Of a stretch of 64,000 bases of DNA, positions 1 to 64,000 are shown piece by piece. Source of the stretch: Asterias rubens (taxonomy: Eukaryota); the NCBI RefSeq assembly GCF_902459465.1, contig NC_047065.1, positions 2,542,001 to 2,606,000 of the forward strand. The letters run 5' to 3'. How positions within the stretch are numbered: position 1 is the stretch's first letter; the number at the start of each line of letters is the position of its first letter. The notes beneath the pieces are model-generated. The model worked only from the letters and a program-made list of their open reading frames with translations, was not told the origin of the DNA and did no database searches. Both the position numbers and the translations under genes were made by a program.

Positions 1-61
1 GGCTTCGTGAACAATCTTTCTATAGCCTTTATTATAATGTATGTAAAAGCAATAAACTTAC

Positions 62-497
62 GTCTAACATGAAGGAATTCAACCAAGTTAGAAACAGACA
101 CTTGAAGATCATCAAGCTGTCGTCTTAAACCCTGTACCTCCGAGGAGACCGCTGAGACTGTGTTCTGCAATTCCTCGACTGTACGTTTAGTATCAGTAAG
201 CTCGGAGGAAACAGTCTCCTGATTTGCTGCGACTGTGAACTGCAACTCATCTTGACGTATTGATACTGTATGAAGTATTTCCTGGACGGTCGTACAGTTG
301 TAGCCGCCGGTACCGGAGTTCACGGGAACGGATCGCCCGCAAACTGGCGGGTCGACTGTGATGTGTGGCTGGCACACACATCGTTCAGTCTCGCTCGTTG
401 TGTAGGGCCCAATGCTATGCTGAGTTTGGGATCTTGCTCTCATAGCAAACACGGCTAGGAAGACCAACAGGGTCATTTTCATACAAGCTGGTTCCAT
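62..497 (-). CDS. FReD copy 0, exon 1 only (signal peptide + coiled coil); rest of gene lies left of the window
   Basis: Near-identical to 13454-13889 (offset 13,392; one N>D change seen). ATG at 497; GTAAG donor at 61-57, phase 1. Confidence 0.9.
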
Positions 498-1234
498 TTA
501 TAAGGCAAACTGATAAACAATAAATGTAATTTTGCAGGCAGTTTCGTACTTTCAGTTCAGACAAGACGACTTATTATGGTTTAACTTTTGCTGTGACGCA
601 CTAACAAAAATGTTTGGTCAACAGTGAAAACATTGGTTTATTTGCTTTGCGCACAAAAATATTGTTTCTTTGTCAACCATTGGACCAAAACCTACACCAA
701 CAAAGGTTGTTTTTCGATGTATCCATTGACTTTGGGACACTATTCCAACAAGTATGAGGAAGTACATACATGTACACTGCATTACACTTGTATACAGTGG
801 TAGGTAGCGCAAAGTTAATCTGTGCACTGTCTGGGATGATTTTATTTTGTACTTGTCTTCTTTTTTTAAACTAGATTTGGAACAAGCTTAACAAAATCGA
901 CGTTTTACCTCAAAATCAGTTGTGGCCGAAGAAGGATACGTCATGTTTAATTGGAGAAGCTGCATAAATTATAACAATCGCCGTGTGACAAGAGTATCCG
1001 CGATGTGCCCAACACATACAGTTGGTCTTTAAAGCTGCAAGAAAATAAATTGCAAGAAAATAGTTGCACAGAATTGTGTGTTTTCAGATGCCTGAGACAG
1101 GCTTCATGCTAAAGCCTTTCTCAGGTTCAATTTTTGTGTGTGAAAAGTAACCTCTTTCTCTAAAACTGCATTAATCAAAAGGGTGTCATTTCTAACAACA
1201 TTTGATAACATCAACAGCTCTCCAGTGCTCTTAA

Positions 1235-1602
1235 AGCCATTGGACCCTTTCTGAATAGAACAAAAATTTAAAGTTCACAGATTTACAAATAACTTACAGG
1301 GTTTACAGAAGGTAATGGTGAAAGACTTTCCTTGAAATATTATTCAATGAAATGCTTTACTTCTTGAGAAAACATTAAAACAATTATCAATTCTCGTTAT
1401 CGAGAATAACGGATTTATTTAAAACACATGTCATGACATGGCGAAACGTGCGGAAACAAGGGTGGGGTCTCCCGTTATTTTCTCCCGACTCCGATGAACG
1501 ATTGAGCCTAAATTTTCACAGGTTTGTTATTTTATATATTATTTGTGATACAAGATGTGTGGGCCTTTGGACAATACTGTTTACCGATGTTGTGCGATTG
1601 CT
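1235..1602. mobile_element. TTAA-flanked MITE family B (Kolobok-like); other copies 10216-~10580, 14627-14994, 26221-26440 (truncated), 36731-36949 (truncated), 44206-~44570
   Basis: TTAA|AGCCATTGGAC...GCT|TTAA. TTAA target with RR..YY ends fits Kolobok rather than piggyBac. Confidence 0.8.
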
Positions 1603-2060
1603 TTAACAAAGTAAGTTTTCATGGTCGTTTGTTTTTTGGAGTAATTACCATTCTACTTTATACCCCGCCTTTAAAGTGTTTTAATTAACTTTTGTTCCAT
1701 TCAGAGGGAGGTAATACTTTTATTGCGACCACAGAAGATGGGCAGGAATTATTGATTGATAGCTCCTATGTGTGTCAGTACTGTGGGAAGAATGAAGACA
1801 AATTACGACCTCAAGACGCACATGACAATCCATAATAATGAGCAGGTAAGAACAGGTGTTCGTTTGTCCATTTTTCTAGATGATCTACCCTTTAAGGAAC
1901 TCGGCAAACTCCCACAAGGGGATATACACACCAAGCTGGCAACAGCCAATCTCTCTTATAAAACATTGGTTTAATGTCTACGATTAGGAATTATACAAAT
2001 CAAGAAACAATACTTATTATAGTCATTGTAAAATCCGCGATTTGCTTGGAGCCCACAACC

Positions 2061-2277
2061 TTGCAATAGACCGATCCATTAGTTAGGCTCCGCCCACGGC
2101 GCACGTGTGAGCAAGAACATGTGCGCCTCTCCGATGTCATTCTGCACAACTCTGCCGGGCGCGCCAAGCCTACGCACACGCATGTCGGACCTTAATTTGT
2201 CGGACTTTTGGTTGCGCAATGGGTTGTGATTGGTCAAAACGTAATGGGGCGGGACTTAATGGATCGGTCTATTGCAA
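2061..2277. mobile_element. 217-bp MITE with perfect 21-bp inverted ends (copy 15456-15672)
   Basis: ttgcaatagaccgatccatta ... taatggatcggtctattgcaa; the palindromic ttgcaa may be the target duplication. Confidence 0.85.
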
Positions 2278-2629
2278 GTCCTGCAGTCTAACCACTGGAC
2301 CATGTTGACATGGAATGGGAGGAGAGACATACTTTTTCCTGATCTAAAGGCCTTTTTACATACAGTACCCCAGAGAATTGAAGTAGCCTTTTATGAATGC
2401 AAACTAAAGAGGTCTGATGTACATAGGGGCTTTGAAACCCAATTTGACCCCAAGTGTGATTATCATTGTTACAGGTGTACAAGTGCGTTCTAAAATTCTG
2501 CAATACAACCTACAAGGATCAGTTAGGACCAGATACTCGTCCTAACTTAGGACTATCCATGCAATTTGTATATCTCCTAGGACTTGTCCTAAGTTAGGAG
2601 TAGTCCTAACTCTGTGTGAAATCGACCCC

Positions 2630-2988
2630 TGGACACTAGCCAGTCGTCTAGAGAAGAGACTGGACGGCTGCTATACGAGAATGCTTCGCTGTGTTAAACA
2701 GATTCATTGGGACAGGCATGTCACAAACCTGGAACTTTACGGTGGACTACCGAGAGTTAGCACCAAGATTAGGGCAAGAAGGCTGAGACTAGCAGGTCAC
2801 TGTGTCAGACCGTCAGACATGCTGAGCTGGCAGTGAGCAAGCTTGTGCTTTGGGTCCCTACTCAAGGTCACTGTTCCCCTCTGGACTGCGTCGGGAAGAG
2901 CTGCGTACAGCAATGGAGGACCAACGTGTTTGGAGGGCCACCATCCGATGCTCCGCATCGACTGAATGAATTAAAATCTTCTTCTTCC
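2630..2988 (+). mobile_element. RTE-clade LINE 3' fragment (second copy ~16025-16383)
   Basis: WTLASRLEKRLDGCYTRMLR..W..H.TN..LYG.LPRVS..IRARRLRLAGHC is typical of the RTE C-terminus; (TTC)n tail. Confidence 0.8.
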
Positions 2989-5337
2989 TTTCAAGTGCTG
3001 CTTCAATAATTGAAGATTACCGCACTGCGGCTGGGCGCGTGAAACCATGAGACCGTAAGCCAATCTCAAGTGCGAGTGTTATAATGACAAATTATAGCAC
3101 TTCTGTTTCCCTTCGGCCTTGTTGGATAATGGATAAGGGACCCAGACGCACTATATTTTTCCATACACAAGCTTTCAGGCAAACATGATGCGCAGCTTAA
3201 TGCAATATGCGGTATTGGAACAGCACAATATGCAGGGTGTGTTATGGGCCATGCAATAGAAGTCACACCTCTTGTTGCTAAGGGTCGAACAATCAGAATC
3301 GAGGATTCAAGTCTGCTGTCAATACAGAAATAAATTTACTCACACAGAAGAAGATGCAAGTTGATACGTTCAGTTCTTACTGCACTGTTTCCCCAAAAAG
3401 CAACAAATCTGTTTTAGCCACACCAGTTGCGATATGCCAACAAGTCAACATTTCAAAGCTTTATATTATGGTTATAACCAAACCTGTTTCAGTTGAATTG
3501 TCCTTAAGTCAATTATTGGCCAATGACTGCAACAGTTATTGGTTACAGTTGGGAAAACAAACCCCAAGTAGGAAATGTTCAAAGGATATTTAAAGACACT
3601 GGACACTATTAGTAATTGTCAAAGACTAGTCTTCACAGTTGGTGTATCTCAACATAATATGCATAAAATAACAAACCTCATTATTTTGTCTCATTTGTTG
3701 ATACACAGCGGGGATAAACCGTACAAGTGTGATGCTTGTGAGAAGACGTTCAACCGCCCGGATAAGCTAAAGAGACATAACCTCACTCACGATCCTGTCA
3801 AGAAACTCAAATGTCCGTTCCGCTCCTTGACTGGATGCGAGAAGATGTTCAACCGTCCTGATAAACTCAAAGCACATATCATATCACAAAGCGGCATCAA
3901 GCCCTTTAAGTGTCCGCAGTGTTTCAAGTGTTTCAGCCGACGCCCCAATTTGGCGGAGCATATGCGAATTCATACCGATGACTATACCATTCGTTGTAAA
4001 GTATGTAATAAAGGATTCGCCCGTGAGAAATATAAGAATGCTCATAATTGTCCGAGATGGGCACAAACAAGGGAAGCACTGAAATCCAATATAGAATGTG
4101 ACATGAATGAATCTGTCCTTGGTGATTTGTCAAACGAAGCTTTGAAACAAACTGAATCAATCGTCGATGCCAAGTCTCCATCTCACAACATCTCCAAACA
4201 TAATGAGAAACCCGAAGAAGTACATCCAGTTCTCTTAACTAAGACAAGGCAAGTCAGACTCAGGCACTCTGGTTTCTCTATAGAAGGTTCATATGCTTGA
4301 CGACACGGTCACGAGTGAGGCTCCGAGGAGTAGACGATGGCGTGGCGGAGCAAGAGGCAGGCCAAGACGTGTCACTCAGAAGAGAAAAATTCAGAATTGA
4401 TCGACGGAGGATATTGAGAGAGACTTAGAGGCTATCAGGAGTGGCTTGGAGGAGCAGCAACGACAGGAGATGGAGAGACAGAAAGCCAACCAGGAATCCG
4501 CAGAGCATCAACAAGATGGGGATCTGATGGCAGGAAGCTCACGGATGATAACGATCATGGTGACCCCTGACCAGGAGGTGGTCAGTGTCACATCGGGAGA
4601 GACGGTTACTTTGAAACAGCAACAACAGCCAACTATTTCAACTCTACTGCTACTGCACTTCGATCACCATTCTCCGCTTACAAGCAAGTGCCGAATTTCT
4701 GCGCCAGCTCTGTAAGCGTAGAATTCCTAAGTAACATGGAATACGCTTTGCACAAGCCAAAATTCCCTGCTAACCAGTGAAATAAGCTTGACATAAGTGC
4801 AGAATTCCGTGCTTCCGCGAGCGCAGATTATTTGCTTACAGTAAGCAGAGCCATAAAATTTTGGCCCAGGTCCTGCTGGCCAGTCACTAAAATAGTAAAG
4901 GGCAAACCTGTGGCCATAACTTGTCCACTCTCCAATGAAAAACAAAAAGGTTTTACAAAGGAAAAAGTGAAACATTAGAATAGATGTCTTTGTAATTTCT
5001 TGGCTTAGAGATTGCCCAACTTCCTAATTGGAAAGTATCTATCTAGTTGGGTGCAGTATTGACCTGGACTAATATCGACCTGGATTAATACTGACCTGGT
5101 CGTAGTATTGACATCTGTTCTTTTTACACAATCAATGCACTTCTTATCTTAGGATAGGAGTCATTTTTCTGAAACGAAATATCAAAAATAATTAACATAA
5201 TCAATGTTTTTTTACGGATTCCGATCACACACTGTCAAATTCAATCATTGTTATGAACTAAATGAACAAATATTTTAGACAAATCTTTGTATATGTCCTT
5301 TTAATTCCTGAACCATCATAGACATCTGTGACAGACA

Positions 5338-5587
5338 GGGGCCTTATTTCATGGCTCTGCTTACCGTAAGCAAAGAATCAGCGCTTGCGGAATCAGGGAG
5401 TTCCATGCTGATGTTAAGCGTATTTCATGGTTAGCTGGGAACTTTTGCTGGTGCATACTCCAATATACTAGGCATTCTTTGCTTACACAGCTAGCACAGA
5501 AAACCTGTGCTTGGCTTTCACAGTAAGCGAATAATGGGGATCGTAAGTGCAGACTTCAGCAGTAAGCAAAGCCATGAAATTGAGCCC
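5338..5587. mobile_element. PIF/Harbinger-like MITE (copies 18424-18672, 28905-29154, 39414-39663)
   Basis: GGGGCCTTATTTCATGGCT ... AGCCATGAAATTGAGCCC inverted ends. Confidence 0.75.
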
Positions 5588-5823
5588 ATATGAACTGGAT
5601 AATTTAAAAAAAAAAAACTAATCATGAGGATATTCAATCTTGTGAAATTTAGATATTATTGTTAGAACTGTATTAATAGGACAAATCTTTGCTGAGGTGA
5701 TATTTATTTGTTTACAGTGTTTCATTGGATGACATTTTATCTAGTTGTACATCTTTATATGTTTTAAAGGTGTACATTGTGGCCATTGTGCAGAAGATTA
5801 GATTAAGTTCATCTTTTAGCTTT

Positions 5824-5973
5824 CAATAGGAGACTTTCAAACGCTAGGTGGCAGCAGACATACCGGGTAAATTTCCCTTGTTTACGTAGTTCTGAACATG
5901 CGCATAATTCTGAGAACAATGGATTTACCCGGTAAGTCTGCTGCCCTCTATCGTCCCAGAAAGTCTCCCATTG
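5824..5973. mobile_element. 150-bp hairpin MITE (repeated in each unit)
   Basis: caataggagactttc ... gaaagtctcccattg, plus inner gcagcagac/gtctgctgc and ccgggtaaat/atttacccgg inverted pairs. Confidence 0.75.
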
Positions 5974-7024
5974 TCACACCAAATCAACATACGTGAAATA
6001 TTCATCAAATTCAGTGACCACAAACAAAAGGGCTTTCTTATTGCTATAAGGAGTTTGTATTATTTTAGGCTCATTTTGATTGCAACAATTGAAATAATCA
6101 GCAGTTTTGTTTGCAAGGTTATAAAATCTATTTTACTCAAGCTTTGATGGTGTGTTAGATGGAAGTACTTCTCTGGAGGATTGGTACTAGTGAACCATTT
6201 AAATCTGTGAGTTTTCACATTGAAAGTAGTTATTTTTCCCCAGGAAACTTTGTCTTCTAAAACGATGTGTTTTCATTTATTGAATGATGTATACATGTAC
6301 ATGTACATGCATGTATGTATGCCAATTGAGGTGTTTGAAATTATTAAACCAAACTTAAAAGGTCCAGAATGTTGTATTCAGAAGAAAGCTGTTGAGTTGT
6401 TTTGTTTTTGTGTATATTTAATGAGTCAAACAAAGACTGAGGCAAGAAAAGATTGCTGTAGCAAAACAATAAAAAACGCCAGAAATTGGTGGCAAGGTCG
6501 TAATTTTTAACCTTATCGCAAATACTCTGTACGTGCACAATAGACGTGGAATGAGATGCATGGTGGTCTAGCTATAGCTATCAAATTTGGGTACTAGCTA
6601 GACCAGCATACACCTCATTCGGCAGTTTGCGCCTGCGCAATGGTATTTGCGAAAAGGTCTGTGGGTGCATAGCACCACTAGTAAATAAACTCCCGAGCAC
6701 AGATGTGCATAATGTTATAATACACAAACAAGTTGCAAGATAATAATGAAAGAAAAAACACTCTTGTCACACGGTGACGAAGTTGTGTGCTTTCTGATGC
6801 TTGATTTCTAGACCTCAAATTCTCTGAGGTCTCGAAATCAAGATCGTTGAAAATTACTTCTTTCTCGAAAACTACGTCACTTAATACTAAACGTGTCCAG
6901 CCGTCATTTTCACCAAACTCTGCCTAACTTTAGAATCAATTTTAGAACTTAGGACGAGTTCAGTTCCGTAACCATGGGCCTATGATGTTACGACGCATTG
7001 AACCCATCTCCTATAGGACGAGTT

Positions 7025-7366
7025 AATAATAATAATAACCCGTTTTTATATAGAGCTTTACACCAGAAGGGCATCCCAAAGCGCTTCACCGTTATTACCC
7101 CTGGTCACTGGGCCTTAAATCACTCCTGAAACCATCTCAGCTCCCTGGTGGGGAGTATGCAGCCTGTGCAATATTAATTTGCGCTACTCGGCTAAATCAA
7201 TCACAAGAACCATCTCTGCCCTCACAGGTACCCATTTACCCCTGGGTGGAGAGAAGCAATTATAGTGAAGTGTCTTGCTCAGGGACACAAGTGTCACGAC
7301 CGGGATTCGAACCCACACTCTGCTGAACAGAAGCACCAGAGCACCTATCCGCTTGGCCACGACACC
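7025..7366 (-). mobile_element. tRNA-derived SINE
   Basis: Minus strand: A box TGGCCAAGCGG, B box GGTTCGAATCC, GTGTCCCTGAGCAAGACACTT core, (TTA)n tail. Confidence 0.85.
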
Positions 7367-7490
7367 CTGAGTTACTCGTCCTAACTCGATATAGGATTTA
7401 TCCTAGCATTTCGTGAAATCGGCTGCAGTGCCTTTAATTCTAATTGCAACATTCATTTCAATTCAATTCACTTTATTGTCCCAGATGGGA

Positions 7491-7928
7491 AATTCAGTTT
7501 AGACGAGACGACTTATTTATGCACTAACAAAAATGTTTGGTCCACAGTGAAAACACTGGCTTATTTGCTTTGCGCACAAAAATATTGGGTATTTTTTGTC
7601 AATCATTGGACTAAAACGTACACCAACAACGTTGTTTTTCGATCTATCCATTAACCTACACGGGTTAATATTCCAGAAAGTATGAAGTACATATACATGT
7701 ACACTGCACTACACTTTGTATACAGCGGTAGGTAGCAAAAATCATTGCACTGTCTGGGCTGATTTTATTTTGATGTTATTATTTTTTATTTTTTTAAACT
7801 ACACTTGGAACTGACTAACTTATCATGCTTAACAAAATCGATGTTTTACCTCAAAATCAGTTGTGGCCGAAGGAGGGTACTTCTCGTTTAATTGAAGAAG
7901 TTGCATAAATTATAACAATCGCCGTGTG
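7491..7928. repeat. Diverged (~80% by eye) orphan copy of the FReD upstream region 551-990; also ~20570-21005, ~31050-31485, ~41561-41996
   Basis: Colinear blocks such as gcactaacaaaaatgtttggtc, ttatttgctttgcgcacaaaaatattg, acctcaaaatcagttgtggccgaag, gcataaattataacaatcgccgtgtga. Confidence 0.85.
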
Positions 7929-8818
7929 ATAAAAATGTAACCTGGAAAAAGGGTACACTATGAAAACTATATTGAATATAACTAATAAAACACACTCAAG
8001 ATCGGGTGGGGAAAAGACGCGAGGAAATGCACAACAAAAATAGGAACAGATGACACAAAGTATAGGTTTCTCAAACAAAAATAAAAAATGACTTTATTGA
8101 TTATAAGACAATTTAACAAAAGCAGTATAAAACAATGCAAACCAAAAATGGATGAACTTGTGATCTAAACCTTAAAAATTACTCTGTTCGGAACTTCAAA
8201 CAAAGAAAACCAAGTTAAACCTAAACCAAAATAAACTACAAGAAACCTTGACCAAAGCTAACAAAAAAACAAAACAAAAATCAAATTAAAATCAAAATGG
8301 CTTTTGAAACTGATTTCATAATTATTAGCAGGAAATACACTTGAAGCAGGCAAAATTATGTAGAAATTAAAACTTAAGCAGAGAGATAAAACAGAAGTGC
8401 TCCTTGCGCTGCCAGGCTGCTATCTGATTGTTATTTAAAGATACAATCAATCACAACCTCAAGTTCAAAATCAATTTAGCAAAATAATATCTATGAAAGT
8501 TTCATCACATTGGGATAGCCAGTGAATCCAATCTGAAAGATGTTGAGTACAGGAAATTAGAAACCTACCCAAGTTGGATCATTACCTGTTACACAGTTGT
8601 TTATTTTAGATTTCATTCATAGATTATACTTCTGTCATAGATTATATCTGAGCATTAATTAACCAGGACATATCCATTGCAGTTAATATTAGTCTTATTA
8701 GGCCTACTAAGAGAATAATCGACTTTCCACCATACCGCCATTTGCTTGTTTCAAAGCATTTGCAGTGGGTAAAACCCAAACAGAACAATTATTAGGAAAG
8801 GAGACAGTTGTGGTTTAA

Positions 8819-9183
8819 GACACTGGACACTATTGGTAATTGTCAAGGACCAGTCTTCTTACTTGGAGTATATAATATGCATAAAATAACAAACCTGTGA
8901 AAATTTGAGCTCAATTGGTCGTCGAAGTTGCCAGTAGCTATGAAAGAAAAAACAACCTTGTCACACGAAGTTGTGTGCTTTCAGATGCTTTGCGAGACCT
9001 CAAAATCCAGTTCTGATGTCTCATAATCAAGTTCGTGGACACTTACTTCTTTCTCGAAACCGCGTCACTTCAGAGAGAGCCGTTACTCACAATGTTGTAT
9101 ACTATCAACCTCTCCCCATTACTCGTTACCAAGGTTTTATGCTAATAACTATTTGGAGTAATTACCAATAGTGTCCACTGCCT
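8819..9183. mobile_element. TTAA-flanked MITE family A (Kolobok-like, ~370 bp); unit copies 21872-22236, 32347-32710, 42860-43224
   Basis: TIR (A)GACACTGGACACTATTGGTAATT ... AATTACCAATAGTGTCCACTGCCT with TTAA on both sides. Confidence 0.88.
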
Positions 9184-9701
9184 TTAAAAAGGCGTCGATT
9201 TAGTATGGAACCGTATTAAGCCCTTTTTAATGTTCGTATATATCTAAATTCTATGTGAACAACTTACAATAGCAGATCTTTCATGACAAAATTTACAAAA
9301 TAAAATATTGTATTTGATTCAACAAGCCACCGCATTGTTTATAAAAACACTAGCATCCACTCTCATTATACGAGTCGGATTTAGAACGGGTTATATTAGA
9401 AGGGTATCTTGAGAGTTTTATAAGTATCGCGTTTGTACTTGGAAGTCTTACATACTATACTGGTCGTATTGGGTTTAAAGTGACATTCCTTATTAGTTAC
9501 TTTCTGCAACTATTTTAGCTACCCGATGTCACGATTTTTATACATGTCTCATTTAATCCATTGCATTAAAAGTTAATTCACATTAAATTGTTTTCCATGT
9601 TTTCCATTTTTAGGTTTCAAAGTACAGGTTTAATTATTTTTGTTTAAAAATTTACGAGAAACTTAATAAGGTGAAGCGATAAGGTGATTTATGAGGAGAT
9701 G

Positions 9702-9707
9702 TTTATT
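9702..9707 (-). terminator. Candidate AATAAA polyadenylation signal of FReD copy 1 (conserved after each copy)
   Basis: AATAAA ~42 nt after the stop codon on the minus strand. Confidence 0.4.
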
Positions 9708-9748
9708 ACTGCATACCTTTTTAAAATGGTATCCATCTTAATTAAGGA

Positions 9749-12700
9749 CTAAACTTTCCTTCTAATCTTCATCTCAGTTGTTTTGAGTGAGCGCCAACCC
9801 GAAAAGCCAGCCCACACAATTCCTTCTTGGTTCGTAGTGGCCTCATTGAAGTATCTCCCGTTCAAATTGGAGTAGTAGCAGGCACTGTACCACCAGGCTC
9901 CGTGCCATCGCTCAGCACAGTTATAAATACTCTTGGCATCGTTGTCTCGGTCTTTGGTCGTAAAGGCCTGGTTATTGTGGGGTGATAACTTGTCTCCTGA
10001 AAGATAACACACGTAGCCATTATAGTCATACGTGTAAATAAAGGCGATGTTGACAGGAGGTAACTTTAAACATTAATTTGTTTCGAACATAACTTAGGCC
10101 GATAAGGTGCGATTAGAAACAAATTTATCAATTAATGGAACTGGGATATTGGGAGAAGTGAAGTAAATGTTTCACAATCAGGTCCAATTTTAACTGCATT
10201 TTGTTTTCTTTTTAAAGCCATTGGACACATTCTGAACAGAACCAAAAGTTAAAAGTTCACAGATTTACAAATAACTTACAAAGTTTACAGAAGGTACTGG
10301 TGAAAGACTTCCCTTGAAATATTATTCCATGAAACGCTTTACTTTTTGAGAAAACATTAAAACACCTATAAATTTTCGATATCAACAATAACAGATTTAT
10401 TATAAACACATGTCATGACATGGCGAAACGTGCGGAAACAAGAGTGGGTTTTCCCGTTATTTTCTCCTGCCTCCGATGACCGATTGAGCCTAACTTTTCA
10501 CAGGTTTGTTGTTTTATATTATTATACGTTGTGATACACGAAGTGGCCTTTGGACAATACTGTTTACCGATGACAGTTTAATAAGATAGTTAGAAAATTG
10601 CTATCGAAATGGGATTTAAAAGCAACGTTTATACGTTATATTTGTTCTCCTCCAAATTGTGGTTTTACGATTCTGTTAAATGTTTCTAGCGAGTTTAAAA
10701 TGGCTGAATTCAAGTTATTTGTCGTACATTTTGTCATTTTTTAGTTTCAAGGGATTAACATCATCTTCCTCTTTTTTACTTGGTGTTGGGCAGCAAAGGA
10801 TACACCCCTCCAATTTCGGCTTGGTTTGAGCAGCAAGTGATGCAAAATTCTACTCCTCCTTTTTCCGTCTGGAGTTGAGGAACAAAACAAAAACAATTCC
10901 CCCTCCACTTTTTAAGGCACTCCAGACACTATCGGTTATTACTCAAAATGATTATTAGAAACCTACTTGAACTAGCATTGGAGAGATGTGAACATTGTGA
11001 GAAACGGCTCCCTCTGAAGGAACGTAGTTTTTGAGAAAGAGGTGATTTCTCATTCAACTATTTGAATCACGATGTTTCTTTTCTCTCTTTCATTGACACC
11101 AACCAAAAGCAATCGGTCACAGCGATAAACACAGACTACCCTGCCATATTTTTGTATAACTACGAAGTTTCCACTTATAGCATCTTACCTGCGGTTCCAG
11201 AGTAACTTCCTACCATCAGCCGGTAGTTATCGCTCACATCGGCGATGCTGAACGAGCCATAAATAGCAAAGCCGGTATCGTCGTCGAGGCCTGTGAGATC
11301 TACGCGGAGTTCGTACTCGCCCTGAGCAGTCAGACGGTGCAAGTTGTCGTTACCCAGCCAAAACTCTCCCTCTAGATTCCCAAAGCCCCGGCTGTAGTTG
11401 GCAAAGTCCAAATAGAAATCTACACTGCCGTCCTGACGCCGCTGGAAAACCTATCAAGGGAACGTGGAGGTTTTTAAAATAACCCTGGTCTTCTTTGACT
11501 TGATCAAACTTATTCTTATTTACAAATATTCGTAGAGATGAGTACTATCTAATTCACTATAATCCGTGAACTTACCGTCCATCCACCACCGTCTGTTTCC
11601 ATATCACAGTATACCTGGAAAGCTTCACCGGAGTCTAGAGGTTGTACCGAGTACACGCCACTGATCAATTCACCCCTCGCAAGAGTCTCGGAACAATCAT
11701 TTGGAGGGGCAACTGTACAATAATATTTTATGTAAACATTAAAAAAAAAAGTTTTTATTTCACCAACTGTAAGGACATAGATGTTATAATTTAAAGGCAG
11801 TGGACACTATTGGTAATTACTCAAAATAATTATTAGCATAAAACTTTACTTGGTAATGAGTAATGGGGAGAGGTTGATGGTATAAAACATTGTGAGAAAC
11901 GTCTGCATCTGAAGTGACGTAGTTTTCGAGAAAGAAGTATTTTTCCACGAATTTGAGTTCGAGACCTCAAGTTTAGAATTTGAGGTCTCGAAATCAACCA
12001 TCTAAAAGCACACAACTTCGTGTGACAAGGGTGTTTTTCTTTCATTATTAACTCGCAACTTCGACGACCGATTGAGCTTAAATTTGCACAGGTTTGTTAT
12101 TTTATGTATATGTTGAGATACACCAAGTGAGAAGACTGGTCTTTGACAATTACCAATAGTGTGTCCACTGTCTTTAAGAGAGTGATAATAAAGTCTCAAC
12201 GTGTTTTTGAAAAAAAATTAAAGTCACCTTGCAGTGGTATTTTGTCAAAATAAAGCTTTTGTCACTAAAATATGTGTTTTGATGAGTGGAATATGAATAC
12301 ACAATTAACTAAGGTTTAAAAAAATTAGTTTCCATGTAATTTACAAATTTGAAAATAAGCCCGACCCAAGAGGGCGCTGTTCCTCACGTCAATCGAGGCG
12401 CGATGAATCGCATGCAGTGCCAACACAAGATAATGACGCTTGGCGTAAGCTAAAAACATGCCCTCAAAGTTGAAACAATACCTGATTTTTTTCACGTTAC
12501 GCAAATGCTCCTTTAGGTTAGTTACGTCTTTCAGGTACCTTCTTCGACTTCCCAACTAGCTGGAAAAATTGTTGGTATGGCGTCATGTTTTAGAAAGGAA
12601 CTTTTCTCTTCATGTCAAAATGTGTAGTGTATTCCGGATTCTCGAAGCACGACGGCTCGGAGTGTTTGCTGCACAGCGCTGGAAAAGATTTGCAAACTGA

Positions 12701-13889
12701 CCCCATCTTTAGTTGATTAGCTGCATCCAGCCATCAGCAATACACCTGGGCCCAATTTCATAGCGCTGCTTAGCGGCCGATTTTGTGCTTATTGTGCGAT
12801 TTCCATTTCATAGCCCTGCTAACCGTAAGCACACGAAAATGCATGCTAACCTTCCGATGCTTACCACACGAAAATAAATGACGTCACAATGCAAATCCAT
12901 GGTAAACACGCAATATGGCCGCCCAATTTTTCTGCTAACCTGTGAAATACGCTAAGGCTTAAGCAAATTGTTCTGCTACAGTAAGCACGCAAATTTGCTT
13001 ACCGTAAGCAGCGCTATGAAATTGGGCCCTGGTCGACATTGCCGAAAAAAATGCAAGAAAAAAACTTTTTCGAAACGTACAAACTCACGACTAGGACTTG
13101 AATGTACTTGCTCGTACGTGTGTTCGATGTTTGATCGAGGCAAAGTCTGCCTCGATTGACGTCACAAAAGGGGTAGGCGGAGTCACCCCCACACAACTTT
13201 AATTAATTGTTTAAACATATAAATCGTTAAAAACAATTACTCAAAACATTATTTTATTGTTAAGAAACATATACTCTAATGTTTGAAAACAAAATCATCT
13301 ATTTCCAGGTGACTTTAAGCTGCTTTTCCAAGGTCCAGTAAAGTATTTCTATTTCTACAGCACGGCTTGACGTTACCAACAAAGTTATCTTCGGCTTCGT
13401 GAACAATCTTTCTATAGCCTTTATTATAATGTATGTAAAAGCAATAAACTTACGTCTAACATGAAGGAATTCAACCAAGTTAGAAACAGACACTTGAAGA
13501 TCATCAAGCTGTCGTCTTAAACCCTGTACCTCCGAGGAGACCGCTGAGACTGTGTTCTGCAATTCCTCGACTGTACGTTTAGTATCAGTAAGCTCGGAGG
13601 AAACAGTCTCCTGATTTGCTGCGACTGTGAACTGCAACTCATCTTGACGTATTGATACTGTATGAAGTATTTCCTGGACGGTCGTACAGTTGTAGCCGCC
13701 GGTACCGGAGTTCACGGGAACGGATCGCCCGCAAACTGGCGGGTTGACTGTGATGTGTGGCTGGCACACACATCGTTCAGTCTCGCTCGTTGTGTAGGGC
13801 CCAATGCTATGCTGAGTTTGGGATCTTGCTCTCATAGCAAACACGGCTAGGAAGACCAACAGGGTCATTTTCATACAAGCTGGTTCCAT
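9749..13889 (-). CDS. Secreted fibrinogen-related protein (FReD; ficolin/angiopoietin/fibroleukin-like, no collagen), copy 1, intact, 360 aa
   Basis: Exons 13454-13889, 11576-11712, 11189-11450, 9749-9996, all with GT-AG junctions and phases 1/0/1 giving a 1083-nt open frame. Motifs: [60 protein letters not shown]. Hydrophobic N-terminus [16 protein letters not shown]. Confidence 0.93.
11795..12173. mobile_element. MITE family A in intron 1 of FReD copy 1
   Basis: TTAA|AGGCAGTGGACACTATTGG ... CCAATAGTGTGTCCACTGTCT|TTAA. Confidence 0.88.
12222..13314. mobile_element. 1.1-kb TTAA-flanked non-autonomous DNA transposon (Kolobok-like family C) in intron 1 of copy 1
   Basis: TTAA|AGTCACCT ... AGGTGACT|TTAA; contains the nested element 12749-13028. 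Confidence 0.8.
12749..13028. mobile_element. Nested Harbinger-like MITE
   Basis: CTG|GGCCCAATTTCATAGCGCTGCTTA ... TAAGCAGCGCTATGAAATTGGGCC|CTG; 3-bp CWG duplication. Confidence 0.88.
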
Positions 13890-15096
13890 TTATAAGGCAA
13901 ACTGATAAACAATAAATGTAATTTTGCAGGCAGTTTCGTACTTTCAGTTCAGACAAGACGACTTATTATGGTTTAACTTTTGCTGTGACGCACTAACAAA
14001 AATGTTTGGTCAACAGTGAAAACATTGGTTTATTTGCTTTGCGCACAAAAATATTGTTTCTTTGTCAACCATTGGACCAAAACCTACACCAACAAAGGTT
14101 GCTTTTCGATGTATCCATTGACTTTGGGACACTATTCCAACAAGTATGAGGAAGTACATACATGTACACTGCATTACACTTGTATACAGTGGTAGGTAGC
14201 GCAAAGTTAATCTGTGCACTGTCTGGGATGATTTTATTTTGTACTTGTCTTCTTTTTTCAAACTAGATTTGGAACAAGCTTAACAAAATCGACGTTTTAC
14301 CTCAAAATCAGTTGTGGCCGAAGAAGGATACGTCATGTTTAATTGGAGAAGCTGCATAAATTATAACAATCGCCGTGTGACAAGAGTATCCGCGATGTGC
14401 CCAACACATACAGTTGGTCTTTAAAGCTGCAAGAAAATAAATTGCAAGAAAATAGTTGCACAGAATTGTGTGTTTTCAGATGCCTGAGACAGGCTTCATG
14501 CTAAAGCCTTTCTCAGGTTCAATTTTTGTGTGTGAAAAGTAACCTCTTTCTCTAAAACTACATTAATCAAAAGGGTGTCATTTCTAACAACATTTGATAA
14601 CATCAACAGCTCTCCAGTGCTCTTAAAGCCATTGGACCCTTTCTGAATAGAACAAAAATTTAAAGTTCACAGATTTACAAATAACTTACAGGGTTTACAG
14701 AAGGTAATGGTGAAAGACTTTCCTTGAAATATTATTCAATGAAATGCTTTACTTCTTGAGAAAACATTAAAACAATTATCAATTCTCGTTATCGAGAATA
14801 ACGGATTTATTTAAAACACATGTCATGACATGGCGAAACGTGCGGAAACAAGGGTGGGGTCTCCCGTTATTTTCTCCCGACTCCGATGAACGATTGAGCC
14901 TAAATTTTCACAGGTTTGTTATTTTATATATTATTTGTGATACAAGATGTGTGGGCCTTTGGACAATACTGTTTACCGATGTTGTGCGATTGCTTTAACA
15001 AAGTAAGTTTTCATGGTCGTTTGTTTTTTGGAGTAATTACCATTCTACTTTATACCCCGCCTTTAAAGTGTTTTAATTAACTTTTGTTCCATTCAG

Positions 15097-18000
15097 AGGG
15101 AGGTAATACTCGCATTGCGACCACAGAAGATGGGCAGGAGTTGCTGATTGATAGCTCCTATGTGTGTCAGTACTGTGGGAAGAAATTGAAGACATATTAC
15201 CAACTCAAGACGCACATGACCATCCATAAGAATGAGCAGGTAAGAACAGGTGTTCGTTTGTCCATTTTTCTAGATGATCTACCCTTTAAGGAACTCGGCA
15301 AACTCGCGCAAGGGGATATACACACCAAGCTGGCAACAGCCAATCTCTCTTATAAAAACATTGGTTTAATGTCTACGATTAGGAATTATACAAATCAAGA
15401 AACAATACTTATTCTAGTCATTGTAAAATCCGCGATTTGCTTGGAGCCCACAACCTTGCAATAGACCGATCCATTAGTTAGGCTCCGCCCACGGCGCACG
15501 TGTGAGCAAGAACATGTGCGCCTCTCCGATGTCATTCTGCACAACTCTGCCGGGCGCGCCAAGCCTACGCACACGCATGTCGGACCTTAATTTGTCGGAC
15601 TTTTGGTTGCGCAATGGGTTGTGATTGGTCAAAACGTAATGGGGCGGGACTTAATGGATCGGTCTATTGCAAGTCCTGCAGTCTAACCACTGGACCATGT
15701 TGACATGGAATGGGAGGAGAGACATACTTTTTCCTGATCTAAAGGCCTTTTTACATACAGTACCCCAGAGAATTGAAGTAGCCTTTTATGAATGCAAACT
15801 AAAGAGGTCTGATGTACATAGGGGCTTTGAAACCCAATTTGACCCCAAGTGTGATTATCATTGTTACAGGTGTACAAGTGCGTTCTAAAATTCTGCAATA
15901 CAACCTACAAGGATCAGTTAGGACCAGATACTCGTCCTAACTTAGGACTATCCATGCAATTTGTATATCTCCTTGGACTTGTCCTAAGTTAGGAGTAGTC
16001 CTAACTCTGTGTGAAATCGACCCCTGGACACTAGCCAGTCGTCTAGAGAAGAGACTGGACGGCTGCTATACGAGAATGCTTCGCTGTGTTAAACAGATTC
16101 ATTGGGACAGGCATGTCACAAACCTGGAACTTTACGGTGGACTACCGAGAGTTAGCACCAAGATTAGGGCAAGAAGGCTGAGACTAGCAGGTCACTGTGT
16201 CAGACCGTCAGACATGCTGAGCTGGCAGTGAGCAAGCTTGTGCTTTGGGTCCCTACTCAAGGTCACTGTTCCCCTCTGGACTGCGTCGGGAAGAGCTGCG
16301 TACAGCAATGGAGGACCAACGTGTTTGGAGGGCCACCATCCGATGCTCCGCATCGACTGAATGAATTAAAATCTTCTTCTTCCTTTCAAGTGCTGCTTCA
16401 ATAATTGAAGATTACCGCACTGCGGCTGGGCGCGTGAAACCATGAGACCGTAAGCCAATCTCAAGTGCGAGTGTTATAATGACAAATTATAGCACTTCTG
16501 TTTCCCTTCGGCCTTGTTGGATAATGGATAAGGGACCCAGACGCACTATATTTTTCCATACACAAGCTTTCAGGCAAACATGATGCACAGCTTAATGCAA
16601 TATGCGGTGTTGGAACAGCACAATATGCAGGGTGTGTTTATGGGCCATGCAATAGAAGTCACACCTCTTGTTGCTAAGGGTCGAACAATCAGAATCGAGG
16701 ATTCAAGTCTGCTGTCAATACAGAAATAAATTTACTCACACAGAAGAAGATGCAAGTTGATACGTTCAGTTCTTACTGCACTGTTTCCCCAAAAAGCAAC
16801 AAATCTGTTTTAGCCACACCAGTTGCGATATGCCAACAAGTCAACATTTCAAAGCTTTATATTATGGTTATAACCAAACCTGTTTCAGTTGAATTGTCCT
16901 TAAGTCAATTATTGGCCAATGACTGCAACAGTTATTGGTTACAGTTGGGAAAACAAACCCCAAGTAGGAAATGTTCAAAGGATATTTAAAGACACTGGAC
17001 ACTATTAGTAATTGTCAAAGACTAGTCTTCACAGTTGGTGTATCTCAACATAATATGCATAAAATAACAAACCTCATTATTTTGTCTCATTTGTTGATAC
17101 ACAGCGGGGATAAACCGTACAAGTGTGATGCTTGTGAGAAGACGTTCAACCGCCCGGATAAGCTAAAGAGACATAACCTCACTCACGATCCTGTCAAGAA
17201 ACTCAAATGTCCGTTCCGCTCCTTGACTGGATGCGAGAAGATGTTCAACCGTCCTGATAAACTCAAAGCACATATCATATCACAAAGCGGCATCAAGCCC
17301 TTTAAGTGTCCGCAGTGTTTCAAGTGTTTCAGCCGACGCCCCAATTTGGCGGAGCATATGCGAATTCATACCGATGACTATACCATTCGTTGTAAAGTAT
17401 GTAATAAAGGATTCGCCCGTGAGAAATATAAGAATGCTCATAATTGTCCGAGATGGGCACAAACAAGGGAAGCACTGAAATCCAATATAGAATGTGACAT
17501 GAATGAATCTGTCCTTGGTGATTTGTCAAACGAAGCTTTGAAACAAACTGAATCCATCGTCGATGCCAAGTCTCCATCTCACAACATCTCCAAACATAAT
17601 GAGAAACCCGAAGAAGTACATCCAGTTCTCTTAACTAAGACAAGGCAAGTCAGACTCAGGCACTCTGGTTTCTCTATAGAAGGTTCATATGCTTGACGAC
17701 ACGGTCACGAGTGAGGCTCCGAGGAGTAGACGATGGCGTGGCGGAGCAAGAGGCAGGCCAAGACGTGTCACTCAGAAGAGAAAAATTCAGAATTGATCGA
17801 CGGAGGATATTGAGAGAGACTTAGAGGCTATCAGGAGTGGCTTGGAGGAGCAGCAACGACAGGAGATGGAGAGACAGAAAGCCAACCAGGAATCCGCAGA
17901 GCATCAACAAGATGGGGATCTGATGGCAGGAAGCTCACAGATGATAACGATCATGGTGACCCCTGACCAGGAGGTGGTCAGTGTCACATCGGGAGAGACG

Positions 18001-18111
18001 GTCACTTTGAAACAGCAACAACAGCCAACTATTTCAACTCTACTGCTATTGCACTTCGATCACCATTCTCCGCTTACAAGCAAGTGCCGAATTTCTGCGC
18101 CAGCTCTGTAA
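15097..18111 (+). pseudogene. ZNF341: ZNF341 genomic fragment, unit 2
   Basis: Copy of unit 1. Exon 15097-15239 is in frame here ([27 protein letters not shown]); finger ORF 16971-17696. Confidence 0.85.
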
Positions 18112-20100
18112 GCGTAGAATTCCTAAGTAACATGGAATACGCTTGGCACAAGCCAAAATTCCCTGCTAACCAGTGAAATAAGCTTGACATAAGTATTGTC
18201 ATCTGTTCTTTTTACACAATCAATGCATTTCTTATCTTTAGGATAGGAGTCATTTTTCTGAAATGAAATATCAAAAATAATGAACACAATCAATGTTTTT
18301 TTTTACTGATTCCAATCACACACTGTCAAATTCAATCATTGTTATTAACTAAATGAACTTTTAGACAAATCTTTGTATATGTGCATTTAATTCCTGAACC
18401 ATCATAGACATCTGTGACAGACAGGGGCCTTATTTCATGGCTCTGCTTACCGTAAGCAAAGAATCAGCGCTTGCGGATCAGGGAGTTCCATGCTGATGTT
18501 AAGCGTATTTCATGGTTAGCTGGGAACTTTTGCTGCTGCATACTCCAATATACTAGGCATTCTTTGCTTACACAGCTAGCACAGAAAACCTGTGCTTGGC
18601 TTTCACAGTAAGCGAATAATGGGGATCGTAAGTGCAGACTTCAGCAGTAAGCAAAGCCATGAAATTGAGCCCATATGAACTGGATAATTTAAAAAAAAAA
18701 AACTAATCATGAGGATATTCAATCTTGTGAAATTTAGATATTATTGTTAGAACTGTATTAATAGGACAAATCTTTGCTGAGGTGATATTTATTTGTTTAC
18801 AGTGTTTCATTGGATGACATTTTATCTAGTTGTACATCTTTATATGTTTTAAAGGTGTACATTGTGGCCATTGTGCAGAAGATTAGATTAAGTTCATCTT
18901 TTAGCTTTCAATAGGAGACTTTCAAACGCTAGGTGGCAGCAGACATACCGGGTAAATTTCCCTTGTTTACGTAGTTCTGAACATGCGCATAATTCTGAGA
19001 ACAATGGATTTACCCGGTAAGTCTGCTGCCCTCTATCGTCCCAGAAAGTCTCCCATTGTCACACCAAATCAACATACGTGAAATATTCATCAAATTCAGT
19101 GACCACAAACAAAAGGGCTTTCTTATTGCTATAAGGAGTTTGTATTATTTTAGGCTCATTTTGATTGCAACAATTGAAATAATCAGCAGTTTTGTTTGCA
19201 AGGTTATAAAATCTATTTTACTCAAGCTTTGATGGTGTGTTAGATGGAAGTACTTCTCTGGAGGATTGGTACTAGTGAACCATTTAAATCTGTGAGTTTC
19301 CACATTGAAAGTAGTTATTTTCCCCCAGGAAACTTTGTCTTCTAAAACGATGTGTTTTCATTTATTGAATGATGTATACATGTACATGTATGTATGCCAA
19401 TTGAGGTGTTTGAAATTATTAAACCAAACTTAAAAGGTCCAGAATGTTGTATTCAGAAGAAAGCTGTTGAGTTGTTTTGTTTTTGTGTATATTTAATGAG
19501 TCAAACAAAGACTGAGGCAAGAAAAGATTGCTGTAGCAAAACAATAAAAAACGCCAGAAATTGGTGGCAAGGTCGTAATTTTTAACCTTATCGCAAATAC
19601 TCTGTACGTGCACAATAGACGTGGAATGAGATGCATGGTGGTCTAGCTATAGCTATCAAATTTGGGTACTAGCTAGACCAGCATGCACCTCATTCGGCAG
19701 TTTGCGCCTGCGCAATGGTATTTGCGAAAAGGTCTGTGGGTGCATAGCACCACTAGTAAATAAACTCCCGAGCACAGATGTGCATAATGTTATAATACAC
19801 AAACAAGTTGCAAGATAATAATGAAAGAAAAAAACACCCTTGTCACACGGTGACGAAGTTGTGTGCTTTCTGATGCTTGATTTCTAGACCTCAAATTCTC
19901 TGAGGTCTCGAAATCAAGATCGTGGAAAATTACTTCTTTCTCGAAAACTACGTCACTTAATACTAAACGTGTCCAGCCGTCATTTTCACCAAACTCTGCC
20001 TAACTTTAGAATCAATTTTAGGGCTTAGGACGAGTTCAGTTCCGTAACCATGGGCCTATGATGTTACGACGCATTGAACCCATCTCCTATAGGACGAGTT

Positions 20101-20442
20101 AATAATAATAATAACCCGTTTTTATATAGCGCTTTACACCAGAAAGGCATCCCAAAGCGCTTCATCGTTATTACCCCTGGTCACTGGGCCTTAAATCACT
20201 CCTGAAACCATCTCAGCTCCCTGGTAGGGAGTATGCAGCCTGTGCAACATTAATTTGCGCTACTCGGCTAAATCAATCACAAGAACCATCTCTGCCCTCA
20301 CAGGTACCCATTTACCCCTGGGTGGAGAGAAGCAATTATAGTGAAGTGTCTTGCTCAGGGACACAAGTGTCACGACCGGGATTCGAACCCACACTCTGCT
20401 GAACAGAAGCACCAGAGCATCTATCCGCTTGGCCACGACACC
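20101..20442 (-). mobile_element. tRNA-derived SINE (unit 2 copy)
   Basis: Same as 7025-7366. Confidence 0.85.
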
Positions 20443-22786
20443 CTGAGTTACTCGTCCTAACTCGAGATAGGATTTATCCTAGCATTTCGTGAAATCGGCT
20501 GCAGTGCCTTTAATTCTAATTGCAACATTCATTTCAATTCAATTCACTTTATTGTCCCAGATGGGAAATTCAGTTTAGACGAGACGACTTATTTATGCAC
20601 TAACAAAAATGTTTGGTCCACAGTGAAAACACTGGCTTATTTGCTTTGCGCACAAAAATATTGGGTATTTTTTGTCAATCATTGGACCAAAACGTACACC
20701 AACAACGTTGTTTTTCGATCTATCCATTAACCTACACGGGTTAATATTCCAGAAAGTATGAAGTACATATACATGTACACTGCACTACACTTTGTATACA
20801 GCGGTAGGTAGCAAAATTCATTGCACTGTCTGGGCTGATTTTATTTTGTTGTTATTATTATTATTTTTTTTAAACTACACTTGGAACTGACTAACTTATC
20901 ATGCTTAACAAAATCGATGTTTTACCTCAAAATCAGTTGTGGCCGAAGGAGGGTACTTCTCGTTTAATTGAAGAAGTTGCATAAATTATAACAATCGCCG
21001 TGTGATGAAATGTTACCTGGAAAAAGGGTACACTATGAAAACTATATTGAATATAACTAATAAAACACACTCAAGATCGGGTGGGGAAAAGACGCGAGGA
21101 AATGCACAAAAAAAATAGGAACAGATGACACAAAGTATAGGTTTCTCAAACAAAAATAAAAAATGACTTTATTGATTATAAGACAATTTAACAAAAGCAG
21201 TATAAAACAATGCAAACCTTAAAAATGATTCTGTTCGGAACTTCAAACAAAGAAAACCAAGTTAAACCTAAACCAAAATAAACTATAAGAAACCTTGACC
21301 AAAGCTAACAAAAAAACTAAACAAAAATCAAATTAAAATCAAAATGGCTTTTGAAACTGATTCCATAATTATTAGCAGGAAATACACTTGAAGCAGGCAA
21401 AATTATGTAGAAATTAAAACTTAAGCAGAGAGATAAAACAGAAGTGCTCCTTGCGCTGCCAGGCTGCTATCTGATTGTTATTTAAAGATACAATCAATCA
21501 CAACCTCAAGTTCAAAATCCATTTAGCAAAATAACCAATCTGTGAAAGTTTCATCACATTGGGATAGCCAGTGAATCCAATCTGAAAGATGTTGAGTACA
21601 GGAAATTAGAAACCTACCCAAGTTGGATCATTACCTGTTACACAGTTGTTTATTTTAGATTCCATTCATAGATTATACTTCTGTCATAGATTATATCTGA
21701 GCATTAATTAACCAGGACATATCCATTGCAGTTAATATTAGTCTTATTAGGCCTACTAAGAGAATAATCGATTTTCCACCATACCGCCATTTGCTTGTTT
21801 CAAAGCATTTGCAGGGGGGGGGGGGGACCCAAACAGAACAATTATTGGGAAAGGAGACAGTTGTGGTTTAAGACACTGGACACTATTGGTAATTGTCAAG
21901 GACCAGTCTTCTTACTTGGAGTATATAATATGCATAAAATAACAAACCTGTGAAAATTTGAGCTCAATTGGTCGTCGAAGTTGCCAGTAGCTATGAAAGA
22001 AAAAACAACCTTGTCACACGAAGTTGTGTGCTTTCAGATGCTTTGCGAGACCTCAAAATCCAGTTCTGATGTCTCATAATCAAGTTCGTGGACACTTACT
22101 TCTTTCTCGAAAGCGCGTCACTTCAGAGAGAGCCGTTACTCACAATGTTGTATACTATCAACCTCTCCCCATTACTCGTTACCAAGGTTTTATGCTAATA
22201 ACTATTTGGAGCAATTACCAATAGTGTCCACTGCCTTTAAAAAGGCGTCGATCTAGTATGGAACCGTATTAAGCCCTTTTTAATGTTCGTATATATCTAA
22301 ATTCTATAGGAACAACTTTCATGACAAAACTTACAAAATAAAATATTGTATTCGATTCAACAAGCCACCGCATTGTTTATAAAAACACTAGCATCCACTC
22401 TCATTATACGAGTCGGATTTAGAACGGGTTATATTAGAAGGGTATCTTGAGAGTTTTATAAGCAATGCGTTTGTACTTGGAAGTCTTACATACTATACTG
22501 GTCGTATTGGGTTTAAAGTGACATTCCTTATTAGTTACTTTCTGCAACTATTTTAGCTACCCGATGTCCCGATTTTTATACATGTCTCCTTTAATCCATT
22601 GCATTAAAAGTTAATTCACATTAAATTGTTTTCCATGTTTTCCATTTTTAGGTTTCAAAGTACAGGTTTAATTATTTTTGTTTAAAAATTTACGAGAAAC
22701 TTAATAAGGTGAAGCGATAAGGTGATTTATGAGGAGATGTTTATTACTGCATACCTTTTTAAAATGGTATCCATCTTAATTAAGGA

Positions 22787-25311
22787 CTAAACTTTCCTTC
22801 TAATCTTCATCTCAGTTGTTTTGAGTGAGCGCCAACCCGAAAAGCCAGCCCACACAATTCCTTCATTGTTCGTAGTGGCCTCATTGAAGTATCTCCCGTT
22901 CAAATTGGAGTAGTAGCAGTTATAGTACCACCATGCTCCGTGGTATAGCTCAGCACAGTTATAACTACTCCGGTCATCGTTGTCTCGGTCTTTGGTCGTA
23001 AAGGCCTGGTTATTGTGGTGTGCTAACGAGTCTCCTGAAAGATAACACACGTAGCCATTATAGTCACGTGTAAATAAAGGCGACTGTTGACAGGAGGTAA
23101 CTTTAAACATTAATTTGTTTCGAAAATAACTTAGGCCGATAAGGTGTGATTAGAAACAAATTTATCAATTAATGGAACTGGGATATTGGGAAAAGTGAAG
23201 TTAATGTTTCACAATCAGGTTCATTTGTTTAACTGCATTTTGCTTTCTTTATTTAAGTCACAGTTTAATAATATAGTTCGAAAATTGCTATCGAATTTAA
23301 GCATTTTTATTTGTTAAAATTGTCCCCTCTTAAGTGTGGTTTTACGATTCAATAAAAATGTTTATAACAAGCTTGAATTTCATATGTTTCGCTTAGTTTT
23401 GGCTACAAGGGATGCAAAATTCCACCCCTTCTCTTCCGTCTGGAGCTGAGGAACAAAACATAGACAATTCCCCCTCCACTTTTAAAGGCACTCCAGACAC
23501 TATTGGTTACTACTCAAAATGATTATTAGAAACCTACTTGAACTAGCATTGGAGAGATGTGAACATTGTGAGAAACGGCTCCCTCTGAAGGAACGTAGTT
23601 TTTTGAGAAAGAGGTGATTTCTCATTCAACTATTTGAATCACAATGTTGCTTTTCTGTCTTTCATTGAGACCTACCAAAAGCAATCGGTCACAGCGATGG
23701 ACACAGACTACTCTGCAATATGTCTGTATTACTACGAAGTATCCACTTAAAGGCAGCGGACACCATTGGTAATTACTCAAAATAATGCAGAACAGGCTCC
23801 CTCTGAAGTAATTAAGGTTTTGAGAAAGAAGTAATTTTCCACGAATTTGATTTCGAGACCTCAGATTTAGAATTTGAGGTCTCGAAATCAAGCATCTGAA
23901 ATACACATCTTCGTGTGACAATGGTGTTTTTTCTTTCATTATTATCTCGCAACTTCGACGACCGATTGAGCTCAAATTTTCACAGGTTTGTTATTTTATG
24001 CATGATGTTGAGATACACCAACTGTGAAGACTAGTCTTTGACAATTACCAATAGTGTCCAGTGCTTTAAAGCATCTTACCTGCGGTTCCAGAGTAACTTC
24101 CCACTGTAAGCCGGTAGTTGTCGCTCACATCGGCGACACTGAACGAGCCATACAAAGCAAAGCCGGTATCGTCGTCGGGGCCTGTGAGATCTACGTGGAG
24201 TTCGTACTCGCCCTGAGCAGTCAGACGGTGCAAGTTGTCGTTACCCAGCCAAAACTCTCCCTCTAGATTCCCAAAGCCCCGGCTGTAGTTGGCAAAGTCC
24301 AAATAGAAATCTACACTGCCGTCCTGACGCCGCTGGAAAACCTATCAAGGGAACGTGGAGGTTTTTAAAATAACCCTGGTCTTCTTTGACTTGATCAAAC
24401 TTATTCTTATTTACAAATATATTCGTAGAGATGAGTACTATCTAAATCACTATAATCCGTAAACTTACCGTCCATCCACCACCGTCTGTTTCCATATCAC
24501 AGTATACCTGGAAAGCTTCACCGGAGTCTAGAGGTTGAACCGGGTACACGCCACTGATCAATCCACCACTTGCAAGAATCTCGGAACAATCCTTTCGAGG
24601 GTTAACTGTAGTCAACAATAAAAACATTTCAGTTTTTTTTTTAGTAACTGTAAGTACCTAATTGTTATAATTTATTTGCCCCAATTCTATGCAAATTATA
24701 CGTGTATGCTTAAAGAGATTGATAACCAAGTTCTCAACGTGTTTTCGGACACACACATTTAACATACTTATCAAGGTCAAGACGGTGTCTAATACAATCT
24801 TTATATTTCCACGGCACTGCTTGACCTTACCAACAAAGTTATCTTCGGCTTCGTGAACAATATTGTTCAATTTTTTGGCAAACTTACGTCTAACATGAAG
24901 GAATTCAACCAAGTTAGAAACAGACACTTGAAGATCTTCAAGCTGTCGTCTTAAACCCTGGACCTCCGAGGAGACCGTTGAGACGGTGTCCTGCAATTCC
25001 TCGACTATACGTTTAGTATCGGTCAGCTCGGAGGAAACAGTATCTACTTTACGTGTTGTATCTTCTTGATTTATTGATACTGTACGAAGTATTTCCTGGA
25101 CGGTCGTACAGTTGTAGCCGCCGGTACCGGAGTTCACGGGAACGGATCGCCCGCAAACTGGCGGGTTGACTGTGATGTGTGGCTGGCACACACATCGCTC
25201 AGTCTCGCTCGTTGTGTAGGGCCCAATGCTATGCTGAGTTTGGGATCTTGCTCTCATAGCAAACACGGCTAGGAAGACCAACAGGGTCATTTTCATACAA
25301 GCTGGTTCCAT
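22787..25311 (-). CDS. FReD copy 2, intact, 356 aa
   Basis: Exons 24888-25311, 24469-24605, 24080-24341, 22787-23034; GT-AG; same phases and FBG motifs as copy 1. Confidence 0.93.
23751..24065. mobile_element. MITE family A in intron 3 of copy 2 (orthologous copy 34237-34551 in copy 3)
   Basis: TTAA duplication at 23747-23750 and 24066-24069; empty site in copies 1 and 4. Confidence 0.88.
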
Positions 25312-25650
25312 TTTTAAGGCAAACTGATTAACAATAAATGTAATTTTGCAGGCAGTTTCGTACTTTCAGTTCAGACAAGACGACTTATTATGGTTGAACT
25401 TTTGCTGTGACGCACTAACAAAAATGTTTGGTCAACAGTGAAAACATTGGTTTATTTGCTTTGCGCACAGAAATATTGTTTCTTTGTCAACCATTGGACC
25501 AAAACCTACACCAACAAAGGTTGTGTTTCGATGTATCCATTGACTTTGGAGCACTATTCCACCAAGTATGAGGAAGTACATACATGTACACTGCATTACA
25601 CTTGTATACAGTGGTAGGTAGCGCAAAATTAATCTGTGCACTGTCTGGGA

Positions 25651-25816
25651 GTTTGTTTGGTGCCGAGTTTGTTGGACCAAAATAGGCCGGTGCCGAGTTT
25701 GTTTGGTGCCAACATTCTTGGTGCCGAGTGGGTGCCGAGTTTGCGAGGTGCCGAGTTTGCGAGGTGCCGAGTTTGCTGGTGCCGAGTTTGCAAGGTGCCG
25801 AAGTGTCCGGTACCCA
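25651..25816. repeat. Inserted GGTGCCGAGTTT minisatellite cassette (9 motifs), 340 bp upstream of FReD copy 2
   Basis: Absent from units 1-2; flanked by near-duplicated target tctggga/tctggaa. Confidence 0.85.
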
Positions 25817-26605
25817 TCTGGAATGATTTTATTTGGTACTTGTCTTCTTTTTTTAAACTAGCCTTGGAACAAGCTTAACAAAATCTACGTTTTACCTCAA
25901 AAACAGTTGTGGCCGAAGGAGGATACGTCATGTTTAATTGGAGAAGCTGCATAAATTATAGCAATTGCCTAGTGACAAGTATCCCCGATGTGCCCCAACA
26001 CATACTGTTGGTCTTTAAAGCTGCAAGAAAATAAATTGCAAGAAAATAGTTGCACAGAATTGTGTGTTTTCAGATGCCTGAGACAGGCTTCATGCTAAAG
26101 CCTTTCTCAGGTTCAATTTTTGTGTGTGAAAAGTAACCTCTTTCTCTAAAACTGCATTAATCAAAAGGGTGTCATTTCTAACAACATTTGATAACATCAA
26201 CAGCTCTCCAGTGCTCTTAAAGCCATTGGACACTTTCTGATTAAAACAAAAATTAAAAGTTCACAGATTTACAAATAACTTACAGGGTTTACAGAAGGTA
26301 ATATGGTGAAAGACTTCCCTTGAAATAGTATTCAATGAAATGCTTTACTTTTTGAGAAAACATTAAAACAGTTATCAATTCTCGTTATCGAGAATAACGG
26401 ATTTATTTAAAACACATGTCATGACATGGCGAAACGTGCGATATGCCATACAAGTCAACATTTCAAAGCTTTATATTATGGTTATAACCAAAACCTGTTT
26501 CAGTTGAATTGTCCTTAAGTCAATTATTGGCCAATGACTGCAACAGTTATTGGTTACAGTTGGGAAAACAAACCCCCAAGTAGGAAATGTTCAAAGGATA
26601 TTTAA

Positions 26606-26984
26606 AGACACTGGACACTATTGGTAATTGTCAAAGACTAGTCTTCACAGTTGGTGTATCTCAACATAATATGCATAAAATAACAAACCTGTGAAAATTT
26701 GAGCTCAATCGGTCGTCGAAGTTGCGAGATAATAACGAAAGAAAAAACACCCTTGTCACACGAAGTTTTGCGCTTTTAGATGGTTGATTTCGCGACCTCA
26801 AATTCTAAATCTGAGGTCTCGAAATCAAACTCGCGGAAAATTACTTCCTCGAAAACTTTGCCACTTCAGAGGGAGCCGTTTCTCATAATGTTTTATATTA
26901 TTAACCTCTCTTCATTACTCGTTACAAAATAAGGTTTTGTGCAAAAACAAAATGTTGAGTGATTACCAATAGTGTCCATTGCCT
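26606..26984. mobile_element. MITE family A upstream of ZNF341 fragment (copy 37114-37491; truncated at 3594-3676 and ~16990-17072)
   Basis: Family A TIRs; right duplication TTAG. Confidence 0.85.
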
Positions 26985-27037
26985 TTAGTAGGGTTTGGTA
27001 ACCGTATACTAATGAGTTTTACCTTTTATTCTCATGG

Positions 27038-28283
27038 GAGTATCGATGTAATAAATGCATGAACCGTTATTCAACCCCGGAGGCCTTAGAACACCACTTA
27101 GCAACAACGACCCATCACTACGGCTGCCCACACTGTAAGAAGGTCTTCCCATGTGAACGGTACCTCCGCCGCCATCTCCCAACCCACAGCGCTCATGGGC
27201 AGTTCACATGCCACGTCTGTCAGAAATCCTTCAAGACTGATCACTATATCTTAAGTCTCATTTGCTGATACACAGTGGGGATAAACCGTACAAGTGTGAT
27301 GCTTGTGAGAAGACGTTCAACCGCCCAGATAAGCTAAAGAGACATAAATATCACTCACGATCCTGTCCAGAAACTCAAATGTCCGTTCCGCTCCTTGACT
27401 GGATGCGAGAAGATGTTCAACCGTCCTGATAAACTCAAAGCACATATCATATCACATAGCGGCATCAAGCCCTTTAAGTGTCCGCAGTGTTTCAAGTGTT
27501 TCAGCCGACGCCCCAATTTGGCGGAGCATATGCGAATTCATACCGATGACTATACCATTCGCTGTAAAGTATGTAATAAAGGATTCGCCCGTGAGAAATA
27601 TAAGAATGCTCATAATTGTCCGAGATGGGCACAAACAAGGGAAGCACTGAAATCCAATATAGAATGTGACATGAATGAATCTGTCCTTGGTGATTTGTCA
27701 AACGAAGCTTTGAAACAAACTGAATCAATCGTCGATGCCAAGTCTCCATCTCACAATATCTCCAAACATAATGAGAAACCCGAAGAAGTACATCCAGTTC
27801 TCTTAACTAAGACAAGGCAAGTCAGACTCAGGCACTCTGGTTTCTCTATAGAAGGTTCATATGCTTGACGACACGGTCACGAGGGAGGCTCCGAGGAGTA
27901 GACGATGGCGTGGCGGAGCAAGAGGCAGGCCAAGACGTGTCACTCAGAAGAGAAAAATTCAGAATTGATCGACGGAGGATATTGAGAGAGACTTAGAGGC
28001 TATCAGGAGTGGCTTGGAGGAGCAGCAACGACAGGAGATGGAGAGACAGAAAGCCAACCAGGAATCCGCACAGCATCAACAAGATGGGGATCTGATGGCC
28101 GGAAGCTCACGGATGATAACGATCATGGTGACCCCTGACCAGGAGGTGGTCAGTGTCACATCGGGAGAGACGGTCACTTTGAAACAGCAACAACAGCCAA
28201 CTATTTCAACTCTACTGCTACTGCACTTCGATCACCATTCTCCGCTTACAAGCAAGTGCCGAATTTCTGCGCCAGCTCTGTAA
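27038..28283 (+). pseudogene. ZNF341: ZNF341 terminal-exon fragment, unit 3
   Basis: [47 protein letters not shown]; +2 frameshift near 27247 and +1 near 27348. The upstream acceptor appears mutated (ctcatGG). Confidence 0.88.
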
Positions 28284-30580
28284 GCGTAGAATTCCTAAGT
28301 AACATGGAATACGCTTTGCACAAGCCAAAATTCCCTGCTAACCAGTGAAATAAGCTTGACATAAGTGCAGAATTCCGTGCTTCCGCGAGCGCAGATTATT
28401 TGCTTACAGTAAGCAGAGCCATAAAATTTTGGCCCAGGTCCTGCTGGCCAGTCACTAAAATAGTAAAGGGCAAACCTGTGGCCATAACTTGTCCACTCTC
28501 CAATGAAAAACAAAAAGGTTTTACAAAGGAACAAGTGAAACATTAGAATAGATGTCTTTGTAATTTCTTGGCTTAGAGATTGCCCAACTTCCTAATTGGA
28601 AAGTATCTATCTAGTTGGGTGCAGTATTGACCTGGACTAATATCGACCTGGATTAATACTGACCTGGTCGTAGTATTGACATCTGTTCTTTTTACACAAT
28701 CAATGCACTTCTTATCTTAGGATAGGAGTCATTTTTCTGAAACGAAATATCAAAAATAATTAACATAATCAATGTTTTTTACGGATTCCGATCACACACT
28801 GTCAAATTCAATCATTGTTATGAACTAAATGAACAAATATTTTAGACAAATCTTTGTATATGTCCTTTTAATTCCTGAACCATCATAGACATCTGTGACA
28901 GACAGGGGCCTTATTTCATGGCTCTGCTTACCGTAAGCAAAGAATCAGCGCTTGCGGAATCAGGGAGTTCCATGCTGATGTTAAGCGTATTTCATGGTTA
29001 GCTGGGAACTTTTGCTGCTGCATACTCCAATATACTAGGCATTCTTTGCTTACACAGCTAGCACAGAAAACCTGTGCTTGGCTTTCACAGTAAGCGAATA
29101 ATGGGGATCGTAAGTGCAGACTTCAGCAGTAAGCAAAGCCATGAAATTGAGCCCATATGAACTGGATAATTTAAAAAAAAAAAACTAATCATGAGGATAT
29201 TCAATCTTGTGAAATTTAGATATTATTGTTAGAACTGTATTAATAGGACAAATCTTTGCTGAGGTGATATTTATTTGTTTACAGTGTTTCATTGGATGAC
29301 ATTTTATCTAGTTGTACATCTTTATATGTTTTAAAGGTGTACATTGTGGCCATTGTGCAGAAGATTAGATTAAGTTCATCTTTTAGCTTTCAATAGGAGA
29401 CTTTCAAACGCTAGGTGGCAGCAGACATACCGGGTAAATTTCCATTGTTTACGTAGTTCTGAACATGCGCATAATTCTGAGAACAATGGATTTACCCGGT
29501 AAGTCTGCTGCCCTCTATCGTCCCAGAAAGTCTCCCATTGTCACACCAAATCAACATACGTGAAATATTCATCAAATTCAGTGACCACAAACAAAAGGGC
29601 TTTCTTATTGCTATAAGGAGTTTGTATTATTTTAGGCTCATTTTGATTGCAACAATTGAAATAATCAGCAGTTTTGTTTGCAAGGTTATAAAATCTATTT
29701 TACTCAAGCTTTGATGGTGTGTTAGATGGAAGTACTTCTCTGGAGGATTGGTACTAGTGAACCATTTAAATCTGTGAGTTTCCACATTGAAAGTAGTTAT
29801 TTTCCCCCAGGAAACTTTGTCTTCTAAAACGATGTGTTTTCATTTATTGAATGATGTATACATGTACATGTATGTATGCCAATTGAGGTGTTTGAAATTA
29901 TTAAACCAAACTTAAAAGGTCCAGAATGTTGTATTCAGAAGAAAGCTGTTGAGTTGTTTTGTTTTTGTGTATATTTAATGAGTCAAACAAAGACTGAGGC
30001 AGAAAAGATTGCTGTAGCAAAACAATAAAAAACGCCAGAAATTGGTGGCAAGGTCGTAATTTTTAACCTTATCGCAAATACTCTGTACGTGCACAATAGA
30101 CGTGGAATGAGATGCATGGTGGTCTAGCTATAGCTATCAAATTTGGGTACTAGCTAGACCAGCATGCACCTCATTCGGCAGTTTGCGCCTGCGCAATGGT
30201 ATTTGCGAAAAGGTCTGTGGGTGCATAGCACCACTAGTAAATAAACTCCCGAGCACAGATGTGCATAATGTTATAATACACAAACAAGTTGCAAGATAAT
30301 AATGAAAGAAAAAAACACCCTTGTCACACGGTGACGAAGTTGTGTGCTTTCTGATGCTTGATTTCTAGACCTCAAATTCTCTGAGGTCTCGAAATCAAGA
30401 TCGTGGAAAATTACTTCTTTCTCGAAAACTACGTCACTTAATACTAACGTGTCCAGCCGTCATTTTCACCAAACTCTGCCTAACTTTAGAATCAATTTTA
30501 GGGCTTAGGACGAGTTCAGTTCCGTAACCATGGGCCTATGATGTTACGACGCATTGAACCCATCTCCTATAGGACGAGTT

Positions 30581-30922
30581 AATAATAATAATAACCCGTT
30601 TTTATATAGCGCTTTACACCAGAAAGGCATCCCAAAGCGCTTCATCGTTATTACCCCTGGTCACTGGGCCTTAAATCACTCCTGAAACCATCTCAGCTCC
30701 CTGGTAGGGAGTATGCAGCCTGTGCAACATTAATTTGCGCTACTCGGCTAAATCAATCACAAGAACCATCTCTGCCCTCACAGGTACCCATTTACCCCTG
30801 GGTGGAGAGAAGCAATTATAGTGAAGTGTCTTGCTCAGGGACACAAGTGTCACGACCGGGATTCGAACCCACACTCTGCTGAACAGAAGCACCAGAGCAT
30901 CTATCCGCTTGGCCACGACACC
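30581..30922 (-). mobile_element. tRNA-derived SINE (unit 3 copy)
   Basis: Same as 7025-7366. Confidence 0.85.
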
Positions 30923-33256
30923 CTGAGTTACTCGTCCTAACTCGAGATAGGATTTATCCTAGCATTTCGTGAAATCGGCTGCAGTGCCTTTAATTCTAAT
31001 TGCAACATTCATTTCAATTCAATTCACTTTATTGTCCCAGATGGGAAATTCAGTTTAGACGAGACGACTTATTTATGCACTAACAAAAATGTTTGGTCCA
31101 CAGTGAAAACACTGGCTTATTTGCTTTGCGCACAAAAATATTGGGTATTTTTTGTCAATCATTGGACCAAAACGTACACCAACAACGTTGTTTTTCGATC
31201 TATCCATTAACCTACACGGGTTAATATTCCAGAAAGTATGAAGTACATATACATGTACACTGCACTACACTTTGTATACAGCGGTAGGTAGCAAAATTCA
31301 TTGCACTGTCTGGGCTGATTTTATTTTGTTGTTATTATTATTATTTTTTTTAAACTACACTTGGAACTGACTAACTTATCATGCTTAACAAAATCGATGT
31401 TTTACCTCAAAATCAGTTGTGGCCGAAGGAGGGTACTTCTCGTTTAATTGAAGAAGTTGCATAAATTATAACAATCGCCGTGTGATGAAATGTTACCTGG
31501 AAAAAGGGTACACTATGAAAACTATATTGAATATACTAATAAAACACACTCAAGATCGGGTGGGGAAAAGACGCGAGGAAATGCACAAAAAAAATAGGAA
31601 CAGATGACACAAAGTATAGGTTTCTCAAACAAAAATAAAAATGACTTTATTGATTATAAGACAATTTAACAAAAGCAGTATAAAACAATGCAAACCTTAA
31701 AAATGATTCTGTTCGGAACTTCAAACAAAGAAAACCAAGTTAAACCTAAACCAAAATAAACTATAAGAAACCTTGACCAAAGCTAACAAAAAAACTAAAC
31801 AAAAATCAAATTAAAATCAAAATGGCTTTTGAAACTGATTCCATAATTATTAGCAGGAAATACACTTGAAGCAGGCAAAATTATGTAGAAATTAAAACTT
31901 AAGCAGAGAGATAAAACAGAAGTGCTCCTTGCGCTGCAGGCTGCTATCTGATTGTTATTTAAAGATACAATCAATCACAACCTCAAGTTCAAAATCCATT
32001 TAGCAAAATAACCAATCTGTGAAAGTTTCATCACATTGGGATAGCCAGTGAATCCAATCTGAAAGATGTTGAGTACAGGAAATTAGAAACCTACCCAAGT
32101 TGGATCATTACCTGTTACACAGTTGTTTATTTTAGATTCCATTCATAGATTATACTTCTGTCATAGATTATATCTGAGCATTAATTAACCAGGACATATC
32201 CATTGCAGTTAATATTAGTCTTATTAGGCCTACTAAGAGAATAATCGATTTTCCACCATAACCGCCATTTGCTTGTTTCAAAGCATTTGCAGGGGGGGGG
32301 GACCCAAACAGAACAATTATTGGGAAAGGAGACAGTTGTGGTTTAAGACACTGGACACTATTGGTAATTGTCAAGGACCAGTCTTCTTACTTGGAGTATA
32401 TAATATGCATAAAATAACAAACCTGTGAAAATTTGAGCTCAATTGGTCGTCGAAGTTGCCAGTAGCTATGAAAGAAAAACAACCTTGTCACACGAAGTTG
32501 TGTGCTTTCAGATGCTTTGCGAGACCTCAAAATCCAGTTCTGATGTCTCATAATCAAGTTCGTGGACACTTACTTCTTTCTCGAAAGCGCGTCACTTCAG
32601 AGAGAGCCGTTACTCACAATGTTGTATACTATCAACCTCTCCCCATTACTCGTTACCAAGATTTTATGCTAATAACTATTTGGAGCAATTACCAATAGTG
32701 TCCACTGCCTTAAAAAGGCGTCGATCTAGTATGGAACCGTATTAAAGCCCTTTTTAATGTTCGTATATATCTAAATTCTATAGGAACAACTTTCATGACA
32801 AAACTTACAAAATAAAATATTGTATTCGATTCAACAAGCCACCGCATGTTTATAAAAACACTAGCATCCACTCTCATTATACGAGTCGGATTTAGAACGG
32901 GTTATATTAGAAGGGTATCTTGAGAGTTTTATAAGCAATGCGTTTGTACTTGGAAGTCTTACATACTAACGGTCGTATTGGGTTTAAAGTGACATTCCTT
33001 ATTAGTTACTTTCTGCAACTATTTTAGCTACCCGATGTCCCGATTTTTATACATGTCTCCTTTAATCCATTGCATTAAAAGTTAATTCACATTAAATTGT
33101 TTTCCATGTTTTCCATTTTTAGGTTTCAAAGTACAGGTTTAATTATTTTTGTTTAAAATTTACGAGAAACTTAATAAGGTGAAGCGATAAGGTGATTTAT
33201 GAGGAGCTGTTTATTACTGCATACCTTTTTAAAATGGTATCCATCTTAATTAAGGA

Positions 33257-35797
33257 CTAAACTTTCCTTCTAATCTTCATCTCAGTTGTTTGATGTGAGC
33301 CTGGTACAACCCCGAAAAGCCAGCCCACACTAATTCCTTCGCTTGTTCGTAGATGGCCTCATGAAGTATCTCCCGTTCCAACTTGGAGTAGTAGCAGTAA
33401 TTAGTACCACCATGCTCCGGTGGTATAGCCTCAGCACAGTTCCACTAATCCAAGGTCATCGTTGTCTCGGTCTTTGGTCGAGAAGGGCCCTGGCTATTGT
33501 GTATGCTAACCTAGTCTCCTGAAAGATAACACACGTAGCCATTATAGTCACGTGTAAACAAAGGCGATGTTGACAGGAGGTAACTTTAAACATTAATTTG
33601 TTTCGAAAATAACTTAGGCCCGATAAGGTGTGATTAGAAACAAATTTATCAATTAATGGAACTGGGATATTGGGAAAAGTGAAGTTAATGTTTTCACAAT
33701 CAGGTTCACTTTGTTTAACTGCATTCTTGCTTTATTTATTTAAGTCACAGTTTAATAATATAGTTCGAAAATTGCTATCGAATTTAAGCATTTTTATTTG
33801 TTAAAATTGTCCCCTCTTAAGTGTGGTTTTACGATTCAATAAAAATGTTTATAACAAGCTTGAATTTCATATGTTTCGCTTAGTTTTGGCTACAAGGGAT
33901 GCAAAATTCCACCCCTTCTCTTCCGTCTGGAGCTGAGGAACAAAACATAGACAATTCCCCCTCCACTTTTAAAGGCACTCCAGACACTATTGGTTACTAC
34001 TCAAAATGATTATTAGAAACCTACTTGAACTAGCATTGGAGAGATGTGAACATTGTGAGAAACGGCTCCCTCTGAAGGAACGTAGTTTTTGAGAAAGAGG
34101 TGATTTCTCATTCAACTATTTGAATCACAATGTTGCTTTTCTGTCTTTCATTGAGACCTACCAAAAGCAATCGGTCACAGCGATGGACACAGACTACTCT
34201 GCAATATGTCTGTATTACTACGAAGTATCCACTTAAAGGCAGCGGACACCATTGGTAATTACTCAAAATAATGCAGAACAGGCTCCCTCTGAAGTAATTA
34301 AGGTTTTGAGAAAGAAGTAATTTTCCACGAATTTGATTTCGAGACCTCAGATTTAGAATTTGAGGTCTCGAAATCAAGCATCTGAAATACACATCTTCGT
34401 GTGACAATGGTGTTTTTTCTTTCATTATTATCTCGCAACTTCGACGACCGATTGAGCTCAAATTTTCACAGGTTTGTTATTTTATGCATGATGTTGAGAT
34501 ACACCAACTGTGAAGACTAGTCTTTGACAATTACCAATAGTGTCCAGTGCTTTAAAGCATCTTACCTGCGGTTCCAGAGTAACTTCCCACTGTAAGCCGG
34601 TAGTTGTCGCTCACATCGGCGACACTGAACGAGCCATAAATAGCAAAGCCGGTATCGTCGTCGAGGCCTGTGAGATCTACGCGGAGTTCGTACTCGCCCT
34701 GAGCAGTCAGACGGTGCAAGTTGTCGTTACCCAGCCAAAACTCTCCCTCTAGATTCCCAAAGCCCCGGCTGTAGTTGGCAAAGTCCAAATAGAAATCTAC
34801 ACTGCCGTCCTGACGCCGCTGGAAAACCTATCAAGGGAACGTGGAGGTTTTTAAAATAACCCTGGTCTTCTTTGACTTGATCAAACTTATTCTTATTTAC
34901 AAATATATTCGTAGAGATGAGTTCTATCTAATTCACTATAATCCGTAAACTTACCGTCCATCCACCACCGTCTGTTTCCATATCACAGTATACCTGGAAA
35001 GCTTCACCGGAGTCTAGAGGTTGAACCGGGTACACGCCACTGATCAATTCACCCCTTGCAAGAATCTCGGAACAATCCTTTCGAGGGTTAACTGTAGTCA
35101 ACAATAAAAATATTTCAGTTTTTATTTTAGTAACTGTAAGTACCTAATTGTTATAATTTATTTGCCCCAATTCTATACAAATTATACGTGTATGCTTAAA
35201 GAGATTGATAACCAAGTTCTCAACGTGTTTTTGGACACACACATTTAACATACTTATCAAGGTCAAGACGGTGTCTAATACAATCTTTATATTTCCACGG
35301 CACTGCTTGACCTTACCAACAAAGTTATCTTCGGCTTCGTGAACAATATTGTTCAATTTTTTTGCAAACTTACGTCTAACATGAAGGAATTCAACCAAGT
35401 TAGAAACAGACACTTGAAGATCTTCAAGCTGTCGTCTTAAACCCTGGACCTCCGAGGAGACCGCTGAGACTGTGTCCTGCAATTCCTCGACTATACGTTT
35501 AGTATCGGTCAGCTCGGAGGAAACAGTATCTACTTTACGTGTTGTATCTTCTTGATTTATTGATACTGTACGAAGTATTTCCTGGACGGTCGTACAGTTG
35601 TAGCCGCCGGTACCGGAGTTCACGGGAACGGATCGCCCGCAAACTGGCGGGTTGACTGTGATGTGTGGCTGGCACACACATCGCTCAGTCTCGCTCGTTG
35701 TGTAGGGCCCAATGCTATGCTGAGTTTGGGATCTTGCTCTCATAGCAAACACGGCTAGGAAGACCAACAGGGTCATTTTCATACAAGCTGGTTCCAT
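33257..35797 (-). pseudogene. FReD copy 3: exons 1-3 intact, exon 4 disrupted by many small indels (pseudogene or consensus artefact)
   Basis: Exons 35374-35797, 34955-35091 and 34566-34827 match copy 2. Exon 4 (33257-33518) is 262 nt instead of 248 and reads GAC TAG right after the acceptor. Confidence 0.8.
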
Positions 35798-36136
35798 TTT
35801 TAAGGCAAACTGATTAACAATAAATGTAATTTTGCAGGCAGTTTCGTACTTTCAGTTCAGACAAGACGACTTATTATGGTTGAACTTTTGCTGTGACGCA
35901 CTAACAAAAATGTTTGGTCAACAGTGAAAACATTGGTTTATTTGCTTTGCGCACAGAAATATTGTTTCTTTGTCAACCATTGGACCAAAACCTACACCAA
36001 CAAAGGTTGTGTTTCGATGTATCCATTGACTTTGGAGCACTATTCCACCAAGTATGAGGAAGTACATACATGTACACTGCATTACACTTGTATACAGTGG
36101 TAGGTAGCGCAAAATTAATCTGTGCACTGTCTGGGA

Positions 36137-36323
36137 GTTTGTTTGGTGCCGAGTTTGGTTTGGTGGACCAAAATAGGCCGGTGCCGAGTTTGTTTGGTGC
36201 CGAGTTTATTGGTGCCGAGTGGGTGCCGAGTTTGCGAGGTGCCGAGTTTGCGAGGTGCCGAGTTTGCGAAGTGCCGAGTTTGCTGGTGCCGAGTTTGCAA
36301 GGTGCCGAAGTGTCCGGTACCCA
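36137..36323. repeat. Same minisatellite cassette (10 motifs) upstream of FReD copy 3
   Basis: Same position and flanks as 25651-25816, one more motif. Confidence 0.85.
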
Positions 36324-37543
36324 TCTGGAATGATTTTATTTGGTACTTGTCTTCTTTTTTTAAACTAGCCTTGGAACAAGCTTAAACAAAAATCTACGTT
36401 TTACCTCAAAAACAGTTGTGGCCGAAGGAGGATACGTCATGTTTAATTGGAGAAGCTGCATAAATTATAGCAATTGCCTAGTGACAAGTATCCCCCGATG
36501 TGCCCCAACACATACTGTTGGTCTTTAAAGCTGCAAGAAAAACATAAATGCAAGAAAATAGTTGCACAGAATTGTGTGTTTTCAGATGCCTGAGACAGGC
36601 TTCATGCTAAAGCCTTTCTCAGGTTCAATTTTGTGTGTGAAAAGTAACCTCTTCTCTAAAACTGCATTAATCAAAAGGGTGTCATTTCTAACAACATTTG
36701 ATAACATCAACAGCTCTCCAGTGCTCTTAAAGCCATTGGACACTTTCTGATTAAAACAAAAATTAAAAGTTCACAGATTTACAAATAACTTACAGGGTTA
36801 CAGAAGGTAATATGGTGAAAGACTTCCCTTGAAATAGTATTCAATGAAATGCTTTACTTTTTGAGGAAAACATTAAAACAGTATATCATTCTCGTTATCG
36901 AGAATAACGGATTTATTTAAAACAATGTCATGACATGGCGAAACGTGCGATATGCCATACAAGTCAACATTTCAAAGCTTTATATTATGGTTATAACCAA
37001 AACCTGTTTCAGTTGAATTGTCCTTAAGTCAATTATTGGCCAAGACTGCAACAGTTATTGGTTACAGTTGGGAAAACAAAACCCCAAGTAGGAAATGTTC
37101 AAAGGATATTTAAAGACACTGGACACTATTGGTAATTGTCAAGACTAGTCTTCACAGTTGGTGTATCTCAACATAATATGCATAAAATAACAACCTGTGA
37201 AAATTTGAGCTCAATCGGTCGTCGAAGTTGCGAGATAATAACGAAAGAAAAAACACCCTTGTCACACGAAGTTTTTGCGCTTTTAGATGGTTGATTTCGC
37301 GACCTCAAATTCTAAATCTGAGGTCTCGAAATCAAACTCGCGGAAAATTACTTCCTCGAAAACTTTGCCACTTCAGAGGGAGCCGTTTCTCATAATGTTT
37401 TATATTATTAACCTCTCTTCATTACTCGTTACAAAATAAGGTTTTGTGCAAAAACAAAATGTTGAGTGATTACCAATAGTGTCCATTGCCTTTAGTAGGG
37501 TTTGGTAACCGTATACTAATGAGTTTTACCTTTATTCTCATGG

Positions 37544-38800
37544 GAGTATCGATGTAATAAATGCATGAACCGTTATTCAACCCCGGAGGCCTTAGAACAC
37601 CACTTAGCAACAACGACCCATCACTACGGCTGCCCACACTGTAAGAAGGTCTTCCCATGTGAACGGTACCTCCGCCGCCATCTCCCAACCCACAGCGCTC
37701 ATGGGCAGTTCACATGCCACGTCTGTCAGAAATCCTTCAAGACTGATCACTATATCTTAAGTCTCATTTGCTGATACACAGTGGGGATAAACCGTACAAG
37801 TGTGATGCTTGTGAGAAGACGTTCAACCGCCCAGATAAGCTAAAGAGACATAAATATCACTCACGATCCTGTCCAGAAACTCAAATGTCCGTTCCGCTCC
37901 TTGACTGGATGCGAGAAGATGTTCAAACCGTCCTGATAAACTCAAAGCACATATCATATCACATAGCGGCATCAAGCCCTTTAAGTGTCCGCAGTGTTTC
38001 AAGTGTTTCAGCCGACGCCCCAATTTGGCGGAGCATATGCGAATTCATACCGATGACTATACCATTCGCTGTAAAGTATGTAATAAAGGATTCGCCCGTG
38101 AGAAATATAAGAATGCTCATAATTGTCCGAGATGGGCACAAACAAGGGAAGCACTGAAATCCAATATAGAATGTGACATGAATGAATCTGTCCTTGGTGA
38201 TTTGTCAAACGAAGCTTTGAAACAAACTGAATCAATCGTCGATGCCAAGTCTCCATCTCACAATATCTCCAAACATAATGAGAAACCCGAAGAAGTACAT
38301 CCAGTTCTCTTAACTAAGACAAGGCAAGTCAGACTCAGGCACTCTGGTTTCTCTATAGAAGGTTCATATGCTTGACGACACGGTCACGAGGGAGGCTCCG
38401 AGGAGTAGACGATGGCGTGGCGGAGCAAGAGGCAGGCCAAGACGTGTCACTCAGAAGAGAAAAATTCAGAATTGATCGACGGAGGATATTGAGAGAGACT
38501 TAGAGGCTATCAGGAGTGGCTTGGAGGAGCAGCAACGACAGGAGATGGAGAGACAGAAAGCCAACCAGGAATCCGCACAGCATCAACAAGATGGGGATCT
38601 GATGGCCGGAAGCTCACGGATGATAACGATCATGGTGACCCCTGACCAGGAGGTGGTCAGTGTCACATCGGGGAGAGACGGTCACTTTGAAACAGCAACA
38701 ACAGCCAACTATTTCAACTCTACTGCTACTGCACTTCGATCACCATTCTCCGCTTACAAGCAAGTGCCGAATTTCTGCGCCAGCTCTGTAAGCGTAGAAT
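37544..38800 (+). pseudogene. ZNF341: ZNF341 terminal-exon fragment, unit 4
   Basis: Near-identical to unit 3, with extra single-base indels (~37925, ~38673). Confidence 0.88.
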
Positions 38801-41091
38801 TCCTAAGTAACATGGAATACGCTTTGCACAAGCCAAAATTCCCTGCTAACCAGTGAAATAAGCTTGACATAAGTGCAGAATTCCGTGCTTCCGCGAGCGC
38901 AGATTATTTGCTTACAGTAAGCAGAGCCATAAAATTTTGGCCCAGGTCCTGCTGGCCAGTCACTAAAATAGTAAAGGGCAAACCTGTGGCCATAACTTGT
39001 CCACTCTCCAATGAAAAACAAAAAGGTTTTACAAAGGAACAAGTGAAACATTAGAATAGATGTCTTTGTAATTTCTTGGCTTAGAGATTGCCCAACTTCC
39101 TAATTGGAAAGTATCTATCTAGTTGGGTGCAGTATTGACCTGGACTAATATCGACCTGGATTAATACTGACCTGGTCGTAGTATTGACATCTGTTCTTTT
39201 TACACAATCAATGCACTTCTTATCTTAGGATAGGAGTCATTTTTCTGAAACGAAATATCAAAAATAATTAACATAATCAATGTTTTTTTACGGATTCCGA
39301 TCACACACTGTCAAATTCAATCATTGTTATGAACTAAATGAACAAATATTTTAGACAAATCTTTGTATATGTCCTTTTAATTCCTGAACCATCATAGACA
39401 TCTGTGACAGACAGGGGCCTTATTTCATGGCTCTGCTTACCGTAAGCAAAGAATCAGCGCTTGCGGAATCAGGGAGTTCCATGCTGATGTTAAGCGTATT
39501 TCATGGTTAGCTGGGAACTTTTGCTGCTGCATACTCCAATATACTAGGCATTCTTTGCTTACACAGCTAGCACAGAAAACCTGTGCTTGGCTTTCACAGT
39601 AAGCGAATAATGGGGATCGTAAGTGCAGACTTCAGCAGTAAGCAAAGCCATGAAATTGAGCCCATATGAACTGGATAATTTAAAAAAAAAAAACTAATCA
39701 TGAGGATATTCAATCTTGTGAAATTTAGATATTATTGTTAGAACTGTATTAATAGGACAAATCTTTGCTGAGGTGATATTTATTTGTTTACAGTGTTTCA
39801 TTGGATGACATTTTATCTAGTTGTACATCTTTATATGTTTTAAAGGTGTACATTGTGGCCATTGTGCAGAAGATTAGATTAAGTTCATCTTTTAGCTTTC
39901 AATAGGAGACTTTCAAACGCTAGGTGGCAGCAGACATACCGGGTAAATTTCCATTGTTTACGTAGTTCTGAACATGCGCATAATTCTGAGAACAATGGAT
40001 TTACCCGGTAAGTCTGCTGCCCTCTATCGTCCCAGAAAGTCTCCCATTGTCACACCAAATCAACATACGTGAAATATTCATCAAATTCAGTGACCACAAA
40101 CAAAAGGGCTTTCTTATTGCTATAAGGAGTTTGTATTATTTTAGGCTCATTTTGATTGCAACAATTGAAATAATCAGCAGTTTTGTTTGCAAGGTTATAA
40201 AATCTATTTTACTCAAGCTTTGATGGTGTGTTAGATGGAAGTACTTCTCTGGAGGATTGGTACTAGTGAACCATTTAAATCTGTGAGTTTCCACATTGAA
40301 AGTAGTTATTTTCCCCCAGGAAACTTTGTCTTCTAAAACGATGTGTTTTCATTTATTGAATGATGTATACATGTACATGTATGTATGCCAATTGAGGTGT
40401 TTGAAATTATTAAACCAAACTTAAAAGGTCCAGAATGTTGTATTCAGAAGAAAGCTGTTGAGTTGTTTTGTTTTTGTGTATATTTAATGAGTCAAACAAA
40501 GACTGAGGCAAGAAAAGATTGCTGTAGCAAAACAATAAAAAACGCCAGAAATTGGTGGCAAGGTCGTAATTTTTAACCTTATCGCAAATACTCTGTACGT
40601 GCACAATAGACGTGGAATGAGATGCATGGTGGTCTAGCTATAGCTATCAAATTTGGGTACTAGCTAGACCAGCATGCACCTCATTCGGCAGTTTGCGCCT
40701 GCGCAATGGTATTTGCGAAAAGGTCTGTGGGTGCATAGCACCACTAGTAAATAAACTCCCGAGCACAGATGTGCATAATGTTATAATACACAAACAAGTT
40801 GCAAGATAATAATGAAAGAAAAAAACACCCTTGTCACACGGTGACGAAGTTGTGTGCTTTCTGATGCTTGATTTCTAGACCTCAAATTCTCTGAGGTCTC
40901 GAAATCAAGATCGTGGAAAATTACTTCTTTCTCGAAAACTACGTCACTTAATACTAAACGTGTCCAGCCGTCATTTTCACCAAACTCTGCCTAACTTTAG
41001 AATCAATTTTAGGGCTTAGGACGAGTTCAGTTCCGTAACCATGGGCCTATGATGTTACGACGCATTGAACCCATCTCCTATAGGACGAGTT

Positions 41092-41433
41092 AATAATAAT
41101 AATAACCCGTTTTTATATAGCGCTTTACACCAGAAAGGCATCCCAAAGCGCTTCATCGTTATTACCCCTGGTCACTGGGCCTTAAATCACTCCTGAAACC
41201 ATCTCAGCTCCCTGGTAGGGAGTATGCAGCCTGTGCAACATTAATTTGCGCTACTCGGCTAAATCAATCACAAGAACCATCTCTGCCCTCACAGGTACCC
41301 ATTTACCCCTGGGTGGAGAGAAGCAATTATAGTGAAGTGTCTTGCTCAGGGACACAAGTGTCACGACCGGGATTCGAACCCACACTCTGCTGAACAGAAG
41401 CACCAGAGCATCTATCCGCTTGGCCACGACACC
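41092..41433 (-). mobile_element. tRNA-derived SINE (unit 4 copy)
   Basis: Same as 7025-7366. Confidence 0.85.
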
Positions 41434-43774
41434 CTGAGTTACTCGTCCTAACTCGAGATAGGATTTATCCTAGCATTTCGTGAAATCGGCTGCAGTGCCT
41501 TTAATTCTAATTGCAACATTCATTTCAATTCAATTCACTTTATTGTCCCAGATGGGAAATTCAGTTTAGACGAGACGACTTATTTATGCACTAACAAAAA
41601 TGTTTGGTCCACAGTGAAAACACTGGCTTATTTGCTTTGCGCACAAAAATATTGGGTATTTTTTGTCAATCATTGGACCAAAACGTACACCAACAACGTT
41701 GTTTTTCGATCTATCCATTAACCTACACGGGTTAATATTCCAGAAAGTATGAAGTACATATACATGTACACTGCACTACACTTTGTATACAGCGGTAGGT
41801 AGCAAAATTCATTGCACTGTCTGGGCTGATTTTATTTTGTTGTTATTATTATTATTTTTTTTAAACTACACTTGGAACTGACTAACTTATCATGCTTAAC
41901 AAAATCGATGTTTTACCTCAAAATCAGTTGTGGCCGAAGGAGGGTACTTCTCGTTTAATTGAAGAAGTTGCATAAATTATAACAATCGCCGTGTGATGAA
42001 ATGTTACCTGGAAAAAGGGTACACTATGAAAACTATATTGAATATAACTAATAAAACACACTCAAGATCGGGTGGGGAAAAGACGCGAGGAAATGCACAA
42101 AAAAAATAGGAACAGATGACACAAAGTATAGGTTTCTCAAACAAAAATAAAAAATGACTTTATTGATTATAAGACAATTTAACAAAAGCAGTATAAAACA
42201 ATGCAAACCTTAAAAATGATTCTGTTCGGAACTTCAAACAAAGAAAACCAAGTTAAACCTAAACCAAAATAAACTATAAGAAACCTTGACCAAAGCTAAC
42301 AAAAAAACTAAACAAAAATCAAATTAAAATCAAAATGGCTTTTGAAACTGATTCCATAATTATTAGCAGGAAATACACTTGAAGCAGGCAAAATTATGTA
42401 GAAATTAAAACTTAAGCAGAGAGATAAAACAGAAGTGCTCCTTGCGCTGCCAGGCTGCTATCTGATTGTTATTTAAAGATACAATCAATCACAACCTCAA
42501 GTTCAAAATCCATTTAGCAAAATAACCAATCTGTGAAAGTTTCATCACATTGGGATAGCCAGTGAATCCAATCTGAAAGATGTTGAGTACAGGAAATTAG
42601 AAACCTACCCAAGTTGGATCATTACCTGTTACACAGTTGTTTATTTTAGATTCCATTCATAGATTATACTTCTGTCATAGATTATATCTGAGCATTAATT
42701 AACCAGGACATATCCATTGCAGTTAATATTAGTCTTATTAGGCCTACTAAGAGAATAATCGATTTTCCACCATACCGCCATTTGCTTGTTTCAAAGCATT
42801 TGCAGGGGGGGGGGACCCAAACAGAACAATTATTGGGAAAGGAGACAGTTGTGGTTTAAGACACTGGACACTATTGGTAATTGTCAAGGACCAGTCTTCT
42901 TACTTGGAGTATATAATATGCATAAAATAACAAACCTGTGAAAATTTGAGCTCAATTGGTCGTCGAAGTTGCCAGTAGCTATGAAAGAAAAAACAACCTT
43001 GTCACACGAAGTTGTGTGCTTTCAGATGCTTTGCGAGACCTCAAAATCCAGTTCTGATGTCTCATAATCAAGTTCGTGGACACTTACTTCTTTCTCGAAA
43101 GCGCGTCACTTCAGAGAGAGCCGTTACTCACAATGTTGTATACTATCAACCTCTCCCCATTACTCGTTACCAAGATTTTATGCTAATAACTATTTGGAGC
43201 AATTACCAATAGTGTCCACTGCCTTTAAAAAGGCGTCGATCTAGTATGGAACCGTATTAAGCCCTTTTTAATGTTCGTATATATCTAAATTCTATAGGAA
43301 CAACTTTCATGACAAAACTTACAAAATAAAATATTGTATTCGATTCAACAAGCCACCGCATTGTTTATAAAAACACTAGCATCCACTCTCATTATACGAG
43401 TCGGATTTAGAACGGGTTATATTAGAAGGGTATCTTGAGAGTTTTATAAGCAATGCGTTTGTACTTGGAAGTCTTACATACTATACTGGTCGTATTGGGT
43501 TTAAAGTGACATTCCTTATTAGTTACTTTCTGCAACTATTTTAGCTACCCGATGTCACGATTTTTATACATGTCTCATTTAATCCATTGCATTAAAAGTT
43601 AATTCACATTAAATTGTTTTCCATGTTTTCCATTTTTAGGTTTCAAAGTACAGGTTTAATTATTTTTGTTTAAAAATTTACGAGAAACTTAATAAGGTGA
43701 AGCGAATAGGTGATTTATGAGGAGATGTTTATTACTGTGTACCTTTTTATAATGGTATCCATCTTAATTAAGGA

Positions 43775-46700
43775 CTAAACTTTCCTTCTAATCTTCATCT
43801 CAGTTGTTTTGAGTGAGCGGGAAGCCGAAAAGCCATTCCACCTAATTCCTTCGTTGTTCGTAGTGGCCCAATTGAAGTATCTCCCGTTCAAATTGGAGGC
43901 GGCGCAGGAATAGTACCACCAGGCTCCGTGGCGGTCCTGGGCACAGTTACCACTACTCCATAAATCGTTGTCTCGGTCTTTGGTCGTAAAGGCCTGGTTA
44001 TTGTGGTATGCTAACCAGTCTCCTGAAAGATAACACACGTAGCCATTATAGTCACGTGTAAATAAAGGCGACTGTTGACAGGAGGTAACTTTAAACATTA
44101 ATTTGTTTCGAACATAACCTAGGCCGATAAGGTGGGATTAGAAACAAATTTATCAATTAATGGAACTGGGATATTGGGAGAAGCTGCATTTTGTTTTCTT
44201 TTTAAAGCCATTGGACACATTCTGAACAGAACCAAAAGTTAAAAGTTCACAGATTTACAAATAACTTACAAAGTTTACAGAAGGTACTGGTGAAAGACTT
44301 CCCTTGAAATATTATTCCATGAAACGCTTTACTTTTTGAGAAAACATTAAAACACCTATCAATTTTCGATATCAACAATAACGGATTTATTATAAACACA
44401 TGTCATGACATGGCGAAACGTGCGGAAACAAGAGTGGGTTTTCCCGTTATTTTCTCCTGACTCCGATGACCGATTGAGCCTAACTTTTCACAGGTTTGTT
44501 GTTTTATATTATTATACGTTGTGATACACGAAGTGCCCTTTGGACAATACTGTTTACCGATGACAGTTTAATAAGATAGTTAGAAAATTGCTATCGAAAT
44601 GGGATTTAAAAGCAACGTTTATACGTTATATTTGTTCTCCTCCAAATTGTGGTTTTACGATTCTGTTAAAATGTTTCTAGCGAGTTTAAAATGGCTGAAT
44701 TCAAGTTATTTGTCGTACATTTTGTCATTTTTTAGTTTCAAGGGATTAACATCATCTTCCTCTTTTTTACTTGGTGTTGGGCAGCAAAGGATACACCCCT
44801 CCAATTTCGGCTTGGTTTGAGCAGCGAGGAATGCAAAATTTTACCCCTCCTTTTTCCGTCTGGAATTGAGGAACAAAACATAGACAATTCCCCCTCCAAT
44901 TTTAAAGGCACTCCAGACACTATCGGTTATTACTCAAAATGATTATTAGAAACCTACTTGAAATAGCATTGGAGAGATGTGAACATCGTGAGAAACGGCT
45001 CCCTCTGAAGGAGCGTAGTTTTTTGAGAAAGAGGTGATTTCTTATTCAACTATTTGAATCACGATGTTGCTTTTCTGTCTTTCATTGAGACCTACCAAAA
45101 ACAATCGGTCACAGCGATAAACACAGACTACCCTGCAATATTTCTGTATAACTACGAAGTATCCACTTATAGCATCTTACCTGCGGTTCCATTGTAACTT
45201 CCTACAGTCAGCCGGTAGTTATCGCTCACATCGGCGATGCCGAACGATTCATACAAGGCAAAGCCGGTATCGTCGTCGAAGCTTGTGAGATCTACGCGGA
45301 GTTCGTACTCGCCCTGAGCAGTCAGACGGTGCAAGTTGTCGTTACCGAGCCAAAACTCTCCCTCTAGATTCCCAAAGCCCCGGCTGTAGTTGGCAAAGTC
45401 CAAATAGAAATCTACACTGCCGTCCTGACGCCGCTGGAAAACCTATCGAAGACAAATTAACGCACATCATTTTGAATGGCTTTGTGTTCACATAACATTT
45501 TAGACTTTACACTTCTAAAAAATGTGTATTTTGGATGGAAAGTCCTCCATTGTCTTACCGTCCAGCCTCCGCCGTCTGTCTCCATATCACAGTACACCTT
45601 GAATGGCCTACCGGAGTCCGGCTTCGCGGCATAAACGCCACTGCGTGCCTCACCTCGTGCGAGCACGTCGGAACAATCTCTGACTCCTTATATAAAAAAC
45701 AAGATAATGATTTTTAGTATAGATGGAAAACAGAATACCAGGACAAGATTGAAATGAGAATCATCTACTATATCCCTCTCTTTAAAGTCACTGAATACTA
45801 TTGGTAACTACTCAAAATAATCGTTAGCATAAAACTTACTTGGTAATGAGCAATGGAGAGCTGTTGATGGTATAAAACAGTGTAAGAATTGAAACGGCTC
45901 CCTCTGAAGTAACGTAGTTTTCGAGAAAGAAGTATTTTCCAACTTAAATACTTGAATAGCCTTGCTCAAGGCAGTCGCATTATTCGCTCCAAAAGACGCC
46001 GCTGTAAACCCATCCGTATACCCTGTGCGTGGTGCGTGCGATCACACCGCATGACCCACCCGTATACACACTGTCACATCGTACGACTACTGTGCACACA
46101 AGTCATCCGCACTCGTACCACTAACCGCATGCGGAGGCGGCCTCCACATGCGGATAGTGTACGGGGGCATCGTGTCGTGCGATACGCACAGTGAATACGG
46201 GTGGGTTTTTATATAGCGGCGGTCTTTTTTCGGAGTGAATAATTCGACTTTCTTGAGCAAGGCTAATACTTGAATTGAATTTGAGACTTCAGCTGAGGTC
46301 TCGAAATCAAGCGTCTGAAAGCACACAACTTGTGCGACAAGGGCGTTTTTCTTTCTTTATTCTCTTGCAACTTCTACGACTATTTGACTCCCTAATTTCA
46401 CAGGTTTGTTATTTTATGCATTATTTTTTTACTGTCGAGTTATACCAAGTGAAAACACTGGTCTTTGACAATTACTGAAGGCGTCCAGTGCCTTTAAACA
46501 TACGAACTCTCTTAATGTAAAAGAGTGAAAAAAACACTCCTTTTGTCCGCCATACCACTCTTGCAAAGAGCCATATGACGAAAAACTCTTTTTAGAGTGA
46601 AAGACGGGTACTTTCAACTAAATTTAGAGTGAAGTTTGTTCCAATTTCACTCAAAAAGAGTAACACAGATTAACTTTCACTCTCAAAAGAGCGAAAGTGA

Positions 46701-47962
46701 TACCACTCGGAGTGAAAACACCCTTGTCGTCGCACTTTTGTGTACGAGTAAATTTGAACGCATGTTTATAATGGACAGTTTAAGGTGTAATGCTTACGAT
46801 CAGGTGTGGGGGGGGGGGTCGAGTACGTTTCGAATGGTGATTAAATAGACCCCTTGCATAAATGTCGCCACTGAGGTCCATAAAGGGCCATCTTTGGCGG
46901 AGAGCAATGCGCAGCGCGTCACCGCGCGTTGATAGATTGACATTAGAGGTGGCCGCCAATGCTAGGGGTCTTTTGTGTACAACAGTCTCCCCTCAACAAA
47001 GTCTTGGATATTTTAGAGGTAGTGTTGTCTGCTTGTGTCTATTTCTACCTCCATGGTTTAACCACGATTGTGAGCAAACAAAACCTACCATGGATCTTCG
47101 TCAACCTAGATACTGACTCCTGGAGCTCTTCCACCTGACGCCCAATGACTCCCATTTCACGTCTTGTGTCTTTTAACTGAAGTGTTGTGTTTCTTAGTGC
47201 GACAGTTACCTTTTGTTGGTTGGTCGAAACTGCAGTCTGCAACTCACTAACCATTCGACGTGTTTCCTCTTGCTCAGAGGTGGCTGTTTCTTGGTTGGTT
47301 GATATTGCAGCCATTGTACGTCTTGCCGCAGTCTGCAACTCACTAACCATACGTCGCGTGGCTGTTTCTTGGTTGGTCGATACTGCAACCTGCAACTCAC
47401 TAACCATTCGACGTGTTTCCTCTTGCTCAGAGGTGGCTGTTTCTTGGTTGGTCGATACTGCAGCCTGCAACTCACTAACCATTCGACGTGTTTCCTCTTG
47501 CTCAGAGGTGGCTGTTTCTTGGTTGGTCGATACTGCAACCTGCAACTCACTAACCATTCGACGTGTTTCCTCTTGCTCAGAGGTGGCTGTTTCTTGGTTG
47601 GTCGATACTGCGACCTGTAACTCACTAACCATTCGTCGTGTTTCCTCGTGCTCAGAGGTGGCTGTTTCTTGTATGGTTGATATTGCAGCCATCGTACGTC
47701 TTGTGTCCTCCAGCTCCGATGAAACAGTTTCAGTCATTAGTACTTTGAGCTCTTTCACCTGGTCTTGTGTGTTTCTGAGTTCATCTTCAAGAATGACTAG
47801 GTAGTTTTCTACAATAAGCCTTAACTCGGCTACCTTACTACTTGTATCTACATCACATGAAACCGTTCTCTGGTTGCTGGAAGCTTCAACTTGTAGTTCA
47901 ACTTGAGACTTCACAATCAGAACGACCAAGAGCGAACGGATTAACAACCCCATTTTGCTCAA
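43775..47962 (-). CDS. FReD copy 4, intact, ~503 aa, divergent N-terminus with 25-aa repeat coiled-coil stalk
   Basis: Exons 47089-47962, 45559-45686, 45181-45442, 43775-44022; GT-AG; phases 1/0/1; 1512 nt open. Start could also be ATG 47953 ([14 protein letters not shown] signal peptide). Confidence 0.9.
45786..46493. mobile_element. MITE family A in intron 1 of copy 4, interrupted by a nested element
   Basis: TTAA|AGTCACTG ... CCAGTGCCT|TTAA; the halves are contiguous once 45957-46274 is removed. Confidence 0.8.
45957..46265. mobile_element. 309-bp palindromic MITE with 9-bp TSD (Mutator-like by TSD length)
   Basis: atacttgaa|TAGCCTTGCTCAAG ... CTTGAGCAAGGCTA|atacttgaa. Confidence 0.88.
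47217..47700 (-). repeat. 75-bp coding tandem repeat ([25 protein letters not shown]), about 6-7 units, one internally deleted
   Basis: Unit ttggttggtcgatactgcaacctgcaactcactaaccattcgacgtgtttcctcttgctcagaggtggctgtttc recurs at 47368, 47443, 47518, 47593 and 47217. Confidence 0.95.
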
Positions 47963-48154
47963 TTATAACTGCAACTACAAAACACGACTCCTTTCGTTGC
48001 TGAATAGAGTAGAAATGTATAGATGAGTGAGCAACAGCCTATCTGTAGATCATTTTATATTGAACAGATGGTACCCGCATTAAAGTTTGTTTTTCTTCCT
48101 GATACGCTGTTAGAGCGACCTGGATTCTTAGGGTAAATAACCGCTGAACGTTAA

Positions 48155-48528
48155 AGACACTGGACACTGTTGGTTATTGTCAAAGACCAGTCTTCTCACA
48201 TCTCAACATATGCATAAAATAACAAACCTGTGAAAATTTGAGTTCATTACTGGTCGTCGAAGTTACGAGATAATATGGAAGAAAAAATACACTTGTCACA
48301 CGAAGTTGTGTGCTTTCAGTTGCTTGATTTCGAGGGCCTCAAAATCTAATTCTGAGGTCTCGAAATCAAACTCGTGAAAATTGACTTTTTTTCTCGGAAA
48401 CTACGTTACTTCAGAGGGAGCCTTTACTCACCATGTTTTATACTATCAACAGCTCTCCATTACTTGTTACCAAGTAAGGTTTTGTGCTATTAATTATTTT
48501 TAGTAATTACCAATAGTGTCCACTGCCT
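48155..48528. mobile_element. MITE family A upstream of copy 4
   Basis: TTAA-flanked family A TIRs. Confidence 0.88.
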
Positions 48529-48862
48529 TTAAGAGAGACTGACTCGGGAACTATGTAGGTAGGTCAGAGATCAGAGAGTGTCGTGTGAACAATTTTCAAC
48601 CAGACTCGAGGATTGGTTTTGGACTTGGACCAGACCCAAAGTTGTTATAATGACGTGTTGACAACGAACAAGGAAGTACAACTCAGTCTGAACATAACAT
48701 GGAAAGATGGCTTAACAAGAGATTGATGGTTTTTGCAGCTTTCACTATGGACAATGTAGTATAGCGCTTGGCTATGGGTTGGGTCCTGAGTCTCGGCTGA
48801 ATAAAGGTGTCGAGGACGACTTTTGAGCTTTGTGACGTACGAAATGTACCCAAACCCTTTAA

Positions 48863-49191
48863 AGGGAAGGTACACCTTTGGTACTTGTCAAAGACCAGTT
48901 TTCTTACTTGCTGTATCCCACCATAAGCATAAAATAACAAACCTGTGAAAATTTGAGCTCAATTGGTCATCGGAGTTGCGAGAAAACTATGACAGAAAAA
49001 ACACACTTGTCATTGTGTGCTTTCAGATAGGAATACAAGACTTTTATTATTTTAGTGAGAAATCACCTCTTTCTCAAAATCGATGATACTTCAGAATGTT
49101 TTATACCATTAACAGCTCTCCAAATGCTCGTTACCAAATCAGTTTTGAAGTTAATTTGCAATTACCGAATTACCAAACGTGTACCTTCCCT
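48863..49191. mobile_element. MITE family A subfamily with AGGGAAGGTACAC ends (second copy 51381-51746)
   Basis: TTAA|AGGGAAGGTACAC ... GTGTACCTTCCCT|TTAA; interior homologous to family A. Confidence 0.85.
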
Positions 49192-49569
49192 TTAAAAGAA
49201 AATCCCGCAATGGGTTATTATCCTTTTTTCAAAGATAAAAATCCGCATGATAGTTCATTGACCGAAACCCAAACTTTCACTTGACATAAAGTCACCAGAG
49301 ATTACTACGATCATTATTTTATGTAATTGTGACATCTGACTTTTTTTCAGGAACCGTCAAAGATGCATTAGGGAGTTACACGCTACCGTTTTATCTTACC
49401 AGCCTAATGTTTGCCCGAGCAGCTAAAGTTATGACCTCTCGACCTTTTGCACAGCAGTCGACGAGTTCAACAAGTCGCCTGAATAAAAGTTGCCTGAGTT
49501 GCACTGTAGACTTGATTCAAGTCCCATTCTCGTGTGAGAGGTCCCGAAGCATATGCTCAAACTTACTAT

Positions 49570-49815
49570 GGGTGCGTTCGTTAATAGCTTCCCTGGGTCG
49601 ACCCCCGCAGTGCGCACTCGGGTGAGCCCCGGACAAGAGCTAATCGAACGATCACACTCGCTCTCTCGTGGTGACGGCATGCATCTCAGGTCACCCCCAA
49701 GTGACCCACTCCACAAGCAGGGCACTGGGGGCTGACCCAGGTGAGCCCCCTCAAAGCTATTCGAACGTACCGGGGCAGACCGGGGCCGACCCAGGGAAGC
49801 TAAACGAACGCACCC
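49570..49815. mobile_element. Harbinger-like MITE
   Basis: GGGTGCGTTCGTT..AGCTTCCCTGGGTCG ... CGACCCAGGGAAGCTAAACGAACGCACCC inverted ends. Confidence 0.8.
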
Positions 49816-49909
49816 ACTAAAACAACACGTAGCATACACAGTACAGTGCGCGCTCGCCGTCAAAATGTGCTAACGAGAACAGGTTTTGGAATGAATGCAG
49901 AGCACTTCG

Positions 49910-50040
49910 GAATGTCAGCTGCGCATGTCTGTTACTGCTAACAATGGATTTTGTCATTCTCCCAGCGGGTATTGTCAAAAGGTTATGGGAGATAGACGAA
50001 CCCCATTGTCAGCAGTAACAGACATGCGCAGCTGACATTC
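49910..50040. repeat. Hairpin / MITE remnant with ~38-bp arms
   Basis: gaatgtcagctgcgcatgtctgttactgct..caatgg versus ccattg..agcagtaacagacatgcgcagctgacattc. Confidence 0.8.
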
Positions 50041-52637
50041 ATGAGTGGCTTATACGCACAAACTTTTCCAAGTGACGTCGTAACCATAGTTTTGGGGTCG
50101 CGACTCTATGGGGCGCCAACAGTAGTTTTTTTTATTTAAAGCAATATTTACAAAAAAATTAATCATACAACACGTAATTCATTATTCATCCATTGTTTTA
50201 CCTTTATTTACAAATATTAAGTTTTAAACCACACAATTACACATAAGCTTCGCAAGGGTGATGACACACACCGCAAGCATAGGATTCACCAACTCAAGAC
50301 AGTCCAACCCTTTGAACCAAACATAAACACTGGTGTTAAATAACTTCCCATTACCCTCCATTTCACTTTAGCTGAAGAGTTTATTTTTTGTATATTTATT
50401 TTCTTTAAATAAAGTGTAAAATAATATGCAATTTGAAAAGGCCAGTGTGAACTTCAGGGCCCATGGACGGTGGGTCTGCCCACATTAAAAGCCCATACAA
50501 TCATGACATAATTAATCGTTTGTGTAATTCGGTCTTAAAGGTCAGAAAATGTAATATTTAAAACAGATTTACAAATGATAACTCAATATGGACACAGAAT
50601 GTTTAAAACATTTACAATCGTTTATTCACAGTCAGAAAAAACAACAAAATCTGCATAATCACATTATAATTATGATAATAAAACATTTTACCCATACATC
50701 ACTAATAAGCAGTGGGAATTCAACATTACCAAAACGATATTTCTTTCAGATGTCATTATTTTTGAAGGAACACCATACTTTCGTCAAAATCGTTGGGTTT
50801 TCTACTCTATGGTAGATATTGATGCTTTTGTGTAAAAGCTTGTAGGCCTACACTGGTGACCTGCCAGAATGCTGTGCAATGTACATTAGTGGCTGGTATC
50901 CTGCTCATTCACGTTACACCATCATTCTTTCTTTCTTATTTGCTTCATGAAAATGCAGCACTTAAAAATGAATCAAACAGGTGGCCATGTATGGTAAGAA
51001 CACATTAATGCTCCTTAAAAAAAAACACGATTATAGGTTCCTAAATCAACTTAAATCTAATATTACATCACGAGTGGCACCTTAAACTTAATTATGTAAA
51101 TAAGGGGTCAATCTACTCTTCAAATCCATGTCAAAATACTCCAAAGGAAATTAAAGATAATTTTAACCTTTGACATCGGTAAGCAATCCCTTCCATTGTT
51201 AAGAATACAGATAGTGTATGGGGTAATGCAATATTGTTTTAGCTCTGAAAAATTAAATAGAGTCTCTGAAATGTATTGAGAGCAACATTTTTTATGCTAA
51301 TTTCCACGCAATGCAGTAATGTATTATATTTTTTTAAGTGTACCAGTTAAATGATGACAACAACTACTAAAAACCTTTAAAGGGAAGGTACACGTTTGAT
51401 AATTACTCAAAACAAGTATTAACTTAAAGACTGACTTGGTAACGAGCATTGTGGAGCTGTTGGTAGTATAAAACATTGCGGGGAACGACTCCCTCTGATG
51501 AAACGTAGTTTTTGAGAGAGGTAATTTCTCACTAAAATAATAAAAGACTTCTAGCTAGAAGTCTTTTATTCCTATCCGAAAGCACACAAATTCGTCCAAC
51601 AAGGGTGTTTTTTCTTTCATCATTTTCTCGCAACTCCGATGACCAATTGGGCTCATATTTTCACAGGTTTGTTGTTTTATGCTTATGATGAGATACACCA
51701 AGTGAGAAGACTGGTCTTTGACAATTACCAAACATGTACCTTCCCTATAAGACAGGTGTCTCACTGGTCTTGTTTGGGAAACACCAGGAAAAAAAAAGAA
51801 ACTGTAATTAGAGGTGAACAATTTATCTCGAGGATTGCCTGGCCCACTTGTTTCCACTTTAACTTATCACAATACTATAATAATTACACTTTTCATAAAC
51901 TTATTTTAAACGGATCTTTCTTTCCTGCAACAGAAGATTCCATTATGCCAAAATAGAGTTAAAATATTTGAAATACTGTTAGTTTCTTTTCTTTTTTTTT
52001 AAACTTAAGTCATCGTGAATTTAAAGTAAATATATAAATCTCATTTTTACTAAAGTCATACATGGTTACTCATAAAAAAAGTGTCAAGTAACGAAGTGCC
52101 TTAATATACATTGCATTTAGATAGATGGCCCCTAACCCCTTACCCCCCCCCCCCCCCCCCCACACACACAAAACAAACAACTAAGACAGAATCCGATTTG
52201 GCTACTACAGCTAAGGCTAAGGCTACGGCTGGTGATAATGGAGTTGCTAAGGGACGTCCTATACTTCAACACATGATAATGCAGAATTCTAGCCGTAGCC
52301 GTAGCCGTCAGTTGGACACGGCCCGAGTATTAAAGACAAAGGACAACAAATTTCCAATCTCATCCAACTTGCTCGTCACTATCTCGCAAAAAAAAAAGTG
52401 GCATTTACATAATCAAAGAAACAACCAAAAAAACTAACCGTCCTCAGTTTTTGAAAGACTTGGTATCATCTGGTTATAAGGCTGGAGTTTCCCACATTAC
52501 ATGTCATCCTATTACTATAAAATATAACAACTGACCACTCAGACAAAATGGCGCCAGTTTGCACTTAAAACATTCCCTGTATTGTTATGATAAAATGGCA
52601 GTAATTAGTGGCATCACACCAAATCGCTTTTTCTTAA

Positions 52638-53020
52638 AGGCACTGGACACTATTGGTAATTATTCAAAATAGCTGTAAGCGTAAAAACTTAATTTGGTAA
52701 CGAGCAATGGAGAGCTGTTGGTAAGTATAAAACATTGTGAGAAACTGCTCCCTCTGAAGTACCGTAGTTTTTTTTAGAAAGTGGTACTTTCTCACTCAAA
52801 TAATAAAATACTTAAGCTGAAGCCTTTTATTATGCATATGGAAAGCACACAAAGTAAAGTAAAAGGTGTGTTTTTTCTTTCATTATTCTCTTGCAAAATT
52901 TGATGAACAATTGAGCACAAATTTCTACAGGTTTGTTATTCTGTGCATATGTGTGCATATGTTGGGATACACCAAGTGAGAATACGGGTCTTTGACAATT
53001 ACAGAAGGTGTCCAGTGTCT
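52638..53020. mobile_element. MITE family A (another copy 53788-54138)
   Basis: TTAA-flanked family A TIRs. Confidence 0.85.
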
Positions 53021-53226
53021 TTAAGTCCAATCATCTTCACTCGCGAATCCAATTCCTTTACTCAGCCTTCCAATCATTATTTGAATGCAGCATCTTGAAA
53101 TGCCAGATAAAAAAAAAAAAAAAGCACCACCGTAAAAGAAAAACTTACAAATATTACTGCACAATGAAAGATAAAAAGATCCAGTTCTCTTTCCAGAGGC
53201 TGGTTATTGTCATGCACTGTTTACTA

Positions 53227-53388
53227 TGGCCCTTTTCGAATCCACGGCTTCCGTCTTTGGACTTGGCTTCAGGCTCCGTCCACTCGTCTGAAGCCCTGAG
53301 CGCGTACACAAAGCACGGGCAAATGTCAACACAACCGGGGGCCAAGCTAGCCGAGCCGAATCCAAAGCCGAGGTTTCGAAAAGTGCCT
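53227..53388. mobile_element. Small TIR MITE
   Basis: ggcccttttcgaatccacggct ... agccgaggtttcgaaaagtgcc are imperfect inverted ends. Confidence 0.7.
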
Positions 53389-55669
53389 ATATCACAACTT
53401 TACGTTTATCTGTTTTCCTTTTTAATATGAACAAAATCGCATTGATGTTGATCTACTTGGTAAGGACATCATAATGCATATCAACGACTGGATTTATACA
53501 GTTCTGAAGGCACGATTGTTAATAAAAACATCAACAGGTTAATTAATTATCTGTGTTCTACACATGTGTGCAAAACATCATCCCATCCGCACAAACTGCT
53601 TATGGTGAAAGATCCAAAGTGAAATAATCAAAGACAAGGCTTGGAGCAACTTACTCCACAAATCCTAACAACTCACTGACAATGATTAAATTGTAGTACA
53701 GACATGACATGGGCACCTTAAAAAAAAAGTAGGAATATTGTATTGAGTTCAAGAGCAGACCTACTTGTAAACAGTGGGACTATTTCAAGGCAGTGGACAC
53801 TATTAGTAATTACTCAAAATAATCATTAGCATAAAACCTCCTTTGGTAATGGGGAGAGGTTGATGGTACAAAACATTGTGGAAAAACTGATCCCTCTGAA
53901 GTGCCGTAGTTTTCGAGAAAAAAGTAATTTTCCACGAATTTGATTTTGAGACCTCAATTTTAGTTGAAATCAACCATCTAAACGCACACAACTTGGTGTG
54001 ATAAGGGTGTTTTTTCTTTCATTATTATCTCCCAACTTCGACGCTTAATTGAGCTCAGGTTTGTTATTTCATGCATATGTTCCGATACACCAAGTAAAAA
54101 GACTGGTCTTTAACAATTACCAATAGTGTCCACTGTATTTAATCAAAACACTTTTCCATGGGCAAACAAAATCGGAAATCAAACTAAATAAGGAAGTTCT
54201 CAACGTTGTTCAAATGTATGGCAGGCATGATATTTGAACCTTGGGAGAAAAAAAGGGAGGAACATTTTATTGAGTTCAAGGGTAGACCTACCTCTTCACA
54301 CGGTGTAGTCTTTAATAGAATTTAAGGCTACTAAATCAAAAATATTAAGATTTTTCCCAAGAGCAAACGAATCGGAAATCGGACTAAAAGTAGGAAGATT
54401 GCCTGCCCGGTATAGCCAAATTCAGACCCAGAAAGATTTGGCATTGTTTACACAAATCACGATCAGTGAACATTGATCAGTTTTCGTACTCGTCGATAAC
54501 TTATTTCTTTTGTTTACTCATCTATAACTTTCTCTTACTTTGATCAAAGAAGTCTTAATAGATATGACGATTTAAACTTAATTTGTATAAACACTGGGAA
54601 CAAACAAAATGCTGCAAAAGGTGGGGACGTATTTTGTTTTGAACTCTACAAAATAATATTAAATAAATCCCTGATGAGAAAATGAGGTTTAAGAGTTGAG
54701 ATCGTGTCAGTTTACCGCCCAAATACTCAACACGATGTTCAGAGATTGCCTGAAAATATCATCAACCGACTGCTTAGTTCAAATAATAACAGACAGTATA
54801 AATATTGCAGATAATATTGTGATATTGTTTATTTTGAGTGGGTAATTTTTGTCCTTAAGGTGTCATTAGCCCCATGCTCACAAACAGTGTGTTATCACCA
54901 ATCCCTACTGCAAGTCATTGTCAGGCCAAGTATTGCTTTTTGTAGAATCTCTTAAAAGTTCCTGGACAAAAATTTTACAAATGACGAAATCAACTATTGT
55001 TTAATAGATGGAAGTTTTCATCAGGAATAAAGAATATTAATTTTGGCTTTACTCATATGCCTGTAATTTTGTTGACAGAGCTCTGGAAAGTACTGAGAAT
55101 GCTTGTACAGTGCTAACACATATCGGTGTATATGGGTAAAACCAAATTTAACAATATTGTTCTTTGACGGAAGGTAAAAGTCAGTAATAATACCGAATGA
55201 ATATCACTCAACTTCAGAAAGTTCAACTTTACATCAATCGTAGATGTTTTTCTTGTTGCCCCTAGCAAGAGTGATGGGTTAAAGTCAGGCGCACGATGGT
55301 CACACAATGGAAATCTTGATGCGTCGATCATTAAAAAAAAAACAGTTTATATGCCTTGGCGATGACTTTTAGGATCACGCGTCAAGATTTCCATTGCGCA
55401 ACTACCGTGCGACCGCCTATAAAGTGGCCTTTAGTCTTGTTTGGGAAGAAATTCCATGAACAAAAAATTATGAACACAATTCCTCCACACTTTTGAAATA
55501 TCCTTCAGTAACATTGATAGCGTCCGATACTAAAACCTGGTGATAACTGGACGGTTGGATTACAAAAATTAAGCTGAAACAAGTTACCCTCTTTGTTAGA
55601 ATTACTTATAAATCAACAGCGACTCATGGAGGCGTTGGTGTCTAGCTATGGTGTCAGGTCACTGAAGCT

Positions 55670-55684
55670 TTAAACTGGTGGTTC
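55670..55684 (-). CDS. Candidate terminal coding exon (EPPV-stop) of the same gene
   Basis: Strong acceptor cttttgtttttttgcAG in phase 0, matching the phase-0 donor at 56841; TAA at 55672-55670, then AT-rich UTR-like sequence. Confidence 0.4.
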   Translation of the reverse strand, partial: EPPV

Positions 55685-56841
55685 CTGCAAAAAAACAAAA
55701 GTATTGGTTAATTAGGGAGAGTTGAAGGCATCATAATTGGTTATTCATAAATACCTCAGACAGTTTCGCTATTCCTATTGGTGGAGAGCGCGTCACGTGG
55801 GTGTGTATAAACCTTTGTTTATGACCGGTAAAAAGTGTCAATTCATGGGCGTGACACGCGACCTTGCACCTGTTCTTATAAGACAGTTTCTGCATTCCTA
55901 TTGGTCGAGAGCAACTGCTGAAACAGTTGTGCCACATCACGCTATACGAGCACAGCATTCCCTTATAAGGAGTTGTTTACCTGAGGGTGGCGGAGGGCTT
56001 TACCATTTCATAGCTGGAGGGGTGTTGTGTTGAAAGAAATCATTTAACAATTATAATTTTTGCATTTATTTTACTTTTTGACCAAAAAGTGATGATGTTT
56101 TTGACCGAAAGGTATTAATGAATGGGAATCAAAGTGTGTTGGTTTTCAACTAGTGGGTTAAACCCGCCGAGGCCTGGTTCTTTGTAATTTATCAAGAACC
56201 AGGCCTCGTTGGGATTAAACCACTAGTTGAAAACCGATTCACCACACATTGATTCCCTTGGTATTAATAATAATTAACTATTCTTGTATAACGCATATCA
56301 CAACCACAGAGCTGTCTCTATGCACTTTGAGATGAAAACAAAATAGAAGTTAAAGTTAATACAGATGAGGTAATTACAAAAGCAAAATTGAGTTGATACA
56401 GAAAGAAATACTGAAGGCTCTTGCAAAAACAGATATGTTTTAAACTTTCTCTGAATTTAAATTCACCGTTTGATTTGTCTGACTGTCATGGTTGAAATCT
56501 TTCTTGTTGATGGACATTTTTGTGAAGGAAATGAATAAGTCACAGAGTAGATGGTAATGAAGTATAACAACATCATAATATCAATAAGCATTTATTTATA
56601 GCGCCTTAACCAAGGCCTTAAAGCGCTTCACAAAACAAAACAAAAATCATCAACTACATAATACAGATAGAAAACACTCATCAAAACAGACATGATATTT
56701 GGTCCTAGAAAAAAAAAAGTATAAATATTTCATAATTTTAAAGGGCTGACATATATGTACACATGGTGTAGGCTATAAAATAGTACAAATGGGCTAAAAC
56801 AAATTTACAAAAAACCCATAGGGTTAAATAAGTATACTTAC

Positions 56842-56978
56842 TACTTGTATGTTGTGGAGATTGTTGGAAAGACTACAGCTACTGAAATAACGCACGTCTT
56901 GGTCTAAATCTTTCTGCAACTCGGTCAGAACTTCAATCATCTTCTCATAGCATGGATTCGCCATAGTTTGGTAAAATT
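56842..56978 (-). CDS. Probable penultimate exon of a HEAT-repeat PP2A-A/PPP4R1-like phosphatase regulatory subunit
   Basis: Branch-like ctcactaat plus ttattccgcAG acceptor, GTAAGT donor, 137 nt open: FYQTMANPCYEKMIEVLTELQKDLDQDVRYFSSCSLSNNLHNIQV. LQ.D.D.DVRYF resembles the C-terminal HEAT repeat of PPP4R1/PP2A-A (from memory). Confidence 0.6.
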
Positions 56979-58005
56979 CTGCGGAATAATTCAAGAGTAT
57001 TAGTGAGTTATGTTAACTGATGATGGCGACAAAAACAAAACTGGAGCCGTTTTTGTCCTTGTGCCCTTTTGTGCCTTTGTTATTTTTATTGTCTGGATCG
57101 CCTTTAGATAGTGATTATTTTCCGCTTTTTGGTTATCCGCAGGCTTGTTCTCTGTGTAGTCTTATTTGTATTGCCTATTCTTTGTATGTTCTGTTTGCCT
57201 GAAAATAAATAAATAATTAATAAATAAATAAAATAAAATTTCAAAAAGAGCCAAGATAGATCTTCACCGTGTATCAATCTTAATTGCTGAAGTATGATGC
57301 CGCAATACAAATCTTTATAGTGACTAAGTGATTTGTATTTCGACTTCAGACTATGCTTAGGATGAGTTGTTGATTCAACCTCTGGAGAACCTCTGTGATT
57401 TTCACATTTTTTTGTCAAAAACGTGACGACTATTTGCACCGCTGTGGGCGTTGAGGGCGACTGACTCCTTGTCAGTCGCGATTCTGGTGTCCACCGGATG
57501 GACGTTTTGGGCGGCAGGTCCCAAAGTTTTAAAAAGATATGTTCCTCGTGACCGAATTACCATCGGGAAATCGGGAGTGGACGGCAATGGTGAAACCACT
57601 GGCGTCGATGGCCTAAGACCAAGGTAGTATCTTTGCCTTCGGGGGAAAATTAAGTTTTCTTATTTTCGACCGTTTAGACCCATGTGTGGGAAAATGTGTT
57701 TCACTTGCCGGGCACAATGGCGGCCGGTCTTTGCGCTTGGGCGCATTTGTATAAGGGACATAAATGGTGCCTTTGTTAATCGTTTAGTGGTTAACAATGG
57801 CACGTTCCTTGATGGTATCAGGGGTCCATGGTGGTCAGTGGATTGCATGAGTGGGTACATGGGTGTCGCATGAGTGGGTACATGAGTTAAAGTGCAGGTG
57901 CCAGCGGGCACGCAGGCATAATATAAGAGTGTTTCATTATATGCATGTACGTTGCAACCTACCCTGTGTTTCTACCTCCATGCTTTACCGGTACAATTCT
58001 TAAAG

Positions 58006-59303
58006 ATGGACGAGTACACTGCTGTTGAGGAGAAAGCGGACGCCTACGGCGACGTGGCGGCCGACAAAGCCGCCCCCCTTTTCCGAGGTCTATGCTCTAC
58101 CTTTCGGGTTTCAGTGGAATGCTTTAACTCCCTTCTTGATGATGGCTGGGACGATCCGGATCAACTAATGAACTTGTCGGCTGACTGGCGCAGCCAGGTT
58201 TTGGCATTGGCACCAAATGGGGGTCAGAAGCGGAACTTGGAGCTTCTGCTCGACCGTGTGGATGCAGGGCCTCTCGACGGGCCAGCACCAAAGAGGCGAC
58301 GTGTTCTGCAGCTGGCGGCCAAAGAGTTCGACGTTCCAGCCGGCCGGAAGGACGCAGCGGTCGTCGTCCCTTTTGAGGAACGTCCCGGCAGTTCCACCGG
58401 TGCGCATGCACCAGAGGCAGCGGTTGCAAAGGAGTCCGCTTCCCCACAGGTATTTCCTTAATTTGTGTAGCCCCATATGTCATGCAATATTAATAGGCTC
58501 CTTGACTATTTTGCATTCTATCTGTTGCTCATTGTTTGCTGCTCTCAGAAGCTTTGTTCACAATATATAGAAGTGGGGTATGAATCTATTTAAATTTGGA
58601 TTTGGTCACTGTTTGGTTGCAGTCGGTCGCAAGGGGTGTATCGCTGTAGGCAGAGGGGGGCTGCGGTACTTCATTAGTATTGCGTTAAGATTGCTTTGCA
58701 GCAGTTGACTAAACCTATTTTATCATGGTAGAGAGGACCATCGAGGTATGGTGGTGTGTTGAGCTGACCTGATGCACCATTGGGGGTCGTACTAGTTAGT
58801 TAATATATTCGGTGCTTCTGTACCCTAGATAATGGTTCGGGAGTTCAGTGTCCAAATGGGGAAGATTCCCTTTTAATTTGAAGCTTTGCATCCATGTATT
58901 AGATAAACCCGTAAAAGAGTTGGTGTTTTAAATGGGAGTGCCTATTTTTTGTGAGCCTTGCATAAGGGTAGTGCCCTAGTAATGAACATGGAAAGTGGGG
59001 GTTTTAAATTGGTAGCGCCCCCTTTTGTTTAGCTTTACATCGGGCAGTGCCCCAAGTATAATTAACCCGGAAAAATCGGGTGTAAATGGGGAGTGCCCAT
59101 CCTTGGTTAGGTTTGTACTCGGAATACCCCAAGTATTGAGCCCGGAAAATCGGGTGTTTTAAATGAGGAGTGCCCATCTCTGGTTAGCCTTAGTTTCCTT
59201 CGGGGAGTGCCCCAAGTATGTTCCCGGAAAATCGGGTGTTTTAAATGGGGAGCGCCCATCTTTGGTAAGTGTTAATTCGGGGAGTGCCCTAAGTAATGAA
59301 CCC

Positions 59304-59352
<49 letters not shown>

Positions 59353-59428
59353 GGGTGTCTTAAATGGGGAGTGCCCATTTTTTTTTGGGTTTTCCTTAGG
59401 GGAAGTGCCCCAGTTAATGCCCCCCCCC

Positions 59429-59468
<40 letters not shown>

Positions 59469-61042
59469 AGTGCCCATCTTTCTTTAGTTTTCCTTCAGGG
59501 AGTGCCCCAAGTTATGAACCGGAACAAATCGTGTGTTTTAAACGGGGAGTGGCCATTTTTGGTTAGTTTTCCTTCGAAGAGTGCCCCAATTAAGGAACCC
59601 GTAAAATCGGGTGTTTTAAACGGGGAGTGCCCATCGTTGTTTAGTTTTCCTTCGTGGAGTGACCCAAGTACGGAACCCGGAAAAATCCGGTGTTTTAAAT
59701 GGGGAGTGCCCATCTTTGTTTAGTTTTCCTTCGGGGAGTGCCCCAAGTATGGAACCCGGAAAATCGTGTGTTTTAAATGGGAAGTGCCCATCGTTGTTTA
59801 GTTTTCCTTCGGGGAGTGACCCAAGTACGGAACCCGGAAAAATCCGGTGTTTTAAATGGGGAGTGCCCATCTTTGTTTAGTTTTCCTTCGGGGAGTGCCC
59901 CAAGTATGGAACCCGGAAAATCGTGTGTTTTAAATGGGGAGTGCCCATCTTTGGTTAGTTTTCCTTCGGGGGGGGGGGGTGTCCCAATTAATAAACCCGA
60001 AAATTTGTGTTTTAAATGGGGAGTTCCCATCTTTGGTTAGCTTCCCTTTGGGGAGTGCCCCGAGTATTGAACCCGGAAAATCGGGTGTTTTCAATGGGGA
60101 GTGCCTATTTCTAGCTAGCTTACCTTAGGGGAGGGCCCCAGGGAATGAGCCCAGAAAAATGGGTGTTTTAATCGGCGGTTAGTAAGGTTTAGCTTTTCAT
60201 CGGGGAGAGTCCCAAGAATTGAGCCGGGAAAAAATGGGGAGTGCCCATCTTTGGTTTTACATAGGGGAGTGACCCCATAAATAAAAGGGGAGTGCCCTGA
60301 GAAATGAACCCAGAAAATGGGTGTTTCTAGAAGGGGAGTGCCCCTCTCTTGTGGTCTTGGTCGGCACTGGGGCGTCCCCCGTTTTGCTTGGGCCTTGGAA
60401 GTTAAGGAAATGTGGGGAGTGCATCCCCTACGTATAGACGTATTTTGCCCGTTACAAGGGGTTGCTATATAAGACTAGAGCTCAATAAAATTAGCTCCTT
60501 AAAGAAGGGTTAGCAGTTTGTTTGCACTCGTATCACGTTATATTTGTTCACCGCAGGCAAAATCGGCTCTGGAAGTCCATAAACCTGGCAGGCTTCAGTT
60601 ACTCAAGGCTTGCACCGAGACCGGTTACGATCGTAACGTAGCCTATGTCATGGCTCTCCTTCGTAAGTACGTCTCCGAGTTCGTTCCTCTATCACCCGAG
60701 GACATCAAAGAGAAACAGTTGTATGTCAACCTTCTGTCTGATTGCAACAAGCACGTTGAGGCCAAGACGCCTGGCATAGCAATGTACATCTATAAGTCAA
60801 TTACTGGGGAAGATTCGGACAAGCGTCTGCGCTTTGCAAGAAAGCATCTTGGTCACATCGTCCCTCCTGGTGATGTCAAACCTCGCTCAGCGGCCCAGAG
60901 TGGCACAGCCTTCAGAGCCGGGCAGCCTCAGCGACAGGGTTTCAGACAATTCCGTCAGCCGGGTGTGCCGAGAGACAGGGATGTCTGTTTCCGATGCCGT
61001 AAAAGGGGTCATTTTTCTCGAGACTGCAAGGAAATACTTTAA
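58006..61042 (+). CDS. gag-like ORF1, predicted as two exons (58006-58449 + 60557-61042), 309 aa
   Basis: CAG|GTATTT phase-0 donor at 58450 and tatatttgttcaccgcAG| phase-0 acceptor at 60556 join in frame (..ESASPQ|AKSALE..). Ends in CFRCRKRGHFSRDC (CX2CX4HX4C). Confidence 0.7.
58910..60345. repeat. 78-bp tandem satellite, ~18 copies, inside the predicted gag intron
   Basis: Unit aaatcgggtgttttaaatggggagtgcccatctttgtttagttttccttcggggagtgccccaagtatggaacccgga; two GGGGAGTGCCC sub-repeats per unit; degenerate at both edges; poly-A runs at ~59307-59350 and ~59431-59465. Confidence 0.93.
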
Positions 61043-61194
61043 GTTCTCCCGAATCGGTTTGCCATGGTGGACTTTTAGTCAACGTACGGCGGGGGAAAGG
61101 GGCCTCGGGGTGATATCTCGGGTTTATATGTGCATGCTCTAGGGGGGGATCATAAGATATTCAGGTTTGTTCGAGGAATGCCTCGCCCTACTTC

Positions 61195-61195
<1 letters not shown>

Positions 61196-61269
<74 letters not shown>

Positions 61270-61283
61270 AAAAAATAAAAAAT
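61196..61283 (+). repeat. Poly-A tract (~70 A) between gag and pol
   Basis: Directly visible homopolymer. Confidence 0.95.
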
Positions 61284-61513
61284 ATCACGTAGAGTACTGT
61301 ATCGTTTATGGTGTTGTGGTTTAGTGGCTCAAATAAAACGATATGAGCGGTTGGCAGTTTGACGCTAAGAAATTACATTTGTGAGTGAGTTGTATTCATG
61401 ACTTATTGTCCGAGTTTTCTTTTCCCTTTTATATATTTTATAGACCGTTCATTGGCCGTTGGAAATGTTTTACAAGCTGTGCTTTAAACGGTTTCTCTCT
61501 TGATTAAACCTAG

Positions 61514-62458
61514 GAGTATAGGCGGTACTTGAAGATATTGGGAACCCATGTGTGGGAGAGCTCATCTTGCTACCCCTTTGATCCTGTTGCAGCTCAGGCG
61601 GCCAGGCGGCGCCAAGGTTCGTGTATCTGGGTAGATATATCCGGAGCTGCTGCAGGGCCCCCCGATGGATCAGAGCCAACTCCGGCTGAAGTTCTTTCAG
61701 GTGTTTGCCGGCCTAATTTTCAAGCCCTGCGTTTTCGAGACCCAGATGTATTTGTAGCTGGAGGTCTCCACGATCATCCCCAGGCGTGGGATGACATATT
61801 GGCTGAGTGCCCTCACGCCGGTCAGCAGATAGGGCAATGGTTGCGTCAAGGCGTAGACTTGTTTGAGTTTTTCCAACACTTTAGAGGAGAATACCGGGGT
61901 AGAACCTTTGACTCGGCTATCCCGCCACCCATGTACTTTTCTAACGCCCCTATTTGCAAGGAATTCATCCCTTTCATTAATGAGACAATTTTGAAGCGCC
62001 TTGTAGAGGGGTCAGTGGAGCTTATTGGGGCGGTAAAAAGTACAAGACCGCCGAGGTGTGTCAATGCGCTCACCATCGAACCCAACAAACCCAGATTAGT
62101 TTTGTCGATGAAGGGGCCAAACCTCTGGTGTAAGGATACACCTTTCAAATTAGTTCCATTGGGGGAAATTGTGAAATCGATTGGTCGGGGTGGAAAGTTC
62201 TCGGGAACCGACGACGCTCAGGGATACAAACAAATCCTTCTAAATGAGAGGTCTAGGACCTTCTGTGGTTTTGAATGGGCGGGATTCTATTTTGTTGACA
62301 CTACTCTCCCTTTCGGTTTCAAAAACAGTGCCTACATATATTCCTCACTTGGGTTTTGTCTCTCAACCTGGTTAAAAAACAGGGGCATTCACACAGAAGT
62401 TTGGATCGATGACCGTTTCATTGGAGAGTGTGGTGGAGAGGGGAAGTCTTGTTCCTAA
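61514..62458 (+). CDS. pol part 1: reverse transcriptase N-terminal half
   Basis: IEPNKPRLV, TDDAQGYKQILL, FEWAGFYFVDTTLPFGFKNSAYIY, WIDD. Open from 61514, directly after cctAG. Confidence 0.88.
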   Translation, partial: EYRRYLKILGTHVWESSSCYPFDPVAAQAARRRQGSCIWVDISGAAAGPPDGSEPTPAEVLSGVCRPNFQALRFRDPDVFVAGGLHDHPQAWDDILAECPHAGQQIGQWLRQGVDLFEFFQHFRGEYRGRTFDSAIPPPMYFSNAPICKEFIPFINETILKRLVEGSVELIGAVKSTRPPRCVNALTIEPNKPRLVLSMKGPNLWCKDTPFKLVPLGEIVKSIGRGGKFSGTDDAQGYKQILLNERSRTFCGFEWAGFYFVDTTLPFGFKNSAYIYSSLGFCLSTWLKNRGIHTEVWIDDRFIGECGGEGKSCS

Positions 62459-62489
62459 AAGCAGAATGTTTGTTTTTGTTTGTTTGCAG

Positions 62490-64000
62490 GGCTCGATCAA
62501 CGATTCGAGTCAAATGGCTTGTACAAGGGCTGCTAGAGCGTTGTATGTAGTCTGTTACATGCAGTCACGCCTTGGATACTTCATCAACCTGAGGAAGAGC
62601 CAATTGCAGCCGGTTTCACGGATGGTGCATTTGGGTCTAGGGGTTTGCTCAGACTCCCTATCTTTTTGGATACCGGATAAGAAGAAGTGCTCATTCGCCC
62701 GGGTTAGGGAGGACATGTTGAAAGCGGGCTCGGTGCTTCTGAAAGAGATGCAGCGCTTTGTAGGGAAATGCCAAAGCTTCATTTTAGTGTTCCCTGCGGC
62801 TTCCCTTTTTGTCCGGGAGTGTTGCTCCTTTATGGTCAAGTTGGATGAGGTCACACCTGTTGTTTTAACTCAACCGGTACGCGATGAAGTGCTCTTTTGG
62901 CGTTTTGTCGACTCATTTTCAGAGCCTATCCCATGGAGGAAAGAGCGGCACTTGACAGTAAGGTTGGCGTCGGATGCCTCTGGTCATAAATGGGGTGGGG
63001 TTTTGTCACTTCCCGGTCAAGACGCCATCACCTTCGGCGATTATTGGTCATCCAATGTGCAAGTTATAACAGACATCTGTTACAAAGAGGCCCTGGCTTT
63101 GTATTTTGTTTTGCTGTCAGTAATAGATACACTCTGGGACAGAAGAGTCGACGTGCAGGTGGATTCGCAAAGTCTCTTCCATGCGTGGTCAAAGTTGAGA
63201 GCAAGGTCCCGAGCTCTCGCAGAGGTATTAAAGATGATTTTTGCTCTCACCCTAGAAGCTAATTTCGACCTAAAGTTGGAGTGGGTCCCAAGTGGGGAGA
63301 ACCAGGCAGATTTTCCGTCCAGGGAGCTTTCTAGAGCGGACGCTCGTCTTACAGCATCGATGTGGCATTTCCTGCAAAGGGAGCTGGGTGGAAGTTCGGG
63401 GTTTTCATGGGATCTCATGGCACTACCCTCCAACGTTCCGAAAGGCCGTGATGGAAAAACCTTAAAGTTCTTCTCAAGATTCCCAGTTCCAGGCTCGTCA
63501 GGGGTGAACGTGTTTGCACAGTCATGCCCTCGGGGTGAGAAGCTGTATGTTTTCCCTCCCTTTGTGCTAATTCCAGCTCTGATCAAGCTATTCATCGAAT
63601 GGGGAAATGTGTCGGTGACAATAGTAGTGCCGAAGCACCACCATCCAAGGTCCTGGTGGCCACGGTTAGTGTCTTTTGCGACACGGTCTTTGCGCCTAGC
63701 GGAACTCGGTCAGACAGGCGTCCTGGAATTTCCGACGAGGCGAGGATATGGAAAAAGCTCAGAGGGCCTTCGATTCGAGCTTTGGGCATGCGAGTGTCGT
63801 TTTCCTGCAGATAGTCGGATTTCGAGGGAGGTTTGTTTGCCCGCTCAGCACCCAGTGCTTCTAGTATCTGATTCGATGTTCAAGGGTATGAGGGGTTTTG
63901 GTTGGCCAGCGTCGCTGGGCGTCAGGTTGAGCGTAAATGGCGGAGCAAGATTAGGAGCCTTGTGCAGCGTTTTGGCACAGTCCTGTCGAGCAGAGAAGCC
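62490..64000 (+). CDS. pol part 2: RT C-terminus, RNase H, adenine-methyltransferase-like domain, SGNH-like start (open to window end)
   Basis: Manual translation gives ~503 codons without a stop (absent from the ORF track, presumably because it runs off the window): RLGYFINLRKSQL, QRFVGKC; RNase H LASDASGHKWGG / KEALA / VDSQ / ENQADFPSR; MT WDLMA..SN, GVNVFAQ, YVFPPF; then VLLVSDSMFK...NGGARL. Confidence 0.85.

What the first reader, a model, noticed from the sequence alone, without database searches (positions are those of the whole stretch)
9749..44022. Hypervariable ligand-binding exon in a near-identical FReD tandem array: signature of diversifying selection
Seen (manual count, exon 4, 81 aa): copy 1 vs 2 has 11 amino-acid changes and 1 synonymous codon; copy 2 vs 4 has 16 changes and ~3 synonymous; copy 1 vs 4 has 20 changes. 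The adjacent intron differs at only ~4 of 155 nt and the C-terminal [13 protein letters not shown] is invariant. Changes cluster in GD.L..H, DND....NCA...HG, WY..C..SN and GI.W.GFS.. and include several multi-nucleotide codon changes to or from W/Y/R. Established: these loops form the P-subdomain Ca2+/sugar (S1) site of ficolins and tachylectin-5. Inference: an innate pattern-recognition family diversifying its specificity.
Basis: partly seen in the sequence, partly recalled or inferred. Interest (0 to 1): 0.78.

Follow-up and report, generated by a model that had tools for sequence, protein, structure and literature searches.

The report
Hypervariable binding pocket in starfish lectins
A tandem row of starfish (Asterias rubens) genes for secreted fibrinogen-type lectins is almost identical in its non-coding DNA, yet the genes differ at about twenty codons that line the sugar-binding pocket, which is the mark of strong selection for new binding specificities.

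Summary
The window is Asterias rubens chromosome LR699095.1 at about 2.54 Mb. It holds four minus-strand FReD (fibrinogen-related domain) genes, c1 to c4, plus exon 1 of a fifth. The last 160 nt of the intron differ at 4-5 positions. The 3' flanks of c2 and c4 have no difference over about 2.9 kb.

I added 13 relatives from A. rubens and A. amurensis. A codon site model then gives M2a vs M1a LRT = 187, with 22% of exon-4 codons at omega about 10. Five of the seven residues equivalent to the TL5A/FIBCD1 S1 pocket are among the selected sites. Synonymous divergence in exon 4 is low, so this is not simply old sequence that escaped homogenisation.

Copy 3's exon 4 is unreadable (22 gap columns against c2) and is probably assembly noise.

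The immune role is inferred. Recombination between copies is shown, and gene conversion probably contributes to the exon-4 diversity.

The scan already reported this pattern at another A. rubens locus (s1-178640). This is a new member of a known kind, the diversified FReD lectins.

A roughly 190-nt intronic block next to exon 4 is more conserved than synonymous sites. I could not explain it.

The parts
9749..9996 (-). c1 exon 4 (81 codons + stop): P-subdomain with the Ca2+ loop and S1 pocket. It is the last exon of NCBI protein P0006.
22787..23034 (-). c2 exon 4, intact.
   Evidence: the gene is called in L011
33257..33518 (-). c3 exon 4: 262 nt with the frame destroyed by about 22 indel columns, some in otherwise invariant codons. 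Probably unpolished assembly sequence.
43775..44022 (-). c4 exon 4, intact. It is the last exon of NCBI protein P0037.
23035..23225 (-). Conserved block of about 190 nt at the 3' end of intron 3 (shown for c2; the same block lies upstream of every exon 4). Diversity is 0.02-0.04 across 14 of 16 paralogues in two species.
11189..11450 (-). c1 exon 3. The equivalents are c2 24080-24341, c3 34566-34827 and c4 45181-45442. This is the nearly invariant FBG core, with dN/dS about 0.3.
24469..24605 (-). c2 exon 2, the start of the FBG domain. The equivalents are c1 11576-11712, c3 34955-35091 and c4 about 45559-45686 (c4 is of another type).
24888..25311 (-). c2 exon 1 (signal peptide, Cys-rich part, coiled coil). 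The equivalents are c1 13454-13889, c3 35374-35797, and a further copy c0 at 62-497 whose other exons lie outside the window.
47089..47953 (-). c4 exon 1, of a different type (MGLLIRS...), with tandem 25-aa repeats.
3688..9748 (.). Shared 3' flank of the repeat unit (also 17084-22786, 27255-33256 and 37761-43774). c2 and c4 show no difference over about 2.9 kb, and most 200-nt windows of c2, c3 and c4 show 0%. c1 differs from them by 1-2%.

Best explanation
These are germline genes for secreted, probably oligomeric lectins. Each has a signal peptide, a Cys-rich segment, a coiled-coil stalk and a C-terminal fibrinogen-related (FBG/FReD) domain. They belong to a family of dozens of genes in the genus Asterias. 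The scaffold and the non-coding surroundings stay alike through recent duplication, recombination between copies and purifying selection. About 14-18 codons of the last exon are under strong diversifying selection. These codons encode the Ca2+ loop and the walls of the S1 ligand pocket. Each paralogue therefore carries a different pocket, and the animal holds a repertoire of binding specificities. Pattern recognition in innate immunity is the most likely use. Shown here: the gene structure, family membership, the excess of amino-acid-changing substitutions, where they fall relative to the pocket residues, and recombination between array members. Inferred: secretion and oligomerisation, different ligands, and the immune role.
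For: Family: Pfam PF00147 scores 250 bits. The FBG domain matches ficolin-2 at E = 2e-67, FIBCD1 at 3e-64 and TL5A at 9e-51. Selection within the window: dN/dS is 1.6-2.9, and exon 4 is more diverged than its flanks at p = 1e-4 to 7e-15. Selection across the family: dN > dS in 60 of 66 pairs among 12 genes, with mean dN 0.146 and dS 0.090. Exon 3 shows dN 0.048 and dS 0.158. With 16 genes, M0 omega is 1.83, and M2a vs M1a gives LRT 187 (p = 2e-41) with 22% of codons at omega 10. Selected sites with P > 0.9 are 2, 4, 5, 21, 24, 29, 30, 37, 38, 41, 56, 60, 62 and 67. Five of the seven S1-equivalent residues are selected (p = 0.0013), and nine selected sites lie within one residue of an S1 residue (p = 2e-4). 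Between syntenic copies of the two species, exon-4 dS is 0.03-0.05, matching the ~5% neutral divergence, while dN is 0.10-0.16. Hypervariable codons keep their third base while positions 1 and 2 change, for example NNG at codons 2 and 21 and NNC at codon 30. Recombination: the copies group differently in exons 1-2, exon 3, the body of intron 3 and the 3' flank. A PHI-type test within exon 4 gives p = 0.006. RNA reads cover exons 2-4 and the 3' UTR but not the adjacent intron.
Against: Site-model likelihood tests give false positives when sequences recombine, and recombination is present here. My codon model is a home-made reimplementation, not codeml. The exon-3 control also gave a small signal (LRT 10, p = 0.007, two sites). 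The pocket mapping rests on sequence anchors and published residue numbers, not on a structure of these proteins. No ligand, tissue or challenge data exist for these genes. The reads were laid at 90% likeness, so paralogues cross-map, and splice joints were swamped by an intronic repeat. No paper on these starfish genes was found.
Confidence: 0.8

Rival explanations
1. Gene conversion or cassette exchange is the immediate source of the differences. Exon-4 variants, or short patches of them, are copied between the many paralogues. The array members then differ because they received different donor sequence, not because each accumulated its own point substitutions. Selection only decides which mosaics persist. 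This overlaps with the best explanation and is not fully exclusive of it.
For: c4 is a chimera and the segments of the unit group the copies differently. c2 and c4 share a 3' flank without a difference over about 2.9 kb, yet differ at 32 of 246 nt in exon 4. That is too many differences to have arisen since those flanks last shared an ancestor. P0003 and P0004 have an identical exon 3 but differ by 27 nt in exon 4. Pocket motifs recur in unrelated paralogues, for example NCAQDRHG in c4 and P0039. PHI gives p = 0.006 at short range. Exon-4 dS (0.09) is lower than exon-3 dS (0.158).
Against: The search for shared fragments found none significant after correction for all pairs, and PHI fades at wider windows (p = 0.14 at w = 20). 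Conversion alone cannot explain dN > dS or the near-randomised first and second codon positions. The pool of variants still has to be made and kept by selection.
Confidence: 0.4
2. The variable patches are old sequence that escaped homogenisation. On this view the framework is recently copy-corrected and the islands simply keep ancient neutral divergence, with no positive selection. An earlier follow-up reached this reading for plexin exons in the same genome.
For: The general picture of hypervariable islands in a homogenised frame recurs in this genome for several families. The flanks are much more alike than exon-3 synonymous sites.
Against: Old islands would carry high synonymous divergence. 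Here exon-4 dS is only 0.03-0.10, about the neutral level or below, while dN is higher. At the hypervariable codons the third base is mostly unchanged. Invariant codons only 1-5 codons from variable ones are identical at the DNA level.
Confidence: 0.05
3. Assembly artefact: the exon-4 differences come from mis-assembly or poor polishing of a collapsed tandem repeat.
For: Copy 3's exon 4 looks like raw long-read noise. It has 22 gap columns, mostly insertions, some in invariant codons. Copy 3's private differences elsewhere are nearly all 1-nt homopolymer indels. Logan contigs of the best-matching DNA run did not reproduce c2's own letters at 22569 and 22589.
Against: c1, c2 and c4 keep perfect reading frames with substitutions only. 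The same codons vary in 13 further genes on other chromosomes and in an independent assembly of another species. The six exon-4 variants listed from other runs all fall in selected codons 38, 56, 60, 62 and 67.
Confidence: 0.03
4. Somatic or otherwise targeted diversification of exon 4, as proposed for snail FREPs. In that case the germline copies are only part of the diversity.
For: Nothing direct. The garbled consensus of copy 3 could in principle reflect reads that disagree. The conserved block next to the exon has no assigned function.
Against: The differences are fixed, in-frame germline differences between paralogues in two species. The adjoining intron is not mutated, unlike in known hypermutation. 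No extra template copy of exon 4 exists in the window.
Confidence: 0.03

Closest known systems
Human ficolin-1 and ficolin-2, FIBCD1, and horseshoe-crab tachylectin-5A (FBG-domain lectins with an S1 acetyl pocket)
   Same: The FBG fold family is the same (E from 2e-67 down to 9e-51). The Ca2+ ligands (D17, D19), the Cys26-Cys39 pair and the GIxW strand are all present. The variable positions are the equivalents of the S1 residues.
   Different: There is no collagen-like stalk; the stalk is a Cys-rich segment plus a coiled coil. The canonical S1 residues are not kept. The Tyr405 equivalent takes 8 different residues, the Ala432 equivalent takes 12, the Tyr431 equivalent is Asn, and the loop before it is one residue shorter. 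Plain acetyl-group recognition cannot be assumed.
Biomphalaria glabrata FREPs
   Same: These are secreted invertebrate FBG proteins in large families. Gene conversion and point mutation are invoked for their diversity, and they have an immune role (PMC12074976).
   Different: FREPs carry IgSF domains, and somatic diversification is reported for them. The starfish genes have no IgSF domain. Their diversity is germline, between paralogues, and is focused on the FBG pocket.
Mosquito FBN/FREP family (for example Anopheles FBN8)
   Same: This is an expanded FBG family with sites of dN/dS > 1 and a proposed role in pathogen recognition (PMC2811201).
   Different: In FBN8 synonymous diversity exceeds non-synonymous diversity overall, and only a few sites are selected. 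Here the whole exon has omega 1.8, and a fifth of its codons have omega about 10.
Sea-urchin Sp185/333 (SpTransformer) gene clusters
   Same: This is an echinoderm family of clustered, very similar genes with extraordinary diversity, for which recombination or conversion has been proposed (PMC1988830 and PMC3091723, listed).
   Different: The protein is unrelated and has no FBG domain. Its diversity comes from element mosaics rather than from pocket codons in a fixed fold.

Membership tests
Fibrinogen_C / FReD domain proteins (PF00147) | Match to the Pfam model above its curated cut-off | tested here: met
   P0006 (= c1) scores 249.8 bits and P0037 (= c4) 242.5 bits, against a cut-off of 22.
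Fibrinogen_C / FReD domain proteins (PF00147) | P-subdomain Ca2+ site (DxD) and the Cys pair that links it to the S1 site | tested here: met
   D17, D19, C26 and C39 are present in c1, c2 and c4. C26 and C39 are present in all 16 genes compared at the DNA level. Aa_P0035 reads DRNND, and P0053, compared only as a protein, reads DREYD. Spacing was matched to FIBCD1 Asp393/Asp395 and Cys401-Cys414.
Acetyl-group-binding FReD lectins (TL5A, M-ficolin, FIBCD1 type) | Conserved S1 pocket: Tyr (C+4), His (C'+1), Tyr-Ala, and Tyr/Trp | tested here: not met
   The equivalents at positions 30, 40, 55, 56 and 67 read W/Y/R..., Y/A/T/I/H, N, 12 different residues, and W/S/Y/F/N/T. The residues are as listed in PMC3908420.
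Ficolins proper | Collagen-like stalk N-terminal to the FBG domain | tested here: not met
   Pfam finds only PF00147 and no collagen repeat. The N-terminal part is Cys-rich followed by coiled-coil repeats. The NCBI name 'ficolin-2-like' is automatic.
Mollusc FREPs | One or two IgSF domains upstream of the FBG domain | tested here: not met
   No Ig-family Pfam hit.
Gene families under diversifying selection at a ligand site | dN/dS > 1 at sites that map to the binding surface, with purifying selection elsewhere | tested here: met
   The caveat is recombination.
Immune pattern-recognition receptors | Binding to microbial ligands, with expression in immune cells or induction by challenge | not testable with these tools
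   The only evidence is that exons 2-4 are covered by RNA reads of one run.

The most novel reading that the evidence does not exclude
Exon 4 and its flanks form a dedicated diversification cassette. The roughly 190-nt intronic block and the start of the 3' UTR are kept more alike than synonymous sites across chromosomes and across two species. They would serve as homology arms, or as a control element, for frequent short-tract exchange of pocket-coding sequence among the dozens of paralogues. Exchange in somatic cells is conceivable. That would make this a recombination-driven repertoire generator rather than ordinary paralogue divergence.
Probability: 0.1. Interest if true: 0.85.

Novelty: new member of a known kind. 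Interest (0 to 1): 0.5.

Why it matters
Sea stars have no antibodies, and it is unclear how they tell the microbes around them apart. This question has become more pressing because of sea-star wasting disease. This family offers dozens of secreted lectins built on one rigid scaffold, each with a pocket rebuilt by selection. It is a candidate germline recognition repertoire that can be tested directly with recombinant domains on glycan or microbe arrays. Selection acts on the pocket-lining residues themselves, not only on the rim. This shows that the fibrinogen-type fold can be retargeted well beyond acetyl groups, which is useful for lectin engineering. The sharp contrast between identical flanks and very different pocket codons also makes this a clean natural case for studying how homogenisation between gene copies and diversifying selection act together.

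Tried and rejected
1. Read laying (one call allowed). A very high-copy repeat in intron 3 (23510-24116) swamped the joint and loose-end tables. The intron-3 splice joint could not be seen and copy 3 could not be checked. Logan contigs of the best DNA run carried other copies' letters.

2. My first exon-1 end (donor after ...LTLI) was wrong. NCBI models and the sequence C|GTAAGT place it after ...HVR.

3. Non-coding RNA in the conserved intron block. Rfam gave no hit there, and the only weak hits lie in the intronic repeat. Folding gives z = -1.1, which is not significant.

4. The intron block as coding sequence. The in-frame extension is broken by indels in c1 and other paralogues.

5. A template-directed (DGR-like) mechanism. 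This was suggested by codons with randomised positions 1-2 and a fixed third base. It was rejected because there is no extra template copy of exon 4 in the window, the third bases differ from codon to codon, and the differences are stable in the germline of two species.

6. A GENECONV-like fragment search. Nothing was significant after global correction.

7. The spliced c2 protein could not be sent to the protein tools because no single reference exists for it. I used c1 (P0006) and per-exon references instead.

8. Structure prediction was not run. The tools return no coordinates, so it could not add distances. The mapping was done by sequence anchors and published residue numbers.
Full report
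WHAT IS THERE

The window is Asterias rubens chromosome LR699095.1. Locus L011, fetched with protein P0006 from 2,541,749-2,565,889 of that record, holds exon-4 sequences identical to those of window copies c1 and c2.

A self-comparison shows a tandem array with units of about 13.0, 10.5 and 10.5 kb. On the minus strand lie four four-exon genes, c1 to c4. Exon 1 of a fifth gene, c0, lies at 62-497.

- Exon 1 encodes a signal-peptide-like start, a Cys-rich stretch and a coiled coil.
- Exons 2 to 4 encode a fibrinogen-related (FBG/FReD) domain.
- c1 is NCBI protein P0006 ('ficolin-2-like', 360 aa) and c4 is P0037 ('fibrinogen-like protein 1', 481 aa).
- c2 is also called as a gene in L011.
- Pfam PF00147 scores about 250 bits.
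- The closest solved structures are ficolin-2 (E = 2e-67), ficolin-1, FIBCD1 (3e-64) and tachylectin-5A (9e-51).

CHECK OF THE OBSERVATION

Exon 4 starts right after the acceptor tctttcag at 9996, 23034, 33518 and 44022. In c1, c2 and c4 it is 2 nt + 81 codons + stop.

| Pair | Amino-acid differences | Synonymous differences | dN/dS |
|---|---|---|---|
| c1/c2 | 11 | 1.5 | 2.78 |
| c2/c4 | 16 | 4.2 | 1.64 |
| c1/c4 | 20 | 3.2 | 2.91 |

- Twenty of the 22 variable codons change the amino acid. Many changes are two- or three-nucleotide changes, such as GAG/TGG, TAC/GCC and GCC/GAC/TTA.
- The last ~160 nt of intron 3 differ at 4-5 positions per pair.
- The first differences downstream of the stop are sparse. 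Between c2 and c4 there is no difference at all from about 980 to 3880 nt past the stop.
- Exon 4 is much more diverged than its flanks, with Fisher p from 1.5e-4 to 7e-15.

'Near-identical array' needs one qualification. Different segments of the unit tell different histories:
- c1, c2 and c3 share exons 1-2, while c4 has another type.
- The body of intron 3 groups c1 with c4 and c2 with c3.
- The 3' flank groups c2, c3 and c4 against c1.
- Exon 3 differs by dS 0.05-0.14 between copies.

The array is therefore a patchwork made by recombination between its members.

COPY 3

Its exon 4 (33257-33518) is 262 nt long. Against c2 it has 12 mismatches and 22 gap columns. These are mostly single-base insertions, and several fall in codons that never vary in the family (NQAF, HGAWW, SNLNG).

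Outside the exon, copy 3's private differences are almost all 1-nt homopolymer indels. About 13% error dominated by insertions, inside otherwise perfect flanks, looks like unpolished long-read sequence rather than a decayed gene. I treat copy 3 as unreadable, not as a pseudogene. This is an inference; the one read-laying run allowed could not address it.

MORE SEQUENCES

Protein searches found dozens of close relatives in A. rubens and A. amurensis. They share an almost invariant scaffold, including about 50 consecutive residues of exon 3 and the C-terminal [13 protein letters not shown]. They vary at the same exon-4 positions.

I fetched the DNA of ten further loci and extracted exon 3, the end of the intron, exon 4 and the UTR. 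Together with the window's three intact copies this gave 16 distinct genes.

Among the first 12 genes:

| Region | Measure | Value |
|---|---|---|
| Exon 4 | mean dN | 0.146 |
| Exon 4 | mean dS | 0.090 |
| Exon 3 | mean dN | 0.048 |
| Exon 3 | mean dS | 0.158 |

- Exon-4 dN exceeds dS in 60 of 66 pairs.
- Orthologous non-coding DNA of the two species is about 95% identical.
- Between syntenic copies across species (c1 against Aa_L5a or Aa_P0026), exon-4 dS is 0.03-0.05, matching that neutral value. dN is 0.10-0.16.

SITE MODEL

I wrote a Goldman-Yang-type codon model with F3x4 frequencies, an ML tree from IQ-TREE and all branch lengths optimised. I fitted M0, M1a and M2a.

Exon 4:
- M0 omega is 1.83.
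- M2a against M1a gives LRT = 187 (p = 2e-41).
- The site classes are 54% at omega 0.05, 24% at omega 1 and 22% at omega 10.
- Sites with posterior above 0.9 (c1 exon-4 numbering) are 2, 4, 5, 21, 24, 29, 30, 37, 38, 41, 56, 60, 62 and 67.

Exon 3, used as a control, gives LRT = 10 (p = 0.007) with two sites, 63 and 79.

Recombination inflates such tests, and a PHI-type permutation test does detect short-range recombination in exon 4 (p = 0.006 at w = 5, 0.04 at w = 10, 0.14 at w = 20). The size of the signal and the tree-free pairwise results make the conclusion robust. The exact list of sites is less certain.

WHERE THE SITES LIE

The FIBCD1 structure paper (PMC3908420) gives these residues:
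- Ca2+ ligands Asp393 and Asp395.
- The Cys401-Cys414 disulfide.
- The pocket residues Tyr405, His415, Tyr431, Ala432 and Trp443.
- The ligand contacts Glu398 and Asn413.
- TL5A Arg186, equivalent to FIBCD1 Lys381.

I mapped these onto the starfish sequence using the two cysteines, the DxD motif and the GIxW strand as anchors. The ficolin alignment shows one gap before GIxW. The equivalents in exon 4 are:
- D17 and D19 for the Ca2+ ligands, and C26 and C39 for the disulfide.
- Positions 30, 40, 55, 56 and 67 for the pocket.
- Position 38 for Asn413 and position 5 for Arg186.

Five of these seven binding residues are selected sites (hypergeometric p = 0.0013). Nine selected sites lie within one residue of a binding residue (p = 2e-4). 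Sites 21 and 24 are in the Ca2+ loop.

The pocket walls themselves vary. Across the 16 genes, position 30 takes 8 residues and position 56 takes 12. The canonical acetyl pocket is therefore not conserved, and these proteins should not be assumed to bind acetyl groups.

The six exon-4 variants that the read tool listed from four other runs all fall in codons 38, 56, 60, 62 and 67.

MECHANISM

At the hypervariable codons the first two bases are close to randomised, while the third base is mostly kept. Examples are NNG at codons 2 and 21, NNC at codons 30, 38 and 41, and NNT at codons 24 and 62. Synonymous divergence within the exon is low.

This is what repeated selection for amino-acid change over a short neutral time produces. 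It argues against the idea that the patches are merely old sequence spared by homogenisation.

The flanks of c2 and c4 are identical while their exon 4 differs at 32 of 246 nt. P0003 and P0004 have an identical exon 3 and 27 differences in exon 4. So much change cannot have arisen since those flanks last shared an ancestor. Either homogenisation repeatedly stopped at exon 4, or exon 4 was replaced from other family members.

I therefore see concerted evolution plus diversifying selection, with gene conversion as a likely but only weakly demonstrated supplier of variants.

AN UNEXPLAINED FEATURE

The roughly 190 nt of intron directly upstream of exon 4 has a diversity of only 0.02-0.04 in 14 of the 16 genes. 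These genes lie on several chromosomes in both species.
- This is lower than exon-3 synonymous divergence (0.16), the rest of the intron (0.2-0.4), the 3' flank (0.11-0.2), and even the ~5% neutral divergence between the species.
- The block is not coding, because its frame is broken by indels.
- It has no Rfam match and no significant fold.
- It is lost in the divergent paralogue P0009 and partly deleted in P0034.

It may be a splicing or regulatory element, or the footprint of conversion tracts centred on exon 4. I cannot tell which.

COMPARISON AND NOVELTY

These genes are members of the FReD superfamily.
- They are not ficolins proper, because they have no collagen stalk.
- They are not mollusc-type FREPs, because they have no IgSF domain.
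- They do not meet the conserved-pocket criterion of the acetyl-binding lectins.

Expanded and diversified FReD families are well known in snails and mosquitoes (PMC12074976, PMC2811201). Echinoderms have another diversified clustered immune family, Sp185/333. I found no paper on this starfish family.

The scan itself already reported the same pattern at another A. rubens locus (s1-178640). It also holds first-reader notes on further FReD arrays (s1-150695, s1-151355).

I rate this as a new member of a known kind. It is a very clean and strong example, of moderate interest.

Noticed in passing
window 23035-23225 (and upstream of each exon 4): The roughly 190-nt block at the intron 3' end is more conserved (diversity 0.02-0.04) than synonymous sites and than the ~5% neutral divergence between the species. 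This holds across 14 of 16 paralogues. It has no Rfam hit and no significant fold. A small hairpin (ACACGTG...CACGTGT) sits just before the acceptor.
   Followed up: partly
window 3575-4300 (+); the same sequence lies in the 99.4% duplicate at about 16970-17695: A 241-aa ORF on the opposite strand, inside the shared 3' flank, carries C2H2 zinc fingers (Pfam zf-H2C2_2 at 4.6e-20). NCBI calls a 199-aa gene there. It is duplicated together with the lectin unit.
   Followed up: partly
window 23510-24116 (intron 3 of c2): A very high-copy dispersed repeat, with read depth 1,000 to 10,000 times that of its neighbours in all four runs. A palindromic core at 23844-23892 gives weak miRNA-like Rfam hits below threshold.
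   Followed up: no
window 8813-9187 and at least 10 other places, in both orientations: A roughly 380-nt dispersed repeat at 75-87% identity (SINE- or MITE-like) occurs in the flanks and introns of the array.
   Followed up: no
window 47209-47733 (c4 exon 1): Tandem 25-aa repeats ([24 protein letters not shown]) lie in the coiled-coil stalk. The repeat number differs widely between paralogues; it is much higher in P0041, for example. Stalk length therefore varies as well as the pocket.
   Followed up: no
window 1-4798 vs 13393-18194: A 4.8-kb duplicate at 99.4% identity. It contains exon 1 of a further family member (c0, 62-497) whose remaining exons lie outside the window.
   Followed up: partly
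window 27255-37800 (unit of copy 3): This unit carries scattered 1-nt homopolymer indels not seen in the other units, and a garbled exon 4. The assembly is locally of lower quality.
   Followed up: partly
exon 3 codons 63 and 79 (c2: within 24080-24341): Two exon-3 sites (FA[ILVCFN]Y and L[MTSLI]V) also show omega above 1 in the control run. c2 and c3 differ only by amino-acid-changing substitutions in exon 3.
   Followed up: no

Follow-up and report, generated by a model that had tools for sequence, protein, structure and literature searches.

Among the described systems closest to the element analysed here are the DIRS1-class retroposons with an ALOG domain, which are about 9 kb long and encode a Gag with a zinc knuckle, a reverse transcriptase with RNase H (RT/RNase H) and a tyrosine recombinase (YR) with an ALOG DNA-binding domain ahead of it (Iyer & Aravind 2012, PMC3537659). 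They were reported from the sea star Patiria pectinifera, corals, molluscs and Ectocarpus, and the metazoan copies were described as disrupted; introns are not mentioned in that study. Descriptions of PAT-like and Ngaro-like YR elements include no gag that has to be spliced, and the word "intron" is absent from the DIRS, Ngaro and PAT reviews PMC3266345, PMC3783388, PMC6681497 and PMC9210276; an earlier description by Goodwin and Poulter is possible.

According to the summary of Arkhipova et al. (2003) in PMC8557442, Penelope-like elements keep introns after retrotransposition and carry the intron in the 5' UTR. In copia, BARE1, Ogre, CRR, Bagy2 and the retroviruses, the genomic copy keeps sequence that is removed from a subgenomic mRNA, and the unspliced RNA alone is replicated; BARE has separate RNA pools for translation and replication (PMC3735527). 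The unspliced RNA of these spliced LTR elements still encodes Gag, and splicing tunes the Gag:Pol ratio or opens env or pol (PMC3735527). The first-pass annotation of the present locus had called intron retention rare and named Penelope-like elements as an exception. That example stands, but retroviruses, copia, BARE and Ogre have to be added, so retention is less rare than claimed.

The element from Asterias rubens resembles the ALOG DIRS1-class elements in its zinc-knuckle Gag, RT/RNase H and ALOG recombinase; unlike them, its copies are intact and near-identical, and its ORFs start at splice-acceptor-like sites. With PAT-like and Ngaro-like elements it shares split direct repeats, the gag-RT/RH-YR order and the lack of a visible target-site duplication. 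A retained intron near the 5' end is common to this element and the Penelope-like elements, whereas the latter belong to another RT clade with a GIY-YIG endonuclease and target-primed insertion. In contrast to the spliced LTR elements, it is a YR element without LTRs or integrase, and its unspliced RNA would not be able to encode Gag.

Structure and copies of the element

An 8.7-kb DIRS-like tyrosine-recombinase retroelement extends from position 57430 of the window (the whole stretch of 64,000 nucleotides that was analysed) to about 66140, positions beyond 64000 being window equivalents. The region studied is its 5' half. For the coordinates of all features see Table 1.

Copies of the element lie dispersed on C4, C11 and C3; the three differ in only 6 substitution columns over 8.7 kb. 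Since their flanks are mutually unrelated, segmental duplication is excluded. The terminal repeats are 100% identical in a self-BLAST and all long ORFs are intact; the element is currently or very recently active. Its repeats are laid out in the order A1 ... B1-A2 ... B2, where B1 (65778–65854) is 100% identical to B2 (66060–66136). The B1-A2 junction is located near the 3' end (65778–65909), and the intron carries a tandem-repeat array. Comparison of the three copies further revealed a 16-nt terminal inverted repeat, with the first ~16 nt of the element found inverted at its 3' end. No target-site duplication was visible at the three insertions. Split direct or inverted terminal repeats with an internal complementary region and no LTRs define the DIRS order, and this arrangement is found here.

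The element is predicted to encode a tyrosine recombinase and not a DDE integrase. An ORF of 430 aa (64421–65710) matches ALOG_dom (PF04852) with an E-value of 8e-15 and a score of 55.5 bits (cut-off 26.6), N-terminal to the recombinase catalytic domain. Phage_integrase (PF00589) is present in relatives. For the RT and RNase H, neither match, to RVT_1 (E = 0.006) or to RT_RNaseH (E = 9e-4), reaches its Pfam cut-off, and an alignment of 12 relatives contains an invariant IDDR together with other RT blocks. A Pfam search gave no GIY-YIG domain in any ORF scanned, unlike in Penelope-like elements; a recombinase is found instead. An inactive N6-adenine methylase domain is a feature of the ALOG DIRS1-class elements; Pfam returned no methylase match for the part of the element scanned. 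Judged by its predicted domains, the element belongs to the class whose recombinase bears an ALOG DNA-binding domain. Its first-pass classification as DIRS-type is upheld by the RT/RNase H, the ALOG-type tyrosine recombinase and the split direct repeats. In an Rfam search, the interval 57000–64000 gave spurious A-run matches only; a sigma-70 promoter scan was set aside, the host being eukaryotic.

Table 1. Features of the element in window coordinates (/ marks a predicted exon boundary).
Feature	Position	Strand	Remarks
5' terminal repeat A1	about 57430–57487	+	100% identical to A2, window-equivalent 65851–65909 (self-BLAST)
TATA-like box ATATAAG	57922–57928	+	putative, from pattern search; ~80 nt 5' of exon-1 ATG
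Exon 1	58006–58449	+	ATG start, 148 codons; from ORF and homologues
Predicted intron	58450–60556	+	2107 nt, GT...AG, phase 0, conserved
Tandem-repeat array in intron	58922–60171	+	units of 77/78/157 bp, repeated GGGGAGTGCCCC motifs; TRF
Two A-runs in intron, A44 and A36	59307–59465	+	length differs among copies
gag exon 2	60557–61042	+	161 codons and stop; helical bundle and CCHC zinc knuckle
A-run, ~A87	61196–61282	+	spacer between gag stop and RT ORF; length differs among copies
RT ORF part 1 (fingers/palm to WIDDRF)	61514–62458	+	weak Pfam RVT_1; conserved block directly after ...ttaaacctag/
RT part 2 / RNase H ORF	62490–64000, on to window-equivalent 64382	+	starts at conserved tttgtttgcag/G, phase 0
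Recombinase ORF	~64451–65710, beyond window	+	starts at polypyrimidine-AG site

The proposed split gag and its conservation

Two ORFs make up the candidate gag, and the first-pass description of both was accurate. The first, from the ATG at 58006, stops three codons past CAG/GTATTT: it ends with ...TCC CCA CAG/GTA TTT CCT TAA, where CAG is followed by a phase-0 GT. The second runs from stop to stop over 60503–61039 (stop codon 61040–61042) and has no real start, its first in-frame ATG being codon 32 of the conserved block (60650); it contains a pyrimidine-rich acceptor, ...tatatttgttcaccgcag/GCA, whose AG ends at 60556 on a codon boundary. Removal of the 2107 nt in between joins 148 and 161 codons to a protein of 309 aa, which, as had been proposed, ends in a CCHC knuckle (zf-CCHC, PF00098, E = 1e-5, above the Pfam cut-off).

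Exon 1 encodes a putative five-helix, SAM-like domain (aa ~20–90), a conserved nuclear localisation motif of the PKRRRV type and a disordered S/T/P tail whose last residue is Q. The SAM-like domain gave no match in a Pfam scan. An AlphaFold model of exon 1 has a pLDDT of ~85 over aa 20–90, and its top Foldseek matches in the PDB are SAM domains (SAMSN1, LEAFY N-domain, ASK3 and Eph receptors), with TM-scores of 0.55–0.7 by target but E-values of at least 1.5. The two exons were folded separately. For exon 2, a fold search returned generic helical bundles only and no capsid-like fold; the label "Gag" rests on its position and the CCHC knuckle. A chimeric gene model from A. amurensis uses the same donor.

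The interval between the exons begins with CAG/GTATTT and ends with tatatttgttcaccgcag/G, which corresponds to the GT...AG termini and pyrimidine-rich 3' end of a U2-type spliceosomal intron. It is retained in 3/3 genomic copies (2107, 2133 and 2136 nt), as the first-pass reading had anticipated. The tandem-repeat array with its GGGGAGUGCCCC repeat unit fills most of it. Neither this array nor the two A-runs had been mentioned at first pass. GGGG-N3-6-CCCC occurs 9 times in the intron versus once in the other 6.6 kb, compared with 28 versus 0 in a Patiria element. The repeat motif GGGGA(A)GTGCCCC is common to both introns, which do not align elsewhere. A similar TCNCCNCAG string is located 5' of both intron boundaries.

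Chance alone does not account for the split: in other elements, homologous sequences break off and resume at these same two positions. The Patiria miniata protein XP_038056426 (310 aa, CCHC) matches both halves (exon 1: 62% identity, E = 2e-45; exon 2: 69%, E = 2e-83) and is split at the same residue, SSQ/AKSALEV. The locus of this protein holds a complete element with the parts in the same order, in which 2.85 kb (10430–13279 of L046) intervene between CAG/GTATGT and ttttaacaatcaatgcag/G (...tcaatgcag/GCC). Four NCBI gene models in Patiria, XP_038056426 and the three paralogous ones XP_038066452, XP_038071288 and XP_038066435, join both blocks at the same junction; all are predicted. A third element, located on an ENA metagenome contig, has its homologues of exon 1 and exon 2 ~1.4–1.5 kb apart on the same strand. 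The interval thus measures 2107, 2850 and ~1470 nt in the three elements.

Sequence similarity stops exactly at CAG/GT and resumes exactly at CAG/G. Exon-1 homologues (42–62% identical) all end in ...SQ/V; in seven, SQ is followed by V (GTN), after which similarity is lost. Exon-2 homologues are 60–81% identical. The five independent acceptors with available DNA all read yCAG/GCNAA (CAG/GCNAARTC), and across five elements the acceptor flanks are 15–38% identical upstream versus 67–82% downstream. Phase 0 was found in 7/7 donors and 5/5 acceptors examined, a conserved position as expected of a spliceosomal intron. At the sequence level, intron position, phase and boundaries are shown to be conserved in elements of at least two sea-star genera and to be copied faithfully into new insertions.

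The interval could also be read as a 2.1-kb nested insertion, repeat- or SINE-like with A-tails, in a once-continuous gag whose copies are dead and were either trans-mobilised or segmentally duplicated. Its tandem repeats, its long A-runs and the similar strings before both boundaries would fit such an origin. However, the same residue is interrupted in Patiria and in the third element by intervals of differing length and sequence, all long ORFs are intact, and a sister family in the same genome (family B, at least 20 copies) also carries the repeat array upstream of exon 2. We consider this reading effectively refuted. A late insertion into a dead copy was likewise rejected on the evidence of the 3/3 copies, Patiria and family B.

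We found no uninterrupted gag among the relatives and no spliced exon1-exon2 retrocopies in the element's own genome. Without an uninterrupted relative, the assignment of the two halves to one protein rests on splice-site logic, phase and the gene models. Family B is uninformative on this point, since it lacks 57921–58716 (including exon 1) and 60727–60963, has ~700 extra nt before exon 2 and carries a frameshifted knuckle. Its 240-nt deletion was considered as a splice event and rejected; it sits at a TGT microhomology.

RNA evidence and the proposed division of labour

The joint from 58449 to 60557 was absent from four RNA-type Logan contig sets, which are of low depth and include two runs only guessed to be RNA. 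One metatranscriptome contig covers 58218–58550 without mismatches and is unspliced across the donor. With such thin coverage, and because contigs lose minor isoforms, the missing joint neither proves nor refutes splicing. The joints that the RNA contigs did give stem from the diverged, deleted sister family (skipping 60723–60964) or from the repeat array. The gag intron proposed at first pass is therefore borne out in its fixed, conserved and canonical phase-0 boundaries, but its junction was not recovered from these four thin sets.

Every contig seen to span the donor was unspliced RNA or DNA, in agreement with a reading in which nothing is spliced: exon 1 and the CCHC ORF would encode two proteins, translation of the latter would begin at Met32 (60650) or a non-AUG codon, and the array would be an intergenic spacer. 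In Patiria and one relative, an ATG indeed directly precedes the Q of QAKSALEV. This ATG is not conserved, however, and in 4/5 elements the stretch from the upstream stop to the conserved exon-2 block lacks an ATG. Codons 1–28 of exon 2 are nevertheless under strong purifying selection at the protein level (pN 0.02–0.14, pS 0.7–1.0, synonymous sites saturated). Constraint ahead of the first in-frame ATG indicates that these codons are translated, which would need an upstream start. Furthermore, in every element examined, the borders of similarity coincide exactly with GT and AG, with matching phase. We regard expression without splicing as improbable.

We estimate at about 0.74 the probability that gag is genuinely split by a conserved spliceosomal intron, with spliced RNA translated into Gag and unspliced RNA reverse-transcribed. 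Splicing itself is inferred. In the proposed mechanism, exon 1 would supply the start codon, the small SAM-like helical domain and the nuclear localisation motif, and exon 2 the helical bundle and the CCHC zinc knuckle. The 309-aa Gag would be made from spliced RNA, and only unspliced RNA would be reverse-transcribed. In that case translation and replication would take place on different RNA molecules and Gag would act in trans. The repeat array, present on unspliced RNA only, may mark the template to be replicated; retroviral packaging signals, located downstream of the major splice donor, offer an analogy.

In retroelements, one RNA usually serves both as Gag message and as template for reverse transcription, and the balance of these roles is an old question. 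If splicing is confirmed, the two would be strictly separated here: Gag would have to reach its template in trans, and the intron would have to hold the feature that tells template and message apart. With a young family, at least two sea-star genera and a conserved intron motif, the question is open to ordinary RNA work. Echinoderm YR elements may generally have intron-bearing gag genes, a trait absent from the reviews of the group cited above. ORF-based transposon callers and prokaryote-style gene callers chop such elements into start-less fragments, and eukaryotic pipelines name the spliced gag a "CCHC-type domain-containing protein" of the host.

Acceptor-like starts of the RT and recombinase ORFs

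The other ORFs of the element also start at acceptor-like sites. RT part 1 has no ATG until aa ~140, and its start follows such a site in the DNA of three elements (TAG/GAR) and of a fourth, L055 (cag/GCT); five more relatives have Q/ (CAG) at this position. The start of RT part 2, TTTGCAG/G, is conserved in four elements, in which its frame is offset from part 1 by +1, -1, 0 and +1. The recombinase ORF starts at a polypyrimidine-AG followed by CTC, TTG or TTA in three elements.

Because the RT and recombinase ORFs begin at phase-0 polypyrimidine-AG sites, exon 1 may be a leader shared by all proteins of the element. This would extend the spliced-gag reading: alternative splicing would join the phase-0 donor at 58449 to 60557, 61514, 62490 and ~64451, every protein would start with the SAM-like and nuclear localisation module, and exon 1 would no longer belong to gag alone. 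The conserved RT block directly after a polypyrimidine-AG, without an ATG, points in this direction, as do the AG starts of the recombinase ORF and of RT part 2, the latter without a nearby in-frame GT donor. The single donor and all acceptors with available DNA share phase 0, and the conserved stop at the end of Gag places the RT ORF out of reach of read-through. In a degenerate copy (C2), the exon-1 tail ...KATTPQ is fused directly to the RT start DNPYQR. This copy is single and decayed, however, and could be an intron-less relative instead. On one ENA contig, exon 1 and RT are present but no gag exon 2 was called.

Against a shared leader, large protein searches gave no annotated exon1-RT or exon1-YR protein, and in many recombinase relatives the ORF has an ATG of its own close to where it starts. 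It would also imply that the RT is made as two polypeptides, for which we know of no precedent. We therefore treat it as a tentative possibility. Its fullest form, a retrovirus-like expression with a coding leader and four acceptors, in which Gag-CCHC, two separate RT/RNase H halves and the ALOG recombinase would co-assemble via a shared module of SAM-like oligomerisation domain and NLS rather than as a Gag-Pol fusion and the intron array would mark the template, appears rather doubtful. The split of gag by one intron, as first annotated, may understate the structure, given the phase-0 acceptors of the RT and recombinase ORFs.

We rejected a local GT-AG intron between the two RT ORFs: when all possibilities were enumerated in three elements, no solution was both in frame and consistent, and inspection by eye found no in-frame GT donor near the break between parts 1 and 2 in the fourth element either.

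Structure and copies of the element

Both coding blocks of the split gag occur three times in the 417.6-Mb genome, on contigs C4 (which holds the window, at G000:C4:2542001-2606000), C11 and C3, in each case with 100% identity. The first-pass annotation had taken the interruption of gag to be kept through retrotransposition, and all three copies do retain it, with spacings of 2107 nt (C4), 2136 nt (C11) and 2133 nt (C3). An alignment of 20 kb around each copy delimited an element of ~8.7 kb with unrelated flanks. The copies differ in only six substitution columns, and their length differences are limited to A-runs, one array position and the last few bases. The element was active very recently.

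The stop-to-stop open reading frames (ORFs) are, in order, exon 1, the CCHC exon, a 314-aa RT part that stops shortly past WIDDRF, a 669-aa RT/RNase H part and a 430-aa recombinase carrying an ALOG domain (PF04852, E 8e-15). A 16-nt terminal inverted repeat is also present. The RT/RNase H, the ALOG recombinase and the split direct repeats bear out the initial DIRS-type assignment; the element belongs to the ALOG-bearing class of the DIRS order described by Iyer & Aravind (PMC3537659). Its closest protein matches come from Asterias amurensis and Patiria miniata.

The A-runs inside the element vary in length among the three copies, for which RT slippage or assembly are candidate causes. The Patiria intron likewise has A29 and A32 runs.

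Features of the Asterias element and related loci (window positions unless a locus or contig is named; positions beyond 64000 are counted past the window end; slashes mark putative splice boundaries)
Feature	Position	Remark
Element	57430 to about 66140	
Split direct repeat A	57429-57487 (A1), 65851-65909 (A2)	100% identical
Split direct repeat B	65778-65854 (B1), 66060-66136 (B2)	100% identical
Exon 1	ATG 58006	ORF reads ...GCT TCC CCA CAG/GTA TTT CCT TAA
Tandem array	58922-60171	77/78/157-bp units
A-runs	59307-59350, 59430-59465, 61196-61282	A44, A36, about A87
Second gag ORF	60503-61039	stop 61040-61042; first ATG 60650
Gag acceptor	AG ends 60556	...tatatttgttcaccgcag/GCA AAA TCG
RT ORF start	61514	...ttaaacctag/
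RT cut	62420-62490	
RT/RNase H ORF start	62490	
Recombinase ORF start	64451 (L035:451)	...ttccttgtctctcaag/
Patiria exon 1	L046:10001-10429	then CAG/GTATGT
Patiria intron		2.85 kb; acceptor ...ttttaacaatcaatgcag/GCC
Patiria intron array	L046:10797-11762	
Patiria exon 2	ends L046:13780	
Decayed C2 copy	G000:C2:5409686-5410944	L054:4686-5944
Family B, examples	G000:C1:27658767-27666785; C7:13946740-13955156; C21:7425494-7434055	

The gag junction

The two gag reading frames are arranged as first annotated. Exon 1 runs through a donor into a stop, and the second ORF has its first ATG only at codon 32 of the conserved block and contains an acceptor that falls exactly between two codons. When 58449 is joined to 60557, the expected 309 codons (148 + 161) result, ending in a zf-CCHC knuckle (Pfam PF00098, E 1e-5). 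The tandem array fills most of the interval 58450-60556, which also holds two A-runs.

A search with the exon-2 ORF matched XP_038056426 from Patiria miniata (310 aa), a related gag that aligns to both halves, as anticipated for a single split protein: 62% identity to exon 1 over aa 4-100 (E 2e-45) and 69% to exon 2 (E 2e-83). Its junction reads ...GSTSSQ/AKSALEVHKP, compared with ...ESASPQ/AKSALEVHKP in Asterias. The corresponding locus (L046) holds an entire element arranged in the same way, with RT, RT/RNase H and recombinase ORFs 64-74% identical to those of Asterias, and gene models at three further Patiria loci have the same junction. On a 7.85-kb ENA contig, homologues of exon 1 (P0023) and exon 2 (P0011) share a strand and lie ~1.4-1.5 kb apart. 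A late insertion into gag is ruled out by the equal split in Patiria miniata and a third element.

The exon-1 homologues that HMMER recovered in an exhaustive search are short ORFs whose similarity stops at ...SQ, followed by V (GTN); this end is seen in the Asterias element, Patiria, the homologues P0016, P0018, P0020 and P0024, and P0026 together with its matching copy on contig C20. All five acceptors with DNA read CAG/GCNAARTC. Ungapped identity around them is 15-38% in the 84 nt upstream versus 67-82% downstream, and an in-frame stop without an ATG precedes the conserved exon-2 block in four of the five elements. Exon-2 codons 1-28, which all precede the first in-frame ATG, have saturated synonymous sites (pS 0.69-1.06) and a pN of 0.02-0.14. 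It follows that these codons are translated, from a start that must lie farther upstream. Exon 1 is the sole conserved upstream coding block with a donor at its end. The split-gag structure is well supported.

In the exon-1 model (pLDDT about 85 for aa 20-90), five short helices lead into a disordered tail; its best PDB matches are SAM domains, with non-significant E-values. A PKRRRV/PKKRRV motif conserved among the homologues is presumably a nuclear localisation signal. Exon 2 is modeled as a five-helix bundle plus knuckle, and a fold search with it gave no informative match. In Asterias amurensis, host gene models XP_071810199-202 (P0019/P0030/P0031) contain an exon-1 fragment as an internal exon, 81% identical to aa 71-148; this exon ends at the same ...SPQ/ donor, from which the models splice into unrelated sequence. 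In diverged exon-1 homologues at G000:C20:5093-5577 and C14:5227023-5227858, the APNGGQKRN...AGPL segment is partly duplicated internally.

Start-codon-less ORFs downstream of gag

The RT, RT/RNase H and recombinase ORFs likewise lack a start codon and begin exactly at a polypyrimidine-AG in phase 0, and such starts recur in Patiria, L047 and L055, the latter two being further elements with DNA. The conserved RT block, without an ATG for ~140 codons, directly follows ...caatttag/ in Patiria, ...cttacttag/ in L047 and ...cgtttcag/GCT in L055; five more distant relatives have a read-through Q (CAG) ahead of it. The recombinase ORF starts after ...ttcataatccag/ and ...ttcattttcag/ in two other elements. 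In at least 10 relatives RT is cut 5-15 codons past WIDDRF(I/V)G.A, and it is continuous in the distant relative P0063. The downstream RT ORF starts at a conserved tttgcag/G in four elements, with frame offsets between the parts of +1, -1, 0 with stop, and +1. For a local intron joining the RT halves, these four elements offered no in-frame canonical donor nearby, and exhaustive enumeration in three of them gave no consistent canonical solution.

Exon 1 might serve as a shared leader, alternatively spliced to several of these acceptors, which are all in phase 0 like its donor. Gag ends with a conserved stop, and a decayed single copy on contig C2 fuses an exon-1-like tail (...KATTPQ) to the RT start (DNPYQR); this copy could stem from a spliced RNA that was reverse-transcribed, or it could be a relative that lacks the intron. 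On a 6421-nt contig of ENA sample ERZ26222911, an exon-1 homologue (P0020) lies 2.2 kb upstream of an RT ORF (P0038), with no gag exon 2 called between. However, an own ATG is common among recombinase relatives, and neither RNA nor an annotated protein in the protein searches supported such a leader. We regard it as a tentative and rather less probable arrangement.

RNA, known systems and a sister family

In the four Logan contig sets compared with the element, no contig joined 58449 to 60557, and the acceptor was covered in a single run, to a depth of about 2, against 0 in the other three; splicing of the interval is so far inferred. A metatranscriptome contig (run X2) spans 58218-58550 without mismatch across the donor and is therefore unspliced, while others fall within the interval. 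Unspliced RNA is expected of a replicating element; DNA carry-over is also a possible source.

Spliced RNA with an "intron" kept in the genomic copy occurs in retroviruses, copia, BARE1, Ogre and CRR (PMC3735527), and intron retention also in Penelope-like elements (PMC8557442). These systems differ from the intron-split gag that we infer here: their RNA keeps its Gag-coding capacity when unspliced, or else the intron lies in untranslated sequence. The reviews of DIRS, Ngaro and PAT elements consulted make no mention of introns.

The array units of the Asterias and Patiria introns have a GGGGA(A)GTGCCCC core in common and are unalignable elsewhere. GGGG-N3-6-CCCC, mainly in this form, occurs 9 times in the intron versus once in the rest of the element in Asterias, and 28 versus 0 times in Patiria. 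By analogy with retroviral packaging signals, the motif might single out unspliced RNA to be packaged or reverse-transcribed.

A sister family in this genome, B, is more numerous: it has at least 20 copies (L007-L033), whose identity is 83-90% across most of the parts in common. Its exon-2 homologue, too, is preceded by the repeat array. The family lacks 57921-58716 (TATA-like box, exon 1 and donor) and 60727-60963, and is consequently uninformative on the junction. It also has about 700 extra nt ahead of exon 2, and its zinc knuckle is frameshifted. Family B is probably non-autonomous. The remaining contigs of the RNA runs are mostly family B, and contigs of run X1 match it.

Follow-up and report, generated by a model that had tools for sequence, protein, structure and literature searches.

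This locus raises the question of how a retroelement can express a reverse transcriptase (RT) whose frame no good ATG opens. For the window (the whole analysed stretch of 64,000 nucleotides from Asterias rubens contig NC_047065.1), the original prediction was that an upstream coding exon could serve as a shared leader which is spliced either to gag or to pol. Our analysis supports this idea through the conservation of an acceptor at 61513, through RefSeq models that join leader and gag and through the old copy L052, but it also reveals the idea to be incomplete, as there are four acceptors and pol consists of two frames.

The element is 8.7 kb long and spans 57430 to window-equivalent 66136, its sequence being followed past the window end in locus L046. 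The 5' end is formed by repeat A1 (57430-57487, + strand), which is 100% identical to A2 at window-equivalent 65852-65909; the 3' repeats B1, A2 and B2 occupy window-equivalent 65778-66136 in L046, and the order of the repeats is A1 ... B1 A2 B2. The coding features, likewise on the + strand, comprise a leader exon of 148 codons with an ATG start (58006-58449), a gag body with a CCHC zinc knuckle (60557-61042; zf-CCHC E 1.2e-5), an N-terminal half of the RT with N-terminal region, fingers and palm up to the WIDD motif, followed by a stop (61514-62458), a C-terminal frame with the palm helix and thumb of the RT, RNase H, a methylase-like region and an SGNH hydrolase (62490-64000, continuing to window-equivalent 64385), and an ALOG tyrosine recombinase (window-equivalent 64451-65713 in L046). 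RVT_1 and RT_RNaseH profile matches are found together with the tyrosine recombinase, in which the ALOG domain (E 8e-15) lies N-terminal to the catalytic domain; the Phage_integrase match is weak here and stronger in relative L094 (E 2.6e-7). Between RNase H and the hydrolase lies a stretch of ~190 residues whose motifs we take to be methylase-like; the window's own region has no Pfam match, and a Dam match is present in 2/37 aligned relatives (best E 2.9e-9). The hydrolase is fused to the end of the C-half frame, ahead of the recombinase. Judged by its domains and repeats, the element is a tyrosine-recombinase retrotransposon with split direct repeats, PAT-like by structure and with an ALOG-type recombinase. 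Its closest named relatives are found in the starfish Patiria miniata, and no relative was detected among the viral contigs searched.

The element is inserted antisense between two HEAT-repeat-like host-gene exons (window 56824-57012 and L026 4765-5076, both on the - strand). Positions 1-46000 of the window are occupied by a 10-13 kb unit in four to five tandem copies of 95-99% identity; its + strand has zinc-finger exons, and exons of the signal-peptide, coiled-coil and fibrinogen-like kinds lie on its - strand (domain labels assigned by eye).

Three of the 25 genomic matches to the element are full, near-identical copies. Over the five frames, one of the other two matches the window copy at every position and the other departs from it at a single position, and the flanks of the three are unlike each other. 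The in-frame stops between the frames are therefore not a sign of decay, and transposition of the element is, by the same copies, recent. All remaining copies are ~90% identical and form a defective subfamily, in which the leader exon is missing in 14/14 diverged copies with an examined 5' end and the DD motif is altered in 8/8 copies checked. Consequently, conservation of an acceptor within this subfamily says little on function. The copy alignment took in 23 copies, two fragment matches being left out. The subfamily (G000 copies L004-L023) is the larger group and mostly keeps its terminal repeats; the contigs of RNA libraries mostly match it, and it seems to be mobilised in trans.

The leader exon comprises 148 whole codons directly ahead of the GT at 58450, which makes this donor phase 0. 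By a crude donor score, it ranks 9/591 among the GT sites of the element. Two diverged leaders of the same genome also finish with CAG followed by GT in phase 0, and a scan of 11 distant loci yielded two with a candidate leader and phase-0 donor, one unconvincing case and eight with none. The exact leader-end pattern gave 5 matches, including the three full copies, versus 4 in the control. The 5' ends of a second, diverged family were seen at L127 2455-3690 and G000:C14 5227023-5227849, with a leader ~50% identical and a phase-0 donor; in L127 a similar repeat opens the 5' end, and a defective-subfamily copy comes after it. An acceptor-like AG directly ahead of the leader ATG (window 57960-58005) and a donor-like GT at ~57625 hint at a 5' untranslated intron. 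The predicted first intron, from leader to gag body (58450-60556), contains poly-A runs and a 78-bp tandem array (window 58900-60300); the defective subfamily retains this array at ~80% identity with differing lengths, and it is possibly a cis signal.

Which acceptor opens pol? The two AG sites originally proposed, at 61443 and 61513, are both present and both in phase 0, as are donor 58450 and the gag acceptor at 60556. The lack of a suitable start codon was also borne out: the RT frame has its first in-frame ATG at 61931, encoding residue 140, far downstream of the conserved N-terminal part of the protein, and no in-frame ATG precedes 61514 in 23/23 aligned copies. From 61444 the frame runs for only 19 codons to a TGA, with the RT in the +1 frame relative to it, and this route cannot reach the RT, just as had been foreseen; the TAG of the site and the closed frame behind it (61416-61503) are kept in 23/23 copies. 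From 61514 to 62458, in contrast, the frame is open for 314 aa with RVT_1 similarity. Immediately upstream, the RT frame carries TAA (61505-61507) and TAG (61511-61513), the latter doubling as acceptor end and in-frame stop. A continuous pol overlapping the 3' end of gag, an arrangement named beforehand as one that would speak against splicing, was rejected, because an in-frame stop lies 0-2 codons before 61514 in 23/23 copies.

By a simple home-made pyrimidine score, 61443 ranks 2/515 among the AG sites of the element and 61513 only 32/515. The sites alone are not striking; as the alignments read, it is the conservation in relatives that lifts 61513 above chance. Within the copies the TAG of its tract (61492-61513) is kept in 20/23, and the same column recurs in 5/5 relatives and in L092. 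The five in question are those of the 29 RT-frame relatives that extend upstream of the first conserved residue; in each of them a Q stands directly before that residue, after residues of the pyrimidine-tract type. These extensions would be explained by intron-blind gene calls, the Q representing an acceptor CAG read in frame. L092 (51% identity) shows a pyrimidine tract and TAG at the equivalent place in phase 0. Since relatives open at this place in phase 0 and the frame behind 61443 is closed by a stop in all 23 copies, 61513 is likely to be the pol acceptor, and 61443 was rejected for this role. Also rejected was a mini-intron between 61444 and 61513, for which there is no plausible in-phase donor. 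Site 61443 may be unused, or may be an unproductive or attenuating acceptor draining transcripts from pol. Between gag and pol, L092 also has another strong acceptor-like site (458-700), opening a closed frame of ~76 codons; this is a possible counterpart of the 61443 site.

The same arrangement recurs along the element. Phase-0 acceptors also precede the gag body (at 60556), the second RT frame (at 62489) and the recombinase (at 64450, rank 4/515 among AG sites), which have no early ATG at the homologous start, and all four downstream acceptors match the phase of the single donor 58450. The CAG of the gag acceptor is kept in 7/7 diverged copies aligned over it. At 22/27 frame openings, taken from the window element and from 11 related loci, the best AG is in phase 0, compared to 230/540 control windows (nominal p 4e-5; the rows are related and the upstream stop lies inside the scan). 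A better AG in another phase exists at the other five openings, including the window's own RT opening, and two of the five are the same place in related recombinase frames. Loci L094 and L098 have the gene order recombinase, gag, pol, with gag and pol opening in phase 0 and the recombinase showing a phase-2 CAG and a few bases on a phase-0 AAG; at L093 8571-9227 the SGNH hydrolase is a frame of its own after the recombinase, behind a phase-0 acceptor.

Two further observations bear on the joins themselves. In four RefSeq gene models from Patiria miniata, a leader homolog passes into the gag body at precisely the residue predicted. In the old copy L052, the leader homolog is directly joined to the RT start at CAG/GAT, and no gag lies within 10 kb; we infer that this joint is what reverse transcription of a leader-to-pol spliced RNA would leave. 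L052 stands alone, no sibling of it having been found, and is an old, damaged copy that bears other deletions. Taken together, splicing of the shared leader to 61513 appears highly probable from the genomic evidence.

In the RNA contigs of five runs no spliced joint was seen. The data of these runs were contigs only, mostly from the defective subfamily, and leader and pol were compared separately, a design in which a leader-to-acceptor joint could appear only as a loose end, and the absence of such joints is therefore no proof against splicing; no loose contig end was found at any predicted splice site in the five runs. The joints that do occur in RNA contigs match deletions of the defective subfamily or terminal repeats, and none has GT..AG ends. 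One contig of 333 bases crosses donor 58450 unspliced. The five runs were drawn from 10 listed, with a best RNA share of 0.13. The lack of spliced joints, together with the middling score of 61513, is what could be held in favor of a scenario without any shared leader, where each frame would use its own downstream ATG via reinitiation or internal promoters and the acceptors would be chance. Yet 139 residues of a conserved protein precede the first ATG of the RT, distant relatives repeatedly show phase-0 openings, and the RefSeq models join leader to gag; such a scenario is decidedly improbable.

If a shared leader is spliced to pol, the break within the RT has to be explained. The first RT frame stops 14 residues past the DD motif, and the remainder lies in the +1 frame behind the acceptor at 62489, which ends a short spacer (62459-62489), is in phase 0 and is the top-scoring AG of the element (rank 1/515). 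Among RT relatives of 172-550 aa, to which the search was limited, the frame stops 7-20 residues past the DD in 22/25 relatives with the motif (four further matches are without it). The three that continue are two distant relatives and the close relative P0030, in which one frame continues across the DD region; longer RT relatives amount to 1 gene model among 3899 candidates. A search with the C-half without length filter returned 10 matches of at least 44% from its start, none of which, among the best 150 of 2979, has the DD part. Five of the six C-half protein relatives that extend upstream show a Q after a hydrophobic run (one may be the window's own family). In the DNA around the split, which was seen for three families, L091 and L068 have the same kind of site as acceptor 62489. 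A quick tree of 52 rows groups the 25 split rows with one gene model in a single branch of support 98, versus 26 continuous rows; 5 rows, including P0030 (too short), were left out. From this tree the split looks like one derived event. The N-half profile matches foamy virus and other RT chains, covering foamy RT 210-295, and the start of the C-half weakly matches foamy RT 323-367 (E 0.6), which places the break inside the palm. The loop that holds it varies in length among continuous relatives.

Could the break be plain damage? A scenario of dead copies, mobilised by another element and carrying inherited defects, can point to the missing leaders (14/14) and altered DD motifs (8/8) of the diverged copies, which indicate that mobilisation in trans happens in this family. 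But the break occupies the same position in relatives down to ~50% identity, which by itself already largely refutes this scenario, and the three full copies have no other interruption in any of their five frames. It is scarcely credible.

Programmed +1 frameshifting by the ribosome close to the stop at 62456, with the acceptor-like tract being incidental, could bridge the halves in the window, where the two RT frames overlap (62376-62458), and the frames likewise overlap as +1 in L068 and probably in P0035; the TCC before the stop presumably resembles an antizyme shift site. In L091, however, a stop at the acceptor of the C-half, ~110 bases past the N-half stop, closes that frame, and frameshift bridging is thereby excluded there. 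P0034 appears to be -1, as read from its sequence, and the pyrimidine tract with an in-phase AG recurs in relatives. We regard frameshifting as very unlikely.

Unlikely too, if less strongly so, is a Pol that profits from shared-leader splicing but remains one chain, its halves being joined at 62490 by a non-canonical short intron or a second splice that takes out the stop behind the DD. Acceptor 62489 is strong and in phase, joining the region just past the DD to 62490 would leave a loop whose length falls in the range of continuous relatives, and RefSeq model P0001 jumps from just past the DD to a site further down, some donor thus being predicted in that copy. Against such a join, neither the window nor L091 contains a canonical phase-0 donor (no phase-0 GT or plausible GC between DD and stop), the residues after the DD vary among the 22 relatives and allow no fixed donor position, and the gap from stop to acceptor in the window is only 31 bases. 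The simplest reading of the sequences, and one we rate as somewhat probable, is that the RT consists of two chains, each with the leader.

What the leader could contribute is suggested by its conserved part, residues 19-94 (58060-58287), which is predicted as five helices (pLDDT 78). The top five structural matches of this domain are SAM domains, with a Z of 5.7-6.9 across 62-71 residues (rmsd 3.4 over 71 residues at Z 6.9 and 2.7 over 65 at Z 6.6), values below the tool's threshold of Z 8 for a sure match. Neither Foldseek nor Pfam gave anything significant for the domain, and the leader has no sequence match in Pfam or PDB. In the ESM Atlas the leader is similar to SAM clusters at 0.82-0.85, which are leads only; a model of the whole leader has pLDDT 53 and as its top structural row a MutY-type glycosylase. 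The predicted fold is thus, on a weak match, SAM-like. SAM domains oligomerise, and so the presence of this exon on every product would have a reason. The proposed role as an oligomerisation tag is the weakest step of our scenario.

From the structure of the element, its phases, stops and conservation, as described above, we infer the following donor-acceptor joins. Donor 58450 would be joined to 60556 for Gag, to 61513 for the RT N-half, to 62489 for the RT C-half with RNase H, methylase-like region and hydrolase, and to 64450 for the recombinase. Product amounts would be set by the choice of acceptor, and unspliced RNA would be the template for new copies; use of 61443 would yield the leader plus 19 residues, lowering Pol output. 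More speculatively, the two RT chains, separated within the loop that follows the catalytic DD hairpin, would re-associate, the SAM-like leader domain on every product might aid this association, and the same domain could gather all four proteins into one particle. This model as a whole, in which four frames without an early start codon are fed by alternative splicing of one leader and the RT is made as two chains, seems probable to us. More tentative, and slightly short of an even chance, is the broader proposal of a marine-animal retrotransposon clade in which one spliced exon puts a SAM-like oligomerisation tag on Gag, on the recombinase and on both halves of a naturally split two-chain RT.

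Among described elements, the ALOG-containing DIRS1-like retroposons (PMC3537659) share the zinc-knuckle Gag, RT/RNase H, ALOG recombinase, direct repeats and, putatively, the methylase-like region, and they occur, as here, in starfish and other marine animals. In the accessible text of that study, Iyer and Aravind 2012 judged all animal ALOG-type copies inactive from stops and fragmentation (PMC3537659), and neither "splic" nor "intron" occurs in it. Unlike the elements described there, as far as that text goes, three copies are intact here under the spliced reading, the RT lies in two frames, and an SGNH hydrolase ends the C-half frame. The echinoderm form of Pat1-like elements (SpPat1 type), in the available portion of PMC4157794, has the A1 ... 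B1 A2 B2 repeats, the Gag zinc finger and, putatively, the methylase-like region in common with our element, and by our own reading also internal repeats placed behind the recombinase; that portion describes neither a leader exon nor acceptors nor a split RT. This comparison is by structure and not by tree, the quick RT tree holding no named DIRS-order references. Ngaro-like elements with SGNH (PMC9210276, PMC3783388, PMC8547959) share split direct repeats, recombinase and hydrolase; as presented in the accessible parts of these reports, a methylase-like region is absent from them, SGNH forms a frame of its own downstream of the recombinase, and their frames overlap, whereas here the frames are separated, each opening at an acceptor, and SGNH is fused before the recombinase. 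The putative methylase-like region and the position of SGNH speak against Ngaro membership, and DIRS1 proper was rejected because the element ends are direct rather than inverted terminal repeats.

In the spliced pol mRNA of foamy virus and the spliced gag mRNA of copia (PMC6669543, PMC2194720), according to the parts of these papers available, splicing and not frameshifting separates Gag and Pol, as proposed here. Foamy virus makes Pol independently of Gag and in copia splicing makes Gag, whereas the products here would share a 148-aa coding exon; neither system is described there with one coding exon on four products or an RT cut inside the palm. In the open literature, to the extent of its accessible text and with subscription papers and Repbase reports outside the scope, we found no account of shared-leader splicing or a split RT in these elements. 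Introns have been reported for some algal and fungal recombinase elements.

How RT and recombinase are produced from one transcript in DIRS-order elements is, as far as the accessible literature goes, not settled, and our model offers four exact junctions. If it is true, an RT split just past the catalytic DD, and kept that way throughout a clade, would represent a novel enzyme architecture and would show where an RT tolerates a break. Annotation based on open reading frames would misread this group, and animal ALOG-type elements that were called dead from stops and fragmentation (PMC3537659) could be intact and active.
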